Source: Bacillota bacterium (lineage in GTDB: Bacteria > Bacillota > Clostridia > Christensenellales > UMGS416). Taken from it: a DNA stretch of 64,000 nt. Where the stretch lies: contig JAEZSE010000021.1 of assembly GCA_023421955.1 (NCBI GenBank), forward strand, positions 9,701 through 73,700, given 5' to 3'. The notes under the pieces were generated by a model. The model ran no database searches and had not been told where the DNA came from. It was given only the letters and a program-made list of their open reading frames with translations. Both the position numbers and the translations under genes were made by a program. Positions 1 through 64,000 of this stretch are shown in pieces (the first letter of the stretch is position 1; each line of letters opens with the position of its first letter).

Positions 1-631
1 CTCGCTGAACCTGAGCTCCTGGGGTAAAGTGCTGGTTGGCCTGGGCATTTCCTCGGTCGCCGGTTTTGTGGTGGCGATCCTCGTAACCTGGCTCATCATT
101 GCCATCTTCCGCAGGGTCAAACGCAAAACTGCCAACACGTTCTTTTCGGCGGGCCAGGTGGCTTCCGCTGCCTTGATGGCATACAACCACGGCGCACAAG
201 ACGGCCAGAAGTTCCTGGGCATTTTTGCCTTGGCACTGATGCTGGGCGGCCTCGTGCCGATGAGCGCCACATTTACGATTCCTGTTTGGGCAAAGGTGTG
301 CGTGTCAGCGGTGATGTGCCTTGGCACCTCCATCGGCGGCTACCGCATCATCAGCAAGATGGGCATGCAGATGGTGAAGCTGGAGAAATACCAGGGCTTT
401 TCCGCCGAGATCGGCGCATCAGTGCTGATGTTTATCGCAACACCTCTCGGTATCCCGCTGAGCACCACGCAAACCAAGGCCACCGCCATCATGGGTGCCG
501 GTGCAGCCCGCAAGCTTTCCGATGTCAATTGGTCTGTGGTCAAGGAAATGTTTGTGGCATGGGGCCTCACATTCCCCATTTGCATCGCAATCGGCTATAT
601 TGTGACAAAGCTGTTTATGCTGATATTCTAA
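1..631 (+). CDS. Inorganic phosphate transporter, PiT family (5' end cut by window edge)
   Basis: Frame is open to the window start. Polytopic hydrophobic sequence with the PiT-type motif NHGAQDGQK. Its usual DUF47 partner gene follows 14 nt downstream. Confidence 0.85.
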   Translation, partial: SLNLSSWGKVLVGLGISSVAGFVVAILVTWLIIAIFRRVKRKTANTFFSAGQVASAALMAYNHGAQDGQKFLGIFALALMLGGLVPMSATFTIPVWAKVCVSAVMCLGTSIGGYRIISKMGMQMVKLEKYQGFSAEIGASVLMFIATPLGIPLSTTQTKATAIMGAGAARKLSDVNWSVVKEMFVAWGLTFPICIAIGYIVTKLFMLIF

Positions 632-644
632 GGAGGGTTTCGCA

Positions 645-1271
645 ATGCCCGGTATGATTAAAAAAGAGGTCAACTATTTCGATCAATTCACTTCCGGCGT
701 GAACTTCTGTAAAAAAGCTGCCGACGCACTGCTCATGATGTTGGCAGATGAAAAGGTCAACACATGCGAGCGTGAGTCGATCCACCGCATCGAGCAGGAA
801 GCGGACAAGCATGTGCACGAGATGTTCTCCCACCTGAACCATTCCTTTATCACGCCAATTGACCGTGAGGATATCATAGAGATTGTGAAGGAAACCGACA
901 ATGTGACTGACGGTATCGATGCGGTGGCGCAGGAGTTCTGGATGTTGCACATTGACCGCCTGATCCCCCAGTCCCGCAGGATGGCCGAGCTCATCGTGAA
1001 GTCCTGCACGGCGCTGGTGGAAATGATGCAGGAGCTGAAGCAGCACAACAAGAAGAATAATCGCCTGATGGAGCGCATCATTGAGATCAACAACATTGAG
1101 GAGGAAGGCGACCAGATCTACCGCGAGACGCTGTATGAGCTGTTCGCCCCCGGCGCCGATGCACTGCACGCAGTGAAATGGCGTGCGGTGATTGACCTCA
1201 TGGAAAACGTGCTGGACAACTGCGAAAACGTGGCCGACACGGTGCAGTCGATTATGACCAAGAGCTCGTAA
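645..1271 (+). CDS. DUF47 / PhoU-like phosphate transport accessory protein
   Basis: 208-aa helical protein tightly linked to the PiT gene. This size and pairing are typical of the DUF47 (YkaA-like) family. Confidence 0.8.
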   Translation: MPGMIKKEVNYFDQFTSGVNFCKKAADALLMMLADEKVNTCERESIHRIEQEADKHVHEMFSHLNHSFITPIDREDIIEIVKETDNVTDGIDAVAQEFWMLHIDRLIPQSRRMAELIVKSCTALVEMMQELKQHNKKNNRLMERIIEINNIEEEGDQIYRETLYELFAPGADALHAVKWRAVIDLMENVLDNCENVADTVQSIMTKSS

Positions 1272-1313
1272 GGATCAACACGGTAAGCATTCTCCCGACA
1301 GACCATAAACAAA

Positions 1314-1356
1314 AACAAAAGCCATGCATTGCTAGAACAAACGCATGGCTTTTTCG
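1314..1356. terminator. Bidirectional rho-independent terminator between convergent genes
   Basis: Stem agccatgc (1320-1327) pairs with gcatggct (1343-1350). An A-run lies on the left and a T-run on the right. Confidence 0.6.
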
Positions 1357-1369
1357 ATATGCTGCGCTG

Positions 1370-3961
1370 CTAAAGCTCCATTCTCGTCACATGCGGAGAG
1401 TATTGGGCTTTCGCCGTGATCGTGCCTTTGGCATGCCTGCCGAATATTTTGACACGCTTTTCTTCAAACGGAAGCAAATCGAAGTAATTGTCTTCAAAAT
1501 ACCATCCGAATTCATCTCCGTTTTCCTCGCCTGAAAGCTCAACACAACGTGCAAAACGATCGGTCCTGATGATGATTACGCCATCGTCTTGCGCAAGATC
1601 AATGCGCGCTTCAGGGAAGACAAGATGGCGCTCGAGATCCATCAGCATGGTTGTGCTGGCAATGACTTCCCCATCCTCTTTCAACAGAGCCGCATAGATC
1701 ACTTCCTCCCGGAAGATCGGGGAGATGCGATCAAGATCTGTCAGCACCTTTGATTGACCCGCTTCTATCCAAATGGGTAATGTCATCTCCTGCCGCACAT
1801 GGTTGGAAGCCTGGCTAAAGGCTTTGATCACCAATTTCCCGCCAATATCTTCCAATGTGTCATTAACACCCCACAACAAAATATGATCCTCCAGATCAAA
1901 AGAAAGCAACACGGGGCTGAACGACCGCTTCACCTGATAATATGGAATGTGAACCTCAAGGAAGTAATCGATCAGGCTGCAATAAAGCTGCGGCCATGTG
2001 TCATTGATCTTCCACAAGAGCGTGCCAGCAACCCGGCGCTCTCCAGATACGTCGTAGGCCGGTTTTCCCCTGCGCGCCATTTCAGTGTACTTTCTGGTGA
2101 AATACTGATAAGCAGCGTTGATCCGGTAAACCAACGTTTGGCTGTCGTGCGCGTCGTAGAATTTTTCGACCGGCCCGGCTTCCGCTGCAAAGAATCCGGC
2201 AGCACGGCGCCAAAGCGTGCGCGGCACCGGAATCCGTTTCCATGTGGTCAGATAATTTTTCTTTCGAGCCGCTTTGTATTCCTCCACAAATGGATTATAG
2301 GCGTTTTGGTAGGTAATCTGATTTACATAGCCTTCCGGCCAAATCTCCTCCGGCTTCATGAATTTCCGGATGCTTCTCAATGGCCCGATGGAGGTGCGCG
2401 CCGATTCCGACACAAACACAGGATACTGCCAGGTGGAGTGGCGCAGGGTGTAGTACAGGGGATGGGTATCCCCCTCGCCAGGGTCGGATGGATATTCGCC
2501 GCCGGCGGGCGAACTCAAATGGTAATATCGCTCCGGATCAAGCTGATTGCATATGTCGGAAAAGTCAACACGAAACAGTTTATATCCGACATCCTTCCAG
2601 TCCTTTTCATAGTATCCCTCTTCATTGTGCATCAAGGTTTCATTGCCGCCGCACCACAAAAGAATACATGGCCTGTGCTTCAGCCTCTGCACAATTTGCG
2701 TGGCTTCACGCCTGCAAAGATCACGATAATGCGCCAGGTCTGGATGAAAAGACCAATTCAGATAGAAATCCTGCCATATCATGATCCCCCGGCGGTCACA
2801 CTCATCATACAGGCTGTCGCCATACTGCATTCCGCCGCCCCACAGCCTGAGGCAATTCATATTCATCTTGTCGATCAGATCAATTTCTGTTGTGCAGCGT
2901 TCTGCATCCCACCGGTGTGTCAGGCCGAAAAAGGGAGCGATGTTCCCGCCCCAAAGCTTGATGAGCCTTCCATTGACCCTGAACCTCATATTGCCGACTG
3001 CCTCAAGCCGCCGGATCCCCACCTGTTTGGAGACGGAATCCAACAGTTCACCGTCTGAATAAAGGTCCGTAATCACAGTGTATAACGATTGATCACCATA
3101 ATTCTTGGGCCACCACAGCCGCGGGGCATTCACAACCGCCGCGACCTCATAACGGTCAAGCTCTTTTGTTACCGCAAAGTGATCCGCACATGCGCATACC
3201 TGCTTCCCATCGGGGTCCAGTATCCGCAAGCTGACTGTCAATGCACTGCACTCCGCGCGGCATTGCACCGCTGACAGCACTTCAGCTGACAAATACCGCT
3301 CCCCCATCCGAATATTGATATCATTCCAAACAATCTCCGCATGATCCGTGGTTTCCAGGACTACATCATCAAACAGGCCAATCGGAGTCAGCAATACGTT
3401 GCCAAAATCTCCAAAATCCGTGCTGCATTTCCGAAGCAGGGCCGCAGGCCCGAACAGGCCTTTGAGGCCCTCAGGCAGTTCAGTTTCGCGTTGTTTTGCT
3501 ATTTTGTATGGCGAGTAAAAATAAACAAGCAAACGGTTTGTTTCCCTGAGCTTGCCGGTGACATCGATATGGTTTTCAAGATACATGTCATCGTGGGACC
3601 CGATGCAAACCTCATTCAAATAGATCTCAGCGATGGTATCAATCCCTTTAAACCGCAGATACTGCTTCTGCCCCAAGGCGGCAGGTTTCGCATCAAAATC
3701 ACAGACATAGACCCAATCTCGCTGGGCAATCCACGCATATGGCTCCGTTTCACCGGTCAAAACTTCGTCGCCAAGCATGCCGTTCTTCAGCAGAACAGAC
3801 TGCACCTGATCGCCCGCTCCACAAAAAAACCATCCATGAAAACCGGATGGTTCTTGATCGATCTGCTTTCTGAGGATTTCCAGTGTTGCTGCCTGCGTGC
3901 ACGCATCGGTTTCCGGGGCAATTGTGAACCACCAGAAATCAAGCTTCTGCACAATTCTCAT
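1370..3961 (-). CDS. Glycoside hydrolase family 2 (beta-mannosidase-like)
   Basis: ORF of about 860 aa with GH2 layout (N-terminal sugar-binding region, then a TIM-barrel segment WGGGMQYGDSLYDECDRRGIMIWQDF). Start is taken at MRIVQKL; the upstream ATG at 3985 is also possible. Confidence 0.8.
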   Translation of the reverse strand: MRIVQKLDFWWFTIAPETDACTQAATLEILRKQIDQEPSGFHGWFFCGAGDQVQSVLLKNGMLGDEVLTGETEPYAWIAQRDWVYVCDFDAKPAALGQKQYLRFKGIDTIAEIYLNEVCIGSHDDMYLENHIDVTGKLRETNRLLVYFYSPYKIAKQRETELPEGLKGLFGPAALLRKCSTDFGDFGNVLLTPIGLFDDVVLETTDHAEIVWNDINIRMGERYLSAEVLSAVQCRAECSALTVSLRILDPDGKQVCACADHFAVTKELDRYEVAAVVNAPRLWWPKNYGDQSLYTVITDLYSDGELLDSVSKQVGIRRLEAVGNMRFRVNGRLIKLWGGNIAPFFGLTHRWDAERCTTEIDLIDKMNMNCLRLWGGGMQYGDSLYDECDRRGIMIWQDFYLNWSFHPDLAHYRDLCRREATQIVQRLKHRPCILLWCGGNETLMHNEEGYYEKDWKDVGYKLFRVDFSDICNQLDPERYYHLSSPAGGEYPSDPGEGDTHPLYYTLRHSTWQYPVFVSESARTSIGPLRSIRKFMKPEEIWPEGYVNQITYQNAYNPFVEEYKAARKKNYLTTWKRIPVPRTLWRRAAGFFAAEAGPVEKFYDAHDSQTLVYRINAAYQYFTRKYTEMARRGKPAYDVSGERRVAGTLLWKINDTWPQLYCSLIDYFLEVHIPYYQVKRSFSPVLLSFDLEDHILLWGVNDTLEDIGGKLVIKAFSQASNHVRQEMTLPIWIEAGQSKVLTDLDRISPIFREEVIYAALLKEDGEVIASTTMLMDLERHLVFPEARIDLAQDDGVIIIRTDRFARCVELSGEENGDEFGWYFEDNYFDLLPFEEKRVKIFGRHAKGTITAKAQYSPHVTRMEL

Positions 3962-4415
3962 CGCGGCCTCTCCTCTCCATGTCAAGCAGGTGTTCCTTCA
4001 TCTCAGCCCCGCCAGCATAACTCTGCTTCTTCCCATGCCCATACACCACCCTGTGGCAGGGCACCAGGATGGGCAGCGGGTTTTGGGCCATCGCCTGGCC
4101 CACGGCGCGGGCAGCGGAAGCCCGGCCTATCATTGCAGCCAGCTGGCCATATGTTACGGTGTGCCCATATGGCACCAAGAGCAGAGCCTGCCAGATGGCC
4201 TTGTGGAAAGGTGGGCCTTCGATCACAAAAGGCACGTTGAATTCCCTGCGGGCCCCTTCCAGATATTCATTGAGCTCCTGCGCAAGGTTCGTTTGCGGGC
4301 TCCCCTCCAATGGTGGCGGCATAGAGTTTGGCAGATAAATCGCCTTCACAATGCCATTCTGCTCCATCACGTGCATCGTGCCCAGCTTGGTTTCAATGGC
4401 ATATACTGATCTCAT
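3939..4415 (-). CDS. ogt: Methylated-DNA--protein-cysteine methyltransferase (MGMT/Ogt)
   Basis: Active-site motif PCHRVV and the upstream TYGQLA...ARAVG helix-turn-helix region. The start is uncertain (4415 or 4496). The 3' end overlaps the GH2 start. Confidence 0.85.
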   Translation of the reverse strand: MRSVYAIETKLGTMHVMEQNGIVKAIYLPNSMPPPLEGSPQTNLAQELNEYLEGARREFNVPFVIEGPPFHKAIWQALLLVPYGHTVTYGQLAAMIGRASAARAVGQAMAQNPLPILVPCHRVVYGHGKKQSYAGGAEMKEHLLDMERRGRDENCAEA

Positions 4416-4568
4416 CACGTCGTCTCCATCATTTCCCGACCAATTTTCCCCATCAAGCCGGATCAAACCGGGCAGGGGCCAGAGGGACTCTGCCATCTTG
4501 TTGTATCAGGAATATATTATAGGCCAATGGACAAAGCAAGGCAAGCAGACAACCATGACTGACGGTGG

Positions 4569-5474
4569 TCAGACTTCCTTGCCACAAGCCGGTTCTGCGG
4601 GCTTTTCATAATAGGGCTCAGTGTGAATGATCACCTGCGCAGTAGGCGTTTCGAGCTGTCGGCGAATCTCCGCGATGATCTTGTGAATGCAGGTGTGAGA
4701 AGCTTCCACGCTCAACTCCGGATCCATTTGCACATGCATCTCAATGAAAAGATCCACCCCTGCCCTGCGGCTGCGCACTTTATGCACACTCTTTACATGC
4801 TCCTCCTTGAGAGCGATGGCCTCAATGCGCTTGCAGTCCTCCGCAGAGCGGTCCAGCAACACGCCGCTGGTGTCGCGGAAGATGCCCCAGGCGGCAAAGA
4901 AAATGAAACCGGCCACAATCAGGGAAGCAATTGGATCAATGATCGCCGGCAGGCCCAGCTTCACACCAGCCAGTGTCACCAGCACGCCCAACGACACATA
5001 GATGTCGCTGCGGGTGTGCATCGCGTCGGAGATCAGGATCTGGCTTTGGAGCTTGACCCCCTGCCGGCGCTCCAGTGTGGTGACAATGATGTTGATTGCC
5101 AACGTGGCAATCAACGCGATGAGGCTGGGGATGGTGACCTCCGGCGTTACCGGGTTGGCAAAGCGCCCCACGGCGCCCACCACGATCTCAAAGCCCAGCA
5201 CCAAAAGCATGCCGGCAATCACGAGGCCGGCCATTGTCTCAAACTTGCTGTGGCCATAGGGGTGATCCTCATCCATGGGCCGTGAGGCCATCGCAATGCC
5301 CACCAGCCCCACGATGTTGGAAGAGCCGTCGCTCAAGCTGTGGTAGCCGTCAGCGGTCAAGCTGGAGCTCTTGATCAGCATGCCAACGATGAGCTTCAGC
5401 GCGCACACGGCGAAGTTGGCCAGCATGATAACCCAAAGCACGGTCCGTACTTTTTTGTAGTTGTAGAGTTCCAT
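4569..5474 (-). CDS. Cation diffusion facilitator (CDF) family metal efflux transporter
   Basis: Six-TM N-terminal half with HSLSD and HPYGH motifs, plus a C-terminal cytoplasmic domain. Start is chosen at MELYNYKK because GGAGG lies 5 nt upstream. Confidence 0.85.
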   Translation of the reverse strand: MELYNYKKVRTVLWVIMLANFAVCALKLIVGMLIKSSSLTADGYHSLSDGSSNIVGLVGIAMASRPMDEDHPYGHSKFETMAGLVIAGMLLVLGFEIVVGAVGRFANPVTPEVTIPSLIALIATLAINIIVTTLERRQGVKLQSQILISDAMHTRSDIYVSLGVLVTLAGVKLGLPAIIDPIASLIVAGFIFFAAWGIFRDTSGVLLDRSAEDCKRIEAIALKEEHVKSVHKVRSRRAGVDLFIEMHVQMDPELSVEASHTCIHKIIAEIRRQLETPTAQVIIHTEPYYEKPAEPACGKEV

Positions 5475-5612
5475 AGAATCCTCCATATAATAAAAGACCC
5501 ATGAAGGTTGCCCAGAGGGCTGCCCCATGGATCTCTCCACTGCCAACGAAGGCCCGGCGGCGCACACCGCTTGGTCTTCTATACTATATTATGGATTATG
5601 TTGAAATGTCAA
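5475..5612 (-). promoter_or_regulatory. Promoter plus structured 5' leader of the CDF gene (candidate NiCo/czcD-class metal riboswitch)
   Basis: On the minus strand: TTGACA (5612-5607), an 18-nt spacer, then TATAGT (5588-5583). The roughly 90-nt leader has long-range pairing AGAAGACC...GGUCUUUU and repeated GGGCA(G/A) motifs. Confidence 0.3.
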
Positions 5613-5642
5613 TACGATTGCGAATAATTTATACTTTGATAG

Positions 5643-5654
5643 TGATTATCATTA
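5643..5654. promoter_or_regulatory. Fur-family-like box
   Basis: The minus strand reads TAATGATAATCA, a 12-nt stretch of the classical Fur consensus GATAATGATAATCATTATC. It lies about 30 nt upstream of the CDF -35 element. Confidence 0.25.
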
Positions 5655-5696
5655 GCAAGGGAACTCCTTCCGCCATCTTCATAGAGGGGGGAATAC

Positions 5697-5885
5697 TTGG
5701 GGATGTCACTAGGGATACTCCCTCCGTCGGTTTCGCCGCCATCTCCCTCAAGAGGGAGGTAGGGAAGGATTCAACGATATCCTAGAAGAAGCAGCTCTTT
5801 ACCCCCTTCATTGAGGGGGGATGTCGCCCACAGGCGACAGGGGGGAGTTCTCAGGGATGTCGCAGAGCGACAGGGGGAGTCCTAC
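5697..5885. repeat. Intergenic palindromic repeat element, copy A
   Basis: Module 1 is ctccctccg..gccgccatCTCCCTcaagAGGGAGg (5718-5759). Module 2 is two tandem units GGATGTCGC..GCGACAGGGGGAGT (5817-5848 and 5855-5880). The same modules recur at 8325-8445. Confidence 0.75.
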
Positions 5886-5887
5886 GG

Positions 5888-6451
5888 CTACCCCTTCGCC
5901 CTCACAAACGAGATCAAAAAGAAAAACAGCCCCGTGCATTTCAAAAGCTCTGTGCACACCTTGAACACACCAACCGGTGTCTTGTGCCAGCTGGAGGCAT
6001 CAAAACCCCGCGTCGCCACCGGGCAAACGAGCAGCCGGGCTCCGGGGAAATATCGCCGGTAGGCCTTCAGGCACCGGCGGCCATGGAAATTCTGGCAACA
6101 AAGGATAGCTGTTTGCACTGGGATGCCGGCGCGATCCAGCGACGCCCGGCTGAGGCGGGCATTGTCCAGCGTGTGGCGGGCGTGGTTTTCGCGCAGGATG
6201 GCAGCTTCAGGTACGCCGGCGCTTTTCAGCACTTCGGTAAGCGCCTCGCACTCGCAGGCGCGCTCCCCGCTGCGGTGGAAGATCCAGCAATTCCCAGATG
6301 GCACAACGACCGGCGCGAAGCCATCCAAATATAGTCGGGCAGCCCGCTCCGCCGGTTCGGCGAAGGGGCTGCCCGGCAAAAGGATCACATCAGCCTTATC
6401 GGGCTCATGCTCAATGAATAGATAATTCGTGATTCGTTTGATCAATCCCAT
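5888..6451 (-). CDS. DUF218 (YdcF/ElyC-like) domain protein
   Basis: The motif DVILLPGS...RAARLY...VVPSG is typical of DUF218. Start is chosen at MGLIKRI, which removes the overlap with the upstream gene. Confidence 0.7.
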   Translation of the reverse strand: MGLIKRITNYLFIEHEPDKADVILLPGSPFAEPAERAARLYLDGFAPVVVPSGNCWIFHRSGERACECEALTEVLKSAGVPEAAILRENHARHTLDNARLSRASLDRAGIPVQTAILCCQNFHGRRCLKAYRRYFPGARLLVCPVATRGFDASSWHKTPVGVFKVCTELLKCTGLFFFLISFVRAKG

Positions 6452-6455
6452 GGCA

Positions 6456-6995
6456 TCATGCAATCCGACAATACCAATACAAGGCTGTTTCACCTTTGCT
6501 CCCGGTGGTTTCATACACCTCGTAATCCACCCCGGACAATACAAACCCATAGGCGGCATAAAAGCGGCACGCAGCGGCATTGATATCCTGTGTTTCCAGG
6601 CACACGATCGAAAAACCTTGTGCTTTGGCCCAGTTCATGGCAGCGTCCATTAACTTTCGCCCGATACCCTTGCCACGGAATGCTTCGTCTACACGGATGT
6701 CTTCAACACGGGCCATACCGTTCCAATACTCTTGAATATAGACCTGCCCTGTGCACCGGCTACCGAGCATTGCGAAATAGACAGCATGGCGGCCATGGGG
6801 CTGCCATGGTTCATTGGGATAGATTTTTATCTGGTGAGGCTGCGGGAGCTTTGTTTCAGCAATGGTAAAGCGACTTCCCTCGTGATTTACCTGCACAATC
6901 GCTTCGATAGCAAACTGGCTCGGCACAGTATTATAATGCTGTATCGAGACTGCTGTCATTTCGACAATTATGAACTGCTTTCCCTCAGGTTTCAT
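6456..6995 (-). CDS. GNAT family N-acetyltransferase
   Basis: Acetyl-CoA binding motif RGKGIGRKLMDAAMNWAK and C-terminal FYAAYGF. The start is uncertain (6995 or 6959). Confidence 0.8.
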   Translation of the reverse strand: MKPEGKQFIIVEMTAVSIQHYNTVPSQFAIEAIVQVNHEGSRFTIAETKLPQPHQIKIYPNEPWQPHGRHAVYFAMLGSRCTGQVYIQEYWNGMARVEDIRVDEAFRGKGIGRKLMDAAMNWAKAQGFSIVCLETQDINAAACRFYAAYGFVLSGVDYEVYETTGSKGETALYWYCRIA

Positions 6996-7494
6996 AAAAG
7001 TCCACAACCTCGCCCAAAAAGAGCGTGTGGAAATCGCCGTTGGGATAAAAGTCCTCCGCCTTTCCGTCAGCAAAAAGCTCCGGCGCCATATTTGCCGTCA
7101 TCACCACGCGGCACTCAATGTGCATCCACGCCTGTGCAACCACCGGAGTGTCCAGTGTGCGGCCGTGTTGAGCGGTCAGGCCGCACTCGGCGAACTTATC
7201 CATGTTGCGGCCGCTCTTGCTACCGCAGAATGCAAGCTCTTTAGCAAGTTCGCCGGGCTTTGGGATGCTGATCGTGAACTTGCCGGACTGCGAGATCAAC
7301 CCGTGGCTGAACCGCGACAGCCGCACCGGCGCGGTAATGACCGGCCTGGACCAATACACGCCCACGCTGCCCCAGCTGATCGTCATCGTGTTGGCCTTGC
7401 CGCAATGCTCACTGGTTAAAAAGACCCCCTGCCCGTTGAGCCGGCTCGTGAATTCGTCGGCAAAGCGCTTCCAGTTTTTCCAATCCATATTCAT
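6985..7494 (-). CDS. Flavin reductase-like (FMN-binding split-barrel) protein
   Basis: 169 aa. [11 protein letters not shown] and the size are typical of the flavin reductase domain family. Confidence 0.7.
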
Positions 7495-8231
7495 ACCTCC
7501 CAGGGTTCACCCTTCAAATCTGTGTTGCTGCGGTAATTGATCGCTGCTTGCCGGCGCGGGCGCATCACATGGCGCACCCCATTGGCGATCACGCGTTGTA
7601 CTTCCTTCTGTTGATAAATCGGCAGCGTCTCATGGCCGGGGCTGAAGTAAAACACCTTGCCAAGGCCGCGGGTCAGCGTAAAGCCGCTGCGGAACACCTC
7701 TCCGCCGCTGTACCAGCTGATGAAGATCAGTTCATCGGGTTGGGGGATGTTGAAGTGCTCGGCATAGGTCTCCGACTTGGGCACCTCAAAGAAGTCCTCG
7801 ATGCCAGCCGCGATGGGGTGAGCGGGGTTCACCACCCACACACGCTCAAGGTCGTCGCTTTCCCGCCAGGAAAGCAGGTTGGCCGGCGTGCCGCACAGCC
7901 TGCGGAAGATCTTGGAGGCGTGGCCGGAGTGCAGCACGATCAGGCCCATGCCCTCCTCCGTCACACGACGGAACACTTTTTCCACCACGGTGTCGGAGAC
8001 CTCATGGTGGCAAATATGCCCCCACCAGATCAATACGTCGGTTTGGTCCAAAACGTCATCGGTCAGGCCATGCTCCGGCTCGTCCAGCGTGGCGGTGCGC
8101 ACAACCAAGTCTTCTTCCTTGCCCAGAAACGATGCGATTGTGGCGTGGATTCCCTCGGGGTAAACGGCCTTGACGGCCTCGTCGGTCTTTTCATGGCGGA
8201 ATTCATTCCACACGGTGACATTGATTTTCAT
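7491..8231 (-). CDS. ThuA domain protein (trehalose-utilisation-like)
   Basis: 246 aa beginning [13 protein letters not shown], with DVLIWWGH. These features are characteristic of ThuA-like class-I glutamine amidotransferase-fold proteins. Confidence 0.75.
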
Positions 8232-8324
8232 GGTGCCCTCCTCAAGTCAGAGTATTTCCATGGGTGCCAGAAAATAGTAACACAACGATGGGGATATGCA
8301 AGTGGTGAGGCGGAGTCAAGCAAC

Positions 8325-8445
8325 AAACTCCCTCCGGCGGCTATGCCGCCACCTCCCTCAAGAGGGAGGCAAGTATAGCTTGTTCAGGCTGTACTTGTCC
8401 CCCTCCTGAGGGGGATGTCGCCCAAAGGGCGACAGGGGGAGTTTT
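8325..8445. repeat. Intergenic palindromic repeat element, copy B
   Basis: ctccctccGGCGGCtatGCCGCCacCTCCCTcaagAGGGAGg (8328-8369) and cccctcctgaggggGATGTCGCCCaaaGGGCGACAGGGGGAGTT (8398-8443). Modules are in the same order and orientation as copy A. Confidence 0.75.
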
Positions 8446-8499
8446 ATGGATGCCCGATGATTACGGGGAGGTTCGGATATCCAGAGCACTAAACCCGCG

Positions 8500-10548
8500 T
8501 CAGTTAAACACAATCCCTTCAACCTTTCGCTCAAACTTAACCCTGGCAGCCTCCAGCAACTGCTCATACTCTGCCGCAAGCTGCGGCACTCCCAGCTCCC
8601 GCACCGCGGCATCCACATCGGCCAGCAGCTTCACGTCCTTCAAATACTTCATCACATGCATGTCGATCATGCCGGATTGCCGCGCCCCCAGAAATTCACC
8701 GGGGCCCCGCTGGGCAAGATCGGCCTCGGCCACTTTGAAACCGTCGGTGGTCTCCGTCATCACCTTCAGGCGGCTGATCGAATCCGGCGCTGCCCGACCG
8801 GTGGAAAGGAAGCACCAGGCCTGCTGGCCGCCGCGCCCCACCCTGCCCCGCAGCTGGTGCAGCTGGGCCAGACCGAACCGGTCGGCGTTTTCAATCACCA
8901 TGATCGACGCGTTGGGGATGTTCACTCCCACCTCAATCACCGTGGTGGAGACCAGCACCATCGCCTCAGCCCGCCGAAAAGCATCCAGCGCCGCGTCCTT
9001 GTCCTCTGCGGGCATCCGCCCGTGCACCAGCGCCATACCTACGCCGTGGAGCGCACCGGCTTTCAGCTCGTTATAAAGGTCTATTGCTGCCTGGGCATCC
9101 AGCTTGTCTGACTCCTCGATCAATGGGCAGACAATGTAGGTCTGCTTGCCCAGCCTTGCCTGTTCGGCGATGTAGCGGTACATATCGCTTTGCTTTTCCG
9201 GCGGCACGATGCGGGTGAGCACCGGCTTCCGGCCCGGCGGCAGCTCGTCCACAATCGAAACATCCAGGTCGCCGTAAAGGATCAACGCCAACGTGCGGGG
9301 CACCGGTGTGGCAGACATCACCAGCATGTCCGGTTCGCCGCCCTTTGCTTTGAGCGCCGATCGCTGCCGCACGCCAAATCGGTGCTGCTCGTCGGTGACG
9401 ACCAGGCCCAAATCCTTAAACTTCACGGCCTTTTCAATAAGGGCATGGGTGCCGGCCACCACCTGCCACGCGCTTGTTTGGATCGCCTGCAGCGCGGCCT
9501 TCTTCTCAGCGCCCTTCATGCTGCCCTTCAGTAGGCCCACCGAAATGCCCAGTGGCTCCAGCACCTGCTTCAGGCTCTCGTAATGCTGGCCGGCCAGGAT
9601 CTCCGTGGGGGCCATCAGTGCCCCCTGCCGGCCTTCCATCGCAGCAAGATAAAGGGCCCCCAGCGCCAGCGCTGTCTTGCCTGAGCCCACATCGCCCTGC
9701 ACCAGCCGGTTCATCGGCACAGGGGAACGCAGGTCGGCTGCAATTTCACCCAGCACCCGCTTTTGCGCGCCGGTGAGCCGGAAGGGCAGCGATGCCTCAA
9801 ACCGGTTGACATTCCCTTCCGGGCAAAGCAATGGCTCGCGGCCCGCCGTAGTCTTTCGTCTTGCGCCGATGCTCCTGAGCATGATGAGGAACAGCAGCAA
9901 CTCCTCAAAGGCCAGCCGGAGCCTGGCAGCCTCCGCAGCCTCCACCGTGGCCGGCTTGTGAATGGATTGTATGGCGAAGTTGAGCTCCGCCAGGCCATGG
10001 CGCAGGCGGAAGCCCTGGGGCAGTGTGTCCTCCAGAGGTCCGGCGGCCTCCAGTGCGTCGGAAACAAGGTGGCGCAGCACCTTCTGGCTCAATGCCCCGG
10101 TGAGCGGATAGATGGGCAGGATGCCCGGCAGGTCCTCTCCGTCAAAGGGTTCATAACCGGGGTTTTGCATCGCCTTCTCACCGAACCGCGCTTCCACCCG
10201 CCCGAAAAACACCCAGCGCCCGCCCTTTTGGAGCTGGTCGGCAATCCAGGGTTGGTTATACCACACAGCAGCGCAACGGCCTGTGCCGTCGTCCAGCATG
10301 GCTTTCACAACCGTCAGGCCCTTCTTGGGCCGGTGCGTCTGGGGCTTGGTGCAGATGGTGGCCACGACCACCACGTCCTGACCGTGGCGGGTTTCGGCCA
10401 ATGTGTCCGCATGGGATAGATCGCGGTAATCACGGGGCAGGTAATAAATGGCGTCGCCCACCGTATCGATGCCGATGCGGTGCAGGGCCTTGGCGCGGGC
10501 GGGGCCCACGCCCTTTAGATCAGTGACGGGGCGGTCCAGTGCGCGCAT
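8500..10548 (-). CDS. recG: ATP-dependent DNA helicase RecG
   Basis: N-terminal wedge/OB region, helicase motifs GDVGSGKT, DEQHRFG and SATPVPRT, and a C-terminal helicase domain. Start is at MRALDRPV. Confidence 0.95.
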   Translation of the reverse strand: MRALDRPVTDLKGVGPARAKALHRIGIDTVGDAIYYLPRDYRDLSHADTLAETRHGQDVVVVATICTKPQTHRPKKGLTVVKAMLDDGTGRCAAVWYNQPWIADQLQKGGRWVFFGRVEARFGEKAMQNPGYEPFDGEDLPGILPIYPLTGALSQKVLRHLVSDALEAAGPLEDTLPQGFRLRHGLAELNFAIQSIHKPATVEAAEAARLRLAFEELLLFLIMLRSIGARRKTTAGREPLLCPEGNVNRFEASLPFRLTGAQKRVLGEIAADLRSPVPMNRLVQGDVGSGKTALALGALYLAAMEGRQGALMAPTEILAGQHYESLKQVLEPLGISVGLLKGSMKGAEKKAALQAIQTSAWQVVAGTHALIEKAVKFKDLGLVVTDEQHRFGVRQRSALKAKGGEPDMLVMSATPVPRTLALILYGDLDVSIVDELPPGRKPVLTRIVPPEKQSDMYRYIAEQARLGKQTYIVCPLIEESDKLDAQAAIDLYNELKAGALHGVGMALVHGRMPAEDKDAALDAFRRAEAMVLVSTTVIEVGVNIPNASIMVIENADRFGLAQLHQLRGRVGRGGQQAWCFLSTGRAAPDSISRLKVMTETTDGFKVAEADLAQRGPGEFLGARQSGMIDMHVMKYLKDVKLLADVDAAVRELGVPQLAAEYEQLLEAARVKFERKVEGIVFN

Positions 10549-10637
10549 GCTGCGCTCCTTTGTGAGGTTACAACAGGAATTATACGGAAATAAAGCCATG
10601 ATTTCAAAGAGAATGTTCCTCATGCTATAATAATCAC

Positions 10638-11921
10638 ATGACAAAGAGAATCATCACAATGCCAAAGTATTGGATCCGCGCCATGGCCCTGGCGTTGGCG
10701 CTTGTATTGCTGCAGGCATGTGCGGTCACTACGCTGCCAGCCACCACAGCCACGCCGCAGGCAAACACCGCCACAGCAACGCCATCAGTGGCACCGACTC
10801 CCTCCCCCTCGCCTTCTCCCATACCGACCCCGTCACCCACCGATCCCCCACCACCAACCCCCACGCCCACCACCCAACCCACGCCTGGCCCATCGTTGAC
10901 AGCAGAGCAAATCGTGGCCTCCATGACCGACGAAGAACTGCTCGGCCAGATGGTGATGCTTGGCTTTGCCGGCAGGGAGACAATGCCGGAGGAGGTGGCT
11001 GCGCTTTACCATGATTACAAGGTGGGCGGCGTGATGCTCTTCGGCTGGAACGTAAAGAATTTCGAACAGACCAAACGGCTGACAACCGCGTTGGAGGAAA
11101 TCAACCCCACTCCCCAACTGCCGCTCTTCATCGCCATCGATGAGGAGGGCGGCATCGTGCACCGGCTGCCCTGGAGGCCCTCCACCCGCTCGGCGGCCAC
11201 GATGGGCCGCCGCAACAACACCAAGGAAATCTATGACCAATACTTCCGGGTGGCCAAGGAGCTCCGGAGGGTCGGCGTGAACATCAACTTTGCTCCGGTG
11301 CTGGATATTGCGCCGGACCCCAGCCAGACCTTTATGGGCAACCGCATGTTTGGCACCGACCCCAAGAAGGTGTCAAAGCTGGTCGGGTACGCCATCGCCG
11401 GCACTCAGGACGGTGGCGTGCTGGCCCTGGGCAAGCATTTCCCCGGCCATGGCCTGACCGCCGAAGATTCCCACAAAGTGCTGCCGGTCGTGACTGCCAC
11501 CAAGGCAGAACTCAAAAATTATGCCCTGAAGCCTTTTGCCGCCGCAATCGAAAAGAAGGTGGACGCCATCCTGGTGGGCCACCTGTTGGTGCCGTCATTG
11601 GACAGCAAGTGCCCGGCGAGCCTCAGCAAAACCGTGATCACCGGCCTGCTCCGCAACGAAATGGGCTTTCAAGGGCTGGTGTTTTCCGATGACATGCGCA
11701 TGGGCGCCATCACAAGTAACTATAAAATCGGCGAGGCCTGTGTGAAGTTCATCCTGGCCGGCGGCGATGTGGTGCTGATCGGCAAATATACAGAGAAGCA
11801 GAAAGCCGCGCTGGAAACCCTGGCAGAAGCTGTGAAGAGCGGCAGGATCACAAGGGCGCGGCTGGAGGAAAGTGCCCTGAGGATTGTGCGGGCGAAGATG
11901 AGGCTGGCAGCAACGAAGTAG
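10638..11921 (+). CDS. Glycoside hydrolase family 3 N-terminal domain lipoprotein (NagZ-like beta-N-acetylhexosaminidase)
   Basis: Lipobox LLQAC, a Pro/Thr-rich linker, then GH3 motifs (GGVMLFG, KHFPGHG, FSDDMRMGA). Confidence 0.85.
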   Translation: MTKRIITMPKYWIRAMALALALVLLQACAVTTLPATTATPQANTATATPSVAPTPSPSPSPIPTPSPTDPPPPTPTPTTQPTPGPSLTAEQIVASMTDEELLGQMVMLGFAGRETMPEEVAALYHDYKVGGVMLFGWNVKNFEQTKRLTTALEEINPTPQLPLFIAIDEEGGIVHRLPWRPSTRSAATMGRRNNTKEIYDQYFRVAKELRRVGVNINFAPVLDIAPDPSQTFMGNRMFGTDPKKVSKLVGYAIAGTQDGGVLALGKHFPGHGLTAEDSHKVLPVVTATKAELKNYALKPFAAAIEKKVDAILVGHLLVPSLDSKCPASLSKTVITGLLRNEMGFQGLVFSDDMRMGAITSNYKIGEACVKFILAGGDVVLIGKYTEKQKAALETLAEAVKSGRITRARLEESALRIVRAKMRLAATK

Positions 11922-11975
11922 AATAATCAAGCCATCCTCATCAATGTTTAGGCGGCCTTGAATACAAGTAGAAAG

Positions 11976-13076
11976 TTATTGACAAGCCTTCACAATACCT
12001 TCGATGTATTCCAGGGGAGTCACGGTGTCCATCGCATCGCGCACTTCAGAAAAGATCACAATAACCAGCTTGTGATCTGGCACTACCACCAAGTACTGCC
12101 CGCCGTAACCCATCCCGAAAAACGCTTCATGGCCATCGAATTCATTGATCCACCAATGGTATCCATACTCTCCGAAATGATAATCCCCTTGAGAATGCAC
12201 GGTGGTGGAGTCCAAAACCCACTTCTCGGAAACGATCCGCTTGTCATCCCAGGTGCCGCCATTGAGATAGAGCAAACCTATTTTTGCCAGATCCCTTGCT
12301 GTCATATCGAGCCCAAAGCCGCCTGTGCTGGAGCCATCCTGCGATGGAATCCAGTCCACATCCGGTATTCCAAGGGGCCGAAACAAATACTTCATGCCAT
12401 AATCATACTCAGACAATCCCGTGCGCTTCTTGAGGATTGCCGCAAGCAGCTGGGAACCACCGGTGCTATAATTCCAAATCACACCCGGTTCGCTCACCAT
12501 TGGCCGATCCAGAACAAAACCATTCCAATCCTTTGCATTCCATAACGGTCCAATGGAGAAATTCCAATCCGTCCACTCCGGCCATTCAAGCCCGGAGGTC
12601 ATTGTCAGCACATGCTCCAGAGTGATGCTCTTCTTCAGTTCCGAGTCGAAAGCCTTTGCATACTCAGGGAAATAACCCTCAATTTTCTCGTCAATCCCCC
12701 TAATTTCTCCCTGATCGAGTGCGATACCAACCAAGATGGAAGTGATACTCTTGGTAACCGAATTCACTGGGTAACGCCTGTTTAAGTCTCCATCTTTGTA
12801 ATACTCTGAAATGATATATCCATCCTGCACCAAAACCATGGATTGAACAAGAGAATTGCTGACTGTCTGCTCAACAGTGGCAAGTTGCTCAACATTGATC
12901 TTCTGCGGATCAGGTTCTTTCGTCTTCCAGGATTCTGTGGGCCAATAATCCTGCTGTGATGATTGCTTGATGTTTCCCGCGGCATCCTGGCTTCCAGCAC
13001 AAGATGAAAGCAAACACATCACAATTATGCAGAAAATGACAAGCAGTGAGTTCGTGCGTGTTTTATTTATAGCCAT
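11976..13076 (-). CDS. Serine hydrolase, beta-lactamase/transpeptidase-fold lipoprotein
   Basis: Lipobox LLSSC, the SxxK motif NSVTKS, and a YGGQ-type C-terminal region typical of class C beta-lactamase-like proteins. Confidence 0.8.
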   Translation of the reverse strand: MAINKTRTNSLLVIFCIIVMCLLSSCAGSQDAAGNIKQSSQQDYWPTESWKTKEPDPQKINVEQLATVEQTVSNSLVQSMVLVQDGYIISEYYKDGDLNRRYPVNSVTKSITSILVGIALDQGEIRGIDEKIEGYFPEYAKAFDSELKKSITLEHVLTMTSGLEWPEWTDWNFSIGPLWNAKDWNGFVLDRPMVSEPGVIWNYSTGGSQLLAAILKKRTGLSEYDYGMKYLFRPLGIPDVDWIPSQDGSSTGGFGLDMTARDLAKIGLLYLNGGTWDDKRIVSEKWVLDSTTVHSQGDYHFGEYGYHWWINEFDGHEAFFGMGYGGQYLVVVPDHKLVIVIFSEVRDAMDTVTPLEYIEGIVKACQ

Positions 13077-13268
13077 TATCCTCTGCCCTTCATCGTTTGC
13101 GTGTTTGATCATACTACAGGAAAAACTCCCGTCTGTCATCCGAAATCTTCAACTTTTGCACTCATAGAAACAATTCTATTTGGCAGTCAGAACACATGAT
13201 GCTAATGTTTCTTCTCACAATGAACGAAATACACTAAGAGAAAAAGAATCCGCCATCGGCAGAGGGCT

Positions 13269-14015
13269 ATGACTTTGAACCTAAACAGCATCAATGTCAA
13301 TTATTCCGCACCATCAACCAATGGCCACCCGCTCTTCATCAGTAAAGAAGAATTGGCGGGCTTTTCAAGCGTGCTGAACCGCGCCATCGGCCAGTCCCAA
13401 GGCCAGACAAACACTGGTTATGATGCCATCTTTGCGGCGGCAGCGCAGAAATACAACGTGCCGCTGAACTTATTGAAGGCCGTGGCAAAGGTGGAGTCCA
13501 ACTACCACGCAAATGCCACCTCCCGCTGCGGCGCCATGGGCATTATGCAGCTGATGCCGCGCACGGCAGCATGGCTTGGCGTCAAGGATGCCTACGACCC
13601 CGAACAGAACATCATGGGCGGGGCCAAATACCTGAACATGCTGCTGAAAAAGTACGACGGCGATGTGGAGCTCACCCTCGCCGCCTACAACGCAGGGCCC
13701 GGCACCGTGCACAAACACGGCAACACCGTGCCGTCCTTCGCGCAGGGTTATGTGAACAAGGTGCTGCGCAATGTGATTGGGGAACTCTCCACCGCATCCT
13801 ATGGTGCATCCGGCACACAGGCCGTAACATCCGGCAGCGGCATCGCCCAAGCCGTGGCGGCAAGCACAGTGGCAGCCCCTGCCGAGGTGCAGAGTGTCGG
13901 TGGTGAAAACCTGCCCACGCTGCTCATGCTGAAGATTACAGCCGAAATGAAACTGCTTGAAGCGCTGGATACTGACCAGGAGCCGGGCAATGTGATCTTC
14001 CAATGCCTAGAATAA
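13269..14015 (+). CDS. Lytic transglycosylase (SLT domain) protein
   Basis: Catalytic region AVAKVESNY...GAMGIMQLMP...AAYNAGPG. Confidence 0.85.
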   Translation: MTLNLNSINVNYSAPSTNGHPLFISKEELAGFSSVLNRAIGQSQGQTNTGYDAIFAAAAQKYNVPLNLLKAVAKVESNYHANATSRCGAMGIMQLMPRTAAWLGVKDAYDPEQNIMGGAKYLNMLLKKYDGDVELTLAAYNAGPGTVHKHGNTVPSFAQGYVNKVLRNVIGELSTASYGASGTQAVTSGSGIAQAVAASTVAAPAEVQSVGGENLPTLLMLKITAEMKLLEALDTDQEPGNVIFQCLE

Positions 14016-14043
14016 CCCTCAGAATATCATTCAGACTGCACCT

Positions 14044-14074
14044 TCTGCCTTGACGAAACCGTCAAGGCAGTTTT
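14044..14074 (+). terminator. Rho-independent terminator
   Basis: ctgccttgacg / aaac / cgtcaaggcag followed by ttttt. Confidence 0.8.
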
Positions 14075-14145
14075 TACATCTGTCCATTTCAGTGCTATAC
14101 TGTTGCATGCCAATATACAAGCCAACAAAAACATCGGAGGCAGTG

Positions 14146-14868
14146 ATGGAATTCCTGAAGAAGCTCTCTGAAAGAAACACCAACCTGTTTGGCACAGCGC
14201 CGGTCACAGCAGCGTTCCTGGGCGACAGTGTGACGCACGGCAGCTTTGAGATCTTCATGGCCGGAGACAGCAAGATTGACGCTCTTTACGACCACGAAAA
14301 TGTATATCATGCCCGGTTCCGGAAGTTGCTCAACCAGCTCTACCCCGCTGTGCCGTTGAACATTGTGAACGCAGGGATCGGCGGTGACAGCGCCCCCAAT
14401 GGCCTGAAACGCCTGGAGCGCGACGTGCTGCGGTTTTCCCCGGACCTGGTGGTGGTTTGCTACGGCCTGAACGATGCCCATAAAGGTGTGGAAAAAGTGG
14501 GTGAATACGCCGATGCTCTGCGCGGAATCTTCCGGCTTCTGAAAGAGAAAGAAATTGAGACGGTCTTTCTGACCCCCAATATGATGAACACAAGGATTAG
14601 CCCCCTGATCAAGGACCAGTTTTTGATTGACCTGGCTGTGAAGTGCGCCGGGCTTCAGAACGACGGCGTGATGGATGCCTACATGCAGTGCGCAAGCGAA
14701 GTTTGTGCAGAGGAAGGTGTGCCGGTGTGCGACTGCTACAAGACCTGGAAGCAGCTGGATCGTTACGGCGCAGATGTGACGGCCCTCTTGGCTAACCACC
14801 TCAACCACCCCACCAGAGAGATGCACGGGTTGTTTGCGCAGGCGCTGCTTGACACGCTGCTGCTGTGA
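14146..14868 (+). CDS. SGNH/GDSL hydrolase family protein
   Basis: Block I FLGDSVTHG, block III GLNDA, and a C-terminal HP..E region. Start is at MEFLKKL. Confidence 0.8.
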   Translation: MEFLKKLSERNTNLFGTAPVTAAFLGDSVTHGSFEIFMAGDSKIDALYDHENVYHARFRKLLNQLYPAVPLNIVNAGIGGDSAPNGLKRLERDVLRFSPDLVVVCYGLNDAHKGVEKVGEYADALRGIFRLLKEKEIETVFLTPNMMNTRISPLIKDQFLIDLAVKCAGLQNDGVMDAYMQCASEVCAEEGVPVCDCYKTWKQLDRYGADVTALLANHLNHPTREMHGLFAQALLDTLLL

Positions 14869-14887
14869 TCTCTGGATCAAGCTGCCA

Positions 14888-14919
14888 AAAGGCCTCCGTG
14901 AGATTTCACGGAGGCCTTT
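14888..14919. terminator. Bidirectional terminator hairpin between convergent genes
   Basis: Perfect 14-bp stem aaaggcctccgtga / gatt / tcacggaggccttt. Confidence 0.7.
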
Positions 14920-14974
14920 GCAATCAAATATTTGTACAAATCGAAGAAGAACCCGATGTGCCCCTTGCTCCGCG

Positions 14975-16414
14975 TCAGCGAAAATCCACGTCCACCTCGT
15001 TGATGGCCGGGTCCAGCCAGAAAGGCCGGGAATACTGCCACACCAGCTTTTCCTTATAGTCAATGAGTTTCGCCATCTTCTCTGCACTTGAGCGCATGGC
15101 TTTAATCTCCGATGCCATCTTGCGCCGGTCAGCGCTGCTCAGGGAGACTGATGCGCGGTCATAGGCAACCTGCGCCGCCTGATACGCCTCCAGTGTGGAT
15201 TTCGCAGCCTTCTGCGCTTCGTCGCCAGCGGCATGATAGGTTCTCGCATAATCCAGCAACTGCTGCACGGTCTTGAGTGACCGGATTGCGTCCAGGCCAT
15301 AGTTCATGAGCCACACAGCATAATCATGGGAGCAATGCACCTGTTCCGGCACATCTACTCCATAAACTGTCTTGATGATTGTTTGCCGCTGTTTCTGGTC
15401 GGTAAAGGTGTAACGCCAGCCTCCGTTGTCATAACGGGGACCTTCCATGGAATACATGCCGATCTTGTCAGGGTTCAAGCTTTTGGCAAAGTTGGCCAGC
15501 GCAAGTGTCTGCTCCATATTTGTATTGGTATAAATGCCGCTTGCGGCTGAGCTCACGAGGTCCGGCAGCATGGAGAGTTTCCCGTTCTTCTTTAGCTGCT
15601 CAAATAGGGCTACCAGCATCTTCTTCTGCCGCTTCACCCGGTTCGAGTCGCCCTGCTCCGGTCCCGCTTTCCTGGTTCGCATGTAAAACAGCACGTCGGC
15701 ACCGTTCATGTGCTGCATGCCCTTCTTGCCCAGGCGGCTGTAGGCACGGTTTTCCACTTCATAATCCACGCCGCCGATGGTATCAATCACCTTGATCAGC
15801 GAGGTGAAATCCACCGCGTAATAATAGTCCACGGAAAGACCACCCAGCATGTATTCTGCCGCTTCACAGACTTTCCGGAAACCGCCGCCATCCTTGGCTG
15901 CAAAACCGCCGCCTACATTAAACGACGCGTTCAGCTTATAGACGCCGTTCATGATATGTGTCGCGTGCACAAATGTGTCGCGGGGCAGCGAAATGAGGTC
16001 TGCTGTTTTCTTTTTGAAGTTGATCGCCACCACCATCATCACATCGGCGTGCGGATCCCGCCCGGAGCCCTTGCCCGCAGTTTGGCTCCTGTCCACACCA
16101 ATCAAGATGATGTTGAGAATGTCAGCGTCCTCAGTGATGCCCGGCGTAGGCACCGGAGTTGGCGCCGGGGTGGGCGTCTGATCCGGCTCATTCGTGGCTT
16201 GGTTGCTTTTACCAGGGTCATTCGGTGTGGCTGTGGGCGCAATCGTCCCGGTTGCCACAGGCTTCATTGTGGATTGGGGAAAGAGGTTCTGCGGCGTATA
16301 TAGGATGCGATACGCTTTCACTCCGCCGACCGACAGCAGCGCCAGCGCCACAGCGGCAACACTCACCCACACCACACGCTTGCGGTTGGAAAAAAACTTT
16401 TTCAGCATGTTCAT
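14975..16414 (-). CDS. LCP (LytR-CpsA-Psr) family cell-wall glycopolymer transferase
   Basis: N-terminal TM anchor, a Pro/Thr linker, the LCP core (ILIGVDRS..., LPRD) and a long C-terminal helical extension. Confidence 0.8.
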   Translation of the reverse strand: MNMLKKFFSNRKRVVWVSVAAVALALLSVGGVKAYRILYTPQNLFPQSTMKPVATGTIAPTATPNDPGKSNQATNEPDQTPTPAPTPVPTPGITEDADILNIILIGVDRSQTAGKGSGRDPHADVMMVVAINFKKKTADLISLPRDTFVHATHIMNGVYKLNASFNVGGGFAAKDGGGFRKVCEAAEYMLGGLSVDYYYAVDFTSLIKVIDTIGGVDYEVENRAYSRLGKKGMQHMNGADVLFYMRTRKAGPEQGDSNRVKRQKKMLVALFEQLKKNGKLSMLPDLVSSAASGIYTNTNMEQTLALANFAKSLNPDKIGMYSMEGPRYDNGGWRYTFTDQKQRQTIIKTVYGVDVPEQVHCSHDYAVWLMNYGLDAIRSLKTVQQLLDYARTYHAAGDEAQKAAKSTLEAYQAAQVAYDRASVSLSSADRRKMASEIKAMRSSAEKMAKLIDYKEKLVWQYSRPFWLDPAINEVDVDFR

Positions 16415-16552
16415 GATACGGCTGCCCGACACGCTCCTATTGATAAAGTGTTCTGCGATATTTTATCACAATCTTATCAGGAATAGATACAAACATAGAT
16501 TCTGCACTTATTCTTATAGCAATATTTTCGATGTCGCATGTATTTTTCCTTC

Positions 16553-18058
16553 TCATCTCATCCTGGTTCCGTCGCCAGACCGGCGGGAGTGCGTTGCCGG
16601 TGGACTTGAACCACGCTTTCCTGCTCTGGCCAGAAGGATTACCAAGGCTGCAGCGGCAGCCAGCACCACGGCAGCGATCAGCAGCAGGGCAGTCATCCCT
16701 CCGCCGGGGGGATTGTCCTGTGCTGCTCCCGTTGCGGATGGCTCTGGCGTAAGCTCAGCGATGGTGGTTGTGGCCGGAGCTTGTGTGGGTGTGGGGGCCA
16801 CAGTCGGCTCCGGTGTGGCGAGTTTTTCCACGCTTCGGGAAGCCACAAGGTCACAGGTGAGCACGGGCTTGTCCTCAAACGAATAGATGACAGTGCCCAC
16901 TGTCTCACCGCTTTGGATCGGCGCCGTATCTTTGACAATATGGATCTCCCGGCTGAGCAGGTTCGGATCATCAGCGATAGGGTCGATTTTCTCCTTGCGG
17001 CCGGTAATCCACCCATCACCCTGCGGCTGTATCGTCAGGGTCAGGTTGCCTTGCTCCGGATCGTCCGCAGCGGCCTCTTTCACCGGCAGCTGCACCGTCT
17101 GGCCTGTCAGCACTTCGCGCAAGTTGACAGTTCCAAAATAGTTGAAGCCATATTCAAACATCGTGACGCTATCCGGCCACATCTTGTTTCGCTCTTCCAC
17201 AAACAGATCCACCGCAATGAGCTTCCTGCCATCCTTTTCTGCCGCGGATACCAGGCAGTTCTTTGCCATGCTGGTGAACCCGGTCTTGATGCCCTTGGCA
17301 TACACATAGCCATACACGTCGTCGAAAAGCAGCATGTTGGAGCTGGAAAACTCCCTGGGCTTGCTCGTTTTGTTGGTGGGCTCAATCCTGCCTGACGGGG
17401 TGCTGACGAGCGCTGCGAAATCCGGCTGCTTCATCGCTTCCCTCGCAAGAGTGGCCATATCGAGCGCGGTGGTGTAGTGATCCTCACTTTCGGTCAGGCC
17501 GTTGGTGCAGGTGTAATGCGTGCCGGTCATGCCCAGCGCCTGTGCTTTCTGGTTCATCTGCTCCACAAAAGCGTTCACCGAGCCCGCCACATGGATGGCG
17601 ATGGCGTCGGCCGCGTCGTTGGCCGACCGCAGCATCAGTGCTTCCAACAGGTCACGAAAAGCGATCTTCTCGCCCTTTTTCAGGCTGATGTTCACAGAAT
17701 CGAAGGCGAAATCCCCCTCGGGCAGCTTGCCCACCGTCACAATGCCATCCTGATCCTTACCGCTTTCCAGCGCCAGCAGGCATGTCATGATCTTGGTGGT
17801 GCTGGCTGGATACCGCTTCAGTTTGGCGCTTTTGGCAAACAGCACCTTGCCCGTAATGGCATCGATGAGGATCGCAGATCCTCCATTGATCCCATCCGGC
17901 TGCAGCACGCCGCCGGGTGCGAGCGTATCCCAATCCCTGGGCGAGGCGGTGCCCACCGGCTGGGGCACGGCAGCACCGTTGGGTTCCGCCAACGCAGCCG
18001 GTGAGATCAACAGCGCGCAAAGCAGCATCGCGATTGCCGGCAGGATCAGTTTCTTCAT
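16553..18058 (-). CDS. D-alanyl-D-alanine carboxypeptidase (PBP5/DacB-type) with C-terminal Pro/Thr linker and TM anchor
   Basis: Signal peptide, SxxK motif ASTTKIMT, SAND (SxN-type motif) and KTGFT motifs, and a C-terminal hydrophobic anchor. Confidence 0.85.
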   Translation of the reverse strand: MKKLILPAIAMLLCALLISPAALAEPNGAAVPQPVGTASPRDWDTLAPGGVLQPDGINGGSAILIDAITGKVLFAKSAKLKRYPASTTKIMTCLLALESGKDQDGIVTVGKLPEGDFAFDSVNISLKKGEKIAFRDLLEALMLRSANDAADAIAIHVAGSVNAFVEQMNQKAQALGMTGTHYTCTNGLTESEDHYTTALDMATLAREAMKQPDFAALVSTPSGRIEPTNKTSKPREFSSSNMLLFDDVYGYVYAKGIKTGFTSMAKNCLVSAAEKDGRKLIAVDLFVEERNKMWPDSVTMFEYGFNYFGTVNLREVLTGQTVQLPVKEAAADDPEQGNLTLTIQPQGDGWITGRKEKIDPIADDPNLLSREIHIVKDTAPIQSGETVGTVIYSFEDKPVLTCDLVASRSVEKLATPEPTVAPTPTQAPATTTIAELTPEPSATGAAQDNPPGGGMTALLLIAAVVLAAAAALVILLARAGKRGSSPPATHSRRSGDGTRMR

Positions 18059-19359
18059 ACAACGTCTCCAATCGAAAAGTTACAGTCGCGCCGCACCGCG
18101 GTTTTCACATAACGCCTGAGCGCGGACACACCGTCGTGTGGCTCCCCGGCATAATTGGAGGCCATTTCACCACATGGCGTCACGCGGCACACGCCGGCCT
18201 GGAAAAGCAGCTCAGACACGGCATTGCGTTCCGATGTGGCGCAAGCCAAGCCAGCCGTCTGCAAATACCCCCTGCTGCCTCGCAGCACATCCACAATCTT
18301 TGCTTGCGGCAGCGGCTTGACCCATAGCGTGCGAAACATCGGCGATGGCTTCAATGCCCGGTCAGAATCCACCACAATGCTCCAGCCTTCGCCCTTTAGA
18401 ACTTTTTTTTGCACCAAAAGTTCCTGCACGGCAGAAACTGCCAGCAACATCGTGATCTCTGCCTGCACGCCGGAGTCCAGCCTCTGTGGCGGAACCTTCC
18501 TGCTCGCGGCTTCCAGCGCAGCGCCGAGCCGCCCGGCAAAGGCAGCCAGCTCCTCAAACGAATCGGTGTCGTAATATACACATTGGGGCGAACTGCACAG
18601 CAGTTGCTCGGTCAGGCAGATTTCCTCGGCCAACGCAATCAACGCCTCCGCAGACTCCCCAGCTTTGGTCACATAAGCAAAGCTCAACCGGTGGCCCCAC
18701 TCGATGAGCTGCAGGTTGGGCGGCGCAATGCTGCGGATACCAGAAACAGCGAAATCAGACCCCCACACCGCAGCAGCATCGGAAACGGCAAGCATTTTGC
18801 CGATGGACACAGCATCTGTGGATGGCAGGTCGAACACATAAATATAGTCCGCCAGCACCGGTTCAATCTCGATGAGCCGCAGCAGAATCGCGGTGGAAAG
18901 TCCGTCGTCGTGGCCTGGCAGCTTCAGCAGGTTGATGTTACCGGCCAGCAGCCCCTCCAGCACGCTGAAGGCAGGCAACCCCGCTGCATTGCCGGCGGCG
19001 ATGTGGGTGAGAACACCCAGTGGTTGATACTTCTCAAAAATGCCTGGCTCCACCTCGCGGAACGCAAAGGGCTCAGGGCCCAGCTCCCGCGCGAGCTTCC
19101 TCTCCAGATACGTCCTGCTCAGAAACTGCCGGGCTTCCAGAAGCATGGCGGCAGCCCGTTCCTCACCCAGCCCCAGCGCTCGCAGCAGCACGAGCGGCTC
19201 TTCCCCATCGAGCTCTCGCGACAGCGTGTCGGCGGCGGCGATCACCAGCTCCGGCGTGATGCCGCCGGATTGCAGCGTGCCGGACACCGCTTTCTCCAGC
19301 CCATCCAGAAACTGCAGTGTTCCCTCCTGATCGGCAACCCGTCCGTTGATGATGTTCAT
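18055..19359 (-). CDS. luxC: LuxC-family acyl-CoA (fatty acyl) reductase
   Basis: 434-aa aldehyde-dehydrogenase-like protein directly downstream of a LuxE homologue. Its stop overlaps the dacB-type start (ATGA). Confidence 0.65.
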   Translation of the reverse strand: MNIINGRVADQEGTLQFLDGLEKAVSGTLQSGGITPELVIAAADTLSRELDGEEPLVLLRALGLGEERAAAMLLEARQFLSRTYLERKLARELGPEPFAFREVEPGIFEKYQPLGVLTHIAAGNAAGLPAFSVLEGLLAGNINLLKLPGHDDGLSTAILLRLIEIEPVLADYIYVFDLPSTDAVSIGKMLAVSDAAAVWGSDFAVSGIRSIAPPNLQLIEWGHRLSFAYVTKAGESAEALIALAEEICLTEQLLCSSPQCVYYDTDSFEELAAFAGRLGAALEAASRKVPPQRLDSGVQAEITMLLAVSAVQELLVQKKVLKGEGWSIVVDSDRALKPSPMFRTLWVKPLPQAKIVDVLRGSRGYLQTAGLACATSERNAVSELLFQAGVCRVTPCGEMASNYAGEPHDGVSALRRYVKTAVRRDCNFSIGDVV

Positions 19360-19363
19360 CGGT

Positions 19364-20473
19364 TCACCCCATCAGCTCGTCGGCGGTGACGGCACAGGTG
19401 CGCGCCCTGCTCACACCGGCCCGGCCCAAAACCTCAAAGTAGGGAGATGCAATGCCGCAGCCGCACCGGGAACCCTCCCGCAGCACGGCAAGGTCACCCA
19501 TCATCACACTGACCAGCGGTGAGGAGGTGATAAGCGGCGTCACAAAACTCAAAAAGCCTGGCCGGTCATAACCCAGCGGCTCCAATGTTTTCAGGTCGCG
19601 GATGATCACGCGGCTCCAAATGGGCACATGAAAATGGTGCCGCTCACACTCGGCATAAGCCACGCTGTGCTCCACGGCGCTGTAGAAATCACGGCAGCGC
19701 TGCTGTGGCACACCAAGGGTTTCCTCCGCCATGCGGTAAAGCTCCGGTTTGTCAATCTGTGCATCGGAAAACTGCTTCCAGCCTCCGCCCAGCAGCACGA
19801 GGGAGTGTTTATTCAACTTTAGCTTTATACTCTCGGCATTAAGCGCCAGAATGAGTCGGTGAAGGAATGCCGGAAAGCCCACAAACCGCACCGGGAACCC
19901 CTGCCGTTCATATCGCTGCAATGTGTCGATCACGCCGAACCAGTCGGGCTTGTAGCCATCGGCGCTATGGCGCAGCACAAACTGGCGGTGCAGCGCCGGT
20001 GCAAAGCGCGTCACGCCCATCGCCGTCTTCACCGCGCCCATCTGGTTGCCCTCCCAGGGCTCATAACCCAGCATCAAGTAGTTTGTGGGTATTGGTGAAA
20101 TGAGCCCGTGCCAGCGGAAGCAGTTCACTGCCATTTGGGTGCCCAGCTTTAGTGAGCCGTCATCGATGAACACCTGGCTTTTCTGCCCCTGGGTGCCCGA
20201 TGAAGTGGCGTGGATGCTGACCTGCTCGCGCCCGACACTCAACACTTCATGATATTTGAAGAACTGCGCCGGGATCACCGGGATGGCGGAGAAGTCCTCT
20301 GCAGTGCGGATCACTGACGAATCAAAGCTCCGGCTTTGCAGAAGCCGGGCATAAAACTCCGACCGCGCGGCGTGGTGCGCCACATTGTCGCGCACGGCCT
20401 CGGCAAACAGGCCATTGGTGCCGGCAAGGTTGTAGATGTCTCTGCGCCGGAACAGCTCAGTGCGTGCGTCCAT
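19364..20473 (-). CDS. luxE: LuxE-family acyl-protein synthetase
   Basis: 369 aa with an adenylate-forming motif SSGTQGQKS and LuxE-like N-terminal region. A 4-nt gap separates it from luxC. Confidence 0.65.
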   Translation of the reverse strand: MDARTELFRRRDIYNLAGTNGLFAEAVRDNVAHHAARSEFYARLLQSRSFDSSVIRTAEDFSAIPVIPAQFFKYHEVLSVGREQVSIHATSSGTQGQKSQVFIDDGSLKLGTQMAVNCFRWHGLISPIPTNYLMLGYEPWEGNQMGAVKTAMGVTRFAPALHRQFVLRHSADGYKPDWFGVIDTLQRYERQGFPVRFVGFPAFLHRLILALNAESIKLKLNKHSLVLLGGGWKQFSDAQIDKPELYRMAEETLGVPQQRCRDFYSAVEHSVAYAECERHHFHVPIWSRVIIRDLKTLEPLGYDRPGFLSFVTPLITSSPLVSVMMGDLAVLREGSRCGCGIASPYFEVLGRAGVSRARTCAVTADELMG

Positions 20474-20529
20474 CGTTCCTCCTCATGTCATGTGACAATA
20501 AAGACAAACGGGTTCATCGCTTGATTTCG

Positions 20530-21420
20530 CTATTTCAAGTATGGCTTCCCGCCCTGAAAATCGACCTCAACCCTGGAGACATACCATGTCACCCCATTGT
20601 CCGGGCTGCCCTGGTAAAACAGATGCACCCTGCCATCCTCATCGCGGAATGCAAACGGATGACCGGACTCGCTGGCATTCCACGCGCCTTCCGGCCCGTT
20701 GGCCAAAAACGGCTCAACGCTGATCCGCTCGAAAAACACACCATCCGATGATACGGCGCAGCCAACCTGCTGCGGCATGCAGTTGTAGGAGCCGCCGTAA
20801 AACAGATAAATCTTGCCTCCATGGCAGACGCACGCAGGGGCCTCAATGCACTCGCCTTCCCAAGAAAGCTCCGGGCTCAGCAGCGCCTGGTTTGCAAGCG
20901 GCTTCCACGACCCTGCGGAAAAGCCAGAATCCAGCTCCGCTACCGCCCCACCCACCTTCTGGACGCGGAATGAATGGTCGCGGGTGGCGAAGTACAGGTG
21001 CAGTCTGCCGTTGAACACACACAAGTCCGCGTCGATGGCCCTGCCGCAGCACCAGGTGGCTTCCGGCCGATAAACCGGGTTGGCTTCATCCTTCACAAAG
21101 GTGAGACCGTCAGTGGATGTGGCGTGGCAGATCGCGTCCTGCCTGCTGTTGCCGTAGGTCTGGTAAAACAGGTGGATCACGCCATCCAGCACAATGGCGC
21201 CGGGCGCGGCAATGCCGTTCTTTTCACAGTCCTGCGTGGGCTTGATTTCGCCGGTTACCTCCCAATTCTCCAGGTCGGTGGACCGGGCGATGCCGATCGT
21301 CCAGCCAGGGCCGTCGGTCTTGGGGGAAAGGGAGTGATAAAGCCAGTAGGTGCCGTGGAGTTTCACAACGGCGGGGTCTTTTGCGAACAGGCGGCCGGAG
21401 ACATCGCGGGCGAATAGCAT
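20530..21420 (-). CDS. Five-bladed beta-propeller glycoside hydrolase (GH43-like clan)
   Basis: Repeated blade pattern (DP.V..., W.LYH/LFY, STDG..F). No signal peptide. Confidence 0.55.
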   Translation of the reverse strand: MLFARDVSGRLFAKDPAVVKLHGTYWLYHSLSPKTDGPGWTIGIARSTDLENWEVTGEIKPTQDCEKNGIAAPGAIVLDGVIHLFYQTYGNSRQDAICHATSTDGLTFVKDEANPVYRPEATWCCGRAIDADLCVFNGRLHLYFATRDHSFRVQKVGGAVAELDSGFSAGSWKPLANQALLSPELSWEGECIEAPACVCHGGKIYLFYGGSYNCMPQQVGCAVSSDGVFFERISVEPFLANGPEGAWNASESGHPFAFRDEDGRVHLFYQGSPDNGVTWYVSRVEVDFQGGKPYLK

Positions 21421-21559
21421 AATGAACCTCTAAACAAGTATTCAATGAAGTTAAAAACATTTTACTTCAGATGCATGCTATCATCAACCGAATTCCAGAT
21501 ATGACAAGGGGGAGCCATGCAGCTCCCCCTCACTCGTTTCACTTGCTCTTGAATGACAA

Positions 21560-23539
21560 TCAGCAATTCACATGCAGCGTGCCGATCTCCAGATCCTTGA
21601 TGTAGAGCTTGTCATCGATCAGCGCCGAGTTGGTGAACGGCGTGGGCCCGATACTGAAGCAGTGGATGCCGTTGATCGTCAGGTTCTTGCAGTTGTTGAT
21701 GATCGCCGCGTTGGGGTGCTGGATGTCGATGGCCTGCACCCGGTATTGGAACAGGTTGGCGATCTCCAGGTTCCAGCAGTCCTGAATGCGGATGGAGGAG
21801 GCATACTCGCTGCCCAGGTTCTCCTCGGTCTGCAGCGCCACGATCTTCCAGTTGGACACGCGCTCCAGCACAACCTCAATATCCAGGTGGTGCTCCACCG
21901 AGATCATCCAGATCTGGCCGGGGGCGCTGGTGTCGCTGATATGGAAGCCGTCCCTCGTCCACACGTCAGGCATCCAGATGTTCTTGAACACACCGGCACC
22001 TTCATCGTGCACATAGATGCCATAGTAACGGTCACGGCCCTTGCGGCTATTACCGTCGTAGCTGCCGAAGCCGAAGAGGCAATCCTCCATGATGCTGGAC
22101 GGATCGCCCATCCAATCCACCTGGATCACGCCCTTGTTTTCGCCGCCGTCAAAGCAGATGCCGGACACGTGGTTCTTGCCGCCCTTGGGCACGATGAACA
22201 TCGAAGCCGGCGCGCGGTCATTGTCATAACCCGGCGTGTGGTCCATCAGTTTCAATCTGGTCATGCTGCAATGGAGGCCCAGAATGGCGGTGTCCTGCTT
22301 CAATTCCAGCCCGCGGGAGATCACATAAATGCCCTGGGGCAGATAGATTGCCTTGTGCTGGGCAATGGCCTGCTCGAAGGCCTGCGTGTCGTTGGTCACG
22401 CCGTCACCCTTGGCACCCAGGTCCTTGATGTTCACCCATTCAGTGTAGGCAGGCATGGGCACATAGTCGGGCTCGGAGGCCGGGGGCAAGCTGCTCTGCG
22501 GTTTCACATCATAACGCAGGTCGAAACGACGCTTCACATCCTGGTTGTCCACGTCGATGCGCAGGCCCATGTCGATGTCCACGCTGTAGCACTCATGCGC
22601 AGGCTCGATGTGGGGCACGCCGATGTGGTGGTTGTACTGGTAGCCGAAGGACTCCAGGAACCGCGGCACCTTCTTGCAGAAGATTTTGTTGGCATGCAGC
22701 CAGTTCTGCGGATAACGCACCATGTTCATGCTGATACCGGCCTCGGAAAGGTTTTCCAGGCGGCAATCCTGCATGTAGAGGCGCTCAAACTCCTCAATGT
22801 AGTGGTTGTCGCGCTCCTTGGTGGGCACCCAAATGCCATAAGGGGCGTTGGAGAGCGTGACGCGCAGCATTGTCATGCCGGCGCGGAACGTGGAAATGCA
22901 CGCGCGGGACTGCCCGGAGAACACACTGTCGCCCAGATAGAAAGGCCAATAGGGCACAGTCTCGCCGGTCAGGATGCCATACTGGCCACCGAAAAACCGG
23001 CAGCGCTCCATCTCGTTGCCAATCATCTCCACGGCAGCGCGGGAGTCTTCCATATAGAAGTCCACATCCTCAATGGAGCAAAGCTGCGCCACGCGGAAGC
23101 GGCAGGCCACCAGGCCGGGGTTGCCCTTCCCCACCTTGAAGTCAATATTCCGGATGCCGTTGAAGAACGTGACATTCTGCGCGTCGCGAAGCTCCTCACC
23201 GGGGCCGGGCTTGTTCACGCGGAAATGGAAGATGTATTTGGAATCGGGGCCCTGAAAGCCGAGGGTATTGTCTGCCACGGTGAACACCGGTCGCTTGGCT
23301 CCGAAGCCAATCAGGCGGATGCCCCTCCAAAGCTCCACAGTGCCGGCGAAGCGATAGGTGCCTTCGGGAATGAAAATGATCCCGTTTTTCACCTCGGCCT
23401 CCAGTTTGTCAATGGCGGCCTGCATCGCGGCAGTGTTGTCACCCTTGCCGGTTGGGTCTGCGCCGAACTCACTGGCGGTAAACACATAGGCTTTGGGGTC
23501 ATTGGGTTTGACCGGGAAAACTGATGTGCCGTACTGCAT
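21560..23539 (-). CDS. Double right-handed beta-helix protein (two pectate-lyase-3 / GH28-related or GH55-like domains)
   Basis: Two copies of the N-cap motif (FGADPTGKGDNTAAMQAAID and LGAKGDGVTNDTQAFEQAI). Start at 23539 is preceded by GGAAG. Confidence 0.65.
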   Translation of the reverse strand: MQYGTSVFPVKPNDPKAYVFTASEFGADPTGKGDNTAAMQAAIDKLEAEVKNGIIFIPEGTYRFAGTVELWRGIRLIGFGAKRPVFTVADNTLGFQGPDSKYIFHFRVNKPGPGEELRDAQNVTFFNGIRNIDFKVGKGNPGLVACRFRVAQLCSIEDVDFYMEDSRAAVEMIGNEMERCRFFGGQYGILTGETVPYWPFYLGDSVFSGQSRACISTFRAGMTMLRVTLSNAPYGIWVPTKERDNHYIEEFERLYMQDCRLENLSEAGISMNMVRYPQNWLHANKIFCKKVPRFLESFGYQYNHHIGVPHIEPAHECYSVDIDMGLRIDVDNQDVKRRFDLRYDVKPQSSLPPASEPDYVPMPAYTEWVNIKDLGAKGDGVTNDTQAFEQAIAQHKAIYLPQGIYVISRGLELKQDTAILGLHCSMTRLKLMDHTPGYDNDRAPASMFIVPKGGKNHVSGICFDGGENKGVIQVDWMGDPSSIMEDCLFGFGSYDGNSRKGRDRYYGIYVHDEGAGVFKNIWMPDVWTRDGFHISDTSAPGQIWMISVEHHLDIEVVLERVSNWKIVALQTEENLGSEYASSIRIQDCWNLEIANLFQYRVQAIDIQHPNAAIINNCKNLTINGIHCFSIGPTPFTNSALIDDKLYIKDLEIGTLHVNC

Positions 23540-23582
23540 GGTGCTTCCTTCATCCTTTCTCATCCACGGAATGGTTGGAAAA

Positions 23583-23663
23583 ATGGAGAACCTTAACTCG
23601 GGTTTTGGCGCTCCATACCGTGATGTTACCTGGTGCGGCGCACGGATTATGGAGAACCTTAAC
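23583..23663. promoter_or_regulatory. Pair of perfect 15-bp direct repeats in a divergent promoter region
   Basis: ATGGAGAACCTTAAC occurs at 23583-23597 and again at 23649-23663 (66 bp start to start), upstream of the beta-helix gene. Confidence 0.4.
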
Positions 23664-23905
23664 CCAAACGATATCATAAACCATTTGGGCAAAAAATCCA
23701 AGTCCAATTCCACATATTCGCCAGTATTGATAAAAAACTGCTTCGGAATTAGCAAAAGCAGTCATGCCGTTTCACCTATCATGTTTACGTTTAGTACCAA
23801 ATATACCCGATGCATCCTGCAGTGCCCCGGGCACTGAAATATGGTAAAATATGTATTAGGGCTTTCATAAATGAGAAGGAGCGCCCAACGATCCAGGAGG
23901 GAACT

Positions 23906-24691
23906 ATGGACTATACTCAAACAAACAAGCAAGCATGGGAAGAGGCGTTCGAGCACCGCAAGCCCGGTTGGGGAGACGACAACGCAGAGATACTGAAAAC
24001 CCAACGCCTGCCCTTTCTCAATGCACATTTCGTCCAGGAGCTTGAAAAAACCAATTGGGCTGGCAAGGCAGTGGCGCAGTTCTGCTGCAACAACGGCCGC
24101 GAGCTGCTGTCTCTGATGCAGCTGGGCGCTGCGCGCGGCGTGGGGTTTGATATCGCTGAAAACCTGTTGGGCCAGGCGCGGAAGACCGCTGAAACAGCGG
24201 GCATCCCCTGCGAGTTTGTGTGCACTGACATCCTTCAAATCGGCCAGGAATACGAGAATGCTTTTGACATGGTGTTTTTCACAATCGGCGCGATCACATG
24301 GTTTCAAGACTTGAATGCACTGTTTTCCATCGTCACCCGCTGCCTGAAGCCAGGCGGCGTGATGTTTCTGCACGATTTTCACCCCGTGGTGAACATGCTG
24401 CCAATGCCCGGCGAGGAAGCATTTGACGGACAGCCCAAGCTGGCTCACTCCTATTTCAAGACTGAGCCATGGATTGAAAACAGCGGCATGGGCTACATGA
24501 CCACAGAGTATCAATCCAAGACCTTCACCAGCTTCTCGCATACGGTCGGAGCAATCCTCAATGCCCTGATTAAAGCAGGATTTACAATCCGGAGGTTTGA
24601 TGAATTTGATTATGACGTGGGCATGACGGATGCATACGACGGCAAAGGCTTTCCGCTCTCCATGTTGCTAAGCGCTGATAAAACTGCCTGA
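23906..24691 (+). CDS. Class I SAM-dependent methyltransferase
   Basis: Motif I region QFCCNNGRELL and post-I D.AENLL. AGGAGG lies upstream of the ATG at 23906. Confidence 0.75.
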   Translation: MDYTQTNKQAWEEAFEHRKPGWGDDNAEILKTQRLPFLNAHFVQELEKTNWAGKAVAQFCCNNGRELLSLMQLGAARGVGFDIAENLLGQARKTAETAGIPCEFVCTDILQIGQEYENAFDMVFFTIGAITWFQDLNALFSIVTRCLKPGGVMFLHDFHPVVNMLPMPGEEAFDGQPKLAHSYFKTEPWIENSGMGYMTTEYQSKTFTSFSHTVGAILNALIKAGFTIRRFDEFDYDVGMTDAYDGKGFPLSMLLSADKTA

Positions 24692-24794
24692 TATGGCGGA
24701 CTTCAGCAATCCTTAAGCTTGCGGCAGGTGTTTGTTCATGGACAATGCCACAGGCCCCGTATATAATGGAGCTACTACCAAACAGAGGAACTTG

Positions 24795-25937
24795 ATGGGT
24801 TTTTCATCAGAAACACTGGCATTGCTGGATTACGCCAAGGATATGCGCCGCGCACTGCACCGCATCCCCGAGAGAGGGCTGGAGGAGCATTGCACGCAGC
24901 GTTTCATCCTGGAACAACTAAACGCCATGGGCATTAATGCTCAGCCAATCGCCGTCACAGGCGTCAAGGCGGTGCTTCATGGCGGAAAGGCGGGGCCTGT
25001 CACTGCGCTCAGGGCCGATATGGACGCTCTGAACGTTTGTGAGAAGACCGGCTGTGATTTTACAAGCAAGCATGAGGGCTGGATGCACGCATGCGGTCAT
25101 GATGGCCATATGGCGGGGCTGCTGGCCACGGCCCGGTTGCTCAAGGAAAACCTGGATCGGGTCTCCGGCACGGTGGTGTTGCTCTTCCAGCCCTGCGAGG
25201 AGCTGGTCAAAGGCGCCCGGATGCTGATGGAAGCAGACGCGCTGGATAACCCTGTGGTGGGCCGCGTGTTTGCTTTCCACCTGATGCCGCACCTGCCGGA
25301 GGGCACGATCGGCGTGGTCTCGGGGCCGGTGATGGCCGCAGCATGTGAGTTTGCTATTGATGTGACAGGCCGAAGCGCCCATGGCGCGATGCCCCATCTG
25401 GCTGTGGACGCCATTGCGGCGGCGGCAGCATTTGTGACCGGAGCGCAGGCGGTAATCTCCCGCGTGAAGCCGCCGGAAGCACCGGGGTTGTTGACATTTG
25501 GCAAGTTTGTGGGGGGCAGCCGCCACAACATCATAGCCGGGCATGTGGAGCTTGAGGGCACACTGCGGGCTTATGACGACGGTGTGATGGCAAGCATGCG
25601 GCAGAGCCTGCTTGGGCACCTCAAGGGCCTGGAGCAAGCCTGGGGTGTCACAACCCAGTTCAGGGTGCTGAGTGAAGTGCCGGTGACCGCCAACGATCCC
25701 GGGTTGGCCCAGCTGGCCCTGTCGCTGGCTCCCGATCTCACCACGGTTGCGGCGCCGCTCACCGTGGCGGAAGACTTTAGCCTTTACCGGCAGAAGGCAC
25801 CGGCGTTCATGGGCTTGCTTGGCTGCCGCAATGAGGAATCGGGCTTCACCGAGCCGCTGCATAGCGACCGGTTCAATTTCCGCGAGCATGCGCTTCTTGC
25901 CGCGGTGGAATTCTACAAACGGCTGTTGGTCACCTGA
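24795..25937 (+). CDS. M20/M25/M40 family amidohydrolase (N-acyl-amino acid / hippurate hydrolase-like)
   Basis: RRALHRIPE, HACGHDGH and FQPCEE metal-binding motifs. Confidence 0.85.
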   Translation: MGFSSETLALLDYAKDMRRALHRIPERGLEEHCTQRFILEQLNAMGINAQPIAVTGVKAVLHGGKAGPVTALRADMDALNVCEKTGCDFTSKHEGWMHACGHDGHMAGLLATARLLKENLDRVSGTVVLLFQPCEELVKGARMLMEADALDNPVVGRVFAFHLMPHLPEGTIGVVSGPVMAAACEFAIDVTGRSAHGAMPHLAVDAIAAAAAFVTGAQAVISRVKPPEAPGLLTFGKFVGGSRHNIIAGHVELEGTLRAYDDGVMASMRQSLLGHLKGLEQAWGVTTQFRVLSEVPVTANDPGLAQLALSLAPDLTTVAAPLTVAEDFSLYRQKAPAFMGLLGCRNEESGFTEPLHSDRFNFREHALLAAVEFYKRLLVT

Positions 25938-25957
25938 CAGGAAAGGCGAGGATCACA

Positions 25958-26875
25958 ATGTTCAAGGGCTTTTTCAACCGCATGTACAACGGTAACCCCA
26001 ACCGGCCCGATCTGGACCCAGGCGATATGCCGAAGAACAGGTTTGAGCTGTTTTTCACCACGCTCGGCGTGCGGATCGGCGACCTGATGAAGCTGAATAT
26101 GCTGTTGATCGTGTTTCTGCTGCCAATTGAGCTGTGGACCATCTGGACGCTGATGGCGATGAACGCCGGCCTGGCGGGAATCGACATGAGCGGCGGCGTG
26201 CCCCAGGTGGTCACAGAAAACCTGTTGAGTCAGCTTTCCTTCTATCTGATGGTCAACATTGTGCTGTTACCGCTGGCCGGCCCACCACTGGCCGGTATGA
26301 CCTATGTGGTTCGCAACTACGCCCGCGATGAGCACGCGTGGCTGTGGAGCGATTTCAGAGATCACATGAAGGCCAACTGGAAACAGTCGATGCTGCTGAT
26401 GCTGATTCTCGCGCTGATCATGTTCTTATCGTTTGTCGTGCTGTCGATGTATGCCTTTGCGCTGCAAACCCAGCAGTGGCTGTGGTTTATGATGACGCTG
26501 TATATCATTTTCCTGAGTTTATTCGTCCTGAGTTATATGTACGCGTTCCCGATGATGGTCACCTACAAGCTGAAGCTGGGGCAGATCCTGCGTAACAGCC
26601 TGATGCTGTCTATGGGCCGCCTGCCCTTCACGATCATCTTCGGCGTGCTTGCTGCCTTCCCGGTGGTGCTGGCAATTCTGATCTTCGGAGCCACCGGCTC
26701 CCCCATCGCGCTGCTGGCGTTGGCGCTGTACTACGCGCTGCTGGGGATCACGCTCACGGCATTCATCACCAACAGCTACACCAACGCCACCTTTGACAGG
26801 CTGATGCGCTCCGATTCCGGGCAGGACGACAGGCGCCCGCCGTTGGACCCGGAAGACAGGGAGATCAAGCCGTAA
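25958..26875 (+). CDS. YesL-like DUF624 integral membrane protein
   Basis: N-terminal FFNRMY...NRFELFF pattern and about six TM helices. Confidence 0.7.
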   Translation: MFKGFFNRMYNGNPNRPDLDPGDMPKNRFELFFTTLGVRIGDLMKLNMLLIVFLLPIELWTIWTLMAMNAGLAGIDMSGGVPQVVTENLLSQLSFYLMVNIVLLPLAGPPLAGMTYVVRNYARDEHAWLWSDFRDHMKANWKQSMLLMLILALIMFLSFVVLSMYAFALQTQQWLWFMMTLYIIFLSLFVLSYMYAFPMMVTYKLKLGQILRNSLMLSMGRLPFTIIFGVLAAFPVVLAILIFGATGSPIALLALALYYALLGITLTAFITNSYTNATFDRLMRSDSGQDDRRPPLDPEDREIKP

Positions 26876-26913
26876 TTACATAAAAACCCCTCTCACCCCG
26901 ATACTATGACGGG

Positions 26914-27102
26914 GTGATACTTGTGAAGAAACTCAATATGGAAAAGGAACGCATGAAATTCGAAGCAGCCGCAGAGCTGGGTTTGGCCGAAAAGCTGCTC
27001 CGCACCGGTTGGGGCGGCTTAACCAGCGAGGAGACAGGCCGCATCGGCGCCCTGCTCTCCGGCAAAGCCCGTGTCAAAAACAATGGGAGCAGCCGGCCGT
27101 GA
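26914..27102 (+). CDS. Small acid-soluble spore protein, alpha/beta type
   Basis: KFEAAAELGL....GWGGLTSEETGRIG matches the conserved SASP DNA-binding core. The start is uncertain (GTG 26914 or ATG 26938). Confidence 0.7.
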   Translation: MILVKKLNMEKERMKFEAAAELGLAEKLLRTGWGGLTSEETGRIGALLSGKARVKNNGSSRP

Positions 27103-27851
27103 GCGTGCAGGATAATGCCTACAGCGCCCTGGCCGTGGTGTATGACCGGCTGGGCCATCATGACTACAGGGCCTGGGGCGATTACCTGACCGGGCTGCTG
27201 CTGGACATGGACGTGCAGCCGGGTGGCAAGCTGATCGACGCCGCGTGCGGCACCGGTGGCATCTCGCTGGAGCTGATCAAATCTGGCTATTCGGTGCTGG
27301 GCATTGACATTTCCCAGCAGATGCTCACCGAAGCCGCCGCGAAAGCAGCAAAGGCCGGAGCGCCGATCACCTTTGTGAAGCAGGACATCCGCGCCATGCG
27401 GGTGCACCGGCCGGTGGACGGTATTGTCTGCGCCTGCGACGGTGTGAACTACCTGCTGGAGCCTGACGACCTCAGGCAGTTTTTGTGCAGCGCCCGCAAG
27501 AGCCTGAAAAAGGGCGGCGCGCTTTTGTTTGATGTGAGCAGCGAGGAAAAGCTCGTTGCGATGGACGGCCAGCTCTACGGCGAGGAAACCGATGACACTG
27601 CTTATCTTTGGACCAACACACTGGACCGGGAGACCATGGTGATCACCATGGACATCACGCTGTTTGTGCGCCATTGGGAGTATTGGCGCAGGGAGAACGA
27701 GGTGCACCGCCAGCGGATCTGGACAGAGGAAGAGATCTCAACCGCGCTCACCCAGTGCGGCTACGAGCTTAAGGCAGTCTACGGGGCGTTCACAAAAGAA
27801 AAGCCCAAGCCCGGCTGCGACAGGCTGCAGTTTGTGGCACAGGCGGTATAA
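27099..27851 (+). CDS. Class I SAM-dependent methyltransferase
   Basis: Motif I LIDAACGTGGISLEL. The GTG start overlaps the SASP stop codon. Confidence 0.8.
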   Translation: MSVQDNAYSALAVVYDRLGHHDYRAWGDYLTGLLLDMDVQPGGKLIDAACGTGGISLELIKSGYSVLGIDISQQMLTEAAAKAAKAGAPITFVKQDIRAMRVHRPVDGIVCACDGVNYLLEPDDLRQFLCSARKSLKKGGALLFDVSSEEKLVAMDGQLYGEETDDTAYLWTNTLDRETMVITMDITLFVRHWEYWRRENEVHRQRIWTEEEISTALTQCGYELKAVYGAFTKEKPKPGCDRLQFVAQAV

Positions 27852-27873
27852 CGGGCGAAACAATCTCCGGAGG

Positions 27874-28773
27874 ATGAATTTGCAGGATAACGTCTATCGG
27901 TACTTGGCGGCTGGAGGCAATGTGCGCATCTCGCTGGCCCAAACCACACAGGCAGCGGAGGAGGCAAGCCGCATCCACGGAGCAACGCCGGTGGCTGCTG
28001 CGGCGATGGGCCGCACGCTCACAATGGCGCTGCTGCTGGCATCAGAGCTGAAGGGAGACGGCAGTGTGTCTGTCACGATCACCGGAGGAGGCCCCATCGG
28101 CAAGGTAATCGCTGTGGCCCGGCCTGACGGCACCGTAAAGGTGTATTGCTCCGACCCCACAGTGCACCTACCCACACGCCCCGACGGCAAGCTGGATGTG
28201 GGCGGCGCGGTGGGCCGGCAGGGCAAGCTGGCCGTAGTCAAGGATCTGGGTATGCGCGAGCCCTATATCGGCCAGGTAAATTTAGCCACCGGCGAGATCG
28301 GGGAAGACTTCGCGCTGTATCTGGCCGCATCCGAGCAGCAGCCGTCGCTGGCAGCGCTGGGTGTGCTGGTTTCACCGGAGGGCCCGGTGCTTTCTGCGGG
28401 CGGCATTGTGGTGCAGCCCCTGCCTGGTTGCCCGGAGGAAACGGTTTCCCATCTGGAGCTGATCGCCCCAACACTGGGCGACATCAGCCGCAGACTGCTG
28501 GACGAAGGGACGGACGGCGTGATCCAATCCACCTTCCATGGTATGGATCCGCAGCGCATCGGCGAAATGCCGGTGGAGCTGAAATGCGACTGCAACCGCG
28601 ATCGCATCGAGCGAGCACTCATTTCTCTTGGTGCCAAGGAACTCGGTGACATGATCGAGCAAGACGGCGGCGCAGAGGTGCGCTGCCACTTCTGCACACA
28701 AGCATATGAATTCACCGCCGAAGAGTTGGGCGCGCTGCAAACTCAGGCGGTATACGGAAGCGAGGGAGAATAA
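27874..28773 (+). CDS. hslO: Hsp33 family redox-regulated chaperone
   Basis: C-terminal zinc centre CDCNRDR...CHFC. GGAGG lies upstream. Confidence 0.9.
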   Translation: MNLQDNVYRYLAAGGNVRISLAQTTQAAEEASRIHGATPVAAAAMGRTLTMALLLASELKGDGSVSVTITGGGPIGKVIAVARPDGTVKVYCSDPTVHLPTRPDGKLDVGGAVGRQGKLAVVKDLGMREPYIGQVNLATGEIGEDFALYLAASEQQPSLAALGVLVSPEGPVLSAGGIVVQPLPGCPEETVSHLELIAPTLGDISRRLLDEGTDGVIQSTFHGMDPQRIGEMPVELKCDCNRDRIERALISLGAKELGDMIEQDGGAEVRCHFCTQAYEFTAEELGALQTQAVYGSEGE

Positions 28774-29633
28774 TGGATCTGTTTGTGCTGGATTTTGAAA
28801 AGCAATTTGAGAAGCACCTGAAGCAATGGATGGACCAGAACCGTGACAAGTATAAAAAGCCGGAGCAGATGGAGGCCCAGGTGGAGGGTGTTTATGAGCG
28901 GTGGCTCAACTCCCCCGCCACTTGGCTGGATGGCGCCGCGCCGATCCACTATTTCGAGCGCTTCGACGACGCTGCATTGCTCGTCAAATGGATGCTCAAA
29001 TACATCACCGCTGGCGTGTGGGTGCCCGATCCGATGCTGGACCGCATCGTGACATTGGGCGACCAGGCCGAGCCGCTGCTCATGAAGCTCAAACGCCGCG
29101 AGATGCCTCTGCCCGCCGGTGAGAAGGGCGACGAGGCGGTGATGATTGCCATCAAGCTTTTGAACGAGATCGGCTCGGTGCTGCCGATGGAGGAGTATAT
29201 CGACGCCATCGTCAATAATCCGGACAACGACTATGCCGAGAGCATGGCCGAGGCGCTCACGGCGATGGGGCCTATTGTGGTGGAGCCAATCCTCTCCCGA
29301 ATGGGCAGAGATCTGGAGCCACAGGCTGTGGAATGGTTTTTGAGCGTGCTGGTGGAGTTCCCCGGCGACGAACGCATCTTCAAAAAGCTGCTGGCGGCTT
29401 ATCAGAGCGCCGAAAGCGACAAGGCCGTGATCGCGGCCTATCTGGGCAAATACGGCAACGCCGACGCCATCCCGGCGCTGAAGGCAGCACTGACAGAGGG
29501 CGCACTGAATTATCTGGAGTGGACCGAAACCCGCAATGCCATCGAGGAGCTGGGCGGAGAGGCCAATGTGCCGGAGCCCGATTTCTCCGGCGACCCGTGG
29601 TTTGAGTCGCTGCGATATCTGGATCAAAAGTAA
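28773..29633 (+). CDS. Conserved hypothetical helical-repeat protein
   Basis: 286-aa all-helical, acidic protein whose start overlaps the hslO stop by 1 nt. No family recognised by eye. Confidence 0.5.
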   Translation: MDLFVLDFEKQFEKHLKQWMDQNRDKYKKPEQMEAQVEGVYERWLNSPATWLDGAAPIHYFERFDDAALLVKWMLKYITAGVWVPDPMLDRIVTLGDQAEPLLMKLKRREMPLPAGEKGDEAVMIAIKLLNEIGSVLPMEEYIDAIVNNPDNDYAESMAEALTAMGPIVVEPILSRMGRDLEPQAVEWFLSVLVEFPGDERIFKKLLAAYQSAESDKAVIAAYLGKYGNADAIPALKAALTEGALNYLEWTETRNAIEELGGEANVPEPDFSGDPWFESLRYLDQK

Positions 29634-29648
29634 CAAGTTGGCGGGCGC

Positions 29649-30128
29649 ATGAGCATCCGAAGCACCGCGAAGGCCATCATCCTCAACAACGGCAAGATCC
29701 TGCTCAACCGCTGTTATGACCTCCACAACGGCGACTATTTCACATTGCCCGGCGGCGGACAAAACCAGTATGAGACGCTGGAAGACGCCGTCATTCGCGA
29801 ATGCCAGGAGGAAACGGGCTACACCGTGATCCCCCTGCGCTTTGCGGCTCTCTGCGAGGAGATCTGCGACGACGAAGCATTCCGGCAGCGGCGGCCCGAA
29901 TATGCCCACAAGATGCTGCACATTTTCGTTTGCTCACTGCGCAACGAAACCAGGGCCACCCCCACCGAGACTGACGACATGCAGGTTGAGTGCGTCTGGC
30001 TGGATCTGGATGAACTGCCGGCCATCCGCTTGCTACCCGAAGCTCTTGGGGCAAACATCATTGAGCTGATCCATGGCGACAGGCCGCTGTTTCTGGGGTC
30101 GGCGCACATTCCATACAATCACGGATGA
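29649..30128 (+). CDS. NUDIX hydrolase
   Basis: Nudix box GGGQNQYETLEDAVIRECQEETGY. Confidence 0.9.
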   Translation: MSIRSTAKAIILNNGKILLNRCYDLHNGDYFTLPGGGQNQYETLEDAVIRECQEETGYTVIPLRFAALCEEICDDEAFRQRRPEYAHKMLHIFVCSLRNETRATPTETDDMQVECVWLDLDELPAIRLLPEALGANIIELIHGDRPLFLGSAHIPYNHG

Positions 30129-30260
30129 CGGATTTCATTCGCTCTTAAGACTGATGATATACTAGAGATAAGCCAACCAATCAAAAATCTTTTCTATGGA
30201 AAAGCACCTGACGGAGGCGATATAATACCCAAGTCAATATACTCTGGGGAGGATATTTGG

Positions 30261-30740
30261 ATGGGTTGCTCATTACACTGTGAACAAACCGGGGCTTGCT
30301 GCGCCAACGGCGATGTGGGCATCGTCTGCGCATGGACGAACACACTCATGACAACACTGGCCGCAAATCCGGCCATCGGTTCTGATCAAGCCGTCAAAAA
30401 GTGTGCCAAGGCCCATTATGACGCCATTGAGATGGGCGCAGTGCTCGATCCGTATGTGGGGAAGCCAAAAGCGTTTTATGAATTGCTGCAGGAAAAATGG
30501 GGCTGGATTATCACTGTGGATGCTGACGGAAAGCGCATCCTCGCCGACGAAAACAAAGCAGAGTGCGTGTGCCCGCTGGTGCGTGCAAAGGCTGCGGACA
30601 CCCCCAACCTGTGCAACTGCTCCGAGGGCTTTGCGGAGCTGATGTTTTCCAAGGTGCTGCAGAAGCCGGTTCGGGCAAAGGTTCTGGAGTCAGTGCTGCG
30701 GGGCGGCAAGCACTGCGTTTATGAAATCACATTGGGATAA
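30261..30740 (+). CDS. Cysteine-rich hypothetical protein
   Basis: 159 aa with the motifs CSLHC....CC, CVCP, CNCSEG and a terminal HC. No TM or signal peptide. Confidence 0.55.
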   Translation: MGCSLHCEQTGACCANGDVGIVCAWTNTLMTTLAANPAIGSDQAVKKCAKAHYDAIEMGAVLDPYVGKPKAFYELLQEKWGWIITVDADGKRILADENKAECVCPLVRAKAADTPNLCNCSEGFAELMFSKVLQKPVRAKVLESVLRGGKHCVYEITLG

Positions 30741-30764
30741 AGCACAAGAAATCGACAGGAGGAA

Positions 30765-32753
30765 ATGACCATGGCTGCGGGTTTTGAAGCTCTGGAAACC
30801 AAACTGGTGCGGCGGTATGACACAGAGATCCTATGGATCGAGGCGTGGGGCGAAAACGGCCTCCGCGTGCGGGCGACCCACGAGGGCAGTATGCCCGAAA
30901 ACGATTTCGCGCTGCTGCCGGGCGGCAGCTGCAAGGCGGAAATTGTCATCTCAGGTGACACCGCCACAGTGAAAAACGGCGGCATTGTCGCCGAGGTTTC
31001 CGCGAAAGGCGGCATCACGTTCCGCAATGGCAAAGATGAAGTGCTCTTGCGGGAATACTCCAGTCAGGACTTTCTCGGCATACGGAAATACGGCCGGGAG
31101 TTCGCGCCGATTTTAGGCGGGGCTTACGGTCTCACCGCCCGCTTCCACCCCAACGACAGTGAGAAGCTCTATGGCATGGGCCAATACCAACAGCCCTATC
31201 TGGATCTAAAGGGCTGCACGCTGGAGCTGGCTCACCGCAATTGCCAGGCCAGCGTGCCCTTTGCCGTGTCGAGCATCGGCTATGGCTTATTGTGGAACAA
31301 CCCCGCTGTGGGCCAGGTCACCTTCGGCAAAAATATGACCGAGTGGCAGGCACGCTCCACCAAGGTGCTGGACTACTGGATCACCGCCGGCAGCACTCCG
31401 GCGCAGATCGTGGAGCAATATGCAAAAGCCGTGGGCACCACGCCGATGATGCCGGACTATGCCATGGGCTTCTGGCAGTGCAAGCTGCGCTACCGCACCC
31501 AGGAGGAGCTGATGGCAGTAGCCCGCGAGCACAAGCGCCGGGGCCTGCCCATGGACGTGATCGTGGCGGACTTCTTCCATTGGCCCACCCAGGGCGACTG
31601 GCGCTTTGACCCGGAGTATTGGCCCGACCCGGATGGGATGGTCAAGGAGCTCAAGGAGCTGGGCATCGAGCTCATGGTCTCCATCTGGCCCACGGTGGAT
31701 TATGAGAGCGAAAACTTTGAGGAAATGCTATCCAAGGGCATGCTGATGCGCACCGACCGAGGCTTGCGCATGACGATGAACTTCCAGGGTCAGACGCTGT
31801 TTTTCGACGCAACAAACCCGGATGCCCGCCGCTTCGTGTGGGAAAAGGCCAAGAAGAACTATTTTGACAAAGGCATCCGCATCTTCTGGTTGGACGAGGC
31901 CGAGCCCGAATTCCTGGCTTATGAGTATGACAATTACCGTTACCAGCAGGGTTCCTGCCTGGAGATCGGCAACCTCTACCCGGCGCTTTATGCCAAGACC
32001 TTCTACGACGGCATGACGGCGGAAGGCATGGACAAGCCCCTCAATCTGGCCCGCTGCGCCTGGGCAGGCTCACAGCGCTACGGCGCACTGGTATGGTCCG
32101 GCGACATCGCCTCCACGTTCGCGTCCTTCCGAAACCAGATCCCCTGCCTGCTCAACATGGGCCTGGCCGGCATCCCCTGGTGGACCAGCGACATCGGCGG
32201 CTTCTACGGCGGCAACCCCGACGACCCGGCCTTCCGCGAGTTGATCGTGCGTTGGTTCCAGTTCGGCGCGTTCTGCCCGGTGTTCCGCCTGCATGGCGAT
32301 CGCGTGCCCTACATCCAGCCCACCGGCACCAAGGGAGGCGCCAAGTTTGGCTCCGGCTCTGCCAACGAGATTTGGAGTTATGGCGACGAGGCCTATGATA
32401 TCTTCAGCAAATACATGTTCCTGCGCGAGCGCATGAAGCCCTATATCGCCGGCGTCATGAAGGAAGCCCACGAGAAGGGCACGCCGCCAGCCCGCCCGCT
32501 GTTCTACGATTTCCCGCAGGATCAGGCCGCCTGGCAGCATGAGGATGAATACCTGTTTGGGCCGGACATCCTGGTGGCCCCTGTGACCGAAGCCGGCCAG
32601 CGTAGCCGCAAAGTCTATCTGCCCACTAGGGCTGATTGGGTTGATGCCTGGACCGGTGCCGAATTCAACGGCGGCACCACCGTGGAGGCTGACGCGCCCA
32701 TTGACCGCATCCCGTTGTATGTACGCAAAGGCGCAGCAGTGAAGCTGTTCTAG
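30765..32753 (+). CDS. Glycoside hydrolase family 31 (alpha-xylosidase/alpha-glucosidase-like)
   Basis: GH31 motifs GFWQCK, the catalytic region IFWLDEAEPE, and WSGDI. Confidence 0.9.
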   Translation: MTMAAGFEALETKLVRRYDTEILWIEAWGENGLRVRATHEGSMPENDFALLPGGSCKAEIVISGDTATVKNGGIVAEVSAKGGITFRNGKDEVLLREYSSQDFLGIRKYGREFAPILGGAYGLTARFHPNDSEKLYGMGQYQQPYLDLKGCTLELAHRNCQASVPFAVSSIGYGLLWNNPAVGQVTFGKNMTEWQARSTKVLDYWITAGSTPAQIVEQYAKAVGTTPMMPDYAMGFWQCKLRYRTQEELMAVAREHKRRGLPMDVIVADFFHWPTQGDWRFDPEYWPDPDGMVKELKELGIELMVSIWPTVDYESENFEEMLSKGMLMRTDRGLRMTMNFQGQTLFFDATNPDARRFVWEKAKKNYFDKGIRIFWLDEAEPEFLAYEYDNYRYQQGSCLEIGNLYPALYAKTFYDGMTAEGMDKPLNLARCAWAGSQRYGALVWSGDIASTFASFRNQIPCLLNMGLAGIPWWTSDIGGFYGGNPDDPAFRELIVRWFQFGAFCPVFRLHGDRVPYIQPTGTKGGAKFGSGSANEIWSYGDEAYDIFSKYMFLRERMKPYIAGVMKEAHEKGTPPARPLFYDFPQDQAAWQHEDEYLFGPDILVAPVTEAGQRSRKVYLPTRADWVDAWTGAEFNGGTTVEADAPIDRIPLYVRKGAAVKLF

Positions 32754-32789
32754 GCATTGGGGCAGCGAGCGGCTCGCGAGCTGTCAAAC

Positions 32790-32932
32790 CACCCCCCCTC
32801 TTTATACATCCTCATCCACTGCCTTGGTTTAGTGGCTCTTTGCAATAAGGGGTTCGGGGCGACAGCCCCGAACAGCACCTCCCCCTCGCCCATGAATGGG
32901 AGAGGGGGTCGGGGGGTGAGGGCTAGAGCATG
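32790..32932. repeat. Intergenic palindromic repeat element, diverged copy C (inverted orientation)
   Basis: ttcggggcgacagccccgaa and cccctcgcccatgaatgggagagggg hairpins. It shares the tgtcgccc and C-run..ttcat..G-run features of copies A and B when read on the minus strand. Confidence 0.5.
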
Positions 32933-32959
32933 CATTTAGCTCGATAAAATACTGATCAT

Positions 32960-32989
32960 TTGACACCCCCGCGTTTCCTGTCATATAAT
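32960..32989 (+). promoter_or_regulatory. Sigma-A-type promoter of the flavoprotein operon
   Basis: TTGACA (32960-32965), an 18-nt spacer, then TATAAT (32984-32989). Confidence 0.6.
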
Positions 32990-33016
32990 GCAGGCAGGAA
33001 ACAACGGCAGAGATTT

Positions 33017-33058
33017 GAGAGCCGCGCTTGACCTGTTGGTCAGGCGCGCTCTTTTTTT
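33017..33058 (+). terminator. Leader (attenuator) terminator upstream of the GlpA-like operon
   Basis: gccgcgcttgacc / tgtt / ggtcaggcgcgc followed by a T7 run. It lies between the promoter and the TTG start at 33094. Confidence 0.7.
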
Positions 33059-33093
33059 GTAATCATCATCATTCATAAAGGGGTTGTTTTCAT

Positions 33094-34551
33094 TTGTATG
33101 ATGTGGCAATCATCGGCGCAGGCGTCACTGGCGCATCTGTGGCACGGGAGTTATCCAGATACCAACTGAGCATCATTGTGCTGGAGCAAGGGGCAGACGT
33201 GGCCATGGGCGCTTCCCGGGCCAACAGCGCCATCGTGCACGCCGGTTTTGACTGCGTGCCGGGCACACTGATGGCACGGCTTAACGTTTTGGGCAGCAAG
33301 CTCATGCCCCAAGTGTGCCGGGAGCTTTCAGTGCCCTGGCAGAACATCGGCTCGCTGGTGCTGGCTTTCAATGAAGAAGAAGTGCGGACACTGCACAAGC
33401 TGAAGGAGCAGGGCGACGAAAACGGCGTGCCCGGCCTTGTGATCCTCAGCAGCGACGAGGTGCGCCGGCGGGAGCCCAACATCAGCCAAGAAGTGCTTGC
33501 CGCGCTCTGGGCACCGTCGGCGGCGATCACCTGCCCTTATGAGCTCACATTGGCCTTACTGGAGAACGCCATCGCCAACGGCGCTGTGGCACGGTTCGGC
33601 TTTGCCGTAACGGGGCTGCGGCGACAGGACGGTTTCTATAAGCTTACATCAGCGGAAGGTGAAACCATCAAATCCCGCTATGTCGTAAACGCAGCTGGGC
33701 TTTATTCCGATGAGATCAACAGCATGGCCGGTGGAAAGCCCTTTTCCATCAAGCCCCGCAAGGGCGAGTACATGATGCTGGATCGATCCGTGGGCGGAAT
33801 GGTGGGAACCGTGGTTTTCCAGACGCCCGGCAAACTGGGCAAGGGTGTGCTGGTGAGCCCCACCGTGGATGGCAATGTGTATGCCGGGCCTTCAGCGGTA
33901 GATATCACGGACAAGCGCGACACCGCCACCACGCCGGAGGGTCTGTGGTATCTGAAGAAGCTCAGCCGAAAGAGTGTGCCGGCGCTGCCGCTCAACAAGT
34001 GCATCACCACATTTTCGGGCTTGAGGGCCGTAGCGGTGAAAGAAGGCGGCGGCAAGAGCGACTTCATTATCGGCAGGGAGCCCGATGCCCCTGGCTTTGT
34101 GAACGCCGCCGGCATGTGCTCGCCGGGGCTCTCCTCCTCCCCCGCAGTGGCTCAGCTGGTGGCTGAGGAGCTTGCGTTGGCAGGACTCACCATGAAAAAG
34201 AAGGACAGTTTCAATCCCCTCCGGCCCCACACCAAGGCCTTCCGCGATATGGATGACAGCGAGCGCCGGGCAGCCATCGCCGAAGACCCGCTGCATGCCC
34301 ACATCGTGTGCCGCTGTGAGACCGTGACGGAAGCCGAGATAGTGCGGGCAATCCATTCCATGATCCCGGCAACCACGATGGATGGCATCAAGCGCCGCAC
34401 CCGCGCTCAGATGGGCCGGTGTCAGGGCGGTTTTTGCGGGCCGCGCATCCTGGAAATCATCAGCCGCGAAACGGGTATGGCGATGGAGGAAATCACGAAA
34501 TCCGGCGGAAGCTCCTGGCTTGTGCGGGAAAAGGAGGCCGGGCAATGCTGA
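33094..34551 (+). CDS. FAD-dependent oxidoreductase, glycerol-3-phosphate dehydrogenase-like with BFD-type [2Fe-2S] domain
   Basis: N-terminal DVAIIGAGVTG dinucleotide fold and a C-terminal CRCE...C..GFC cysteine cluster. TTG start. Confidence 0.8.
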   Translation: MYDVAIIGAGVTGASVARELSRYQLSIIVLEQGADVAMGASRANSAIVHAGFDCVPGTLMARLNVLGSKLMPQVCRELSVPWQNIGSLVLAFNEEEVRTLHKLKEQGDENGVPGLVILSSDEVRRREPNISQEVLAALWAPSAAITCPYELTLALLENAIANGAVARFGFAVTGLRRQDGFYKLTSAEGETIKSRYVVNAAGLYSDEINSMAGGKPFSIKPRKGEYMMLDRSVGGMVGTVVFQTPGKLGKGVLVSPTVDGNVYAGPSAVDITDKRDTATTPEGLWYLKKLSRKSVPALPLNKCITTFSGLRAVAVKEGGGKSDFIIGREPDAPGFVNAAGMCSPGLSSSPAVAQLVAEELALAGLTMKKKDSFNPLRPHTKAFRDMDDSERRAAIAEDPLHAHIVCRCETVTEAEIVRAIHSMIPATTMDGIKRRTRAQMGRCQGGFCGPRILEIISRETGMAMEEITKSGGSSWLVREKEAGQC

Positions 34552-35804
34552 ATTATGATGTGGCAGTGATCGGCGGCGGCCCGGCGGGGCTCGCTGCGGC
34601 GCTGGAGGCCAGGGCTGCCGGTGCTGCAAAGGTCGCGATCCTGGAGCGTGACAGCTCACTGGGCGGCATTTTGCAGCAATGCATCCACAACGGATTCGGG
34701 CTTCATTGGTTTGGGGAAGAACTGACCGGCCCGGAATACGCCGAGCGGTTCATTGAGAAGCTTGAGGGCAGCGGCATCGATGTGCTGCTGGATACGATGG
34801 TGCTGGAGCTTTCCGCCGATCGGCACATCAAAGCTGTGGGGACAGGCAGGGGGCTCGTTGAAATTGTGGCCCGCGCCGTAGTGCTGGCGATGGGCTGCCG
34901 GGAGCGCACCCGCGGAGCCATTGGCATCCCCGGGTTCCGGCCCGCCGGCGTCTACACCGCCGGCAGCGCCCAACGGCTGGTGAACATGCAAAACGTGATG
35001 CCCGGCCGCGAAATCGTAATCCTGGGATCCGGCGACATTGGCCTGATCATGGCGCGCAGGCTCACCTGGGAGGGTGCTGTGGTAAAGGCCGTGTGCGAGA
35101 TCATGCCCTACAGCAGCGGCCTTGCCCGAAATGTGGCACAGTGTTTGAGCGACAACAACATCCCGCTGTTGTTTCGTCACACCGTGGTGAAAATCCACGG
35201 GCGCGAGCGTGTTGAGGGTGTTACGATCGCCCAGGTGGGCGAAAACATGCGGCCCATCAAGACCACAGAGCAGTTCATCCCCTGCGACACGCTGCTGCTT
35301 TCCGTGGGCTTGATCCCGGAAAACGAGCTGTCCGCACTGGCCGGCGTGGAGCTGGACCCTGTCACGCAGGGAGCTATCGTGGACCAGCACCGCCAGACCA
35401 CTGTGCCGGGCATCTTCGCCTGCGGCAACGTGCTGCATGTGCATGACCTGGTGGACAATGTGAGCCGGGAGGCAGCCATTGCAGGCCGGGCAGCGGCACG
35501 CTTTGCGGTAAACGGCTTTGCCGAACCGCGGCACATAAAGGTGTCTGCCAGTGCCGGCGTGCGCACCGTGGTGCCACAGCGGCTGGATCTCAACAGCCTG
35601 CCGGAGGAAGGGCTCGCTCTTTACTACCGCGTGCGCGATGTGCTGAAACCCGCCGCCTGCGAGGTCACCAGCGGCGGGCAAACGCTGCTTCGCCGCCGCA
35701 AGGCTGTGATGACGCCAGGCGAGCTGGAGGAAGTAGAGCTAACCGCCAGGCAGTTGGCCGGAGTTTCAGAGACCCTGCTGGTCTCCGCACAGGGGGGGCA
35801 ATAA
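34545..35804 (+). CDS. FAD/NAD(P)-binding pyridine nucleotide-disulfide oxidoreductase family protein
   Basis: DVAVIGGGPAGLAAA and a second ILGSGDIG Rossmann motif. The start overlaps the upstream stop. Confidence 0.8.
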   Translation: MLNYDVAVIGGGPAGLAAALEARAAGAAKVAILERDSSLGGILQQCIHNGFGLHWFGEELTGPEYAERFIEKLEGSGIDVLLDTMVLELSADRHIKAVGTGRGLVEIVARAVVLAMGCRERTRGAIGIPGFRPAGVYTAGSAQRLVNMQNVMPGREIVILGSGDIGLIMARRLTWEGAVVKAVCEIMPYSSGLARNVAQCLSDNNIPLLFRHTVVKIHGRERVEGVTIAQVGENMRPIKTTEQFIPCDTLLLSVGLIPENELSALAGVELDPVTQGAIVDQHRQTTVPGIFACGNVLHVHDLVDNVSREAAIAGRAAARFAVNGFAEPRHIKVSASAGVRTVVPQRLDLNSLPEEGLALYYRVRDVLKPAACEVTSGGQTLLRRRKAVMTPGELEEVELTARQLAGVSETLLVSAQGGQ

Positions 35805-35805
35805 A

Positions 35806-36207
35806 ATGAGTGTCGTAACAGAAGAGCGCCGTGCTACGGAAATGGTTTGCATCGTTTGCCCTGTTGGCTGCCGTCTGAAGGCTGCGGTTGTGGGAGGCCA
35901 GGTGAAAGTATCCGGCAACACCTGCGCCAGGGGCGTGAAATATGCCTCGGAAGAGTTGACAAACCCCACCCGCACCGTCACCTCGTCTATCGCCGTGGCC
36001 GGCGGGCAACTGGCGCTGCTGTCGGTGAAGACAGCGCAGCCAGTGCCCAAAGCGGCAATACCGGCGGTGCTGGCTGCCATCCGCTGTGCTTCGGCGCAAG
36101 CGCCGGTGCGTGTGGGCGATGTGGTGATCAGCAACGCAGCCGGCACCGGCGTGGATGTGTTGGCAACAAGGAGTGTGCGTGTGAAGGAAATTGGGATCCA
36201 GCCCTGA
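35806..36207 (+). CDS. DUF1667 domain protein
   Basis: CIVCPVGC...GNTCARG cysteine motif. It is the third member of the conserved clostridial flavoprotein trio. Confidence 0.8.
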   Translation: MSVVTEERRATEMVCIVCPVGCRLKAAVVGGQVKVSGNTCARGVKYASEELTNPTRTVTSSIAVAGGQLALLSVKTAQPVPKAAIPAVLAAIRCASAQAPVRVGDVVISNAAGTGVDVLATRSVRVKEIGIQP

Positions 36208-36354
36208 GCCGTAGCTCAGGGCTCACAATTCTCATACGTCTATAACAATACAGGTATATGCTCATGTTTTAGTTTATTCCGCTCATGATCAGGGCAATTT
36301 GTAACTGTAACTTGCTACACGATCAGGTTATCAAGTTATGGAAGGGCTGGCAGA

Positions 36355-38823
36355 ATGAAACTCAGAACACGACTATCAGCCACAATCATTCCAGTTTTGT
36401 TGCTAGGTGTGATCATAATCAATGTTACGTTTGGGAGCTTCCTGCAAAACCTTTCACTCGCACAAGAGAAGATGCTGGTTGACCAAAGCGAAAAGAACAT
36501 CGTCCAGTTTCTCTCTGATCGAACAGACAAATACACCGGAACCGTTAATGACTGGGCTCATTGGAATGATACATACCATTTCGTGGCCGGAAACAATCCG
36601 GCTTATGTAAAAGACAATATTACTGAGGACACATTTGAGAACCTTGATATCAATTTCATGATATTAACCACGCTGGACGGAACCGTGGTTCATAAAGCAT
36701 ACTATTACTTTGGGATGGGTGACTTTGGAGGGTTTTCCATCCCGTTCCAAAACAGCATGAACAAGGCCATACAGAAATTTACAAACGGTGACGACCATTA
36801 CGGGATACTACAAATCGGAGACACGTTTTACTTCGTATCGTCATCAAGCGTCACTGATTCCAACAGTGTAAATGCTCCAAATGGCTACTTGATTTTTGGC
36901 AGGCAAATCAGCTGGCAAATCATCGATTCCCTGGAAAAGATATCCGGCTGCACGCTGGAGACCATCCGCGAAGTGGGCAATGAAGAACCCAGCAGTGCCA
37001 AATTGAAGGGGTCCGTCCCAGTATTTGAGAGAAATGTCGCGATTAGTGAGGATAGAAATTCGATCCTGATCACTCTTGTTGCACAGAACAACGAAGCCGA
37101 GTTTCCAGATGTCGAGATGGGGCTTACCATGGACCGTTCCTTATACGTCATGTCCCTTGAAAGAGCGCTTCGGTTTGCTTTGTTCAACACCATTGCTTTG
37201 TTGATATTATCGTTCACGATATTCTTGATTGTCGGCAGATATTTGTCCAAACCGTTTATAAACCTGGTCAACGATCTGAAAGAAATAGACATCAGCGAAA
37301 ACCACTTTACAAGAATGCCTGGCAATAAAATCGCAGAGTTTTCCTTTATCAGTGAATCGATCAACAACTTGCTTACGAGGATTGAAGCGGAACACAGCAA
37401 GGTGGTGGCCAACGAGGAGAAACTGCAGGCAACATTGCTGTCGGTGGGCGATGGGGTGGTATCGGTGGACAACACCGGTCTGGTCCAATTCCTGAATCCT
37501 ATTGCGGAGCATCTGACCGGGTGGACACTGCAGGAAGCGCTGAACCAACCCATTGAGAACGTTTTCCGCATTATCAACGAATACACACGCGATCTGGTGG
37601 AAAGCCCGGTGAAGGTCGTGTTTGAAACACAAAAGATTGTCGATCTTACGAACCACACATTACTGGTCTCGAGAGATGGCACAGAACGCCCGATTGAAGA
37701 CACCGCCGCGCCTATCCTCGATGTGCATGGCCAGACCATCGGATGCGTGTTGGTGTTCCGTGATTTCAGTGAGCGCAAGGAACGTCAACGCCGTATTGAG
37801 TATCTAAGCTACCATGATCAACTCTCCGGGCTTTACAACCGGCGGTTCTTTGAGGAAGAATTGCGGCGGCTCGATGTGAGCCGGAATCTGCCCATCTCCT
37901 TCATCTATTCAGACGTGAACGGGTTGAAAACAATCAACGATGCATTCGGCCATCAGGTTGGCGATCAGTTGATCCGCGAGGTATCTGATGCAATGAAAGC
38001 AGAGTGCCGCGCAGACGACATCATTGCCAGGACAGGCGGCGATGAGTTTATCATCCTATTGCCAAAAACCGATTCTCATGCCGTGGAAAAAATCACTGAG
38101 CGAATCCATGAGCGGGTTGAAATGATTAAGTTCATGGAGATCGGCGCCTCCATCGCGTTCGGGTGGAGCACGAAGCTATTGGAAGGCCAACACGTCTGGG
38201 ATGTGCTGAAAAAAGCAGAAAACAAGATGTATCAAAACAAGATCCTGCACGCAGCCAGCAAGCGTAACGCAGTGATCCGCTCCATCATGAATGCGCTGTT
38301 GGTAAAAAGCCCGAGAGAAAACGCACACTCCAAACGAGTCAGTAAGCTTTGCGAAGATATGGGAGTGGTGCTTAACTTGAAAATCGACGAGATCAGAGAG
38401 CTCAAAACAGCCGGCGAGCTGCACGACATTGGAAAAATCGCGGTGGATGAAACTCTCCTTGACAAGACAGAAAAGCTGTCTGACAGCGAACTGGCCCAAA
38501 TCAGGCAACACCCGGAAATTGGGTTTCGGCTGTTGAACACATCCAACGAGTTTTACTTCATTGCAGAATATGTGCTGGCACACCACGAGCGCTGGGACGG
38601 AACCGGGTACCCCCGCGGGTTGGTTGGCGAGGCAATCCCATGGAAGGCCAGGATCATTGCCATCGCCGATTCCTATGACGCGATGACCAGTGACCGGCCA
38701 TACCGCAAGGCCATGTCGATGGAAGATGCCATTGCAGAGTTGAAGAAAAGCGCAAGCACCCAGTTCGACCCCGATATCGCCAAGGTATTTGTGGAAAAGG
38801 TATTGGGAGAAAGCTGGCAGTAA
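36355..38823 (+). CDS. Membrane sensor with CHASE4-like, HAMP, PAS, GGDEF and HD-GYP domains (c-di-GMP synthesis and hydrolysis)
   Basis: Two TM segments flank a periplasmic region (WAHWNDTYHF). The GGDEF motif RTGGDEFIILL is intact, as are HD (ELHDIGK) and HHERWDGTGYP. Confidence 0.85.
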   Translation: MKLRTRLSATIIPVLLLGVIIINVTFGSFLQNLSLAQEKMLVDQSEKNIVQFLSDRTDKYTGTVNDWAHWNDTYHFVAGNNPAYVKDNITEDTFENLDINFMILTTLDGTVVHKAYYYFGMGDFGGFSIPFQNSMNKAIQKFTNGDDHYGILQIGDTFYFVSSSSVTDSNSVNAPNGYLIFGRQISWQIIDSLEKISGCTLETIREVGNEEPSSAKLKGSVPVFERNVAISEDRNSILITLVAQNNEAEFPDVEMGLTMDRSLYVMSLERALRFALFNTIALLILSFTIFLIVGRYLSKPFINLVNDLKEIDISENHFTRMPGNKIAEFSFISESINNLLTRIEAEHSKVVANEEKLQATLLSVGDGVVSVDNTGLVQFLNPIAEHLTGWTLQEALNQPIENVFRIINEYTRDLVESPVKVVFETQKIVDLTNHTLLVSRDGTERPIEDTAAPILDVHGQTIGCVLVFRDFSERKERQRRIEYLSYHDQLSGLYNRRFFEEELRRLDVSRNLPISFIYSDVNGLKTINDAFGHQVGDQLIREVSDAMKAECRADDIIARTGGDEFIILLPKTDSHAVEKITERIHERVEMIKFMEIGASIAFGWSTKLLEGQHVWDVLKKAENKMYQNKILHAASKRNAVIRSIMNALLVKSPRENAHSKRVSKLCEDMGVVLNLKIDEIRELKTAGELHDIGKIAVDETLLDKTEKLSDSELAQIRQHPEIGFRLLNTSNEFYFIAEYVLAHHERWDGTGYPRGLVGEAIPWKARIIAIADSYDAMTSDRPYRKAMSMEDAIAELKKSASTQFDPDIAKVFVEKVLGESWQ

Positions 38824-39026
38824 TTTATTCCTCTACCCATACATACCGCACGCGGTAAACCGCGCCGCCATGGCGGGATAATGGAGCGGACTCCCCATTG
38901 CTGTTCAGCGGATCCATGCACAGGTGTTCTCCATTGGAAGCTCCCACAATCAGCACCCGATGCACATCCAGTTACCGCCAGTGCCATTGCAGCAAACGCC
39001 GCAATGATCAGCATCCGCCGCCTCAT
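38673..39026 (-). pseudogene. Lipoprotein-like ORF or remnant overlapping the 3' end of the sensor gene
   Basis: GGAGG lies 6 nt before the ATG. The signal peptide plus lipobox MRRRMLIIAAFAAMALAVTGC is clean, but the mature part is W/R-rich and non-protein-like and runs 150 nt into the convergent gene. Confidence 0.25.
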
Positions 39027-39204
39027 TCCACGCCTCCATATCTCCATTGTTGGCCCGAGTATATCACCGGGCCAAGCTCTAAACAAGCTGTTTCAAGCAT
39101 ACACTATAAACACTCGCTGCGACAAACAAGCCGACAACGTTGCCAAACTCTTGCATTCCGGTTATACTGAATCCATCGGAAAAGCACATCATCACATCGG
39201 AGGA

Positions 39205-39597
39205 ATGGCAATGTACTGCGCGCATTGCGGCAATCGGATATCGGAAGAGGCCAGCTTTTGCACCCAATGTGGGGCCAAAGCTGCAATCAGCCAACCGCAC
39301 ACCGTTGTGTCACGCATCTCAGGCTCACCCATTGAGGTCTATGTGGAAACCAACAGCCCATCAGCCATCGCCCTTTGCCATAGGCTGCACAGCGAACTGA
39401 ACCTGCCCTACCCCATCGCACAGACGCCGGAACAGGCTGACCGCCGCTGGAAGCCTGGCATGGCTTGCTTTTATGTGAAGGGCAACGAGTGGGACATACT
39501 AAACCTGAAAGAAGCCATCACGATGCGCCTTTTGGTCGAGGGTTGGCAGATGCAGCCGGCGACCAGCATATTTGTCCGTGAGGAAACAGAGCTTTGA
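39205..39597 (+). CDS. Zinc-ribbon domain protein of unknown function
   Basis: N-terminal CAHCG...CTQCG ribbon. GGAGG lies immediately upstream. The C-terminal domain of about 100 aa is unassigned. Confidence 0.65.
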   Translation: MAMYCAHCGNRISEEASFCTQCGAKAAISQPHTVVSRISGSPIEVYVETNSPSAIALCHRLHSELNLPYPIAQTPEQADRRWKPGMACFYVKGNEWDILNLKEAITMRLLVEGWQMQPATSIFVREETEL

Positions 39598-39678
39598 TCC
39601 CGGGTTAAGATCAATTCATCATATTTGCGGCTCAAACGGCATTACAATGTATCATCTCCGAAAGGAGGATGCGTTGCC

Positions 39679-40161
39679 TTGCGTGAAAAATACTGGGCTT
39701 ATTACACGGGCACAAAGTATGAGCTTCTCTATTTCTACGAATACCGCAACGATTCCTACCGGTGGATGAGATACCTCGAGAGCTTTCTGGCAATTGTGTC
39801 CAGCACCAGCGTGGCGGCGTGGGCAGTATGGAGCCAATTGCCGCTGCTATGGGCGGTGCTGATTGCAGCGTCACAGGTAATGACGGCGGTGAAGCAATAT
39901 CTGCCATACAGCAAGCGGGTCACGGCGCTCAATGAGCTGTTGCCCCGACTGGACGCCGTGCTCAACCGTATTGACCACGACTGGTTGCGAGTTGATAAGG
40001 GCAGCCTGACCGATGAGCAAATCAACGACCTGCTCTTCAGTTACAAAAAAGAATGCACCGACCTTGCAAACCAGCACCTGACCGGCGTTTACCTCCCAGA
40101 GCGGGAAGATTTTCGCAGGGCGGCGCAGGGCAAGGCTGAATGCTTTTTTGAGTGTTTTTAG
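39679..40161 (+). CDS. Two-TM protein, SLATT-like architecture (candidate)
   Basis: TTG start 10 nt after GGAGG. The layout is an aromatic N-terminal helix (YWAYY), two adjacent TM helices and a C-terminal helical domain, as in SLATT/DUF4231-type proteins. Confidence 0.45.
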   Translation: MREKYWAYYTGTKYELLYFYEYRNDSYRWMRYLESFLAIVSSTSVAAWAVWSQLPLLWAVLIAASQVMTAVKQYLPYSKRVTALNELLPRLDAVLNRIDHDWLRVDKGSLTDEQINDLLFSYKKECTDLANQHLTGVYLPEREDFRRAAQGKAECFFECF

Positions 40162-40171
40162 AGGGAAGACA

Positions 40172-40378
40172 ATGAAAAAAAACGAAACAGTAAATGGCTC
40201 CAGCGTACGGACTCCAGGTGACAACCGGCACAACTTCGCACAGGTGCCAGCAATGACCCGGCCCATCCCGCTGCCCCGCATGGATATGCTCCAGCAGCGG
40301 GAGGAGGTTGGAAAACAAATCAAAACCAGCCTGGATCAGAATGACTCGCTGCCTTCCGCGAAGGGAATCAGAGAGTAA
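40172..40378 (+). CDS. Small hypothetical protein (68 aa, probably disordered)
   Basis: GAGGGAAG lies upstream of the ATG, directly after the 2-TM gene. Low-complexity polar sequence. Confidence 0.35.
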   Translation: MKKNETVNGSSVRTPGDNRHNFAQVPAMTRPIPLPRMDMLQQREEVGKQIKTSLDQNDSLPSAKGIRE

Positions 40379-40425
40379 AGTTTTACACATTTACCCCCGT
40401 TAGCCTTGATGATATAATTGTCCTC

Positions 40426-41505
40426 ATGAAAAAGGCACTTATATTCTTGCTGTGTTCTATCATGTTACTTGCCGCGGGCTGCTCCGGCTCGTCGGGCTAT
40501 CAAAAATACTCCACCGAATTTCTGGACACCTTTGACACTGTGATTCAGGTGATGGGCTATAGCAAAAGCCAGGCTGAGTTTGACAATTGGGCAGAAAAAG
40601 CACAAGCTCGTTTCGTAGAGCTGAATAAGCTTTATGATATGTATCACGACTACGACGGTGTCAACAACATCAAAACCATCAACGATAATGCCGGTAAACA
40701 GCCTGTAAAGGTGAGCTCCGATATCATCCAAATGCTTCTGTTTTGCAAGCAGTGGCAGGCCAAAACACCGGAGGCCATCAACATCGCGCTTGGCGCGATG
40801 GTTGGCATCTGGCACGATTACCGCCAGGCCGGTTTGGACAATCCAGGCCAGGCCGCCTTGCCTCCCATAGATAAACTTGAGGATGCAGCGTCACATAGCA
40901 ATATCGATGATGTGATCATAGACGAGGCAGCTGGCACAGTTTATCTGCGGGACCCGGAAATGCGTCTGGACGTGGGTTCGGTTGCCAAGGGTTACGCGAC
41001 TGAGCTGGTGGCCAAGGAACTAAACAGCCTGGGTTGGCAGTCATTCGTGATCAACAGCGGCGGCAACGTGCGTGCCATCGGGGCGAAACTGGACGGCAAG
41101 AATTCCAAATGGGGTGTGGGCATCACCGATCCGGGAAATCCCGGTGACGCAGTCACCGCCGCCAAGTTGCTGGATACAGCATATGTGGCAGGTCTATCCG
41201 TGACGACTGCAGGTGATTATCAGCGTTACTACACCGTGGATGGCAAACGCTACCACCATATCATCGACCCAGAAACGCTGATGCCTGCCAATCATTTCAA
41301 AGCTGTCTCCGTGGTGACAGAGAGCTCTGCTGTGGCTGATTTTGTAGACACCGTGCTGTTCATCCTGCCCTACGAGGATGGTTTGGCCTATATTCAAAGC
41401 ATTGGCGGCATCGAAGCGATGTGGGTGCTGCCTGACGGCACCATCCGGGCTACCGATGGCATGAAGGCGATGCTGAAGAACCTGGGTGGGGCGACGGCTC
41501 AATAA
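40426..41505 (+). CDS. apbE: FAD:protein FMN transferase (ApbE family) lipoprotein
   Basis: Lipobox LLAAGC. ApbE features FDT, VAKGYA, GGN and HHIIDP. Confidence 0.9.
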   Translation: MKKALIFLLCSIMLLAAGCSGSSGYQKYSTEFLDTFDTVIQVMGYSKSQAEFDNWAEKAQARFVELNKLYDMYHDYDGVNNIKTINDNAGKQPVKVSSDIIQMLLFCKQWQAKTPEAINIALGAMVGIWHDYRQAGLDNPGQAALPPIDKLEDAASHSNIDDVIIDEAAGTVYLRDPEMRLDVGSVAKGYATELVAKELNSLGWQSFVINSGGNVRAIGAKLDGKNSKWGVGITDPGNPGDAVTAAKLLDTAYVAGLSVTTAGDYQRYYTVDGKRYHHIIDPETLMPANHFKAVSVVTESSAVADFVDTVLFILPYEDGLAYIQSIGGIEAMWVLPDGTIRATDGMKAMLKNLGGATAQ

Positions 41506-41607
41506 CAAGACTTGCCGTTTCTTGGCACGTGAAGTCAAATTGCATGCCTTTGTGACAAAAAGATGCTATAATACCGATATTCTTTCCTATTTTAAGGAGT
41601 TCTGCCG

Positions 41608-42516
41608 GTGTATTATATAATATGCAATCCCACCGCCGGCGGCGGAAGGGCGTTGGAAACGCTTACGCAACTCGAGGCCCACATGAAGGCCAAGGGCATA
41701 GCCTATGAAATCGGCATGTCGCAATACCACAAACACGCAGTGGATCTGGTGAAGCAGGCCCTTGAAAAAGGATACCGCAACATCTTGACGCTTGGCGGTG
41801 ACGGCACGGTGTTTGAAGCCGTGAACGGTCTGGCCCAGTCCGGACTGCTGGACGAGGCCGCCATCGGCTTTCTGCCGGGTGGCACAGGCAACGACACCAC
41901 CCGTTGTCTGAACACACCACAGGACCCTCTGGAAGCCTTTGACGCGTTAATCAACGGACGAGTTGCCAAAATCGACCTGTGGAACGCCAACGGCTTGTAT
42001 TTCGTCAATGTGTTCGGGTTGGGGCTGGACACCGACCTGGCTGGTTGGGCATCCAAAACCAAGAAGATCATGAAGGGGATGCCCGCCTATATCGTGGCCT
42101 TGTTGCTCACGCTGTTCAACTTCAAGTTCAAGAAGGTTCGTCTCACAATAGACGGCAAGGTGATGGAGCGTGAACTGGTGGTGCTGACCGCCTCCAACGG
42201 CAAGTATTATGGAGGCGGAATACTGGTGTCGCCCGATGGTATTGAGGATGACGGCAAACTGGAGCTGGTGATGATCAACCGCGTAAACAAGCTGCGCATC
42301 CCAGGGCTGCTTGCCAAATACATCGCGGGCCGCCACATCAAGGAAATCAAGGAATGTGAGTATATCCGCACCGAAGGCTTCACCATTGAATCAGGTATGG
42401 ACATCCATTGCGAGACCGATGGTGAAATTGAGCTTGCACTGCCTGTGACGGTGCGGCGGGCAGATAAGCCCATCCGTGTGATCGTATCCGGGGCGTTCTC
42501 CCCGACGGGAGGTTGA
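41608..42516 (+). CDS. Diacylglycerol kinase family lipid kinase (YegS/DagK-like)
   Basis: NP.AGGG and GGDGTVFEAVNGL motifs. GTG start 7 nt after AAGGAG. Confidence 0.85.
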   Translation: MYYIICNPTAGGGRALETLTQLEAHMKAKGIAYEIGMSQYHKHAVDLVKQALEKGYRNILTLGGDGTVFEAVNGLAQSGLLDEAAIGFLPGGTGNDTTRCLNTPQDPLEAFDALINGRVAKIDLWNANGLYFVNVFGLGLDTDLAGWASKTKKIMKGMPAYIVALLLTLFNFKFKKVRLTIDGKVMERELVVLTASNGKYYGGGILVSPDGIEDDGKLELVMINRVNKLRIPGLLAKYIAGRHIKEIKECEYIRTEGFTIESGMDIHCETDGEIELALPVTVRRADKPIRVIVSGAFSPTGG

Positions 42517-43623
42517 ATGTATCGCAGGCCCAGAAAAAAGGTGCACCTTGGATGGCTGCTCGCAATTGTGGCGCTTGTCGTGCTGGCCGGCATCGGATAT
42601 GGTGTCTACAAACTGATTGCTGGAACGCCAGAGCTTGACCGTGACGCGTTTTTGCTCCCCACTCCCAACAAGGATGGGGTATATCCATGGAGCAATGGCG
42701 TGCTCTGTGTCTATGATAACAAGCTGATCTGCAATGAACTCAATAAGGATGCCCCTCTCTGGACGATTGACCTGCCAGCCAGCAATATGAAGGCACGCAA
42801 GGAAGGCGATTACACGGTGGCTTGGGGTGGGAACACCACTGTGCTGATTGATAAGGAAGGCATCAACAGGGGTGTCATGGCCGAGCCTGAGGGCACCGAG
42901 GTTGTACTGGCTGTGCCGGGTGGCAGTACGTTTGCCGTAATCATCAGGGAAGAGGGGCAACACCGCCTCAGGGTTTATTCTGTGAAGGATCTCAGCCAGG
43001 TGGATGAGATCCGTTTTCCCTATGCCAGCGTGCTGGGCTTGGGCTATTTTGGCGAAAAATCCAGCCAACTCTGGGTGCTGACGGTGGACTCCCACGGCAC
43101 AGATCCGGTTACCAGGATGACCACATATACCCCTGGGAAAAAGTACACTGGCGAGATCACGCTGCGAAACGAGATCGCTTACGCCGCCGTGATGCAGAAG
43201 GACCTGACCTATCTTGTGGGCACCCACACCCAAACGGTTTGGGAGCATGGCGGAGAGACAAAGCCCAGAAAGCTCATCTATGGATGGAACCTGCAGGACA
43301 CTCTGGTGGGTGCCAACGGCAAGGTTGCTTTTCTGTTTGCCCCGGCTGGTTCCGGAGCGCAACTATCCTCGCTGTGGTATGTGAACAGCGACGGCACCGA
43401 GTACCGCTTCCCACTGCCTGCAGGATGCACAAAAGCAATGCTCAAGGAAAACGGCAGGATTTGCGCCGTTACCGAAAACGGAGTGTATTCATTTGCTGCC
43501 AACGGCACATCAAGCCGTTTCTTTCCACTTGCAAATACGGTGGAAAGCATATCGGCGGTGGTGCCAGGCAAGGCGTTTGTGATCTATTCCAATCATCGGA
43601 ACTACTTGATGAACTTGCCATAA
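42517..43623 (+). CDS. Membrane-anchored beta-rich hypothetical protein (DUF5711-like)
   Basis: N-terminal TM anchor and a repetitive beta-strand ectodomain. It starts directly after the lipid kinase stop. Confidence 0.5.
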   Translation: MYRRPRKKVHLGWLLAIVALVVLAGIGYGVYKLIAGTPELDRDAFLLPTPNKDGVYPWSNGVLCVYDNKLICNELNKDAPLWTIDLPASNMKARKEGDYTVAWGGNTTVLIDKEGINRGVMAEPEGTEVVLAVPGGSTFAVIIREEGQHRLRVYSVKDLSQVDEIRFPYASVLGLGYFGEKSSQLWVLTVDSHGTDPVTRMTTYTPGKKYTGEITLRNEIAYAAVMQKDLTYLVGTHTQTVWEHGGETKPRKLIYGWNLQDTLVGANGKVAFLFAPAGSGAQLSSLWYVNSDGTEYRFPLPAGCTKAMLKENGRICAVTENGVYSFAANGTSSRFFPLANTVESISAVVPGKAFVIYSNHRNYLMNLP

Positions 43624-43724
43624 ACACGCTGTGACTTGACTGAAACAATACAAAGCATTAAGATTGCGTTGTGCGAAGCCTTTGGCGGCGCATGGGATCG
43701 TATCGTGTGCCTGGAGGCAAAGGT

Positions 43725-44441
43725 TTGGAAATTAACATCCTTGACATAACCGTATACGCCATCATCCTGATCAGTGTCGCGGCCGGCGTTTATCAGGGGT
43801 TTCTTGCCACGTCTGCCAATACTGCGGGGTATTTTATTGCGCTCATCTCTGCTTGGCTGTTTTACGGCGGTGCCGCCGCCAATGTCAAGGCAGCGGGAAA
43901 AATCATTCCGGCGCTGCTGTATTACTCAGAATCATCCGATATGCTTGGCACTGTGGATACCTATCGCACCAGCGTGGAGGGGATCACCAAATCGGGGCTC
44001 GACTCCCTGCTGAAGGCCTTGCCGCTCCCCCACCCAGTCGATCAATGGTTTTCGGGTAATGTATTGAACCAAGTATATGAAAAGATGGGCATCCAGAACC
44101 TTGGGGACTACCTGTCACGCACCGTGGCGGAAGTGGCTGTGAACATTGGATGCTTTCTGATGATCTTCCTGGGTGTCTATATTGCCTTGACAATTCTCGT
44201 GAACCTTTTGCATTATGTGGTAAAGCTGCCTTCCCTGCAGCAATTGGACGGTGTGGCAGGTGGTGTGATCGGGCTGGGCCGGGGCGTACTGCTGGTGTTT
44301 GTGCTGTTCCTGATCGTGCCAGTGATGCTATCGATGCTGCCCGTGCAGCAAATCAAGGAAATCGTGGAGACATCACACACGGCAGCGTTCTTCTATCAGC
44401 ACAACTTTTTATTCGGATGGATCCGGAGCTTCATTGGGTAA
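43725..44441 (+). CDS. cvpA: CvpA family membrane protein
   Basis: Four to five TM helices beginning NILDITVYAIILISV. TTG start 7 nt after GGAGG (the alternative is GTG at 43671). Confidence 0.7.
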   Translation: MEINILDITVYAIILISVAAGVYQGFLATSANTAGYFIALISAWLFYGGAAANVKAAGKIIPALLYYSESSDMLGTVDTYRTSVEGITKSGLDSLLKALPLPHPVDQWFSGNVLNQVYEKMGIQNLGDYLSRTVAEVAVNIGCFLMIFLGVYIALTILVNLLHYVVKLPSLQQLDGVAGGVIGLGRGVLLVFVLFLIVPVMLSMLPVQQIKEIVETSHTAAFFYQHNFLFGWIRSFIG

Positions 44442-44462
44442 GCTCAAAGGGCTTTTTAACGC

Positions 44463-44491
44463 TGGACATCACTTAGCAGATATGTTATACT
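44463..44491 (+). promoter_or_regulatory. Promoter of the tRNA pair
   Basis: TGGACA, a 17-nt spacer, then TATACT. It ends 20 nt before tRNA-Thr. Confidence 0.5.
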
Positions 44492-44510
44492 TTCTTGCGC
44501 GGAAAAACGC

Positions 44511-44586
44511 GCCAATGTAGCTCAGTTGGCAGAGCAGCGGTTTCGTAAACCGCAGGTCAAGGGTTCGAATCCCTTCATTGGCTCCA
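44511..44586 (+). tRNA. tRNA-Thr (anticodon CGU), CCA encoded
   Basis: Hand-folded cloverleaf: acceptor GCCAATG/CATTGGC, D stem GCTC/GAGC, anticodon stem GCGGT/ACCGC with loop TTCGTAA, T arm AAGGG-TTCGAAT-CCCTT. Confidence 0.9.
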
Positions 44587-44590
44587 GTAT

Positions 44591-44667
44591 CGAGGTGTGG
44601 CTCAGTTTGGTAGAGCGCTGCGTTCGGGACGCAGAGGTCGTAGGTTCAAATCCTATCACCTCGACCA
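44591..44667 (+). tRNA. tRNA-Pro (anticodon CGG), CCA encoded
   Basis: Acceptor CGAGGTG/CACCTCG, D stem GCTC/GAGC, anticodon stem CTGCG/CGCAG with loop TTCGGGA, T arm GTAGG-TTCAAAT-CCTAT. Confidence 0.9.
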
Positions 44668-44693
44668 TATAATGTTGACAAAATAGATGCAAC

Positions 44694-44727
44694 GCCCGAA
44701 AAGCCCGTATTTACGGGCTTTTCGGGC
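44694..44727 (+). terminator. Perfect 14-bp hairpin after the tRNA pair
   Basis: gcccgaaaagcccg / tattta / cgggcttttcgggc. Confidence 0.65.
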
Positions 44728-44814
44728 ACTCTGGCCCTGATTTTCGAAAAGTGCGTTTCCGTAGATGCGCGACGCTACAAAGAGCTTTTTGGTGGGATTC
44801 GAACTTCCACGCAT

Positions 44815-44862
44815 TAAAAAACGGCTGTATGGATGAGAAAATCCATACAGCCGTTTTCTTTT
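44815..44862. terminator. Bidirectional terminator hairpin
   Basis: acggctgtatggat / gagaaa / atccatacagccgt, flanked by an A-run and a T-run. It lies immediately 3' of the minus-strand ORF ending at 44865. Confidence 0.75.
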
Positions 44863-44864
44863 TC

Positions 44865-45182
44865 TTATTTTTCTTTTAGCACATCCAATTGCCTGAGCAA
44901 TTTCACACAGTCGCGCATTCCACGCACATAACAGATGATCAATGTTTCCAGCTCTTTTTGTCCCGTCAGCAGAGCCAGATACTCTGCCACATTTTTTCGC
45001 TGCTCTTCGGTCAAGTGAATATCGCCTTCATGCTCGACTAACATTTCGATCACAGGGCTCAGTTTCGCCCGTCGTTTCACCTCCCGGTTATACACCTTAT
45101 CTGTTTGCATGAAGTGCATTGTGGCTTCATTGCATGCCTCCGCAAAGACGTCCTGCCAAACACATTCAAAGGACAAGCACAA
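44865..45182 (-). CDS. Hypothetical protein (mobile-element associated)
   Basis: 105-aa helical ORF followed by a strong terminator. The start may be the internal M at 45119. Confidence 0.5.
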   Translation of the reverse strand: MCLSFECVWQDVFAEACNEATMHFMQTDKVYNREVKRRAKLSPVIEMLVEHEGDIHLTEEQRKNVAEYLALLTGQKELETLIICYVRGMRDCVKLLRQLDVLKEK

Positions 45183-45277
45183 TCCCTCCCTCCAGTAGTT
45201 TATGAATGTTAGCTTCCGTAGGAGCAGATTGCAAGTCTTTGTTTCATATCGAATTTGGATAGAAAGGAGTCACTTGT

Positions 45278-46219
45278 ATGGAGCAGTCCACGCCCCTCCG
45301 CTTCTCAGACGTTGAGATGGAAGTAGCCAGGAACACCGATTTGCCCGACTTGCTCGCCAACCTGGGATATCATATCACTACCCTGGGCCGGTATCACTCC
45401 ACCACGGAGATGGACAGCCTGCGCATCAAAAACAGAAAAACCTGGTTCCGTTACTCGGAGCAGGTCGGCGGCGACGCCATCACCTTCCTCCAGCACTTCC
45501 ACAACATGAGCTTCCCGGATGCGGTGAAGCACCTCCTCGCCTTCAATGGATATTCACGCGACGCGTCCCTGGATGTTCTCCAACGCTCCCAGGCGCCACC
45601 GCCTGAGCCTGTCAAGGTCGAATTCGCACTGCCCGAAGCAAGCGCCGATAACCGCAGAGTCTTTGCCTACCTCCTGAAACGAGGCATCGCAAAGCAGGTT
45701 ATCGGCGCTTTTCTTGATTCCGGCTTGTTGTACGAGGACGCAAAATACCACAATTGCGTATTCGTCGGCAGGAACGCCGAAGACAAAGCGGTCTTCGCCA
45801 ACAAGCGCGGGACCTACGATCAGGACGGCTCCGGCTTCAAGGGTGATGAGCCGGGCAGCGATAAAGCCATAGCCTTTAGGCTACCCTGCGACCCGGATAT
45901 CGACACTGTTCACGTCTTCGAGGCGCCTATCGACCTCATGAGCTACATGACACTGCACCGGGATCTGACGAGCAACGCCGTCGCCCTGTGCTGCCTTCAT
46001 GACGGCGCGCTGGAAACCTACCTCAGCGAAAATCCCCATATCAAGCACATAATCCTCTGCCTGGACGCGGACAAGTGGGCGCAGGAAGCCATCCAACGCA
46101 TTCAGGCCAGGTACGAACCCCTGAGCTACACCGTCACAACCGACCTTCCCACCTGCGGGAAGGACTGGAACGAGCACCTGCAGATCAAGAAAGAAAAATC
46201 AAAAAATAAGGAGAGATAA
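45278..46219 (+). CDS. DUF3991 + Toprim domain protein (primase-like)
   Basis: N-terminal region with DAITFLQHF, then a Toprim core (VFEAPIDLMS ... LCLDAD). AAAGGAG lies upstream. Confidence 0.75.
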   Translation: MEQSTPLRFSDVEMEVARNTDLPDLLANLGYHITTLGRYHSTTEMDSLRIKNRKTWFRYSEQVGGDAITFLQHFHNMSFPDAVKHLLAFNGYSRDASLDVLQRSQAPPPEPVKVEFALPEASADNRRVFAYLLKRGIAKQVIGAFLDSGLLYEDAKYHNCVFVGRNAEDKAVFANKRGTYDQDGSGFKGDEPGSDKAIAFRLPCDPDIDTVHVFEAPIDLMSYMTLHRDLTSNAVALCCLHDGALETYLSENPHIKHIILCLDADKWAQEAIQRIQARYEPLSYTVTTDLPTCGKDWNEHLQIKKEKSKNKER

Positions 46220-46223
46220 ACCC

Positions 46224-46583
46224 ATGCTGAAGATCACCGCCATCGGCAACCTGACCAACAACGTCGAACTCAAGACCAACGAAACGACCGGCAAGCCCTA
46301 CGCCATCCTGCGCATCGCCAGCGACCGCCGCTACCGGGACAAGGACGGCAACAAGCTGACCGACTTTGTCTCCATCAAGGTGCGCGACGCGCTGGCCGAG
46401 CGCTGCGCGCAGTTCACCTACAAGGGCTGTAAGATCGCCGCCTACGGCGATTTCGAGACGATCACCTTCGACGATCCCTCTCGGCAGCCGGGCTTCCTCA
46501 TCAAGGCCAACGAGGTCGAGTTCCTCTCCCCCCGCAAGGCGGAGGACACCGCGCCCGCCGAACCCGACGAGCAGGCCGAGTAA
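46224..46583 (+). CDS. ssb: Single-stranded DNA-binding protein
   Basis: OB-fold pattern ITAIGNLT..VELK....GKPYA.LRIA...DF.SIKV with an acidic C-terminal tail. Confidence 0.8.
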   Translation: MLKITAIGNLTNNVELKTNETTGKPYAILRIASDRRYRDKDGNKLTDFVSIKVRDALAERCAQFTYKGCKIAAYGDFETITFDDPSRQPGFLIKANEVEFLSPRKAEDTAPAEPDEQAE

Positions 46584-46612
46584 ACTCTGCTAGAAAGGAT
46601 CGAGCTTTCCTC

Positions 46613-47566
46613 ATGAAAAACACAGGAACTGAATATCTGAGCACGGAGCGCACCCCCACGGTGCTGCCCGAGCTTTCGGAGCTGCTGCCGCCGCTCACGG
46701 ATGAGCAGTTTTCCTCTTTGGAAGCCGACATCCTGCAAAACGGCTGCTACAGCCCCGTCATCACCAATGAGGACCTCGTCGTCGTAGACGGCCACAACCG
46801 CATGGACATCTGCGAGGAACACGGCATCCCTTACCGGATCGCCGTGTTCCATTTCGAGGACATGCTGGAAGCCAAGCAATGGGCGCTGGATACGCAGAAA
46901 AGCCGGCGTAACCTTGATACATGGGAGTTGGGCCAGATCGCCCTCAAGCTCAAGCCGGATATCGAGGCCAAGGCTATGGAACGAAAAGCAGCCAACGGCG
47001 GCGACAAGAAAAGCGATGCTGCGAAATCGGAGCCGGCAATGTTGCCGGCTCCGATTTCTGAAAAGGGGGAAACCCGCAAACAGCTTGCTGATGCTGTCGG
47101 CCTAGGTGAACGGACGATGGGCAAGGTCATGCAGATCGACGAAAGTGCCCCCGCAGCCATCAAGGAGGCTCTTAACAAAAAGGAAATCTCGGTTAACAAG
47201 GGCTACGATCTGACCAAGCAGCTTCAGGATGTGCCGGAGGATCAGAGGGAGGCCGCGGCCGCCAAGATTCTGGAAGCCGAAAAGACCGTCCAGGAGAAGG
47301 ACGCCGAGGTCGAACGCAAGGGCCGGATCGCCAAACAGATCTGCACGGCCTTTGAAAAAAGCTTCCTCATGCAACCCACCGAGGAAAACATCCGCATCTG
47401 GATCGATTACGCGGGCATCCGCTCCGACATGGTGGACGATATGATCGGCCAGGCGGAGGAACTCTCGGCCCGTTACGCCCGCTTCGCCGAGATTCTGAAG
47501 GAAATCAAGCCCACGGATTGGAGGGCCACCGATGAAACGGAAACCGACGATACCCCCGAAGGCTAA
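46613..47566 (+). CDS. ParB-like nuclease (ParB/Srx) domain protein
   Basis: N-terminal ParB/Srx motif VVVDGHNR, then a helical, charged C-terminal half. Confidence 0.75.
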   Translation: MKNTGTEYLSTERTPTVLPELSELLPPLTDEQFSSLEADILQNGCYSPVITNEDLVVVDGHNRMDICEEHGIPYRIAVFHFEDMLEAKQWALDTQKSRRNLDTWELGQIALKLKPDIEAKAMERKAANGGDKKSDAAKSEPAMLPAPISEKGETRKQLADAVGLGERTMGKVMQIDESAPAAIKEALNKKEISVNKGYDLTKQLQDVPEDQREAAAAKILEAEKTVQEKDAEVERKGRIAKQICTAFEKSFLMQPTEENIRIWIDYAGIRSDMVDDMIGQAEELSARYARFAEILKEIKPTDWRATDETETDDTPEG

Positions 47567-47948
47567 GGCTGAAATCGCCGACGTCCTCGGGCGGCAGGGC
47601 CGCATCAACAACGACGAGCTGGACTTCATCCTGCGGAAACACCGGGTTCACAGCAACCCGCGAGACCTTCAACGCAGCTACCGGCTGCGCGTGGGCCAGC
47701 GGCTACTCGCCGGCGTCCGGGATGAAACCGGCCGCCGTGAAATCCTCGCCCACCATGACCCGAAAACCGGCGAGGTCGTCTACATCCCCATCGACCTGTG
47801 CAACGAGGAAGACGTGCTGGAGGCCATACAAAACAGGCTTCACAAAACCATTTCCAGCCTGCAGATCTCATCCGGCAAGGCAGCCAACCGGACAAAAAGG
47901 CTGCATTGGCTGAAAAGACCTTTCGAAAGGATGGGACGAAGAAGATGA
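47532..47948 (+). CDS. Hypothetical protein (element backbone)
   Basis: 138-aa basic ORF that overlaps the preceding gene. Its stop overlaps the next start (ATGA). Confidence 0.5.
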   Translation: MKRKPTIPPKAKAEIADVLGRQGRINNDELDFILRKHRVHSNPRDLQRSYRLRVGQRLLAGVRDETGRREILAHHDPKTGEVVYIPIDLCNEEDVLEAIQNRLHKTISSLQISSGKAANRTKRLHWLKRPFERMGRRR

Positions 47949-48514
47949 GCGATACAGGAAACGGCGAAGGCAAGGTATCCGCATACATCGGGCACATCAA
48001 CCGCCACATTTTGCCCTACGTGGATTTCAGCAAGCTCAATGCCTCGTATGCATCCCAGGACAAGGAATACGCCAAGCAAATGCTGGCGTCGCTGCATCAG
48101 GCGTTTGTGCAAACGTATGGCGGCATCGATGTGGACGAATATACCTGCGGTGAAAGCATCATGGCGCCCGCGGTCATCAAGGCGCGAAACAGCGGCGAGC
48201 TCTGCGTGGGCCTGGTCACATTGGACCTGACCTCTTCCGGCGAGCATTGGGGCACCGACTTTTTCACGGAATACGGCGTCATCCCGGACGATGAGATCGA
48301 CCGGGATGTGCTCCGTCCGCGCATCGACCGGTTCATCCCGTATGACTATTGGTATACGGTCCAGATAGAGCGCGACGTCCATGTGGACTTTGATAAAGTT
48401 CCGCAGGACGTTGCCGAACTGCTCAGTTCCTTTGATACAGCCCCTGTGATCGGGTCTCCATCTCATAAACAGACAAAAGCAAAAACAGCAAACAAGGAGG
48501 GCCGCGCCAAATGA
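47945..48514 (+). CDS. Hypothetical protein (element backbone)
   Basis: 189-aa ORF starting MSDTGNGEGK, translationally coupled on both sides (ATGA overlaps). Confidence 0.55.
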   Translation: MSDTGNGEGKVSAYIGHINRHILPYVDFSKLNASYASQDKEYAKQMLASLHQAFVQTYGGIDVDEYTCGESIMAPAVIKARNSGELCVGLVTLDLTSSGEHWGTDFFTEYGVIPDDEIDRDVLRPRIDRFIPYDYWYTVQIERDVHVDFDKVPQDVAELLSSFDTAPVIGSPSHKQTKAKTANKEGRAK

Positions 48515-49428
48515 TAAATGAAGAATTGAGCGAGCTCACAAAAAAGGACAATCTGGTTAGGGGATATGTCTATCCATATCAGGGCATCCGAGACGAGTAC
48601 CTGTTCGAGCATTCCCCGTCCAACATCGCCAACTTCATCATGCTGCACGGGAAAGCGCGGGAGATCATCCTGACCGATATGCTGGACAATCTCATTTTGA
48701 ACACCATCGGCAACTTCATCGACCGCTGCCCGGACCAGACCCTGCTTCCCCGGATTCTGGAACACCTCATCCCCATGCAGACGGGCCAGCGAAAGCCCAA
48801 AGATATCTCGGCTGCCACCATGAAGGAGGTCAATGACTTCTACGAGGTGCAGGCCAGAGCTGCGGAATTCGATCCGATGCCCGAGCCGCCTCCTGATAGA
48901 GAAGCTCCCGCGGACGCCGGCTTCCATACGGTCCGGCTGGTTTCTCCGCTGCGCGTCTCAGCCTTCGATCCCGAGATCGACGAGTTCAACTACACTCCCA
49001 CACCTGTAAGCACCGCAGCTCCCTATGCCGACGAGATCAACCAGGCCATTGCGGGTAGCCTGGCAACAGAAACTCCGCGCGGGCTCATGGACTATTGGGA
49101 CGGTTCGGACGCCGTCGGAGAGAAGGTCGTCAGCCTCAAGCCTTCCATAGACTTTGTCGACGGCGAGCTGATGGGCTTATGCGACATGGCCTGCAAGGAC
49201 GGGCTGACGCCTGGCGAGTTGGCTGAAGTCAAGGATTACCTGAGCGGCCAGTACAGCGACGGCTGGGGTGAAGGGTTTGAACAACGCCCGATCAAAACGC
49301 CGGACGGAGAGCTTTACATCAGCTTCTGGAACTCGGAGAACTTCACCATTCGAACCGAACTGGAGCACAGCCGCGCTCACGCCCCGGTCACGCCAACCAA
49401 GTCGAAGCACCGCGACCCGCAGCGGTGA
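48511..49428 (+). CDS. Hypothetical two-domain protein (element backbone)
   Basis: 305-aa ORF with a Pro-rich linker in the middle. No motif recognised. Confidence 0.55.
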   Translation: MINEELSELTKKDNLVRGYVYPYQGIRDEYLFEHSPSNIANFIMLHGKAREIILTDMLDNLILNTIGNFIDRCPDQTLLPRILEHLIPMQTGQRKPKDISAATMKEVNDFYEVQARAAEFDPMPEPPPDREAPADAGFHTVRLVSPLRVSAFDPEIDEFNYTPTPVSTAAPYADEINQAIAGSLATETPRGLMDYWDGSDAVGEKVVSLKPSIDFVDGELMGLCDMACKDGLTPGELAEVKDYLSGQYSDGWGEGFEQRPIKTPDGELYISFWNSENFTIRTELEHSRAHAPVTPTKSKHRDPQR

Positions 49429-49479
49429 GCCGGCAGCAGCCCATTGGGCCTTCCGGCCCAGGAAAGGAGAATCATCCAT

Positions 49480-50259
49480 ATGGAAACCATCACTTCACCT
49501 CCCATCATGGAGAACGAAAACGTCCGTGAGCTTCTGTCCCTCCTGAAGGAAAACCGCGCTCCCACCATGCAGGATTTGCTCGACGTGCTCACCTATGTCG
49601 CCGAAATGGAACGGCAGTTCGGCGAGGCGCTGAACGAGCTGCAGGGCATACGGCAGGAACTGAGCGCGGCGCAGAAGTACAACCACCCGGCCAAGGCCAC
49701 GCTACAAAACGCGGTCAAAACAGTGGAGGAAAACGTCGCTACCCTGCGGGAACAGCTCGAGGCGATCAAGCAGAGCGTCATCGACGGCTGCAGGAATGCC
49801 GTAGCCGCCTTCAAGGAAAAAGGAATCGCCGCCATGGACAACATCGCCCGGTTCGTCAAAATCAAGCCCATGCTCGAATCCATGCGGGACAACCTGGCGA
49901 AAACGATCCAAACCGAAGACAAGGCGCTGGCCGCCATCGATACGGTCAGCGCCGAATATCACCAGGCCGGACGCCACGTGAAAAACATCATTCGCGCCGT
50001 GGCCGGAAAAGAGGCCGCACAGGACGTCAAGCCTGCCGGCAAGCTAGCGCGGGCGCTGCGCGCGCCTTTCCAACTGCTGCGTGCCGGCCATATGGCCATG
50101 AAGGACACGGTGGGACGGACCATCGGCAAGCTGGCCCAACTGGAGAAGGCCGCGGAGCGCAAGCCCTCGGTGGAAAAGACCATGCGGAAGTACCGCGAAC
50201 AGGCTCAGAAGGCCCCCAAGGCGCGTCCCGCTCCTAACGTCCACAGGGACGCCCGTTAG
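49480..50259 (+). CDS. Coiled-coil hypothetical protein (DUF6674-like)
   Basis: Long heptad-like helical sequence and a basic tail. AGGAGA lies upstream of METITS. Confidence 0.5.
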   Translation: METITSPPIMENENVRELLSLLKENRAPTMQDLLDVLTYVAEMERQFGEALNELQGIRQELSAAQKYNHPAKATLQNAVKTVEENVATLREQLEAIKQSVIDGCRNAVAAFKEKGIAAMDNIARFVKIKPMLESMRDNLAKTIQTEDKALAAIDTVSAEYHQAGRHVKNIIRAVAGKEAAQDVKPAGKLARALRAPFQLLRAGHMAMKDTVGRTIGKLAQLEKAAERKPSVEKTMRKYREQAQKAPKARPAPNVHRDAR

Positions 50260-50269
50260 GGGGATTCGC

Positions 50270-51202
50270 ATGGAACCCATCATCATTGGCATCGACCACG
50301 GCAACGCGGCCATGAAAACCCGCGGCTTCTGTTTCCCCTCCGGCATCGTGGAGTATGAGCACGAGCCATATACCAGCAAAGATGTGCTGGAATACGAGGG
50401 CCGGTTCTACGTCTGCGGCAGCGGCCGCCAGCCGCTCCTCCGGGACAAGACCCAAAACGACAGCTTCTATCTGCTCACACTGGCGGCGCTTGCCAAGGAA
50501 ATCGAAGCCAGGACGGGCGGCGGCAGAGCCTCGGTCATCGTTGCCGTGGGCCTGCCGCTGACCAGTTTTGGCAGAGAAAAAAAGAAGTTCAGGCGCTATC
50601 TCCTGCGCGATGGCGCACCGATCTGCTACCGTTACGAGGGCAAGCCATATGAGGTGACCATCGAAAACGTGCTGCTCTTCCCCCAGGGGTATGCGGCCGT
50701 TCTATCCCACATGGAACTGCTCTCGGGCGAGCCTTCCGTGATCCTCGCGGACATCGGCGGCTGGACGGTGGACGTCATGCGGCTGGACAACGGCATGCCC
50801 GACGCTTCCGCCTGCCGCAGCCTGGAACTCGGCATGATCCGCTGCCTCGATGAGATCGGGGAGCAGATCAGGCGCCGCATGGGGCTGTCACTGACCGCGG
50901 CGCAGATCGAAACCGTGCTGCGGGACGAATCCTGCGGCGTGGGCGAAGGGGCGAAGGAGATCGTCAAAATCGAAGGGCGCCGGTATGCCCAGCGGCTCCT
51001 GTCCGCCATCGCCGAAAGCGGCCTGGACACACGGGCCATGCCCGTCATCTTCATGGGCGGCGGCGCTGCGGTTATGAAGCGCCACGTGACGCCGCAGGAC
51101 GGCCTGTGCCGCGTGATCCCCCTCGAGGACGTATGTGCCAACGCCAAGGGCTATGAGCGTCTTGCGGGCCAATTGTCGCGGGGTGACGGGCATGCCGGAT
51201 GA
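50270..51202 (+). CDS. parM: ParM/StbA-family actin-like segregation ATPase
   Basis: Actin-fold phosphate-1 motif IIGIDHGNAAMK and phosphate-2/adenosine motif ILADIGGWTVDV. Confidence 0.8.
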   Translation: MEPIIIGIDHGNAAMKTRGFCFPSGIVEYEHEPYTSKDVLEYEGRFYVCGSGRQPLLRDKTQNDSFYLLTLAALAKEIEARTGGGRASVIVAVGLPLTSFGREKKKFRRYLLRDGAPICYRYEGKPYEVTIENVLLFPQGYAAVLSHMELLSGEPSVILADIGGWTVDVMRLDNGMPDASACRSLELGMIRCLDEIGEQIRRRMGLSLTAAQIETVLRDESCGVGEGAKEIVKIEGRRYAQRLLSAIAESGLDTRAMPVIFMGGGAAVMKRHVTPQDGLCRVIPLEDVCANAKGYERLAGQLSRGDGHAG

Positions 51203-51503
51203 AAAGCACAGGCTGAACCTCGCGCTGGACATGCGGATCGGGGATCATCGGCAGGCATGGGAAATCCTCTCCGCAATCCCCCGCGGGCGGCGGACGGACG
51301 CCGTCTGCAGGATGCTGATCGAGCATCGGGAGCAGTCCAGCCTCCAGAAGATCATCCAAAAGGCAGTACGGGAGGAACTGCGGGCATACGGCGGGCCGCC
51401 CGCCGGAACGACAACTCCAGAACATGCTCCGAAAGCCGGGGAAGTCAGAGATGACATCCTCGGCTTTTTGGTTGCCTTGCAAAAAGAAGGTGATGAAGAC
51501 TGA
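51192..51503 (+). CDS. Small DNA-binding adaptor candidate (ParR-like)
   Basis: 103-aa ORF overlapping the parM stop. The call rests on position and size only. Confidence 0.4.
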   Translation: MPDEKHRLNLALDMRIGDHRQAWEILSAIPRGRRTDAVCRMLIEHREQSSLQKIIQKAVREELRAYGGPPAGTTTPEHAPKAGEVRDDILGFLVALQKEGDED

Positions 51504-51517
51504 TACGCTACTTCGAT

Positions 51518-52714
51518 ATGTTCGCGGGGATCGGCGGCTTCCGGGCAGGGCTGTCCCTGCTCGACGGCTTCGAGTGCGTCGGCCACTGCGAGATCGACGC
51601 CCACGCCGACAATAGCTACCGCGCCATCCATAACCCGAAAGAAAGCGAGGTGTTCTACGCTGACGCCAGAACCATCGAACCGGGCGGTATGCCCGGCTTC
51701 GACCTGCTCTGCGGAGGATTCCCCTGCCAGAGCTTTTCTCTCGCCGGCAAGCGGCGAGGCTTCGATGATGCCAGAGGCACTCTTTTCTTTGAGATTGCCC
51801 GCTTGGCTCGAGCGAAGCACCCTTCGTATCTTCTGCTTGAAAACGTTCCGGGACTGCTATCGCATGACGAAGGCCGGACGTTTGCAACCATCCTCGCCAC
51901 GCTTTGCGACCTGGGGTACGGCCTGGAATGGCAGGTGCTTAACAGCAAGGATTTCGGAGTGCCCCAGTCCCGACGCCGGGTGTTCCTTATCGGATATCTT
52001 GATACCCGATGCGCCGGAAAGGTACTTCCTGTCCGAGAGGCAAATGGAAAGACTCTTGTACAGCTCATCGGCGGCCCCCACGGCTCAAGGGTATATGACC
52101 CCGCCGGACTGAGCTGCACGCTGACCGCGGACACTGGTGGCTTCGGCGGAAAGACCGGGCTGTATGTCGTAGGGTACCACGGGAAAACCGGACCGGCCGC
52201 AGCACATGGACCGGAAGATCCGCTCCGGCCATCTTCGTTCGTCGATCTCTCCCGCGGGAAGGCGAAGCTCACCGGTGCGGCTCGCTGCCTGACATCCAAC
52301 TACGGAAAGGCCGGCATCGGCAACCACAAGGCAGAATCGTCCGGCGTGCTGCTTGTTCGGGAAGGGACCAGGAAAGGTTACGCGGAAGCGCTGCCGGGTT
52401 ACAGCATCGACATCGGATACGCGGGCAGGAAGACCCGTGCCGGCCGCGTGAACAGTGTGTTCGCCCATGACGTGGCCGTGGGCGGCAATCAAGCCATCAT
52501 GACGGTGAACGGGCGCATCCGGCGCCTGACGCCGCGGGAGTGCCTGCGTTTACAGGGGTTCGCCGAGGACCAAATCGACCGGATGCTGGCCGTCACGTCA
52601 GATTCGCAGGCATACAAACAGGCGGGCAATTCCGTCACCGTCAACGTGATCCGCGCGCTGGGCCTGCGTATCAAGGCTATGGACGATGTACTGCGTGAGG
52701 GTGATGCTCCATGA
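51518..52714 (+). CDS. dcm: DNA (cytosine-5)-methyltransferase, orphan
   Basis: Motif I FAGIGGF, motif IV GGFPCQSFS, motif VI ENVPGLL, motif X QAGNSVTVNV. The true start may be the CTG/ATA at 51500-51503. No adjacent endonuclease. Confidence 0.9.
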   Translation: MFAGIGGFRAGLSLLDGFECVGHCEIDAHADNSYRAIHNPKESEVFYADARTIEPGGMPGFDLLCGGFPCQSFSLAGKRRGFDDARGTLFFEIARLARAKHPSYLLLENVPGLLSHDEGRTFATILATLCDLGYGLEWQVLNSKDFGVPQSRRRVFLIGYLDTRCAGKVLPVREANGKTLVQLIGGPHGSRVYDPAGLSCTLTADTGGFGGKTGLYVVGYHGKTGPAAAHGPEDPLRPSSFVDLSRGKAKLTGAARCLTSNYGKAGIGNHKAESSGVLLVREGTRKGYAEALPGYSIDIGYAGRKTRAGRVNSVFAHDVAVGGNQAIMTVNGRIRRLTPRECLRLQGFAEDQIDRMLAVTSDSQAYKQAGNSVTVNVIRALGLRIKAMDDVLREGDAP

Positions 52715-53661
52715 TCAAACAACAATGCTTCGGCGTGGAGATCGAAATGACCGGCATCACCCGCGAACAGGCGGCAAGGGCCGTGGCCGGCTATTTCAAC
52801 GCGGCTGGCCGGAACATCAGCGGTTCCTACACTTGGAGCGTCACGGACAACGAGGGAAAGGCATGGAAGATCGTAAGCGATGGCAGCATCGAGCCCGAAA
52901 TCAAATCCGGGGATACGTATATTCGAACCGCCAACAGTGAATACGCTGTCGAGCTTGTCACGCCAAAACTGACCTACGAGGAACTGCCCAAGCTGCAGGA
53001 GGTCGTCCGCACGCTGCGTCATGCAGGCGCTAAGGTTAACGAATCCTGCGGCCTGCACTGCCATATCGACGCAGCCAATCACAACCGCCAGAGCCTCAAG
53101 AATCTCATCGGCATCATGTATTCCAAGGAGGACATTCTGTTCAAGGCGCTGCAGGTCAACGAGAGCCGCTCCGCCCGTTACTGCCAGAAAGTCCGCGAGC
53201 CCATGCTGGAAAAAGCACGCCGGCTCTCCTCTGATGAAACCAAGGACTATACAAAGCTGGAGAGCATCTGGTACGAGGGCAACGTCAACACCACAGAGCA
53301 CTACAATTGGACACGTTATTACGCACTCAATTTACATTCTGTTTTTTACAGGGGTACTGTCGAGTTCCGCATGTTTAACTCGACGCTCCACGCCGGGCGC
53401 GTGGCCGCTTACGTGAACCTGTGCCTGGCCATTTCCGCTCAGGCCATCACTCAGCGCAGCACCGTCATGCAAAAGACCCAATCCGACAATGAGAAATTCA
53501 CGTTCCGGGTTTGGCTGGTTCGCCTGGGGCTCAACGGCGACGAATTCAAGAACACGCGCGACCACCTTCTGGCCAATCTGGAAGGCGACAGGGCGTGGAG
53601 ATATGACCGGGATAGCTACGAAAAACGAAAAGCCAAGAAGCCAAAAGAGATAGAGAGGTGA
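52711..53661 (+). CDS. Amidoligase family protein (Amidoligase_2, glutamine-synthetase-like fold)
   Basis: N-terminal FGVEIEMTG, VELVTP and GLHCHID motifs typical of the putative amidoligase family. The ATGA overlap joins it to the dcm stop. Confidence 0.75.
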   Translation: MIKQQCFGVEIEMTGITREQAARAVAGYFNAAGRNISGSYTWSVTDNEGKAWKIVSDGSIEPEIKSGDTYIRTANSEYAVELVTPKLTYEELPKLQEVVRTLRHAGAKVNESCGLHCHIDAANHNRQSLKNLIGIMYSKEDILFKALQVNESRSARYCQKVREPMLEKARRLSSDETKDYTKLESIWYEGNVNTTEHYNWTRYYALNLHSVFYRGTVEFRMFNSTLHAGRVAAYVNLCLAISAQAITQRSTVMQKTQSDNEKFTFRVWLVRLGLNGDEFKNTRDHLLANLEGDRAWRYDRDSYEKRKAKKPKEIER

Positions 53662-53667
53662 AACGGC

Positions 53668-53919
53668 ATGAAGATACGGATCGACGAAGACGTCTACGAG
53701 GGCTCCCCGGCCGATATCATCGACGACCTGCGGGAGCAGAGCCTCCACAAGGACGAATTCCCGAACACAAATAGCTTCCTCCGGTATATGCGCGACAGCT
53801 TCGTCCGTCTGACGGACATGCCATGCGAGCTGCCCGAGGGCGCCATCGACATCCGCGCCAGAGCGATGTTGGAGCAACTGGCGAATATCGACGCCCTCGA
53901 GATTCTGGAGAGCAACTGA
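53668..53919 (+). CDS. Small acidic hypothetical protein (83 aa)
   Basis: GAGAGAGG lies upstream. The stop overlaps the next start (TGATG). Confidence 0.55.
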   Translation: MKIRIDEDVYEGSPADIIDDLREQSLHKDEFPNTNSFLRYMRDSFVRLTDMPCELPEGAIDIRARAMLEQLANIDALEILESN

Positions 53920-54458
53920 TGGAAGAAACGCTTTACTTTTCCTACGGCTCCAACATCGACCTCAAGCAGATGGCCGTCCGCTGCCCGGCGGCAACGCCGG
54001 TACGCCCGGTGGTACTGGACAACTACCGGCTGGCCTTCCGCGGAAACCTGGGGTTCAACGGCGTGGCGACGATCCTGCCCGCGCGAAGCGAGAAGGTCTA
54101 CGGGTTGCTGTGGCGGATCACACCCGCTGATGAAAGGGCGCTCGACCGGTACGAGGGCTATCCCAATCTGTACGGCAAGGAGCGGATCACCGTACGTGAC
54201 CGGGACGGCAACACGTATACCGTCATGGCTTACATTATGACGCGAGAGCACATCCGAGAGCCTGCCGAGCCGTCCGAACCCTACTTCCAAGGCATCGTCA
54301 ATGGGTACCGTGAGAACGGCCTGCCCGCGCGGCCGCTGTTCGAGGCGCTGCAGCGGACACGCATCGAACTCGCCGAATTGGATGCGCAATCCTTCCGGCC
54401 CGAACCGAACCCGCCCTGGAAGCCTCGCTCCCACAAGAAAAGCGATCCCCAACGATAG
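53919..54458 (+). CDS. Gamma-glutamylcyclotransferase (AIG2/GGCT-like) family protein
   Basis: N-terminal YFSYGSN motif, and YEGYP..Y in the core. Confidence 0.75.
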   Translation: MEETLYFSYGSNIDLKQMAVRCPAATPVRPVVLDNYRLAFRGNLGFNGVATILPARSEKVYGLLWRITPADERALDRYEGYPNLYGKERITVRDRDGNTYTVMAYIMTREHIREPAEPSEPYFQGIVNGYRENGLPARPLFEALQRTRIELAELDAQSFRPEPNPPWKPRSHKKSDPQR

Positions 54459-54474
54459 AAAAGGAGAATGGAAC

Positions 54475-55248
54475 ATGAGAATCCTCAAAAACAAGCTCTT
54501 CCTCGGCATCCTGTGCATCGTAGCCGGCCTGCTGGCCGGCTTTGTCATTCTTCCCGCTGTCACGAACAGCGCAGCCGAAACCCGGCCGGTGCTGGTCATG
54601 AAAACGACGGTACAGGCAAGCACACAGATCACCGCCGACATGGTGACAACCCAGGAAATGCCGAAAAGTGCCTTCGCCGGCGCGTTGACGAAACCGGACG
54701 CGGCGGTCGGCAAATACGCCTCGGCAGAGCTGTACGCCGGGGACATACTGACCGTCGCCAAGCTGTCCGCCAGCCTGCTGGCGACGGATGCGATGGCCGC
54801 AGCTACAGCCAAGGGCAAGCAAGTTGTCTCTGTAACGCTGCCCAGCTTGGCCGCGGGCGTGTCCGGCCGCCTGCAGCCCGGCGATATCGTAGCGGTCATG
54901 GCGACGCCGAAAAACGGAAGTCGGTCGCTGGGCCTCGATCCCGACGCCAATACGGAGAAACAGCAGAATGGCGCCGCGGTCATCAAGAGATTGGAGAAAC
55001 TGGAGGTCTGTATGGTGACCACCAGCGACGCGGCGGACGCCCATGTGAGCGCCAATCCGTCCAAGGACGAGAAAAATGCGCTGCCCGCCACCGTTTCCTT
55101 CTATGTGACGCCGGAACAGGCTTTGATCCTGGCGGAGCTGGAACAGGACAGCACGATACACCTGGCCTTTGTCGCGCGCGGCGCTTCGGCCTCGGCCTAC
55201 CTGCCGGACGCGGACAAGGTGCTGGTGGGAACAACGGAGGGTAACTGA
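54475..55248 (+). CDS. cpaB: Flp pilus assembly protein CpaB/RcpC-like (SAF domain)
   Basis: N-terminal TM anchor, then a SAF-type region (ITADMVT...YAGDILT). AAAGGAG lies upstream. Confidence 0.75.
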   Translation: MRILKNKLFLGILCIVAGLLAGFVILPAVTNSAAETRPVLVMKTTVQASTQITADMVTTQEMPKSAFAGALTKPDAAVGKYASAELYAGDILTVAKLSASLLATDAMAAATAKGKQVVSVTLPSLAAGVSGRLQPGDIVAVMATPKNGSRSLGLDPDANTEKQQNGAAVIKRLEKLEVCMVTTSDAADAHVSANPSKDEKNALPATVSFYVTPEQALILAELEQDSTIHLAFVARGASASAYLPDADKVLVGTTEGN

Positions 55249-55937
55249 TGGTCATTGCCATTTGGGGGCGCGACGGCGCCGGCAAGAGCACGCTCAGCGA
55301 CGCGCTGGGCGTGCTCTTTTCCAAGCGGGGCGTCTGCGTCATCGTCGACACCGATCTGACCCAGCCAACGTTACCCGTGAGGTGCTCGGGCGAAGCCCAA
55401 AAAGGGGTGAAACCCCTGGGAAACGCGCTGACCGGCGCGGTCGTCACCGATATCCGCCCGTATCTGTGTCAGCATCCGGTGCACAAGGGCCTGTTCTACG
55501 CCGGTCTTCGTCGTAGCGACGATTTCCTGGCCTTCGAGCTGGGCCTCGGCGCGGAGGGCGGTGCGCGAAATTTCGTTGACCGCTGCGCCGAGCAGGCCGA
55601 CACTGTCATCCTCGATCTGTCCGGCCAGCGCAGCGACCCGTTCCTGCCCGCGGCATTGGAAGCCGACCATCTCATCCTGCCCGTCGTACCCAATCCGCAG
55701 GGCCTGTGCTGGTACCTGGCCGTGAAGCCGCTGCTGGAACGGATGGAAGCGCTGGAACGCGTCCTGCCTGTCGCGTCAATGGCGCGGCAGGAGCATGACG
55801 TGGCCGGAGTGGAAAAAGTTGGCGGGCTGGCATTCACCGCCCAACTGCCGTGGGTACGGGATACCGGCGGCAGCAAATACGCCAAAGAACTGAGGCCGCT
55901 GTTCGACAAACTCTCAGGAGGTGATACCGTTGCCTGA
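55248..55937 (+). CDS. ParA/MinD-like ATPase (TadZ/CpaE-like)
   Basis: Deviant Walker A IWGRDGAGKST. It sits between cpaB and the secretion ATPase. Confidence 0.65.
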   Translation: MVIAIWGRDGAGKSTLSDALGVLFSKRGVCVIVDTDLTQPTLPVRCSGEAQKGVKPLGNALTGAVVTDIRPYLCQHPVHKGLFYAGLRRSDDFLAFELGLGAEGGARNFVDRCAEQADTVILDLSGQRSDPFLPAALEADHLILPVVPNPQGLCWYLAVKPLLERMEALERVLPVASMARQEHDVAGVEKVGGLAFTAQLPWVRDTGGSKYAKELRPLFDKLSGGDTVA

Positions 55938-57246
55938 TACCTTTCGGGATCTGCTGTACAACCGGCAGAACACAAGCTCCTCGGATCTGAGCTACGAGGA
56001 CGTTCTGCGCGACGCGCGGGAATACATCAGCTGCACCCATGCAGATGAGCTGGCCCTGTGCATCGCCCAACGAAACTCCGCCGAGCGGGTGCAAAACCTG
56101 ATCGCCGGCTTCCTGGCCAAACACTACATCCGCCTGAACGGGCTGGACATCGAGGAACTCACCCAGCGGCTGTACTTGGACATGGCCGGCTTCGGCTTCC
56201 TGGAGCAGTATATCTACGACGATTCCATTGAGGAAATCAACGGCAACGCATGGAACGACATCGAGGTCGTCACGCAGACTGGATACCGCAAGGTGCCGGA
56301 GCACTTCGGTTCCCCTGAGCAGGCTACGGACATGATCAAGAAGATGGTGCGCCTGGGCGGGCTGATCCTGGACAATGCCAACCCCGCGGTGGACAGTTTC
56401 CTCACTACGCGCATCCGCATCTCCGCCATGATCCCGCCCATCACCGACCCGGAGCGTGGCGTAGTATTCAGCCTGCGCAAGCAGCAGAAGGCCCGCATCA
56501 CACGGGAGGAACTCATCCGGTCCGGCACCGCCAGCAGCGAGATGCTGGACTTCCTTTCCCTGTGCGTCAACCACGGCGTATCCATCGGCATTGCCGGCAA
56601 GACCGGCTCGGGTAAGACCACCGATCTCTCTTTCTTGCTGAACACGGTTGATACGGACAAGCGCATCTTCGTCATCGAGGAAACCCGCGAGCTGGACCTT
56701 GTCAATGAAGATGAGGACGGCAGGCCGCTGAACCGGGTCATTCACACCTGCACCCGCTCCTCGGAGCTGGAGCAAGCCGACGTGGGCATGACGGAGCTGC
56801 TGCGCAAGTCGCTGCGGTTCCATCCCGATCTGCTGGTACTCGCCGAGATGCGCGGCCAGGAGGCCGTGGACGTCGTGGAGAGCGCCCGCACCGGTCACAC
56901 GGTTCTCACATCGCTGCACGCGAACTCGGCGGCAAAGGCATATACCCGCATCCTGTCCATGTACCAGATGGCGGCGACGTCCATCCCGCCGCAGGTCATT
57001 CTGTCCTTCATCGTTGAAGCATTTCCGATCATGGTTTTCAAGAAACAGATGGCCGACGGCACGCGCCGCCTTATGGAGATCATAGAGGCGCTGGGCGTGC
57101 GGGAGGATGGCGTGCAGACCCAGACGCTATACCGCTTTGACGCACGGCTCGCACGGCATATGCGAGTGAATCCGATCTCTCCGGCGCTGGCGCGGGCATT
57201 GGCCGAGAACGACGCGCCGGAGGAACAAATCGAGCGATTCTCATAG
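55921..57246 (+). CDS. tadA: CpaF/TadA-type type II/IV secretion ATPase
   Basis: Walker A GKTGSGKTT, an Asp box, Walker B and a His box (GHTVLTSLHA). Confidence 0.9.
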   Translation: MIPLPDTFRDLLYNRQNTSSSDLSYEDVLRDAREYISCTHADELALCIAQRNSAERVQNLIAGFLAKHYIRLNGLDIEELTQRLYLDMAGFGFLEQYIYDDSIEEINGNAWNDIEVVTQTGYRKVPEHFGSPEQATDMIKKMVRLGGLILDNANPAVDSFLTTRIRISAMIPPITDPERGVVFSLRKQQKARITREELIRSGTASSEMLDFLSLCVNHGVSIGIAGKTGSGKTTDLSFLLNTVDTDKRIFVIEETRELDLVNEDEDGRPLNRVIHTCTRSSELEQADVGMTELLRKSLRFHPDLLVLAEMRGQEAVDVVESARTGHTVLTSLHANSAAKAYTRILSMYQMAATSIPPQVILSFIVEAFPIMVFKKQMADGTRRLMEIIEALGVREDGVQTQTLYRFDARLARHMRVNPISPALARALAENDAPEEQIERFS

Positions 57247-57260
57247 GAGGTGAACACCCT

Positions 57261-58163
57261 TTGGGCAACCTGATACCAGCCCTGCTGATCACGGCGGGGC
57301 TTTTCCTTTGCCTGCGTATCCTGTCGGGCAGACCGGCTGAGAAAGAAAGAAGCCGGCGCCGGCGCATCCGCTTCCTGTCGGGCAAGCCGCCCGGCAGGTT
57401 GGAGCGGATGGCAAGCGAAGCCGAGCAGATGCTGACGGCTGCCGGCATGAAGGCGCGGCTCCAGACTTATCAACGGCTGGCGCTGGCACTCGGCGTGGCC
57501 GGCTTGCTGGTAGGAGCGGCTATCGGCAATGTGCTGACCGCTGTGGTGCTGGCAGTCGGCCTGGCCGCCATGCCTCTTCTGATCATCCGCATCCGCACAG
57601 GCGACTACCTGCGCGGGTTGTACGAAAACCTGGAATCGGCGATGGGAACCGTCACCAATGCATATGTGGCGGGGGGCGATCTGATCCGCGCAGTGGAGGA
57701 CAGCCTTCGGCTGATTCCATCACCGGTGGACGAGGTGTTTCGGCAGTTCCTGTCCCGCGTCCAGCTCGTGGACGCCAGCGTCCCCAAGGCGCTGGAGGCG
57801 ATGAAAGGTCAAATCGACAACCGCTACTGGACCGATTGGGTCAATACCCTAATCCAGTGCCAGCACGACAAAACGCTGCGTTTCGCCCTGCCGGGAATCG
57901 TGGAGCGGCTGGGCGCCATGCGGCGCATTCGAATGGAGACGGATACATTGCTCCAGAAACAGATCGGCGATTACGTGGTCACGGTGCTCCTGCTGCTGGC
58001 CTCCATCCCGGTCATGGCCTGGATGATGCCCGACTGGTATGAGATGCTGACGCAGACCGTCGCCGGGCAAATCACGCTGGCCGTGGTGCTGGCGTCGGTA
58101 TTCGCCACGGCGTTGTGGATCGGCAGGCTGTACCACCCGAAGGAAGGCGGTGGTAAGGCATGA
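57261..58163 (+). CDS. tadB: Type II secretion system F-domain protein (TadB-like)
   Basis: Polytopic membrane protein with T2SSF layout. TTG start. Confidence 0.75.
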   Translation: MGNLIPALLITAGLFLCLRILSGRPAEKERSRRRRIRFLSGKPPGRLERMASEAEQMLTAAGMKARLQTYQRLALALGVAGLLVGAAIGNVLTAVVLAVGLAAMPLLIIRIRTGDYLRGLYENLESAMGTVTNAYVAGGDLIRAVEDSLRLIPSPVDEVFRQFLSRVQLVDASVPKALEAMKGQIDNRYWTDWVNTLIQCQHDKTLRFALPGIVERLGAMRRIRMETDTLLQKQIGDYVVTVLLLLASIPVMAWMMPDWYEMLTQTVAGQITLAVVLASVFATALWIGRLYHPKEGGGKA

Positions 58164-59038
58164 CCAGCTTGATCCGGGCACTCGCGGTGGCGCTGTTCGC
58201 CGCGGGGCTTTTCTTTTTCCTGTCGCACATCCTCCGTTTTCCATCCCGGAAGACGGCCAAGGCCCTTTCCGGCATCCACGGCAGACCCGGCCTGACCGAG
58301 CGGCTCCAGAAGCTGCTCTTTCCCTTGGCCGCGCTTTTGGCCCGCCTGTTCCCTATGAGCGCCTACCGCGAGAAGCGGATGCGCTCGGACTTCGAGCGGC
58401 TGGACATGACGCGGACACCGAAGGAATACGCCGCGTCGGAGCTGGCCAAGGCGCTTTTGCTGGGCCTGACGGGGTTCATCTTCATTCCGCTGGGTATGCC
58501 CTGGTTCGCGCTGCTGACCGGCATGCTGGGCCTCGTCAGCTATTTCCGCTCCACACAGGGCATCCGCAAACGGGTACAACAGCTTGACCGGGAGATCGAG
58601 GCGGAGATGCCGCGGCTGGTCGAAATGCTTAACCTTTCCTTTCAAGAGAGCCGCGACCTGATTTCTGTGTTCGAGCGGTACCGGCTGGTCTCGGGAAAAG
58701 CCCTGGGCAGCCAACTCGACCGGCTGATCCTGGACCTCAAGACGGGTAACCAGGAGCAGGCGCTCAAGGAAATGGACGCCCGCCTGAATCTGCCGTCCTT
58801 CTCGGCGCTGACGGCGGCGCTCTGCGGTGTGCACAAGGGGATCGACCAGCGCACCAGCCTGCTGGTACTTGAGCAGGACCTCCGCGCTTCCGAGCGGGAG
58901 CGCCTGCGCCGGGAGATGGAAACCGGCGAGAAACGCGTCAAGGCCGCCAGCTTCATCCTGACCATTTTGATGATCGGCCTGTTCATGATCCCCATCGTCC
59001 TGCTGATCCTGCGTAACCTGACAGCCGCCGGGCTGTAA
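58160..59038 (+). CDS. tadC: Type II secretion system F-domain protein (TadC-like)
   Basis: Second T2SSF-type polytopic protein, joined to tadB by an ATGA overlap. Confidence 0.75.
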   Translation: MTSLIRALAVALFAAGLFFFLSHILRFPSRKTAKALSGIHGRPGLTERLQKLLFPLAALLARLFPMSAYREKRMRSDFERLDMTRTPKEYAASELAKALLLGLTGFIFIPLGMPWFALLTGMLGLVSYFRSTQGIRKRVQQLDREIEAEMPRLVEMLNLSFQESRDLISVFERYRLVSGKALGSQLDRLILDLKTGNQEQALKEMDARLNLPSFSALTAALCGVHKGIDQRTSLLVLEQDLRASERERLRREMETGEKRVKAASFILTILMIGLFMIPIVLLILRNLTAAGL

Positions 59039-59113
59039 TACACAACGGTGAAACGCCTCGCAAGGGGCTTTTCATATGCCCTAATTCCAAAAAACTGAAG
59101 GAGGAACCCCCAA

Positions 59114-59329
59114 ATGAAAACCATCTCCAACCGCGTCCGCAACACCTTCCGCCGCCTCATTCACGACCGCCGCGGGGACGGCTACCTCGATCTAGCTATG
59201 AAAATCCTGATCGTCGTCGTCATCGGCGCCGCCATCCTGCTGATCCTCAATACCGCCATGCCCAGCCTGTTCAGCGGTCTCATCGAGAAGGTCAGCGGCG
59301 AGTTGACCAACATCAACGTCCTGCCGTAA
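59114..59329 (+). CDS. Flp-type prepilin candidate (71 aa)
   Basis: Basic leader, then GDGYLD followed by a single hydrophobic helix. GAAGGAGG lies upstream. Confidence 0.65.
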   Translation: MKTISNRVRNTFRRLIHDRRGDGYLDLAMKILIVVVIGAAILLILNTAMPSLFSGLIEKVSGELTNINVLP

Positions 59330-59343
59330 TCACCGGGTGGCCA

Positions 59344-59368
59344 GGGAGGGCCGGGGTCCGGCCCTCCC
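59344..59368 (+). terminator. GC-rich hairpin after the pilin gene
   Basis: Perfect 11-bp stem gggagggccgg / ggt / ccggccctccc with no U-run. Confidence 0.45.
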
Positions 59369-59395
59369 TCCCTTCATGGAAGAAAGGAGCGATAT

Positions 59396-59821
59396 ATGAA
59401 AAGAAGATTTGTCCGGGATTCCACCGGCGAAGGTTACGTCGACGTCGTTATTTCGATGCTGATCATCCTGACCTTTATAGCTTCCCTGTTTCTGTTGTAC
59501 CCGATCTTCACAGCCAAGCAATCACTGGATCAGACGGCGAAGTATGCCGCCCGAACCGTGGAGCTGTATGGTAAGGCGGATGACGCAACCCTCGCGTCTG
59601 TGTTCGACAATGAGAGCATCATGCGGCCCGACGATATTCAAATCCAAACCACATGGTTCAAGGAAGCGGAAAAGAAAATCCAGCTCAAGACAAGCTTCAC
59701 AGTCACGGTATCCAAGACAATCCCCATCACCATCCTGCGCCCGGCGCTGGGTAATCCCGTCGTCTTCCATGTAACCCTGACCGCCTCTGCCCGAGGCATT
59801 TCGGAGGTGTATTGGAAATGA
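59396..59821 (+). CDS. TadE/DUF4320-like pseudopilin
   Basis: The leader ends GEGYVD, followed by a hydrophobic helix and a beta-rich domain. Confidence 0.6.
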   Translation: MKRRFVRDSTGEGYVDVVISMLIILTFIASLFLLYPIFTAKQSLDQTAKYAARTVELYGKADDATLASVFDNESIMRPDDIQIQTTWFKEAEKKIQLKTSFTVTVSKTIPITILRPALGNPVVFHVTLTASARGISEVYWK

Positions 59822-60285
59822 CGCCGCTGATGAAAGACAAAGCAGGCAGCGCCTATCTGTGGGCCGTCTTCATCCTGTTGGCAATGGTCATGCTGGCAGC
59901 CGTTGTATATACCGGCGTGGGGGTTTATGCGAAATATCAGGACGCCGAAACCGAGCTGCAGCGGGCCGCCGTCGTAACGGTGGATGGCAGCATGGAAAAC
60001 GCTGCTGTGCGCGACTTGGTGCTGGATATTCCTACATCCGACGCGGAGGAACTGTTCTACGAAAACCTGCGCGAGCTGGGGTATGAGCAATCTGGTGGTG
60101 ATTGGGCCAAGCGGGTTGACGGCAAAACTGTCTATACCCTGACCGATCTGGAGGTTAAGACAACGGGTAAAACCCTGATGGCCACCGCGATTCTGTCCGT
60201 TCCGCTGCTGTGGGAAATAGGCGGTTCATCTACAGTACGCATCCCCATAAAAGAACGTTCGACCATACTGTACTTGGAGCCTTGA
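59812..60285 (+). CDS. TadE/TadF-like pseudopilin
   Basis: The leader ends GSAYLW, followed by a hydrophobic helix. It overlaps the preceding gene. Confidence 0.55.
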   Translation: MEMTPLMKDKAGSAYLWAVFILLAMVMLAAVVYTGVGVYAKYQDAETELQRAAVVTVDGSMENAAVRDLVLDIPTSDAEELFYENLRELGYEQSGGDWAKRVDGKTVYTLTDLEVKTTGKTLMATAILSVPLLWEIGGSSTVRIPIKERSTILYLEP

Positions 60286-60379
60286 TATGTTGTGGGAACG
60301 CATGGCTATCGGCATATATATGAAGAAAAGGGTATGAAAAAGAAGCTATGAGCGCGGCCTCATGGCTTCTAGCCGGAAA

Positions 60380-60691
60380 TTATCTTGCGATAAGTCCTTT
60401 TACAATGCCCGATATATGGGATAGCGATTGCTCATCCAGCCTCTTCAAATCTGCGATAAGGTTGGCGAGATGTTCCGGGTAGGCGTTCCCTTCATCAAAA
60501 AAGTCGCTGGGAGTAATGTTCAGATACTCGCAAATAGCGAAAAACGCCGGCATGGTGGGAAACACCTTCTTGTTCTCGATCTGATTGATGTAATTCCTGT
60601 TCTGTCCGATTGCCAGGCTCATTTCACGCGCGGAAATATTCTTCGCCGTGCGCAACCGCGCCAGGCGTTCCGCAAAAAACTCTTCATACAT
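60380..60691 (-). CDS. XRE-family helix-turn-helix transcriptional regulator
   Basis: HTH region ISAREMSLAIGQNRNYINQIE. Confidence 0.85.
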   Translation of the reverse strand: MYEEFFAERLARLRTAKNISAREMSLAIGQNRNYINQIENKKVFPTMPAFFAICEYLNITPSDFFDEGNAYPEHLANLIADLKRLDEQSLSHISGIVKGLIAR

Positions 60692-60740
60692 ATTATCATC
60701 TCCTTATGCAATATTCTATCTGGTGGATTAGATAAATCGG

Positions 60741-60792
60741 CCATTTATGAAATGGCATATGCATTGACATGCAAGAAATAAACTTGTATTAT
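60741..60792 (+). promoter_or_regulatory. Promoter with overlapping palindromes (candidate XRE operator)
   Basis: TTGACA (60764-60769), a 17-nt spacer, then TATTAT (60787-60792). The palindromes CCATTTatgAAATGG (60741-60755) and TGCATtgacATGCA flank or overlap the -35 element. Confidence 0.55.
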
Positions 60793-60830
60793 GTGGATTG
60801 TGCAATTTCTAAAATGTTTATGGGGAGTGG

Positions 60831-61310
60831 ATGGCAATGACTACCGGCCAGTTGGACAATGCTTGCTGCGTCACGGGACATCGTGAAATCCCCGCTGAAA
60901 TGCTGGAGTTTGTAGAGAACGAGCTGCGGAAAGAAATCACGCAAGCCATTAAAGACGGTTACACGCATTTCATCTCCGGTTTTGCGCAAGGTATTGATCT
61001 CCTTTTTGTCTCCATAGTGGTTGACCAGATGGTCGAATATCCCGATCTGACACTGGAAGCAGCCATACCATATAGGAAGCGGTTGAGCACTCCGGACCCG
61101 CTTTTTCAACGCCTGCTGGGAAATTGCAAAATCGTAGGTATCCATAGCGCAGAATACAGTGCAGCCTGTTATATGAAGCGCAACCGCGTCATGGTATCTA
61201 ATTCCAAACGTGTCATCGTGGTATATGGCGGACATCAAAGGGGCGGAACGCTGTATACCATGAACTACGCTAATATGCAGCACCGGGAAGTCCGCCTCAT
61301 TCAGATCTGA
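60831..61310 (+). CDS. SLOG-superfamily protein, DUF1273 / YpsA-like
   Basis: It aligns by eye with B. subtilis YpsA (VTGHRE..., HFISGFAQGIDL, EYPDLTLEAAIPY). The start may be the second ATG at 60837. Confidence 0.7.
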   Translation: MAMTTGQLDNACCVTGHREIPAEMLEFVENELRKEITQAIKDGYTHFISGFAQGIDLLFVSIVVDQMVEYPDLTLEAAIPYRKRLSTPDPLFQRLLGNCKIVGIHSAEYSAACYMKRNRVMVSNSKRVIVVYGGHQRGGTLYTMNYANMQHREVRLIQI

Positions 61311-61417
61311 GAACAAAAAATGCATAGCGGTAGCCTGCTGGTTTGAGAGCCGTCACCACGTGGCGGCTTTTACTGCGTCCTGTCGGCATCTGAATCCTGA
61401 AACTCAAAGGAGGGCCT

Positions 61418-64000
61418 ATGAAAAAAAGAAAGAAGTTCATCATGGCTGGGTTGGCTGTGATGGTTGTGCTGGCATCGCTCCTGCTGTTGGTCATGCCGGC
61501 ATTGGCGGTCAATGTCGGAACGCGGAATACGACCAACCTGTTCCAGGCCAACGGTTCTTCGGGCTGGGGTGACCTGAAGACGCCGGAGCACTACATCGTC
61601 GGTAGTTCCCCCGAACAAGTCGCTTACTGCCTTCAGCACAAAAACGACACTCCATCCAACTCACCCTATGGCTCGTCGGACATTCTCGGGAGCTACTCGT
61701 CCCGTGTGCAGACCGGCCTGCGGATTATCCTCGAAAACGGATACCCCTACGCTACCGGCGGTTTGTCGGCAGCGGAAGCGCGGTATGCCACGGCAAACTG
61801 CATACGATTCTGGCTGGCGGAAAATGGCGATTCGTCTCAATACAACTATTCCAACTTTGGCTCATATACGGATGCGCAGCTCCGAAGCATGGCGGCAAGC
61901 GGACAGATCGGGACCAAGATCAGGGCAAAGTCCGGGTATACCGACGTGCTGCAATTCTCTATCGAACTGCTGATCAAGGCACGCGCCCAAGACTTGATGG
62001 ACCATGATATAGGATTGTCCACGCCGTCCATGTCCATTAGCGGCAGTTACTTTGTCGGAACCTCCACGGTCACGCTGACCAACATGAATGGCGGGTATAC
62101 GCTCGATACTTCCGGCCTGCCAAGCGGTTCGAGCGTGACCGGCGACACTGGCAAATCAGGCGATACGCTGACGATCCGAATCCCTATGAATGAGGCCAAC
62201 GCCAATCGAACGTTCAGCGTGGCGGCGACGGGCAAGGATTCCAGGACACGTTCCAATGTCGCCGCATATGCGCCAAACGATAGCGATCTCCAACGGGTAA
62301 TCACCGCGGAACCTACGGAATACAACGCTGCCAAGACCGTATCGGTGTCCTTCGGGACACCGCAAATCTACGCCGATCTTGTAGTGACTGCGCTCAACGC
62401 CGACGCCTCCACCTATGACGCCGGGGATACTATCACGATCAGCGCCACGGTGATGAATCAGGGACTACGGTCGGCAGGCGGGTTTTATGTCGCCTTGACC
62501 TCGCCAGACCTGTCGACGCAGACCAAGTACATCTCATCACTGGCTGTGAACGCTTCCGCCAATGTGACGTTCACCTACACTGCTCCTCAATTCTCCGCCG
62601 ACAGAACCATATCGGTCGTGGCGACCGCAGACTCGACTGGCGCTGTACCGGAGAGCAATGAAGGCAACAATTCGCGCGGCGCTTCCTTCGTGGTCCGTGG
62701 GTTACCCGATCTGATCGTGTCGTCTCTATCCAGTGATGAGACGCAATACACCGCTGGCAACACGATCTCCATCACCGCGACGATCAAGAATCAGGGATAC
62801 AATACCGCGGCCGGGTTCTACGTTTCCTTATCCTCGCCGGATCTGTCGACACAGACCAAGTACATTTCCTCGCTGGCGGCGGGCGCGTCCACAAACATCA
62901 CGTTCACATATGCCGCGCCATCGCTTACGGCAACCAAGGCCATCACGGTCACGGCAACCGCCGACTCGACCGGGGTGGTGATAGAAAGTAATGAAGGCAA
63001 CAACACCCGGAGCGCAACCTTCACCGTGCTGGCGCTCCCGGACCTGATCGTGTCATCGCTATCCAGCGACAAGACGGAATACATCGCAAGCGACACGATC
63101 TCCATAACCGCGACGATCAGAAATCAGGGATATAACTCGGCAAGCGGATTTTATGTCGCCTTGACCTCGCTGGATCTGTCGACGCAGACTAAGTATGTTT
63201 CTTCACTGGCGGCAGGCGCGTCTACCAACGTGATATTCTCCTATACAGCGCCGTCGCTAACGGCAAGTAAAGCCATCACAGTCACGGCCACCGCCGACTC
63301 CACCGGCATCATTGCGGAAACCAACGAGAGTAATAACACCCGGAGCACGACATTCACCGTGCTGGCGCTCCCCGATCTGGTCGTGCCTGCTTTGACCTGC
63401 GACAAGCCTGTCTATGAAACCGGCGATACCGTGACGATCTCCGCAACGGCAAAAAACACCGGGCCGACCACGGCGGTGGCAACCACGGTCCGGCTTACCG
63501 TACCCGGCATAGGGACGTATGCCAAGAGCATCTCCGCACTGGCAGCAGGAGCAAGCCAGACCGTGCAGTTCATGTTCACTGCGCCAACCGCTCTGACTCC
63601 GCAAAGCATTACTATCACAGCTTATGTTGACCCGGACAATACCGTCCAGGAGAGCAATGAAAGCAACAATACCCGCACCGCCATCGTCGCTGTCAACGCA
63701 TTGCGGCCTGATATCGTGGTGACGGACTCCACGGTTACGGACTGGTATGCCGGTATGCAGGTCACAGTCTCGGCAACCGTTCGAAGCCAAACGGCGCAGC
63801 CTGTGCCAACGGTAGCAATCCGGCTTTCCATTGGCGGCGCCTCGTATACCGAGAACATTCCCATCGCCGGAAACGGGAGCAACCTCGCAGTGTTCCGAAT
63901 CACCGTGCCGGCAGCCGGGAACTATGTCGTTCAAATCACCGCGGACCCCAACGATGTACTGGATGAAACGAACGAGAGCAACAACTCCCTGACCAAGAAT
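61418..64000 (+). CDS. Large secreted surface protein with an N-terminal thioester-domain-like region and tandem CARDB repeats (3' end beyond window)
   Basis: AAAGGAGGG RBS and a signal peptide ending PALA. It carries AYCLQ / ILENGYP motifs and at least five CARDB units, each ending E(S/T)NExNN. The frame is open to position 64000 and is absent from the ORF track for that reason. Confidence 0.85.
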   Translation, partial: MKKRKKFIMAGLAVMVVLASLLLLVMPALAVNVGTRNTTNLFQANGSSGWGDLKTPEHYIVGSSPEQVAYCLQHKNDTPSNSPYGSSDILGSYSSRVQTGLRIILENGYPYATGGLSAAEARYATANCIRFWLAENGDSSQYNYSNFGSYTDAQLRSMAASGQIGTKIRAKSGYTDVLQFSIELLIKARAQDLMDHDIGLSTPSMSISGSYFVGTSTVTLTNMNGGYTLDTSGLPSGSSVTGDTGKSGDTLTIRIPMNEANANRTFSVAATGKDSRTRSNVAAYAPNDSDLQRVITAEPTEYNAAKTVSVSFGTPQIYADLVVTALNADASTYDAGDTITISATVMNQGLRSAGGFYVALTSPDLSTQTKYISSLAVNASANVTFTYTAPQFSADRTISVVATADSTGAVPESNEGNNSRGASFVVRGLPDLIVSSLSSDETQYTAGNTISITATIKNQGYNTAAGFYVSLSSPDLSTQTKYISSLAAGASTNITFTYAAPSLTATKAITVTATADSTGVVIESNEGNNTRSATFTVLALPDLIVSSLSSDKTEYIASDTISITATIRNQGYNSASGFYVALTSLDLSTQTKYVSSLAAGASTNVIFSYTAPSLTASKAITVTATADSTGIIAETNESNNTRSTTFTVLALPDLVVPALTCDKPVYETGDTVTISATAKNTGPTTAVATTVRLTVPGIGTYAKSISALAAGASQTVQFMFTAPTALTPQSITITAYVDPDNTVQESNESNNTRTAIVAVNALRPDIVVTDSTVTDWYAGMQVTVSATVRSQTAQPVPTVAIRLSIGGASYTENIPIAGNGSNLAVFRITVPAAGNYVVQITADPNDVLDETNESNNSLTKN
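62372..64000 (+). repeat. Tandem 333-bp coding repeats (CARDB units)
   Basis: Unit boundaries lie at 62372, 62705, 63038, 63371 and about 63704. Units 2 and 3 are nearly identical at the DNA level. Confidence 0.85.

Follow-up and report, generated by a model that had tools for sequence, protein, structure and literature searches.

The left edge of a probable Tn1549-like ICE directly after an intact tRNA-Pro gene in an uncultured Clostridia bacterium

ICEs of the Tn1549 family are common in Faecalibacterium, where some lie at tRNA 3' ends, often in tandem (PMC12084326). Serine integrase triplets on ICEs of the Tn1549/Tn5252 type leave repeats of only 2–8 bp, and those of Streptococcus disrupt the protein genes mutT, traG and hsdM (PMC4701971). 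Classical islands and ICEs with tyrosine integrases, such as ICEclc and P4-like elements, enter the tRNA 3' end, leave the tRNA functional and build up in tandem at hot spots; they put the integrase beside the tRNA, duplicate 15–60 nt of it and are specific for one tRNA species. Here we describe a 64,000-nt stretch of DNA (the window) that crosses the left edge of a large island directly after tRNA-Pro in an uncultured gut-type Clostridia bacterium. The kind of element is ordinary, but its choice of landing sites is unusually broad, with at least ten different tRNA genes used among its relatives, and this integration habit of a Tn1549-like ICE has been undescribed so far.

The housekeeping run ends, as originally predicted, with two tRNA genes (ARAGORN, Rfam), and the features around the junction are as follows.

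44511–44586, + strand: chromosomal tRNA-Thr (CGT; ARAGORN, Rfam 73.9 bits), conserved in the sister species L091
44591–44667, + strand: tRNA-Pro (CGG; ARAGORN, Rfam), the integration target, 100% identical to the L091 tRNA-Pro
44668–44805, + strand: conserved left end (attL, element side), a block of ~140 bp recurring after other tRNAs
44668–44674: 7-nt spacer TATAATG, part of the conserved left end
44675–44691: box TTGACAAAATAGATGCA, part of the conserved left end
44694–44727: 15-bp hairpin, stems 44694–44708 and 44713–44727 with a 4-nt loop, an A-run before and a T-run after
44762–44768: second TAGATGC box, part of the conserved left end
44795–44805: inverted T-loop-like GGGATTCGAAC, part of the conserved left end
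44818–44857: second hairpin (17 bp), terminator-like, at the 3' end of a minus-strand gene

The left boundary is exact to the base, the tRNA-Pro is undamaged, and the block is missing at the sister species' site. In a blastn comparison, window positions 40408–44667 aligned with L091 at 80% identity and the alignment halted at 44667; identity across this shared 4.3-kb flank runs through the CCA of the intact tRNA-Pro, with none beyond. Position 44667, the A of CCA, is the final chromosomal base, and the foreign block begins at 44668, one base past the CCA. The empty site that a search of related strains was proposed to reveal is present in the sister species (L091/L092), which retains ApbE-DAGK-CvpA-tRNA-Thr-tRNA-Pro at 80% DNA identity and lacks the island, its own terminator and an esterase gene occupying the position after tRNA-Pro. 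A strain with the CvpA protein of L091 carries a different element after the same CCA (L093). Chromosome and element adjoin in independent assemblies: one ENA contig, read through the junction, matches the window at 100% identity over their shared length, three others sharing its neighbouring genes were grouped with similar records rather than read, and the NCBI record is known from its listing alone. The ortholog of the sister's flanking esterase in the window's species adjoins sugar-utilisation genes and gives no right chromosomal flank.

Both a terminator hairpin and a conserved end motif come with the element itself. The original prediction had placed a perfect 14-bp hairpin at 44694–44727 as the close of the chromosomal run; the hairpin is real, but it has 15 pairs and sits on the element side of the junction. 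The region 44668–44865 folds with a z-score of -7.8 against shuffles, and across 20 left ends 96.3% of hairpin cells were paired, with compensatory changes in 11 of the 15 pairs and none of 500 shuffles equally good. This hairpin is probably a bidirectional, element-borne terminator that replaces the native one of the tRNA operon; the terminator at the empty L091 site is a different one.

The same end stands behind other tRNA genes in other organisms, which upholds the predicted tRNA-adjacent integrated element. After tRNA-Met in L005 the left-end block is 82.3% identical (blastn), and the L005 element is syntenic with the window over g02–g18; after tRNA-Arg in L085 the block is near-identical, as judged by eye and unscored. 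The end motif, consisting of CCA, 7 nt, TTGACAAAAAAGATGCA and the hairpin, was found after ten tRNA species across Oscillospiraceae and follows the CCA in 20 distinct left ends, while its strict form was absent in 16 of 32 assessable relatives. In separately assembled genomes, 13 related elements lie directly behind an intact tRNA gene, with orientation and spacing unchanged. Elements behind tRNA-Leu (L028) and tRNA-Pro (L035), in different hosts, are 94% identical over 8.9 kb, starting from a shared ACCA.

Inside the boundary, the window contains the following features.

44865–45182, - strand: the element's first gene, a small ORF of 103–105 aa, called in L001, with a homolog after the same end block in L085
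45278–46219, + strand: DUF3991 + Toprim primase-like protein (Pfam), opening a long plus-strand operon
46224–46583, + strand: SSB (Pfam)
46613–47566, + strand: ParB-like nuclease/HTH protein (Pfam; PHROGs ParB-like families, E ~1e-12)
47532–50259, + strand: three family-less proteins (138, 189 and 305 aa) and DUF6674, order conserved in L005 and L106
49480–50259, + strand: DUF6674
50270–51202, + strand: ParM/Alp-like actin (Pfam ALP_N, MreB-like_C)
within 50270–51503, + strand: 113-aa protein, after ParM
51518–52714, + strand: Dcm C5-cytosine methylase (Pfam E 8.5e-74)
52711–53661, + strand: Amidoligase_2 (Pfam E 2.1e-66)
within 51518–54458, + strand: 83-aa protein between amidoligase and GGACT
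53919–54458, + strand: GGACT/AIG2-like cyclotransferase (Pfam E 1.5e-14)
54475–60285, + strand: Tad/Flp-type pilus module (Pfam; best PDB match of CpaF)
54475–55248, + strand: RcpC/CpaB (Pfam RcpC and SAF domains)
55930–57246, + strand: CpaF/TadA ATPase (T2SSE E 4.7e-30; best PDB match CpaF, E 3.8e-37)
57261–58163 and 58160–59038, + strand: two membrane proteins in the TadB/TadC positions, assigned by position alone
within 54475–60285, + strand: DUF6133 protein of 71 aa (Pfam), candidate pilin by position
within 54475–60285, + strand: DUF4320 and 155-aa proteins, at the end of the Tad module
60380–60691, - strand: XRE-type HTH regulator (Pfam HTH_3/HTH_19)
60837–61310, + strand: YpsA/SLOG protein with a DprA-like fold (Pfam)
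61419–64000, + strand: 5' part of a 1074-aa secreted CARDB-repeat surface protein, running past the window end

Pfam confirmed the predicted set of Toprim, SSB, ParB, ParM, Dcm, amidoligase and Tad genes and added DUF3991, GGACT and CpaF. About 10 of the 25 ORFs belong to no family that could be recognised, so synteny, and not annotation, carries the broader claim that from 44865 onward every gene is of mobile-element type. The product of 44865–45182 matched no family in Pfam, NCBIfam or PHROGs. The DUF3991 + Toprim protein has 202 relatives in GTDB species genomes, nearly all of them Oscillospiraceae-type. Within the Tad module, a TadZ-like P-loop protein showed weak ParA/CpaE matches, and the proteins at 57261–58163 and 58160–59038 gave no T2SSF match even at E values up to 5 and no PDB match. 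From these families, the Toprim, SSB, ParB, ParM, Dcm and amidoligase/GGACT genes would serve establishment, maintenance and anti-restriction, and the Tad pilus with the CARDB adhesin may provide surface functions in mating-pair formation or colonisation.

The window's contig extends 8.9 kb further, to ~72.9 kb in window numbering, which raises the lower bound on the island from the predicted 19 kb to at least 28 kb. Beyond the window lie an A24 prepilin peptidase (148 aa, just past the end), MetK, DUF7768, an N6 methylase, Fic and the start of DUF6329; by the gene order of relatives, the contig breaks off within the gene that opens the transfer region. Of the assemblies, two from ENA and one from Logan were followed beyond the window, and all three stop ~2.2 kb after DUF7768. 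As predicted, the window holds no integrase, relaxase, VirD4 or VirB4, and no relaxase, coupling protein or VirB4-type T4SS occurs in the 8.9-kb extension either. Downstream transfer genes were instead found in relatives with the same gene order. In L090, whose DUF7768 is 70% identical, MobC, a PF03432 relaxase, DUF3801, VirD4, TrbC, TrbL and PrgI follow, with family matches to T4SS-DNA_transf, TrbL_2 and PrgI. One relative, an IMG/VR contig, was walked end to end, ~53 kb from its tRNA-Arg. Its relaxase, likewise preceded by MobC, is 65% identical to that of L090, tblastn pairs its T4CP, TrbC and TrbL with those of L090, and it also encodes an NlpC/P60 hydrolase, together with VirB4 (776 aa) and PrgI, which are named by size, position and N-terminal sequence only. 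The predicted clostridial ICE-type backbone is supported; the host and relatives are Oscillospiraceae-type Clostridia and not Clostridium.

The gene content of these relatives, MobC with a PF03432 relaxase, VirD4 (PF02534), TrbL/VirB6-like, PrgI/VirB3-like and VirB4 proteins and a cell-wall hydrolase, resembles that of Tn1549-family (MOBP7) ICEs (PMC12084326; PMC4701971). As with those ICEs, the relatives are found in the chromosome at tRNA 3' ends, stacked in tandem with other islands, and their cargo includes methylases and further anti-restriction genes. Unlike in our element, 'Tad' and 'pilus' appear nowhere in the main text on the Faecalibacterium ICEs (PMC12084326). Neither topoisomerase III nor the DUF4315/DUF4366 backbone genes of the Faecalibacterium elements turned up in the sequence read here, which for the window's element stops at the start of the transfer region. 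To our knowledge, neither the amidoligase/GGACT pair nor the conserved end motif after the CCA has been described for Faecalibacterium ICEs.

At the far end of the IMG/VR relative, ~470 nt from the contig end, are two proteins with Resolvase, Recombinase and Zn_ribbon domains and one with Recombinase only. The recombinase expected at the far end was thus located as two large serine recombinases in a single relative, whose Toprim is just 57% identical to that of the window, and none lies in the window. The predicted direct repeat of the junction was not recovered; a junction repeat longer than a crossover of 2 bp (up to 8 bp) was absent from 26 kb of the window's element and from the IMG/VR relative, whose attR was not found in the contig, read except for its last 175 nt. 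If integration is by serine recombinases, no direct junction repeat is expected. The relative's cluster resembles the Streptococcus triplets (PMC4701971) in its domains, its position at one extremity and its very short or undetectable repeats. It differs in comprising two full recombinases and one truncated one, and in that insertion here falls one base past an intact tRNA gene, with many tRNA species used.

From all of this, we consider 44668–64000 very probably the left 19.3 kb of an ICE inserted right after the CCA of tRNA-Pro (CGG), with a transfer module termed Tn1549-like from the genes of relatives rather than of the window's own element. Judging from syntenic relatives, its right part would carry MobC, a MOBP-type relaxase, a VirD4 coupling protein and a Gram-positive type IV secretion system, and its right end would be a cluster of large serine recombinases. 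These may cut with a two-base crossover at or beside the CCA, which would produce ends without a tRNA fragment or long direct repeat. We tentatively propose, as a possibility that we would not yet favour, that the serine-recombinase module of this Oscillospiraceae ICE family recognises features common to all tRNA genes, namely the T-arm and the CCA end, and inserts one base past the CCA of almost any tRNA gene, leaving the gene undamaged and supplying a new terminator. If true, this would be a generalist 'safe-harbour' integration, unlike the one-gene specificity known for ICE serine and tyrosine integrases.

The strongest alternative, which we regard as unlikely, is an ICE using a classical tRNA-targeting tyrosine integrase, with the crossover inside the tRNA gene and the element's 3'-end copy restoring it. 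This is the commonest way in which islands use tRNA genes (PMC4701971, introduction), and some loci fit it: in L038 a tyrosine integrase adjoins tRNA-Arg with a repeated tRNA 3' end 6 kb away, in L093 the start of an integrase-like ORF adjoins tRNA-Pro, and L006, L024, L025 and L032 show a partial tRNA 3' fragment ahead of the element end. In L032, L038 and L104 a later island or prophage that entered between tRNA and element accounts for the partial fragment; in L006, L024 and L025 such an intervening island was not delimited. Had the element supplied the acceptor 3' strand, chimeric tRNAs would be expected, whereas near-identical elements sit at different tRNA species that are all intact. 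Moreover, the fully walked relative has a tyrosine integrase at neither end and serine recombinases instead, no integrase lies on the tRNA side here, no tRNA duplication was found, including in the 26 kb searched for the junction repeat, and ten tRNA species are used rather than one.

Less probable still is that the block is a decayed element of this kind that has lost its mobility and is retained because of its Tad pilus and adhesin. Related bacteria often harbour ICE remnants (PMC12084326), the sequenced part of this copy holds no recombinase or transfer gene, and the block occupies the same site in all five assemblies of the species. Against decay, no pseudogenes are visible among the 25 ORFs, which are closely packed into one uninterrupted operon, and the order of genes stays intact as far as the gene that opens the transfer region. 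Since the block is absent from the sister species, it was acquired recently, and relatives that are still 94% identical have changed tRNA site. A prophage or phage-plasmid in place of a conjugative element is highly improbable: IMG/VR lists the closest fully walked relative among its viral genomes, phages also carry ParB, SSB, Dcm and amidoligase, and in L103 phage-like genes come after a copy of the end motif, but capsid, terminase, portal and tail genes are absent from 28 kb of the element and 53 kb of the relative, relatives carry relaxase, VirD4, VirB4, TrbL and PrgI in their place, and PHROGs matches are confined to ParB-like and weak ones. An assembly chimera joining plasmid and chromosome at a tRNA-like repeat can practically be set aside, for while one Logan contig breaks within tRNA-Thr and a related module exists on a genuine 72.5-kb plasmid, several independent assemblies from different samples and assemblers share genes across the junction, including the ENA contig read through it, and the 13 elements behind intact tRNA genes were assembled separately.

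The pilus region of our probable ICE has counterparts on Tad/Flp plasmids, namely the linear plasmids of Cutibacterium acnes (PMC5696575) and the Oscillospiraceae plasmid CP141730.1, in which a Tad locus (CpaB, CpaF/TadA, TadB/C-like proteins, a small gene in the pilin position and an A24 peptidase) likewise lies beside conjugation genes and a large surface protein. Those are free replicons whereas this element is integrated, and TadA of the Clostridia Tad plasmids is only 33–38% identical to that of the window; in all of them the Tad pilus has at most a putative role in transfer. CP141730.1 shares the same Tad module and also has DUF4320, DUF3991-Toprim, TrbL and VirB4. As for the window's own surface protein, the full gene in L003 encodes CARDB and DUF8195 domains, and the gene contains 333-bp tandem units at 62705–63385.

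The foreign DNA begins directly behind a pair of tRNA genes, the only two that ARAGORN called in the whole 64-kb window. Rfam agreed on both and found no other RNA in the window:

44511-44586, + strand, tRNA-Thr(CGT)
44591-44667, + strand, tRNA-Pro(CGG)

The genes 5' of the junction are chromosomal in character (among them a glycerol-3-phosphate-dehydrogenase-like set, a GGDEF/HD-GYP protein, ApbE, diacylglycerol kinase and CvpA). Exact-protein look-ups recovered this gene arrangement in further assemblies, and one ENA contig among them was 100% identical to the window across an overlap of 13.6 kb. The element occurs in the metagenomes ERZ27268806, ERZ24910752 and SRR13243524. Two sister-species contigs (L091 and L092), reached through a CvpA 88% identical to that of the window, carry ApbE, diacylglycerol kinase, a 368-aa protein, CvpA, tRNA-Thr and tRNA-Pro in this order. 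The alignment of L091 with window 40408-44667 (80% identity, blastn) stops at 44667, the A of CCA, and beyond it L091 has its own terminator hairpin followed by an esterase gene on the opposite strand. The element is thus absent from the L091 site, and the junction had been placed correctly to the base in the original prediction. A further contig with the same CvpA as L091 (L093:1139-1468) has yet other sequence after the same tRNA-Pro CCA, opening with an ORF (MSKARKLPSGSWRCE...) whose start resembles a tyrosine-integrase N-terminus. Comparison of the window, L091 and L093 therefore identifies this tRNA-Pro 3' end as a hot spot for multiple elements, with at least three states, and sets the start of the window's element at 44668. 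On the chromosomal side, G+C drops to 0.48 at window 36001-38000, against 0.53-0.63 nearby, over an 822-aa CHASE4/PAS/GGDEF/HD-GYP gene. A promoter-like site spans the junction itself (window 44645-44673), with a -35 TTCAAA in the tRNA-Pro T-loop, a 17-nt spacer, and a -10 TATAAT (44668-44673) made of the element's first bases; it is probably due to chance, because the 7-nt spacer varies among other lineages.

The 198 nt 3' of the tRNA fold with a z-score of -7.8 relative to shuffled copies, and two hairpins lie there:

44694-44708 / 44713-44727, hairpin 1, 15 pairs with a 4-nt loop
44818-44857, hairpin 2, 17 bp

Hairpin 1 is preceded by an A-run and has a T-run on its far side. Across 20 distinct left ends it is conserved with changing sequence: 96.3% of cells are paired, two-sided changes occur in 11 of the 15 pairs, and none of 500 shuffles was as good. 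As a control, sliding the partners by 1-3 columns gave pairing of only 31-55%. On the most economical reading, the element brings its own terminator, probably bidirectional, to replace that of the tRNA operon upstream of its insertion. This hairpin (44694-44727) had already been noticed and is real, but it had been assigned to the chromosome and instead belongs to the element side of the junction. Several smaller features accompany it. A TAGATGC box forms a direct repeat (44684-44690 and 44762-44768), and a relative from IMG/VR has three TAGATAYG copies within the first 150 nt of its element end (L106:7770-7900); both are candidate protein-binding sites. At 44795-44805 there is an inverted T-loop-like GGGATTCGAAC. 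A small inverted repeat around the TTGACA...AGATG box was discarded as inconsistent from lineage to lineage.

Pfam matches 3' of the junction comprise DUF3991 with Toprim, SSB, DUF6674, a ParM/Alp actin, Dcm, Amidoligase_2, GGACT, RcpC/CpaB, a T2SSE ATPase, DUF6133 and DUF4320. Together with PHROGs, which backed the ParB-like call, and the nearest solved structures of the ATPase, which are CpaF, they bear out the gene list drawn up from sequence alone. For about ten ORFs, Pfam, NCBIfam and PHROGs gave no family. Within the Tad module, CpaB, CpaF, the A24 peptidase and DUF4320 are supported and the TadZ-like protein is weak. The membrane proteins in the TadB/TadC positions (57261-59038) matched neither T2SSF, with E values up to 5 allowed, nor any PDB sequence, and may represent a highly divergent platform family. 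Matches to the DUF6133 protein in the pilin position were limited to contigs of the same element. As originally stated, the 64-kb window holds no integrase, relaxase, VirD4 or VirB4. Beyond it, the element's gene order continues in ENA contigs as follows:

full 1074-aa CARDB surface protein
Spo0E-like protein, then NYN-domain protein
A24 prepilin peptidase
full SAM synthetase, MetK (L003:2061-3275, about window 67.4-68.6 kb)
small HTH protein, then DUF7768
N6/N4 methylase, then Fic protein
DUF6329 gene, first 46 codons only

The assemblies read stop inside the DUF6329 gene at about window 72.9 kb, roughly 2.2 kb past DUF7768, which gives the element a length of at least 28 kb.

Relatives extend this order into transfer genes. 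A 67-kb Logan contig (L090) repeats the order of the window and its extension with shared proteins 66-94% identical, apart from the weaker A24 peptidase (46%) and small HTH protein (52%), and continues with DUF6329, MobC/NikA, a PF03432 relaxase, DUF3801, a VirD4-type coupling protein, a TrbC-like protein, TrbL_2 and PrgI. The L090 DUF6329 protein has an N-terminus that matches the truncated ORF with which the window's contig ends. A 64.5-kb IMG/VR contig (IMGVR_UViG_3300029719_000310), which shares the window's gene order between Toprim and GGACT (36-70% identity), could be read from end to end:

tRNA-Arg(ACG) and a left end of variant form (three TAGATAYG boxes, a hairpin)
Toprim, SSB, ParB, ParM, Dcm, amidoligase, GGACT
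2133-aa surface protein, MetK, DUF7768, methylase, DUF6329
MobC, relaxase, DUF3801, VirD4, TrbC, TrbL, XRE regulator, YpsA, putative PrgI, putative VirB4, NlpC/P60 hydrolase
DUF4391 and helicase pair
UmuC-like polymerase, M78 peptidase, sigma-70 region-4 protein, DinG-like helicase
two full large serine recombinases flanking a Recombinase-only protein, about 470 nt from the contig end

The recombinase end lies about 53 kb from tRNA-Arg. In the stretch covered, from tRNA-Arg onward, no phage structural genes were found, and the contig, filed as a viral genome, looks like a misclassified ICE. PLSDB and the phage collections held no close relative, the top plasmid matches being 24-40% identical. 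A Subdoligranulum record (OY725857.1) contains a distant relative (Toprim 31%), with no tRNA within the 94 kb read; a candidate 'triple recombinase' in it proved to be ABC transporters, and further right BLAST indicated two tyrosine-recombinase-like ORFs. For the window itself, the original interpretation holds: the foreign block is very likely the left end of an integrated conjugative element.

The same end recurs behind other tRNA genes. Scanning the Toprim protein against one genome per GTDB species returned 202 relatives, nearly all in Oscillospiraceae-type Clostridia (Oscillibacter, Pseudoflavonifractor, Acutalibacter, Flavonifractor and Intestinimonas among them), with more than one copy in several genomes. 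In the closest (L005; Toprim 81% identical, syntenic from Toprim through the TadB-like gene), the block behind a tRNA-Met is 82% identical to window 44664-44805. A metagenome pattern search gave a contig (L085) in which the end block, with a homolog of the element's first gene, comes after tRNA-Arg(ACG). The 140 bp 3' of the tRNA are part of the element. The join common to these two and the window reads CCA, TATA(A/G)TG, then TTGACAAAA, and the left end has the short signature CCA, 7 nt, TTGACAAAAAAGATGCA, hairpin. Of 32 assessable relatives, 16 have a looser motif (CCA, seven bases, TTGAC(A/G)AAAAAGATGCA, hairpin) 5' of the Toprim gene. The motif stands immediately 3' of tRNA genes with ten anticodons (Pro-CGG, Pro-GGG, Arg-ACG, Arg-CCG, Met-CAT, Val-CAC, Ser-GGA, Ser-GCT, Leu-CAG and Leu-TAG), and tRNA and Toprim gene always share a strand. 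Two elements with Toprim proteins 97% identical share 94% DNA identity over 8.9 kb, which begins at the common ACCA of a tRNA-Leu(TAG) in one genome and a tRNA-Pro(CGG) in another. This pair indicates that a single lineage inserts at different tRNA genes, the join falling always at CCA. The tRNA-Leu member (L028) lies on an 813-kb scaffold of Oscillibacter sp. 1-3.

Some loci have a partial tRNA 3' fragment in front of the element end. In L032 and L038, and likewise in the IMG/VR contig L104, the cause is a later island or prophage that inserted into the tRNA and displaced the older element downstream; for L006, L024 and L025 we assume the same. The tandem at L038:1663-7766 runs from tRNA-Arg through a 6-kb islet that encodes a tyrosine integrase and transporters to an exact repeat of the tRNA-Arg 3' end and the ICE left end. 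In L104, the end motif and hairpin directly follow a prophage's partial tRNA-Pro repeat, and in another IMG/VR contig (L103:1564-2100) they lie beside an IS and phage-like genes. Different kinds of mobile element may share this end module, or it may have been rearranged between them.

The insertion thus lies exactly after CCA, the tRNA is intact, and the conserved end has its own terminator. Serine recombinases exchange strands at a 2-bp crossover, and a 17-nt conserved box sits 8-24 nt from the join, which we take to be the expected half-site place for large serine recombinases. Enzymes of this type encoded at the element's far end would carry out insertion directly after CCA, and we lean, if only slightly, towards integration by this route; the link comes from one relative, with a Toprim 57% identical. 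Serine-recombinase triplets of Firmicutes ICEs leave repeats of only 2-8 bp (PMC4701971). The original prediction had expected a direct repeat of the junction at the far end. Searching the window plus 6.7 kb of extension with blastn-short yielded only chance 10-11-mers, and the right end of the window's element lies beyond this stretch. In the IMG/VR relative, direct or inverted matches to the left end did not exceed shuffled controls in the last 300 nt read, which reach to 175 nt from the contig end. A scan with the recombinase matched phage recombinases only. The lack of a junction repeat in both argues against the rival, a classical tyrosine integrase with its crossover inside the tRNA. Such an enzyme would need an acceptor 3' strand supplied by the element and would leave chimeric tRNAs among near-identical elements, whereas all tRNAs are intact; moreover, neither end of the one relative that is complete shows a tyrosine integrase, and it encodes serine recombinases instead. 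No right junction could be called through the esterase that flanks the empty site in L091. In the window's species (L095:6673-7175), the genes next after the ortholog of this esterase are two GH4 glycosidase genes, LysR and an ABC sugar transporter, an arrangement that reflects either far-end cargo of the element or a rearranged locus.

The element is ordinary in kind, and its choice of site is the interesting part. Known serine-integrase triplets have targets inside protein genes (PMC4701971), whereas the window's element lies directly after a tRNA. The relatives' module shares the marks of Tn1549-family ICEs of Faecalibacterium, namely MobC, a PF03432 relaxase, a PF02534 coupling protein, VirB4 and VirB6/VirB3-like proteins (PMC12084326), which would place the relatives, specifically, in that family. 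Some Faecalibacterium ICEs are named after tRNA-Arg, one remnant lies at a tRNA-Leu 3' end, and tandem arrangement is frequent (PMC12084326). In the literature, we found neither the Tad-bearing variant nor the end motif described, nor a single lineage at many tRNA species, and searches on the DUF names and on Tad-bearing ICEs in Clostridia gave no description of this family. A 72.5-kb Oscillospiraceae plasmid has the same combination of A24 peptidase, CpaB, ATPase, two membrane proteins and small pilin-position gene, along with DUF4320, a 1610-aa surface protein, DUF3991-Toprim, TrbL and VirB4. Giant surface proteins of 1751-2172 aa replace the Tad module in other relatives. With either a Tad module or a giant surface protein beside the transfer genes, a surface-contact function travelling with them seems to be a constant of the group. 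Mating and colonisation are candidate roles, the same question as for the Tad plasmids of Cutibacterium acnes (PMC5696575), and the regular pairing of Tad pilus or giant adhesin with transfer genes offers a testable idea on the mating contacts of Gram-positive elements.

Conjugative elements make up about 20% of the genetic content of four Faecalibacterium genomes (PMC12084326). Large conjugative islands are a substantial genome share in abundant gut Clostridia. To our knowledge, their ends are seldom defined; a base-exact left end with a short signature allows related elements to be found in draft genomes and metagenomes. If one lineage does use many tRNA genes through serine recombinases, this would explain several copies within one genome, and the recombinases would have a conserved, non-disruptive target in every bacterium, of practical interest for genome engineering.

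Some further features stand apart. CARDB repeats in the 1074-aa surface protein correspond to tandem units of 333 bp (78% identical) at 62705-63385. The element-borne MetK is flanked by element-type genes, is conserved in three relatives, and may supply the element's methylases. Three assemblies of the element (two ENA, one Logan) and one of a related element break about 130-140 nt into the DUF6329 gene, which precedes MobC and the relaxase (L086:12941-13078, the start of L003, and L087:12927-13055); a repeat, strain variation or an invertible segment could account for this. The sample that gave L003, a contig of the window's element, also contains a second related element (L089, ERZ27268806 k141_53377) with a DUF7768 65% identical and the same gene order, and the window's species or community therefore harbours at least two members of the family.

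Follow-up and report, generated by a model that had tools for sequence, protein, structure and literature searches.

Related systems

The closest described relatives of the pilus locus analysed here are found on plasmids. A 'tad-like locus' on putative conjugative toxin plasmids of C. difficile has only been mentioned, alongside putative virulence factors (PMC6141592). The loci of C. difficile pHSJD-312 and LIBA6289 and of Terrisporobacter pTPHSE1 belong to the same family as ours, with homologues of all module proteins. Identity to the pTPHSE1 proteins is 30% for CpaB, 37% for CpaF, 25% for TadB, 24% for TadC, 31% for the DUF4320 protein and 25% for the A24 peptidase. Unlike the locus in our window (the whole 64-kb stretch of DNA that was analysed), these three have the pilin and peptidase genes first in the operon, no TED/CARDB adhesin, and T4SS genes directly adjacent. 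We found no experimental report on any member of this module in the literature, where it appears only under the name 'tad-like locus'.

Other systems share part of this picture. The Flp-pilus plasmids of Cutibacterium acnes likewise combine a Tad locus with conjugation-like genes on a Gram-positive plasmid, and their authors considered the link between pili and conjugation apparatus unclear (PMC5696575). They differ from our module in being actinobacterial and in having canonical Flp-type genes. As for the thin pilus of IncI plasmids (R64, TP114; type IVb), it is analogous in function: conjugative elements encode it as a type IV filament that displays adhesins and favours mating in the gut or in liquid. 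The type IV pilus of the IncI2 plasmid TP114, which presents adhesins, plays an important part in transfer within the gut (PMC9045228). The IncI system nevertheless differs by its PilQ/PilR/PilS/PilV proteins, its shufflon and its diderm hosts, and homology to it exists only at the superfamily level. Secretin-less Tad machineries similar to ours also occur in the Gram-positives Bifidobacterium breve (tad2003) and Micrococcus luteus. Unlike our module these are chromosomal, encode canonical Flp, TadE and TadF proteins, and serve gut colonisation or transformation with no tie to a T4SS. In actinobacterial Tad systems, such as those of Bifidobacterium, tadV can be separate from the main operon.

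With the Cpa system of Caulobacter crescentus and the Tad system of Aggregatibacter actinomycetemcomitans, the module shares a CpaF-clade ATPase and a CpaB protein; its ParA-like ATPase in the TadZ/CpaE position and its two paralogous, probably single-domain platform proteins are candidate counterparts. It also shares a small A24 peptidase that lacks a methyltransferase domain, and a short pilin (about 50 residues when mature) accompanied by two larger pilin-like proteins. In contrast to those systems, it lacks a secretin, TadD and TadG, which is what one would expect of a monoderm. Its pilins fall outside the Flp_Fap and TadE models and carry [GA][DE]G[FY][LI]D instead of G/XXXXEY; mature Caulobacter PilA starts with ATAIEYGLI (PDB 8u1k). 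Further differences are a putative TadZ without N-terminal domain, a gene for a large thioester adhesin between pilin and peptidase genes, and a location on mobile elements. The module is a divergent variant of a known system.

The pilus genes

A preliminary description of this DNA had proposed a Tad-type pilus operon of eight genes, mostly coupled and without a secretin. All eight open reading frames are present and intact on the plus strand between 54475 and 60285:

54475-55248, plus strand: CpaB/RcpC-like pilus assembly protein, anchored in the membrane by its N-terminus (Pfam RcpC 2.1e-12, SAF 1.2e-9)
55248-55937, plus strand: ParA/MinD-like P-loop ATPase of 229 aa in the TadZ/CpaE position (sub-threshold matches, gene position)
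55930-57246, plus strand: CpaF/TadA-type secretion ATPase of 438 aa (T2SSE 4.7e-30; alternative GTG start at 55921)
57261-58163, plus strand: polytopic membrane protein of about 300 aa in the TadB position (by position; no Pfam match)
58160-59038, plus strand: polytopic membrane protein of about 300 aa in the TadC position (by position; weak T2SSF match among homologues)
59114-59329, plus strand: pilin 1, DUF6133, 71 aa, candidate major pilin (PF19629, 2.2e-8)
59396-59821, plus strand: pilin 2, DUF4320, 141 aa, candidate minor pilin (PF14208, 3.9e-21; weak N-terminal DUF6133 match)
59818-60285, plus strand: pilin 3, 155 aa, candidate minor or tip pilin (no family match)

'Mostly coupled' is a fair account, since four of the seven junctions overlap by 1-8 nt and a fifth has a gap of only 14 nt; the remaining two gaps measure 66-75 nt. 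No secretin was seen.

The assignment to the Tad type is borne out by two proteins in particular. The CpaB-like protein scores 78.1 bits against NCBIfam TIGR03177 (cutoff 71), and its gene is kept in all related loci. The secretion ATPase belongs to the TadA/CpaF clade: its best relatives in the PDB are the Caulobacter CpaF structures 8rkd/9e24 (3.8e-37), ahead of archaeal GspE2, FlaI, VirB11 and PilT. Its best NCBIfam match, below cutoff, is TIGR03819, 'TadA family conjugal transfer-associated ATPase', and the Walker A motif (GKTGSGKT), the Asp-box/Walker B and the His-box can all be read in the translation.

The ATPase between them has sub-threshold matches only (ParA_partition 7.4e-6, CpaE_hom_Actino 7.3e-4). 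It has a Walker A motif, GRDGAGKST, and no N-terminal receiver-like domain. Its gene always lies between cpaB and cpaF in related loci, and its plasmid homologues are annotated as ParA or AAA ATPases. The label 'TadZ' is a tentative one, given on weak similarity and gene position.

The TadB- and TadC-position proteins are paralogues of each other (hhalign probability 75%, E 2.5e-5, 254 columns). Pfam T2SSF recognises neither window copy, and at the sequence level neither protein has a match in the PDB. The TadB family comprises 688 representative clusters, and T2SSF touches only one of 114 members. Two of ten TadC homologues match T2SSF (best E 1.6e-4), and those on plasmids are annotated 'secretion protein F'. 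Both proteins are probably platform proteins; for the one in the TadB position, we infer this role.

The prepilin-like proteins

As the preliminary description stated, the motifs GDGYLD, GEGYVD and GSAYLW are present in the three small proteins, each ahead of a hydrophobic stretch some 20 residues long. That the three are prepilin-like is supported by profile comparisons, in which their N-termini are homologous (pilins 1 and 2: probability 95.7%, E 8.7e-9; pilins 2 and 3: 83%, E 9e-6), and by their constant co-occurrence with an A24 peptidase. Compared with the Flp signature G/XXXXEY, the motif proves not to be canonical; that of pilin 1 has an Asp and no Glu-Tyr pair. The position of cleavage is ambiguous between two registers. 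A homologue on an Oscillospiraceae plasmid has GG/VSAEQGLI here, a sequence part of the way towards Flp.

Pilin 1 has a Flp-like architecture, namely a basic leader, a Gly, one helix and about 50 mature residues. It has 253 homologues; G23 and D26 are invariant in an alignment of 54 sequences, and [GA][DE]G[FY][LI]D was counted over 120 homologues. The gene has a strong Shine-Dalgarno site and is duplicated in pTPHSE1 and in one related locus (L005). Directly past its stop codon lies a further feature:

59344-59368, plus strand: GC-rich 11-bp hairpin without U-tract (folding)

Over the whole 81-nt stretch the z-score is -0.9, which is not significant; the hairpin is a possible mRNA-stabilising or attenuating element.

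Pilins 2 and 3 occupy positions analogous to those of TadE and TadF and share the pilin N-terminus. In pilin 2 homologues D16 is invariant and G13 at least 90% conserved, and G10 is invariant in 11 homologues of pilin 3, which lacks the corresponding acidic residue. Single-sequence AF2 models, of low confidence, predict a helix at 12-58 followed by three strands for pilin 2 (pLDDT 63), and a helix at 8-47, a short helix at 76-86 and strands for pilin 3 (pLDDT 51); neither model yielded a fold match. In Pfam, none of the pilins matches Flp_Fap at E up to 1, and pilins 2 and 3 match DUF4320 or nothing rather than TadE.

The mobile element and the prepilin peptidase

The module is carried by a mobile element of a clostridial genome, which begins directly after a pair of tRNA genes:

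44511-44667, plus strand: tRNA-Thr(CGT) and tRNA-Pro(CGG), left boundary of the mobile element with the chromosome (ARAGORN)

To the left of the pair are the housekeeping genes for RecG, Hsp33, glycoside hydrolases and ApbE. To its right are element-type genes coding for a DUF3991/Toprim primase, SSB, a ParB-like protein, ParM/Alp, a C5 methylase, an amidoligase and a GGACT protein. This arrangement upholds the earlier view of a mobile element. A contig (L001) that is 100% identical to the last 14.6 kb of the window (49396-64000) runs 5.8 kb further. With it and a second contig (L016), which together extend the sequence downstream by 9.5 kb, the readable part of the element amounts to about 29 kb, from 44.7 kb to window-equivalent ~73.5 kb, where the available sequence stops.

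Past the pilins, the element encodes the following:

60380-60691, minus strand: Xre-type HTH protein (Pfam)
60837-61310, plus strand: YpsA/SLOG protein (Pfam)
61418-64000 and on to window-equivalent 64642, plus strand: secreted thioester-domain/CARDB-repeat adhesin, 1074 aa (CARDB 3.3e-85, TED 5.9e-5)
window-equivalent 66250-66696 (16855-17301 of L001): A24 prepilin peptidase, 148 aa (Peptidase_A24 4.1e-15)

The first two genes (60380-61310) are an insertion specific to this copy; in seven related loci (L004, L008, L012, L017-L020) the adhesin gene follows pilin 3 directly, with no HTH/SLOG insertion. The adhesin is full length, with a Sec signal peptide, a YCLQHK thioester motif and a C-terminal DUF8195 (precomputed Pfam); its sequence contains no LPXTG motif and no membrane anchor.

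The preliminary description saw no prepilin peptidase. This holds for the 64-kb window, in which a six-frame search with the family HMM gave a best E-value of 0.94; the positive control, located just beyond the edge, scored 4.9e-58. It does not hold for the element: the gene is found on the identical contig, 2.2 kb past the window end and 6 kb downstream of pilin 3. It codes for a dedicated TadV/CpaA-type enzyme without a methyltransferase domain, with the motifs SDLQKREIPN and GGGDVKL and catalytic residues D25 and D83 that are invariant in 12 homologues. The same arrangement occurs in two further independent assemblies. The 'missing peptidase' is an artefact of the window edge. More generally, an A24 peptidase accompanies the module in every sufficiently long genome locus, in 5/5 plasmids and in 26 of the 27 metagenome loci that span 15 kb or more.

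Conservation and link to conjugation genes

Across diverged elements, a ten-gene unit is kept: cpaB-tadZ-cpaF-tadB-tadC-pilin1(DUF6133)-pilin2(DUF4320)-pilin3-adhesin-peptidase. In all five plasmids and in 17 of the 27 long metagenome loci, homologous modules have T4SS genes as same-strand neighbours. In pTPHSE1, the module is directly followed by genes for VirD4-like, pLS20_p028-family, VirB4-like, C40 and MobP2 proteins, and LIBA6289 has the same layout. PrgI, VirB4 and NlpC-P60 genes lie directly upstream of the module in pHSJD-312, and VirB4-like and VirD4-like genes are upstream of it in an S. variabile plasmid. In the Oscillospiraceae plasmid, DUF3852-TrbL-DUF87-M23 genes are found downstream. 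In the 17 metagenome loci, which come from at least seven lineages, homologues of VirB4 or VirB6 lie no more than 10 kb downstream (E down to 1e-80). The T4SS gene sets concerned are of at least three different kinds. One MAG harbours three copies of the module, each on a separate element-like locus.

As for the element in the window, it was initially described as a conjugative backbone, a view that our searches do not sustain. Pfam, and tblastn with plasmid T4SS proteins, detected no VirB4, coupling protein, relaxase or integrase from 44.7 to 64 kb or in the 9.5-kb extension, the sequence ending at ~73.5 kb. 'Conjugative' is unproven for this element because no T4SS gene was found in its readable 29 kb. 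Likewise, no T4SS, relaxase or integrase gene was found within 10 kb in its closest relatives (L004-L012, L017-L020).

Function of the module

We are highly confident that this integrated clostridial element carries a Tad-type (type IVc-like) pilus module that is both complete and self-sufficient. The best explanation for the whole, to which we give a probability of roughly 0.6, is that this module makes a Flp-like pilus for cell-cell contact in transfer. The peptidase would cut off the basic leaders of 10-23 residues at a Gly adjoining the hydrophobic helix, and CpaF and the platform would polymerise pilin 1 into a thin Flp-like fibre crossing the monoderm wall. Pilins 2 and 3 might prime or cap the fibre, pilin 3 resembling tip or initiator pilins in its lack of the acidic residue. 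Together with the co-encoded thioester adhesin, the fibre would then bring donor and recipient into contact for conjugative transfer.

The idea of mating-pair stabilisation put forward in the preliminary description is strengthened by the T4SS neighbours in plasmids and metagenome loci. The module may be a mating pilus because related elements have it beside DNA-transfer genes; the window's copy adds no such neighbour, and the idea is still an inference. Taken by itself, a mating role is about an even bet.

It is less likely, although it deserves to be taken seriously, that the module is cargo that mobile elements simply carry along. Its pilus would then serve adhesion or colonisation, by binding to mucus, host or plant fibre or by promoting biofilm, to the advantage of the bacterium that hosts it, and would have no part in DNA transfer. 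Tad/Flp pili have an established role in adhesion, the paper on the C. difficile plasmids groups the 'tad-like locus' with putative virulence factors (PMC6141592), and the window's own sub-family is devoid of T4SS genes within 10 kb. The thioester and CARDB domains of the adhesin, typical of host or matrix adhesins, could equally target host material. However, same-strand T4SS neighbours of at least three gene sets, in 5/5 plasmids and 17/27 loci, exceed what would be expected of interchangeable cargo, and the MAG with three copies on separate element-like loci also argues against it.

An improbable alternative is a DNA-uptake or pseudopilus device, which would either import DNA or work as a piston piercing the wall, so that the adhesin or parts of the T4SS are exported or positioned across the thick peptidoglycan. 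A Flp/Tad-like pilus of M. luteus has been linked to transformation (PMC12378983; PMC5696575), and a SLOG/DprA-like gene is close by in the window. Furthermore, as the adhesin carries a Sec signal peptide but neither an LPXTG motif nor a membrane anchor, something must retain or display it. Nevertheless, the YpsA/SLOG gene belongs to the copy-specific insertion, none of the loci examined pairs the module with a ComEA, ComEC or DprA set, and the small, Flp-like pilin 1 is of the kind seen in fibre-forming systems.

Finally, that the module has no peptidase of its own, and either needs a chromosomal enzyme acting in trans or is a remnant that is neither processed nor functional, might be suggested by the lack of an A24 gene in the window and by the separate tadV genes of organisms such as Bifidobacterium, yet it is refuted by the intact, syntenic gene on the identical extended contig. 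The two further assemblies counter the notion of a chimera, and all eight reading frames are intact.

If the reading of the module as a Flp-like pilus for contact between mating cells is true, the module would be to monoderms what the thin pilus of IncI plasmids is to diderms.

A divergent Tad-type pilus module on a mobile element

The eight co-directional genes revealed at 54475-60285 by the ORF listing, and the adhesin and peptidase genes that follow them, make up a Tad-type pilus module that is both complete and divergent. The module has a peptidase of its own, holds a thioester adhesin gene within it, and belongs to a mobile element next to tRNA genes.

Features of the element and of the module (positions past 64000 are window-equivalents, read from contig L001)
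44511-44667: tRNA-Thr and tRNA-Pro
49444-50259, + strand: DUF6674 protein (4.9e-76)
50270-51202, + strand: actin-like ParM/Alp segregation ATPase
54475-60285, + strand: genes 1 to 8, as follows
Gene 1: CpaB (Pfam RcpC, 2.1e-12, and SAF; NCBIfam TIGR03177, 78.1 bits for a cutoff of 71)
Gene 2: P-loop protein, 229 aa, ParA/CpaE-like similarity, below threshold throughout
Gene 3: CpaF/TadA-type ATPase (T2SSE, 4.7e-30)
Genes 4 and 5: polytopic membrane proteins of about 300 aa each, in the TadB and TadC positions, no Pfam match
Gene 6: pilin 1, 71 aa, DUF6133
Gene 7: pilin 2, 141 aa, DUF4320
Gene 8: pilin 3, 155 aa, unclassified
61418-64000, to 64642 in L001 (a contig extending the window): adhesin, 1074 aa, with a thioester domain (YCLQHK), five CARDB repeats and a C-terminal DUF8195
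66250-66696 (on L001): Peptidase_A24, 148 aa (4.1e-15), motifs SDLQKREIPN and GGGDVKL

The location of the window copy on a mobile element is well supported. Positions 1-44.4 kb hold chromosomal housekeeping genes, and a single + strand array runs from 45.3 kb, with genes for a DUF3991/Toprim primase, SSB, a ParB-like protein, DUF6674, ParM/Alp, a C5 methylase, Amidoligase_2 and GGACT; the pilus module and then the 1074-residue secreted protein come next. The DUF6674 and ParM/Alp genes are partition genes of the plasmid type, here on an integrated element. Just upstream of cpaB, at 52711-54458, the Amidoligase_2 gene (2.1e-66), an 83-aa ORF and the GGACT/AIG2-like gene are spaced by at most 16 nt. 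This trio is kept at two homologous loci, L004 and L005, and amidoligase homologues recur 3' of VirB4 in several metagenome loci.

The preliminary description of the eight genes was accurate, and four of the seven gene junctions overlap. Judged by its profile matches, gene 1 is a bona fide CpaB. Among solved structures, the nearest relative of the ATPase is Caulobacter CpaF (3.8e-37), with archaeal GspE2, FlaI, VirB11 and PilT behind. Genes 4 and 5 are paralogous (hhalign 75%, E 2.5e-5, 254 columns), and neither matched PDB sequences in sequence or profile searches. Two of ten gene-5 homologues reach T2SSF (1.6e-4), and those on plasmids are annotated 'secretion protein F'. The TadB family, with 688 representative clusters, is almost invisible to that model, as a Pfam scan found a T2SSF match in only one of 114 relatives. 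We rejected a VirB11 identity for the ATPase and a VirB2 identity for the small proteins, because platform paralogues, an A24 peptidase and single-helix pilins denote a type IV filament and not a T4SS pilus. That the module encodes a pilus machine is highly probable.

Three putative pilins with a shared N-terminal module

A common N-terminal module is a hallmark of pilins from one type IV system. Profile comparison showed the leader, motif and helix of pilins 1 and 2 to be homologous (95.7%, E 8.7e-9), with weaker homology of the same N-terminal region of pilin 3 to the two others (83% and 62%). Homologues of pilin 1 number 253. An alignment of 54 sequences shows no variation at G23, at D26 or in the KIL-VV-GAA stretch that comes next, and at least 90% conservation at the other helix positions; over 120 homologues the pilin-1 motif reads [A63/G57]-[E/D]-[G119/A1]-[F/Y]-[L/I]-D120. 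The Flp_Fap and TadE models matched none of the three pilins, which therefore represent a divergent branch. A pilin homologue on an Oscillospiraceae plasmid (…GG/VSAEQGLI) looks intermediate to Flp.

Cleavage of these proteins may occur in either of two registers suggested by the alignments. In the first, it would follow the first small residue, i.e. G21, G11 and G10 of pilins 1, 2 and 3, respectively. This register is backed by cross-family alignments and places an Asp at +5 in pilins 1 and 2, the counterpart of Glu5 in canonical pilins. For comparison, solved mature PilA of Caulobacter starts with ATAIEYGLI, and its leader, which we take to end in KDESG, resembles the KDESG found in some pilin-3 homologues. 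In the second register, cleavage would follow the near-invariant Gly directly preceding the aromatic residue (G23 in pilin 1, G13 in pilin 2), which in pilin 1 would put the aromatic at +1 and the Asp at +3, as backed by conservation within families and by C. difficile homologues that have that Gly alone. Pilin 3 lacks the acidic residue in every homologue compared, which is typical of initiator or tip pilins.

Single-sequence AF2 models of pilins 2 and 3 (pLDDT 63 and 51, respectively) have an N-terminal helix followed by strands, with a short second helix in pilin 3. Foldseek searches of the PDB with these low-confidence models returned nothing below E 0.26, which we counted as no evidence, and a homologue search with a concatenated pilin 2 and pilin 3 query gave no match. 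Directly 3' of the pilin-1 stop codon, a perfect 11-bp GC-rich hairpin without a U-tract (59344-59368) might increase pilin 1 relative to the downstream products, although it is statistically indistinguishable from its GC-rich context.

The prepilin peptidase and the thioester adhesin

The absence of a prepilin peptidase noted in the preliminary description was a window-edge effect. A search of all frames of the window with an HMM of 12 A24 peptidases found none (best E 0.94), and the same HMM gave 4.9e-58 on the downstream extension. The latter comes from L001, found by exact-protein look-up of the DUF4320 gene, which is 100% identical to window positions 49396-64000 and runs 5.8 kb further. 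The TadV/CpaA-type peptidase sought past the window is its A24 gene, which lies after the adhesin, a Spo0E-like and an NYN gene, an arrangement found again in two further independent assemblies. The two catalytic aspartates are invariant across the peptidase family. Directly 3' of the peptidase gene, a conserved 31-aa ORF (MDLKTILAVGLCLFIAGGAVFLFIRNRRNQK; L001 17322-17417, window-equivalent 66717-66812), with homologues at loci L004, L005 and L012, has a single membrane helix and a basic tail. Apart from the missing LPXTG itself, it looks like the final part of an LPXTG sorting signal.

The adhesin has a Sec signal peptide and neither LPXTG nor a membrane anchor. In most relatives its gene separates the pilin genes from the peptidase gene, so docking of the adhesin on the pilus is conceivable. 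In the window copy an Xre/SLOG insertion separates it from pilin 3, which it directly follows in most loci.

Beyond the window the element continues with the peptidase, the 31-aa membrane mini-protein, MetK, HTH, DUF7768, an N6/N4 methylase and Fic. The assemblies end near 73.5 kb window-equivalent, immediately past the Fic gene and 3.1 kb beyond HTH_7, where ENA contigs k141_31998 and NODE_185 end within about 24 bp of each other. That two independent assemblies share this end point hints at a repeat within the element; a 45-mer taken there had no exact match among metagenome contigs. Up to this break the element showed no gene for a T4SS component, a relaxase or an integrase, so that the conjugative backbone first ascribed to the window copy is not demonstrated.

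Conservation of the ten-gene unit

Among Clostridia of the gut and of anaerobic digesters the Tad-like module is widespread. At ten loci in GTDB genomes (MAGs of Christensenellales, Clostridiaceae and Bacillota; CpaF 48-85% identical) the gene order is, with some variation, cpaB-tadZ-cpaF-tadB-tadC-pilin1-pilin2-pilin3-adhesin-peptidase. The exceptions are L007 and L013, without pilin-1 and pilin-3 matches, the adhesin gene being upstream in L007. Four further contigs keep the order, although in one of them, L017, the first four genes and a portion of tadC are missing. The peptidase gene is present in every genome or contig locus of sufficient extent. More than 502 DUF4320 relatives occur in metagenome contigs. 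Of the metagenome loci, 27 are 15 kb or longer; each of these encodes pilin 2 and the five assembly proteins, and 26 carry an A24 gene.

In L017, a 700-aa large serine recombinase ORF (7774-9876) is fused in frame to the last 230 tadC codons. With cpaB-tadB missing and homology to intact modules starting at tadC codon 63, the pilus module seems to have been interrupted or cut short by another element. The 2.47-Mb contig JAXGMA010000001.1 of a Christensenellales MAG harbours three separate module copies (L004, L008 and L010; CpaF 85%, 57% and 56% identical to that of the window), i.e. several related elements within one genome. A module of the plasmid type (DUF6133-A24-CpaB-...-DUF4320-P3) is also carried by human faecal virome contigs that are deposited without annotation as 'Bacteriophage sp.' (GenBank MT835617.1, our L022, MT838517, MT838991 and MT839932). 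These are probably pieces of plasmids or ICEs mistaken for phage.

Association with conjugation genes

Megablast of the 5.8-kb module against plasmids gave no match, and protein-level searches found the module on five of them. In Terrisporobacter pTPHSE1, from T. petrolearius HSE, the order is DUF6133 twice-A24-CpaB-...-DUF4320-P3, directly followed by genes for a VirD4-like protein (CD1115 family), a pLS20_p028-family protein, a topoisomerase, DUF5592, a VirB4-like protein of 634 aa, a C40 peptidase and a MobP2 relaxase; C. difficile LIBA6289 has the same layout. On the C. difficile toxin plasmid pHSJD-312, PrgI, an 871-aa ATPase and NlpC/P60 are encoded directly upstream of the module. The plasmid of Oscillospiraceae MB08-C2-2 has the module and a 1610-aa protein, then DUF3991/Toprim, DUF3852, TrbL, DUF87 and M23, and that of Subdoligranulum variabile has VirB4-like and VirD4-like genes upstream. 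Among the 27 long metagenome loci, 17 have, on the same strand, a homologue of VirB4 or VirB6 no more than 10 kb downstream, with matches down to E 1e-80 in at least seven distinct lineages.

An adhesion pilus merely carried as cargo by these elements, a routine mobile colonisation factor if the module is only an adhesin, is a rather unlikely explanation. Its placement next to three or more distinct T4SS gene sets speaks for a functional partnership and against cargo picked up by chance. The odds that the module plays a role in donor-recipient contact appear evenly balanced.

In textbook accounts, surface adhesins rather than pili serve Gram-positive conjugation, and to our knowledge a mating pilus is generally thought to be missing from it. 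It is tempting to speculate, with a probability of roughly one in three, that in clostridial conjugative elements a retractile Tad-type pilus is a true mating pilus, with tip pilins, an adhesin and a bifunctional CpaF. Pilin 1 would form the fibre and pilins 2 and 3 its tip, and to capture recipients the fibre would display the covalent-bond-forming thioester adhesin or act together with it. The bifunctional CpaF might then draw the cells together for the adjacent T4SS.

We found nothing specific in the literature on Tad systems and Gram-positive conjugation, and no paper mentioning DUF4320 or DUF6133, the sole names under which the module pilins are catalogued. A 'tad-like locus' was merely listed on putative conjugative plasmids of C. 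difficile (Ramirez-Vargas et al. 2018, PMC6141592), as were CpaB, CpaE and CpaF on a suspected plasmid contig in a 2017 genome paper on that species (PMC5337907). The link to conjugation was called unclear for the Flp plasmid of Cutibacterium acnes (PMC5696575), and the word 'Tad' is absent from a 2025 review of T4SSs (PMC12857230). A functional precedent is the type IV pilus of IncI2 TP114, a pilus with adhesins on display that is itself important for gut transfer (PMC9045228).

Cultivable carriers of the module, namely C. difficile, Terrisporobacter and Oscillospiraceae MB08-C2-2, are at hand for testing. The module often adjoins T4SS genes, including on toxin plasmids of C. difficile, and if it promotes mating, it would affect the spread of toxin and resistance plasmids in the gut.
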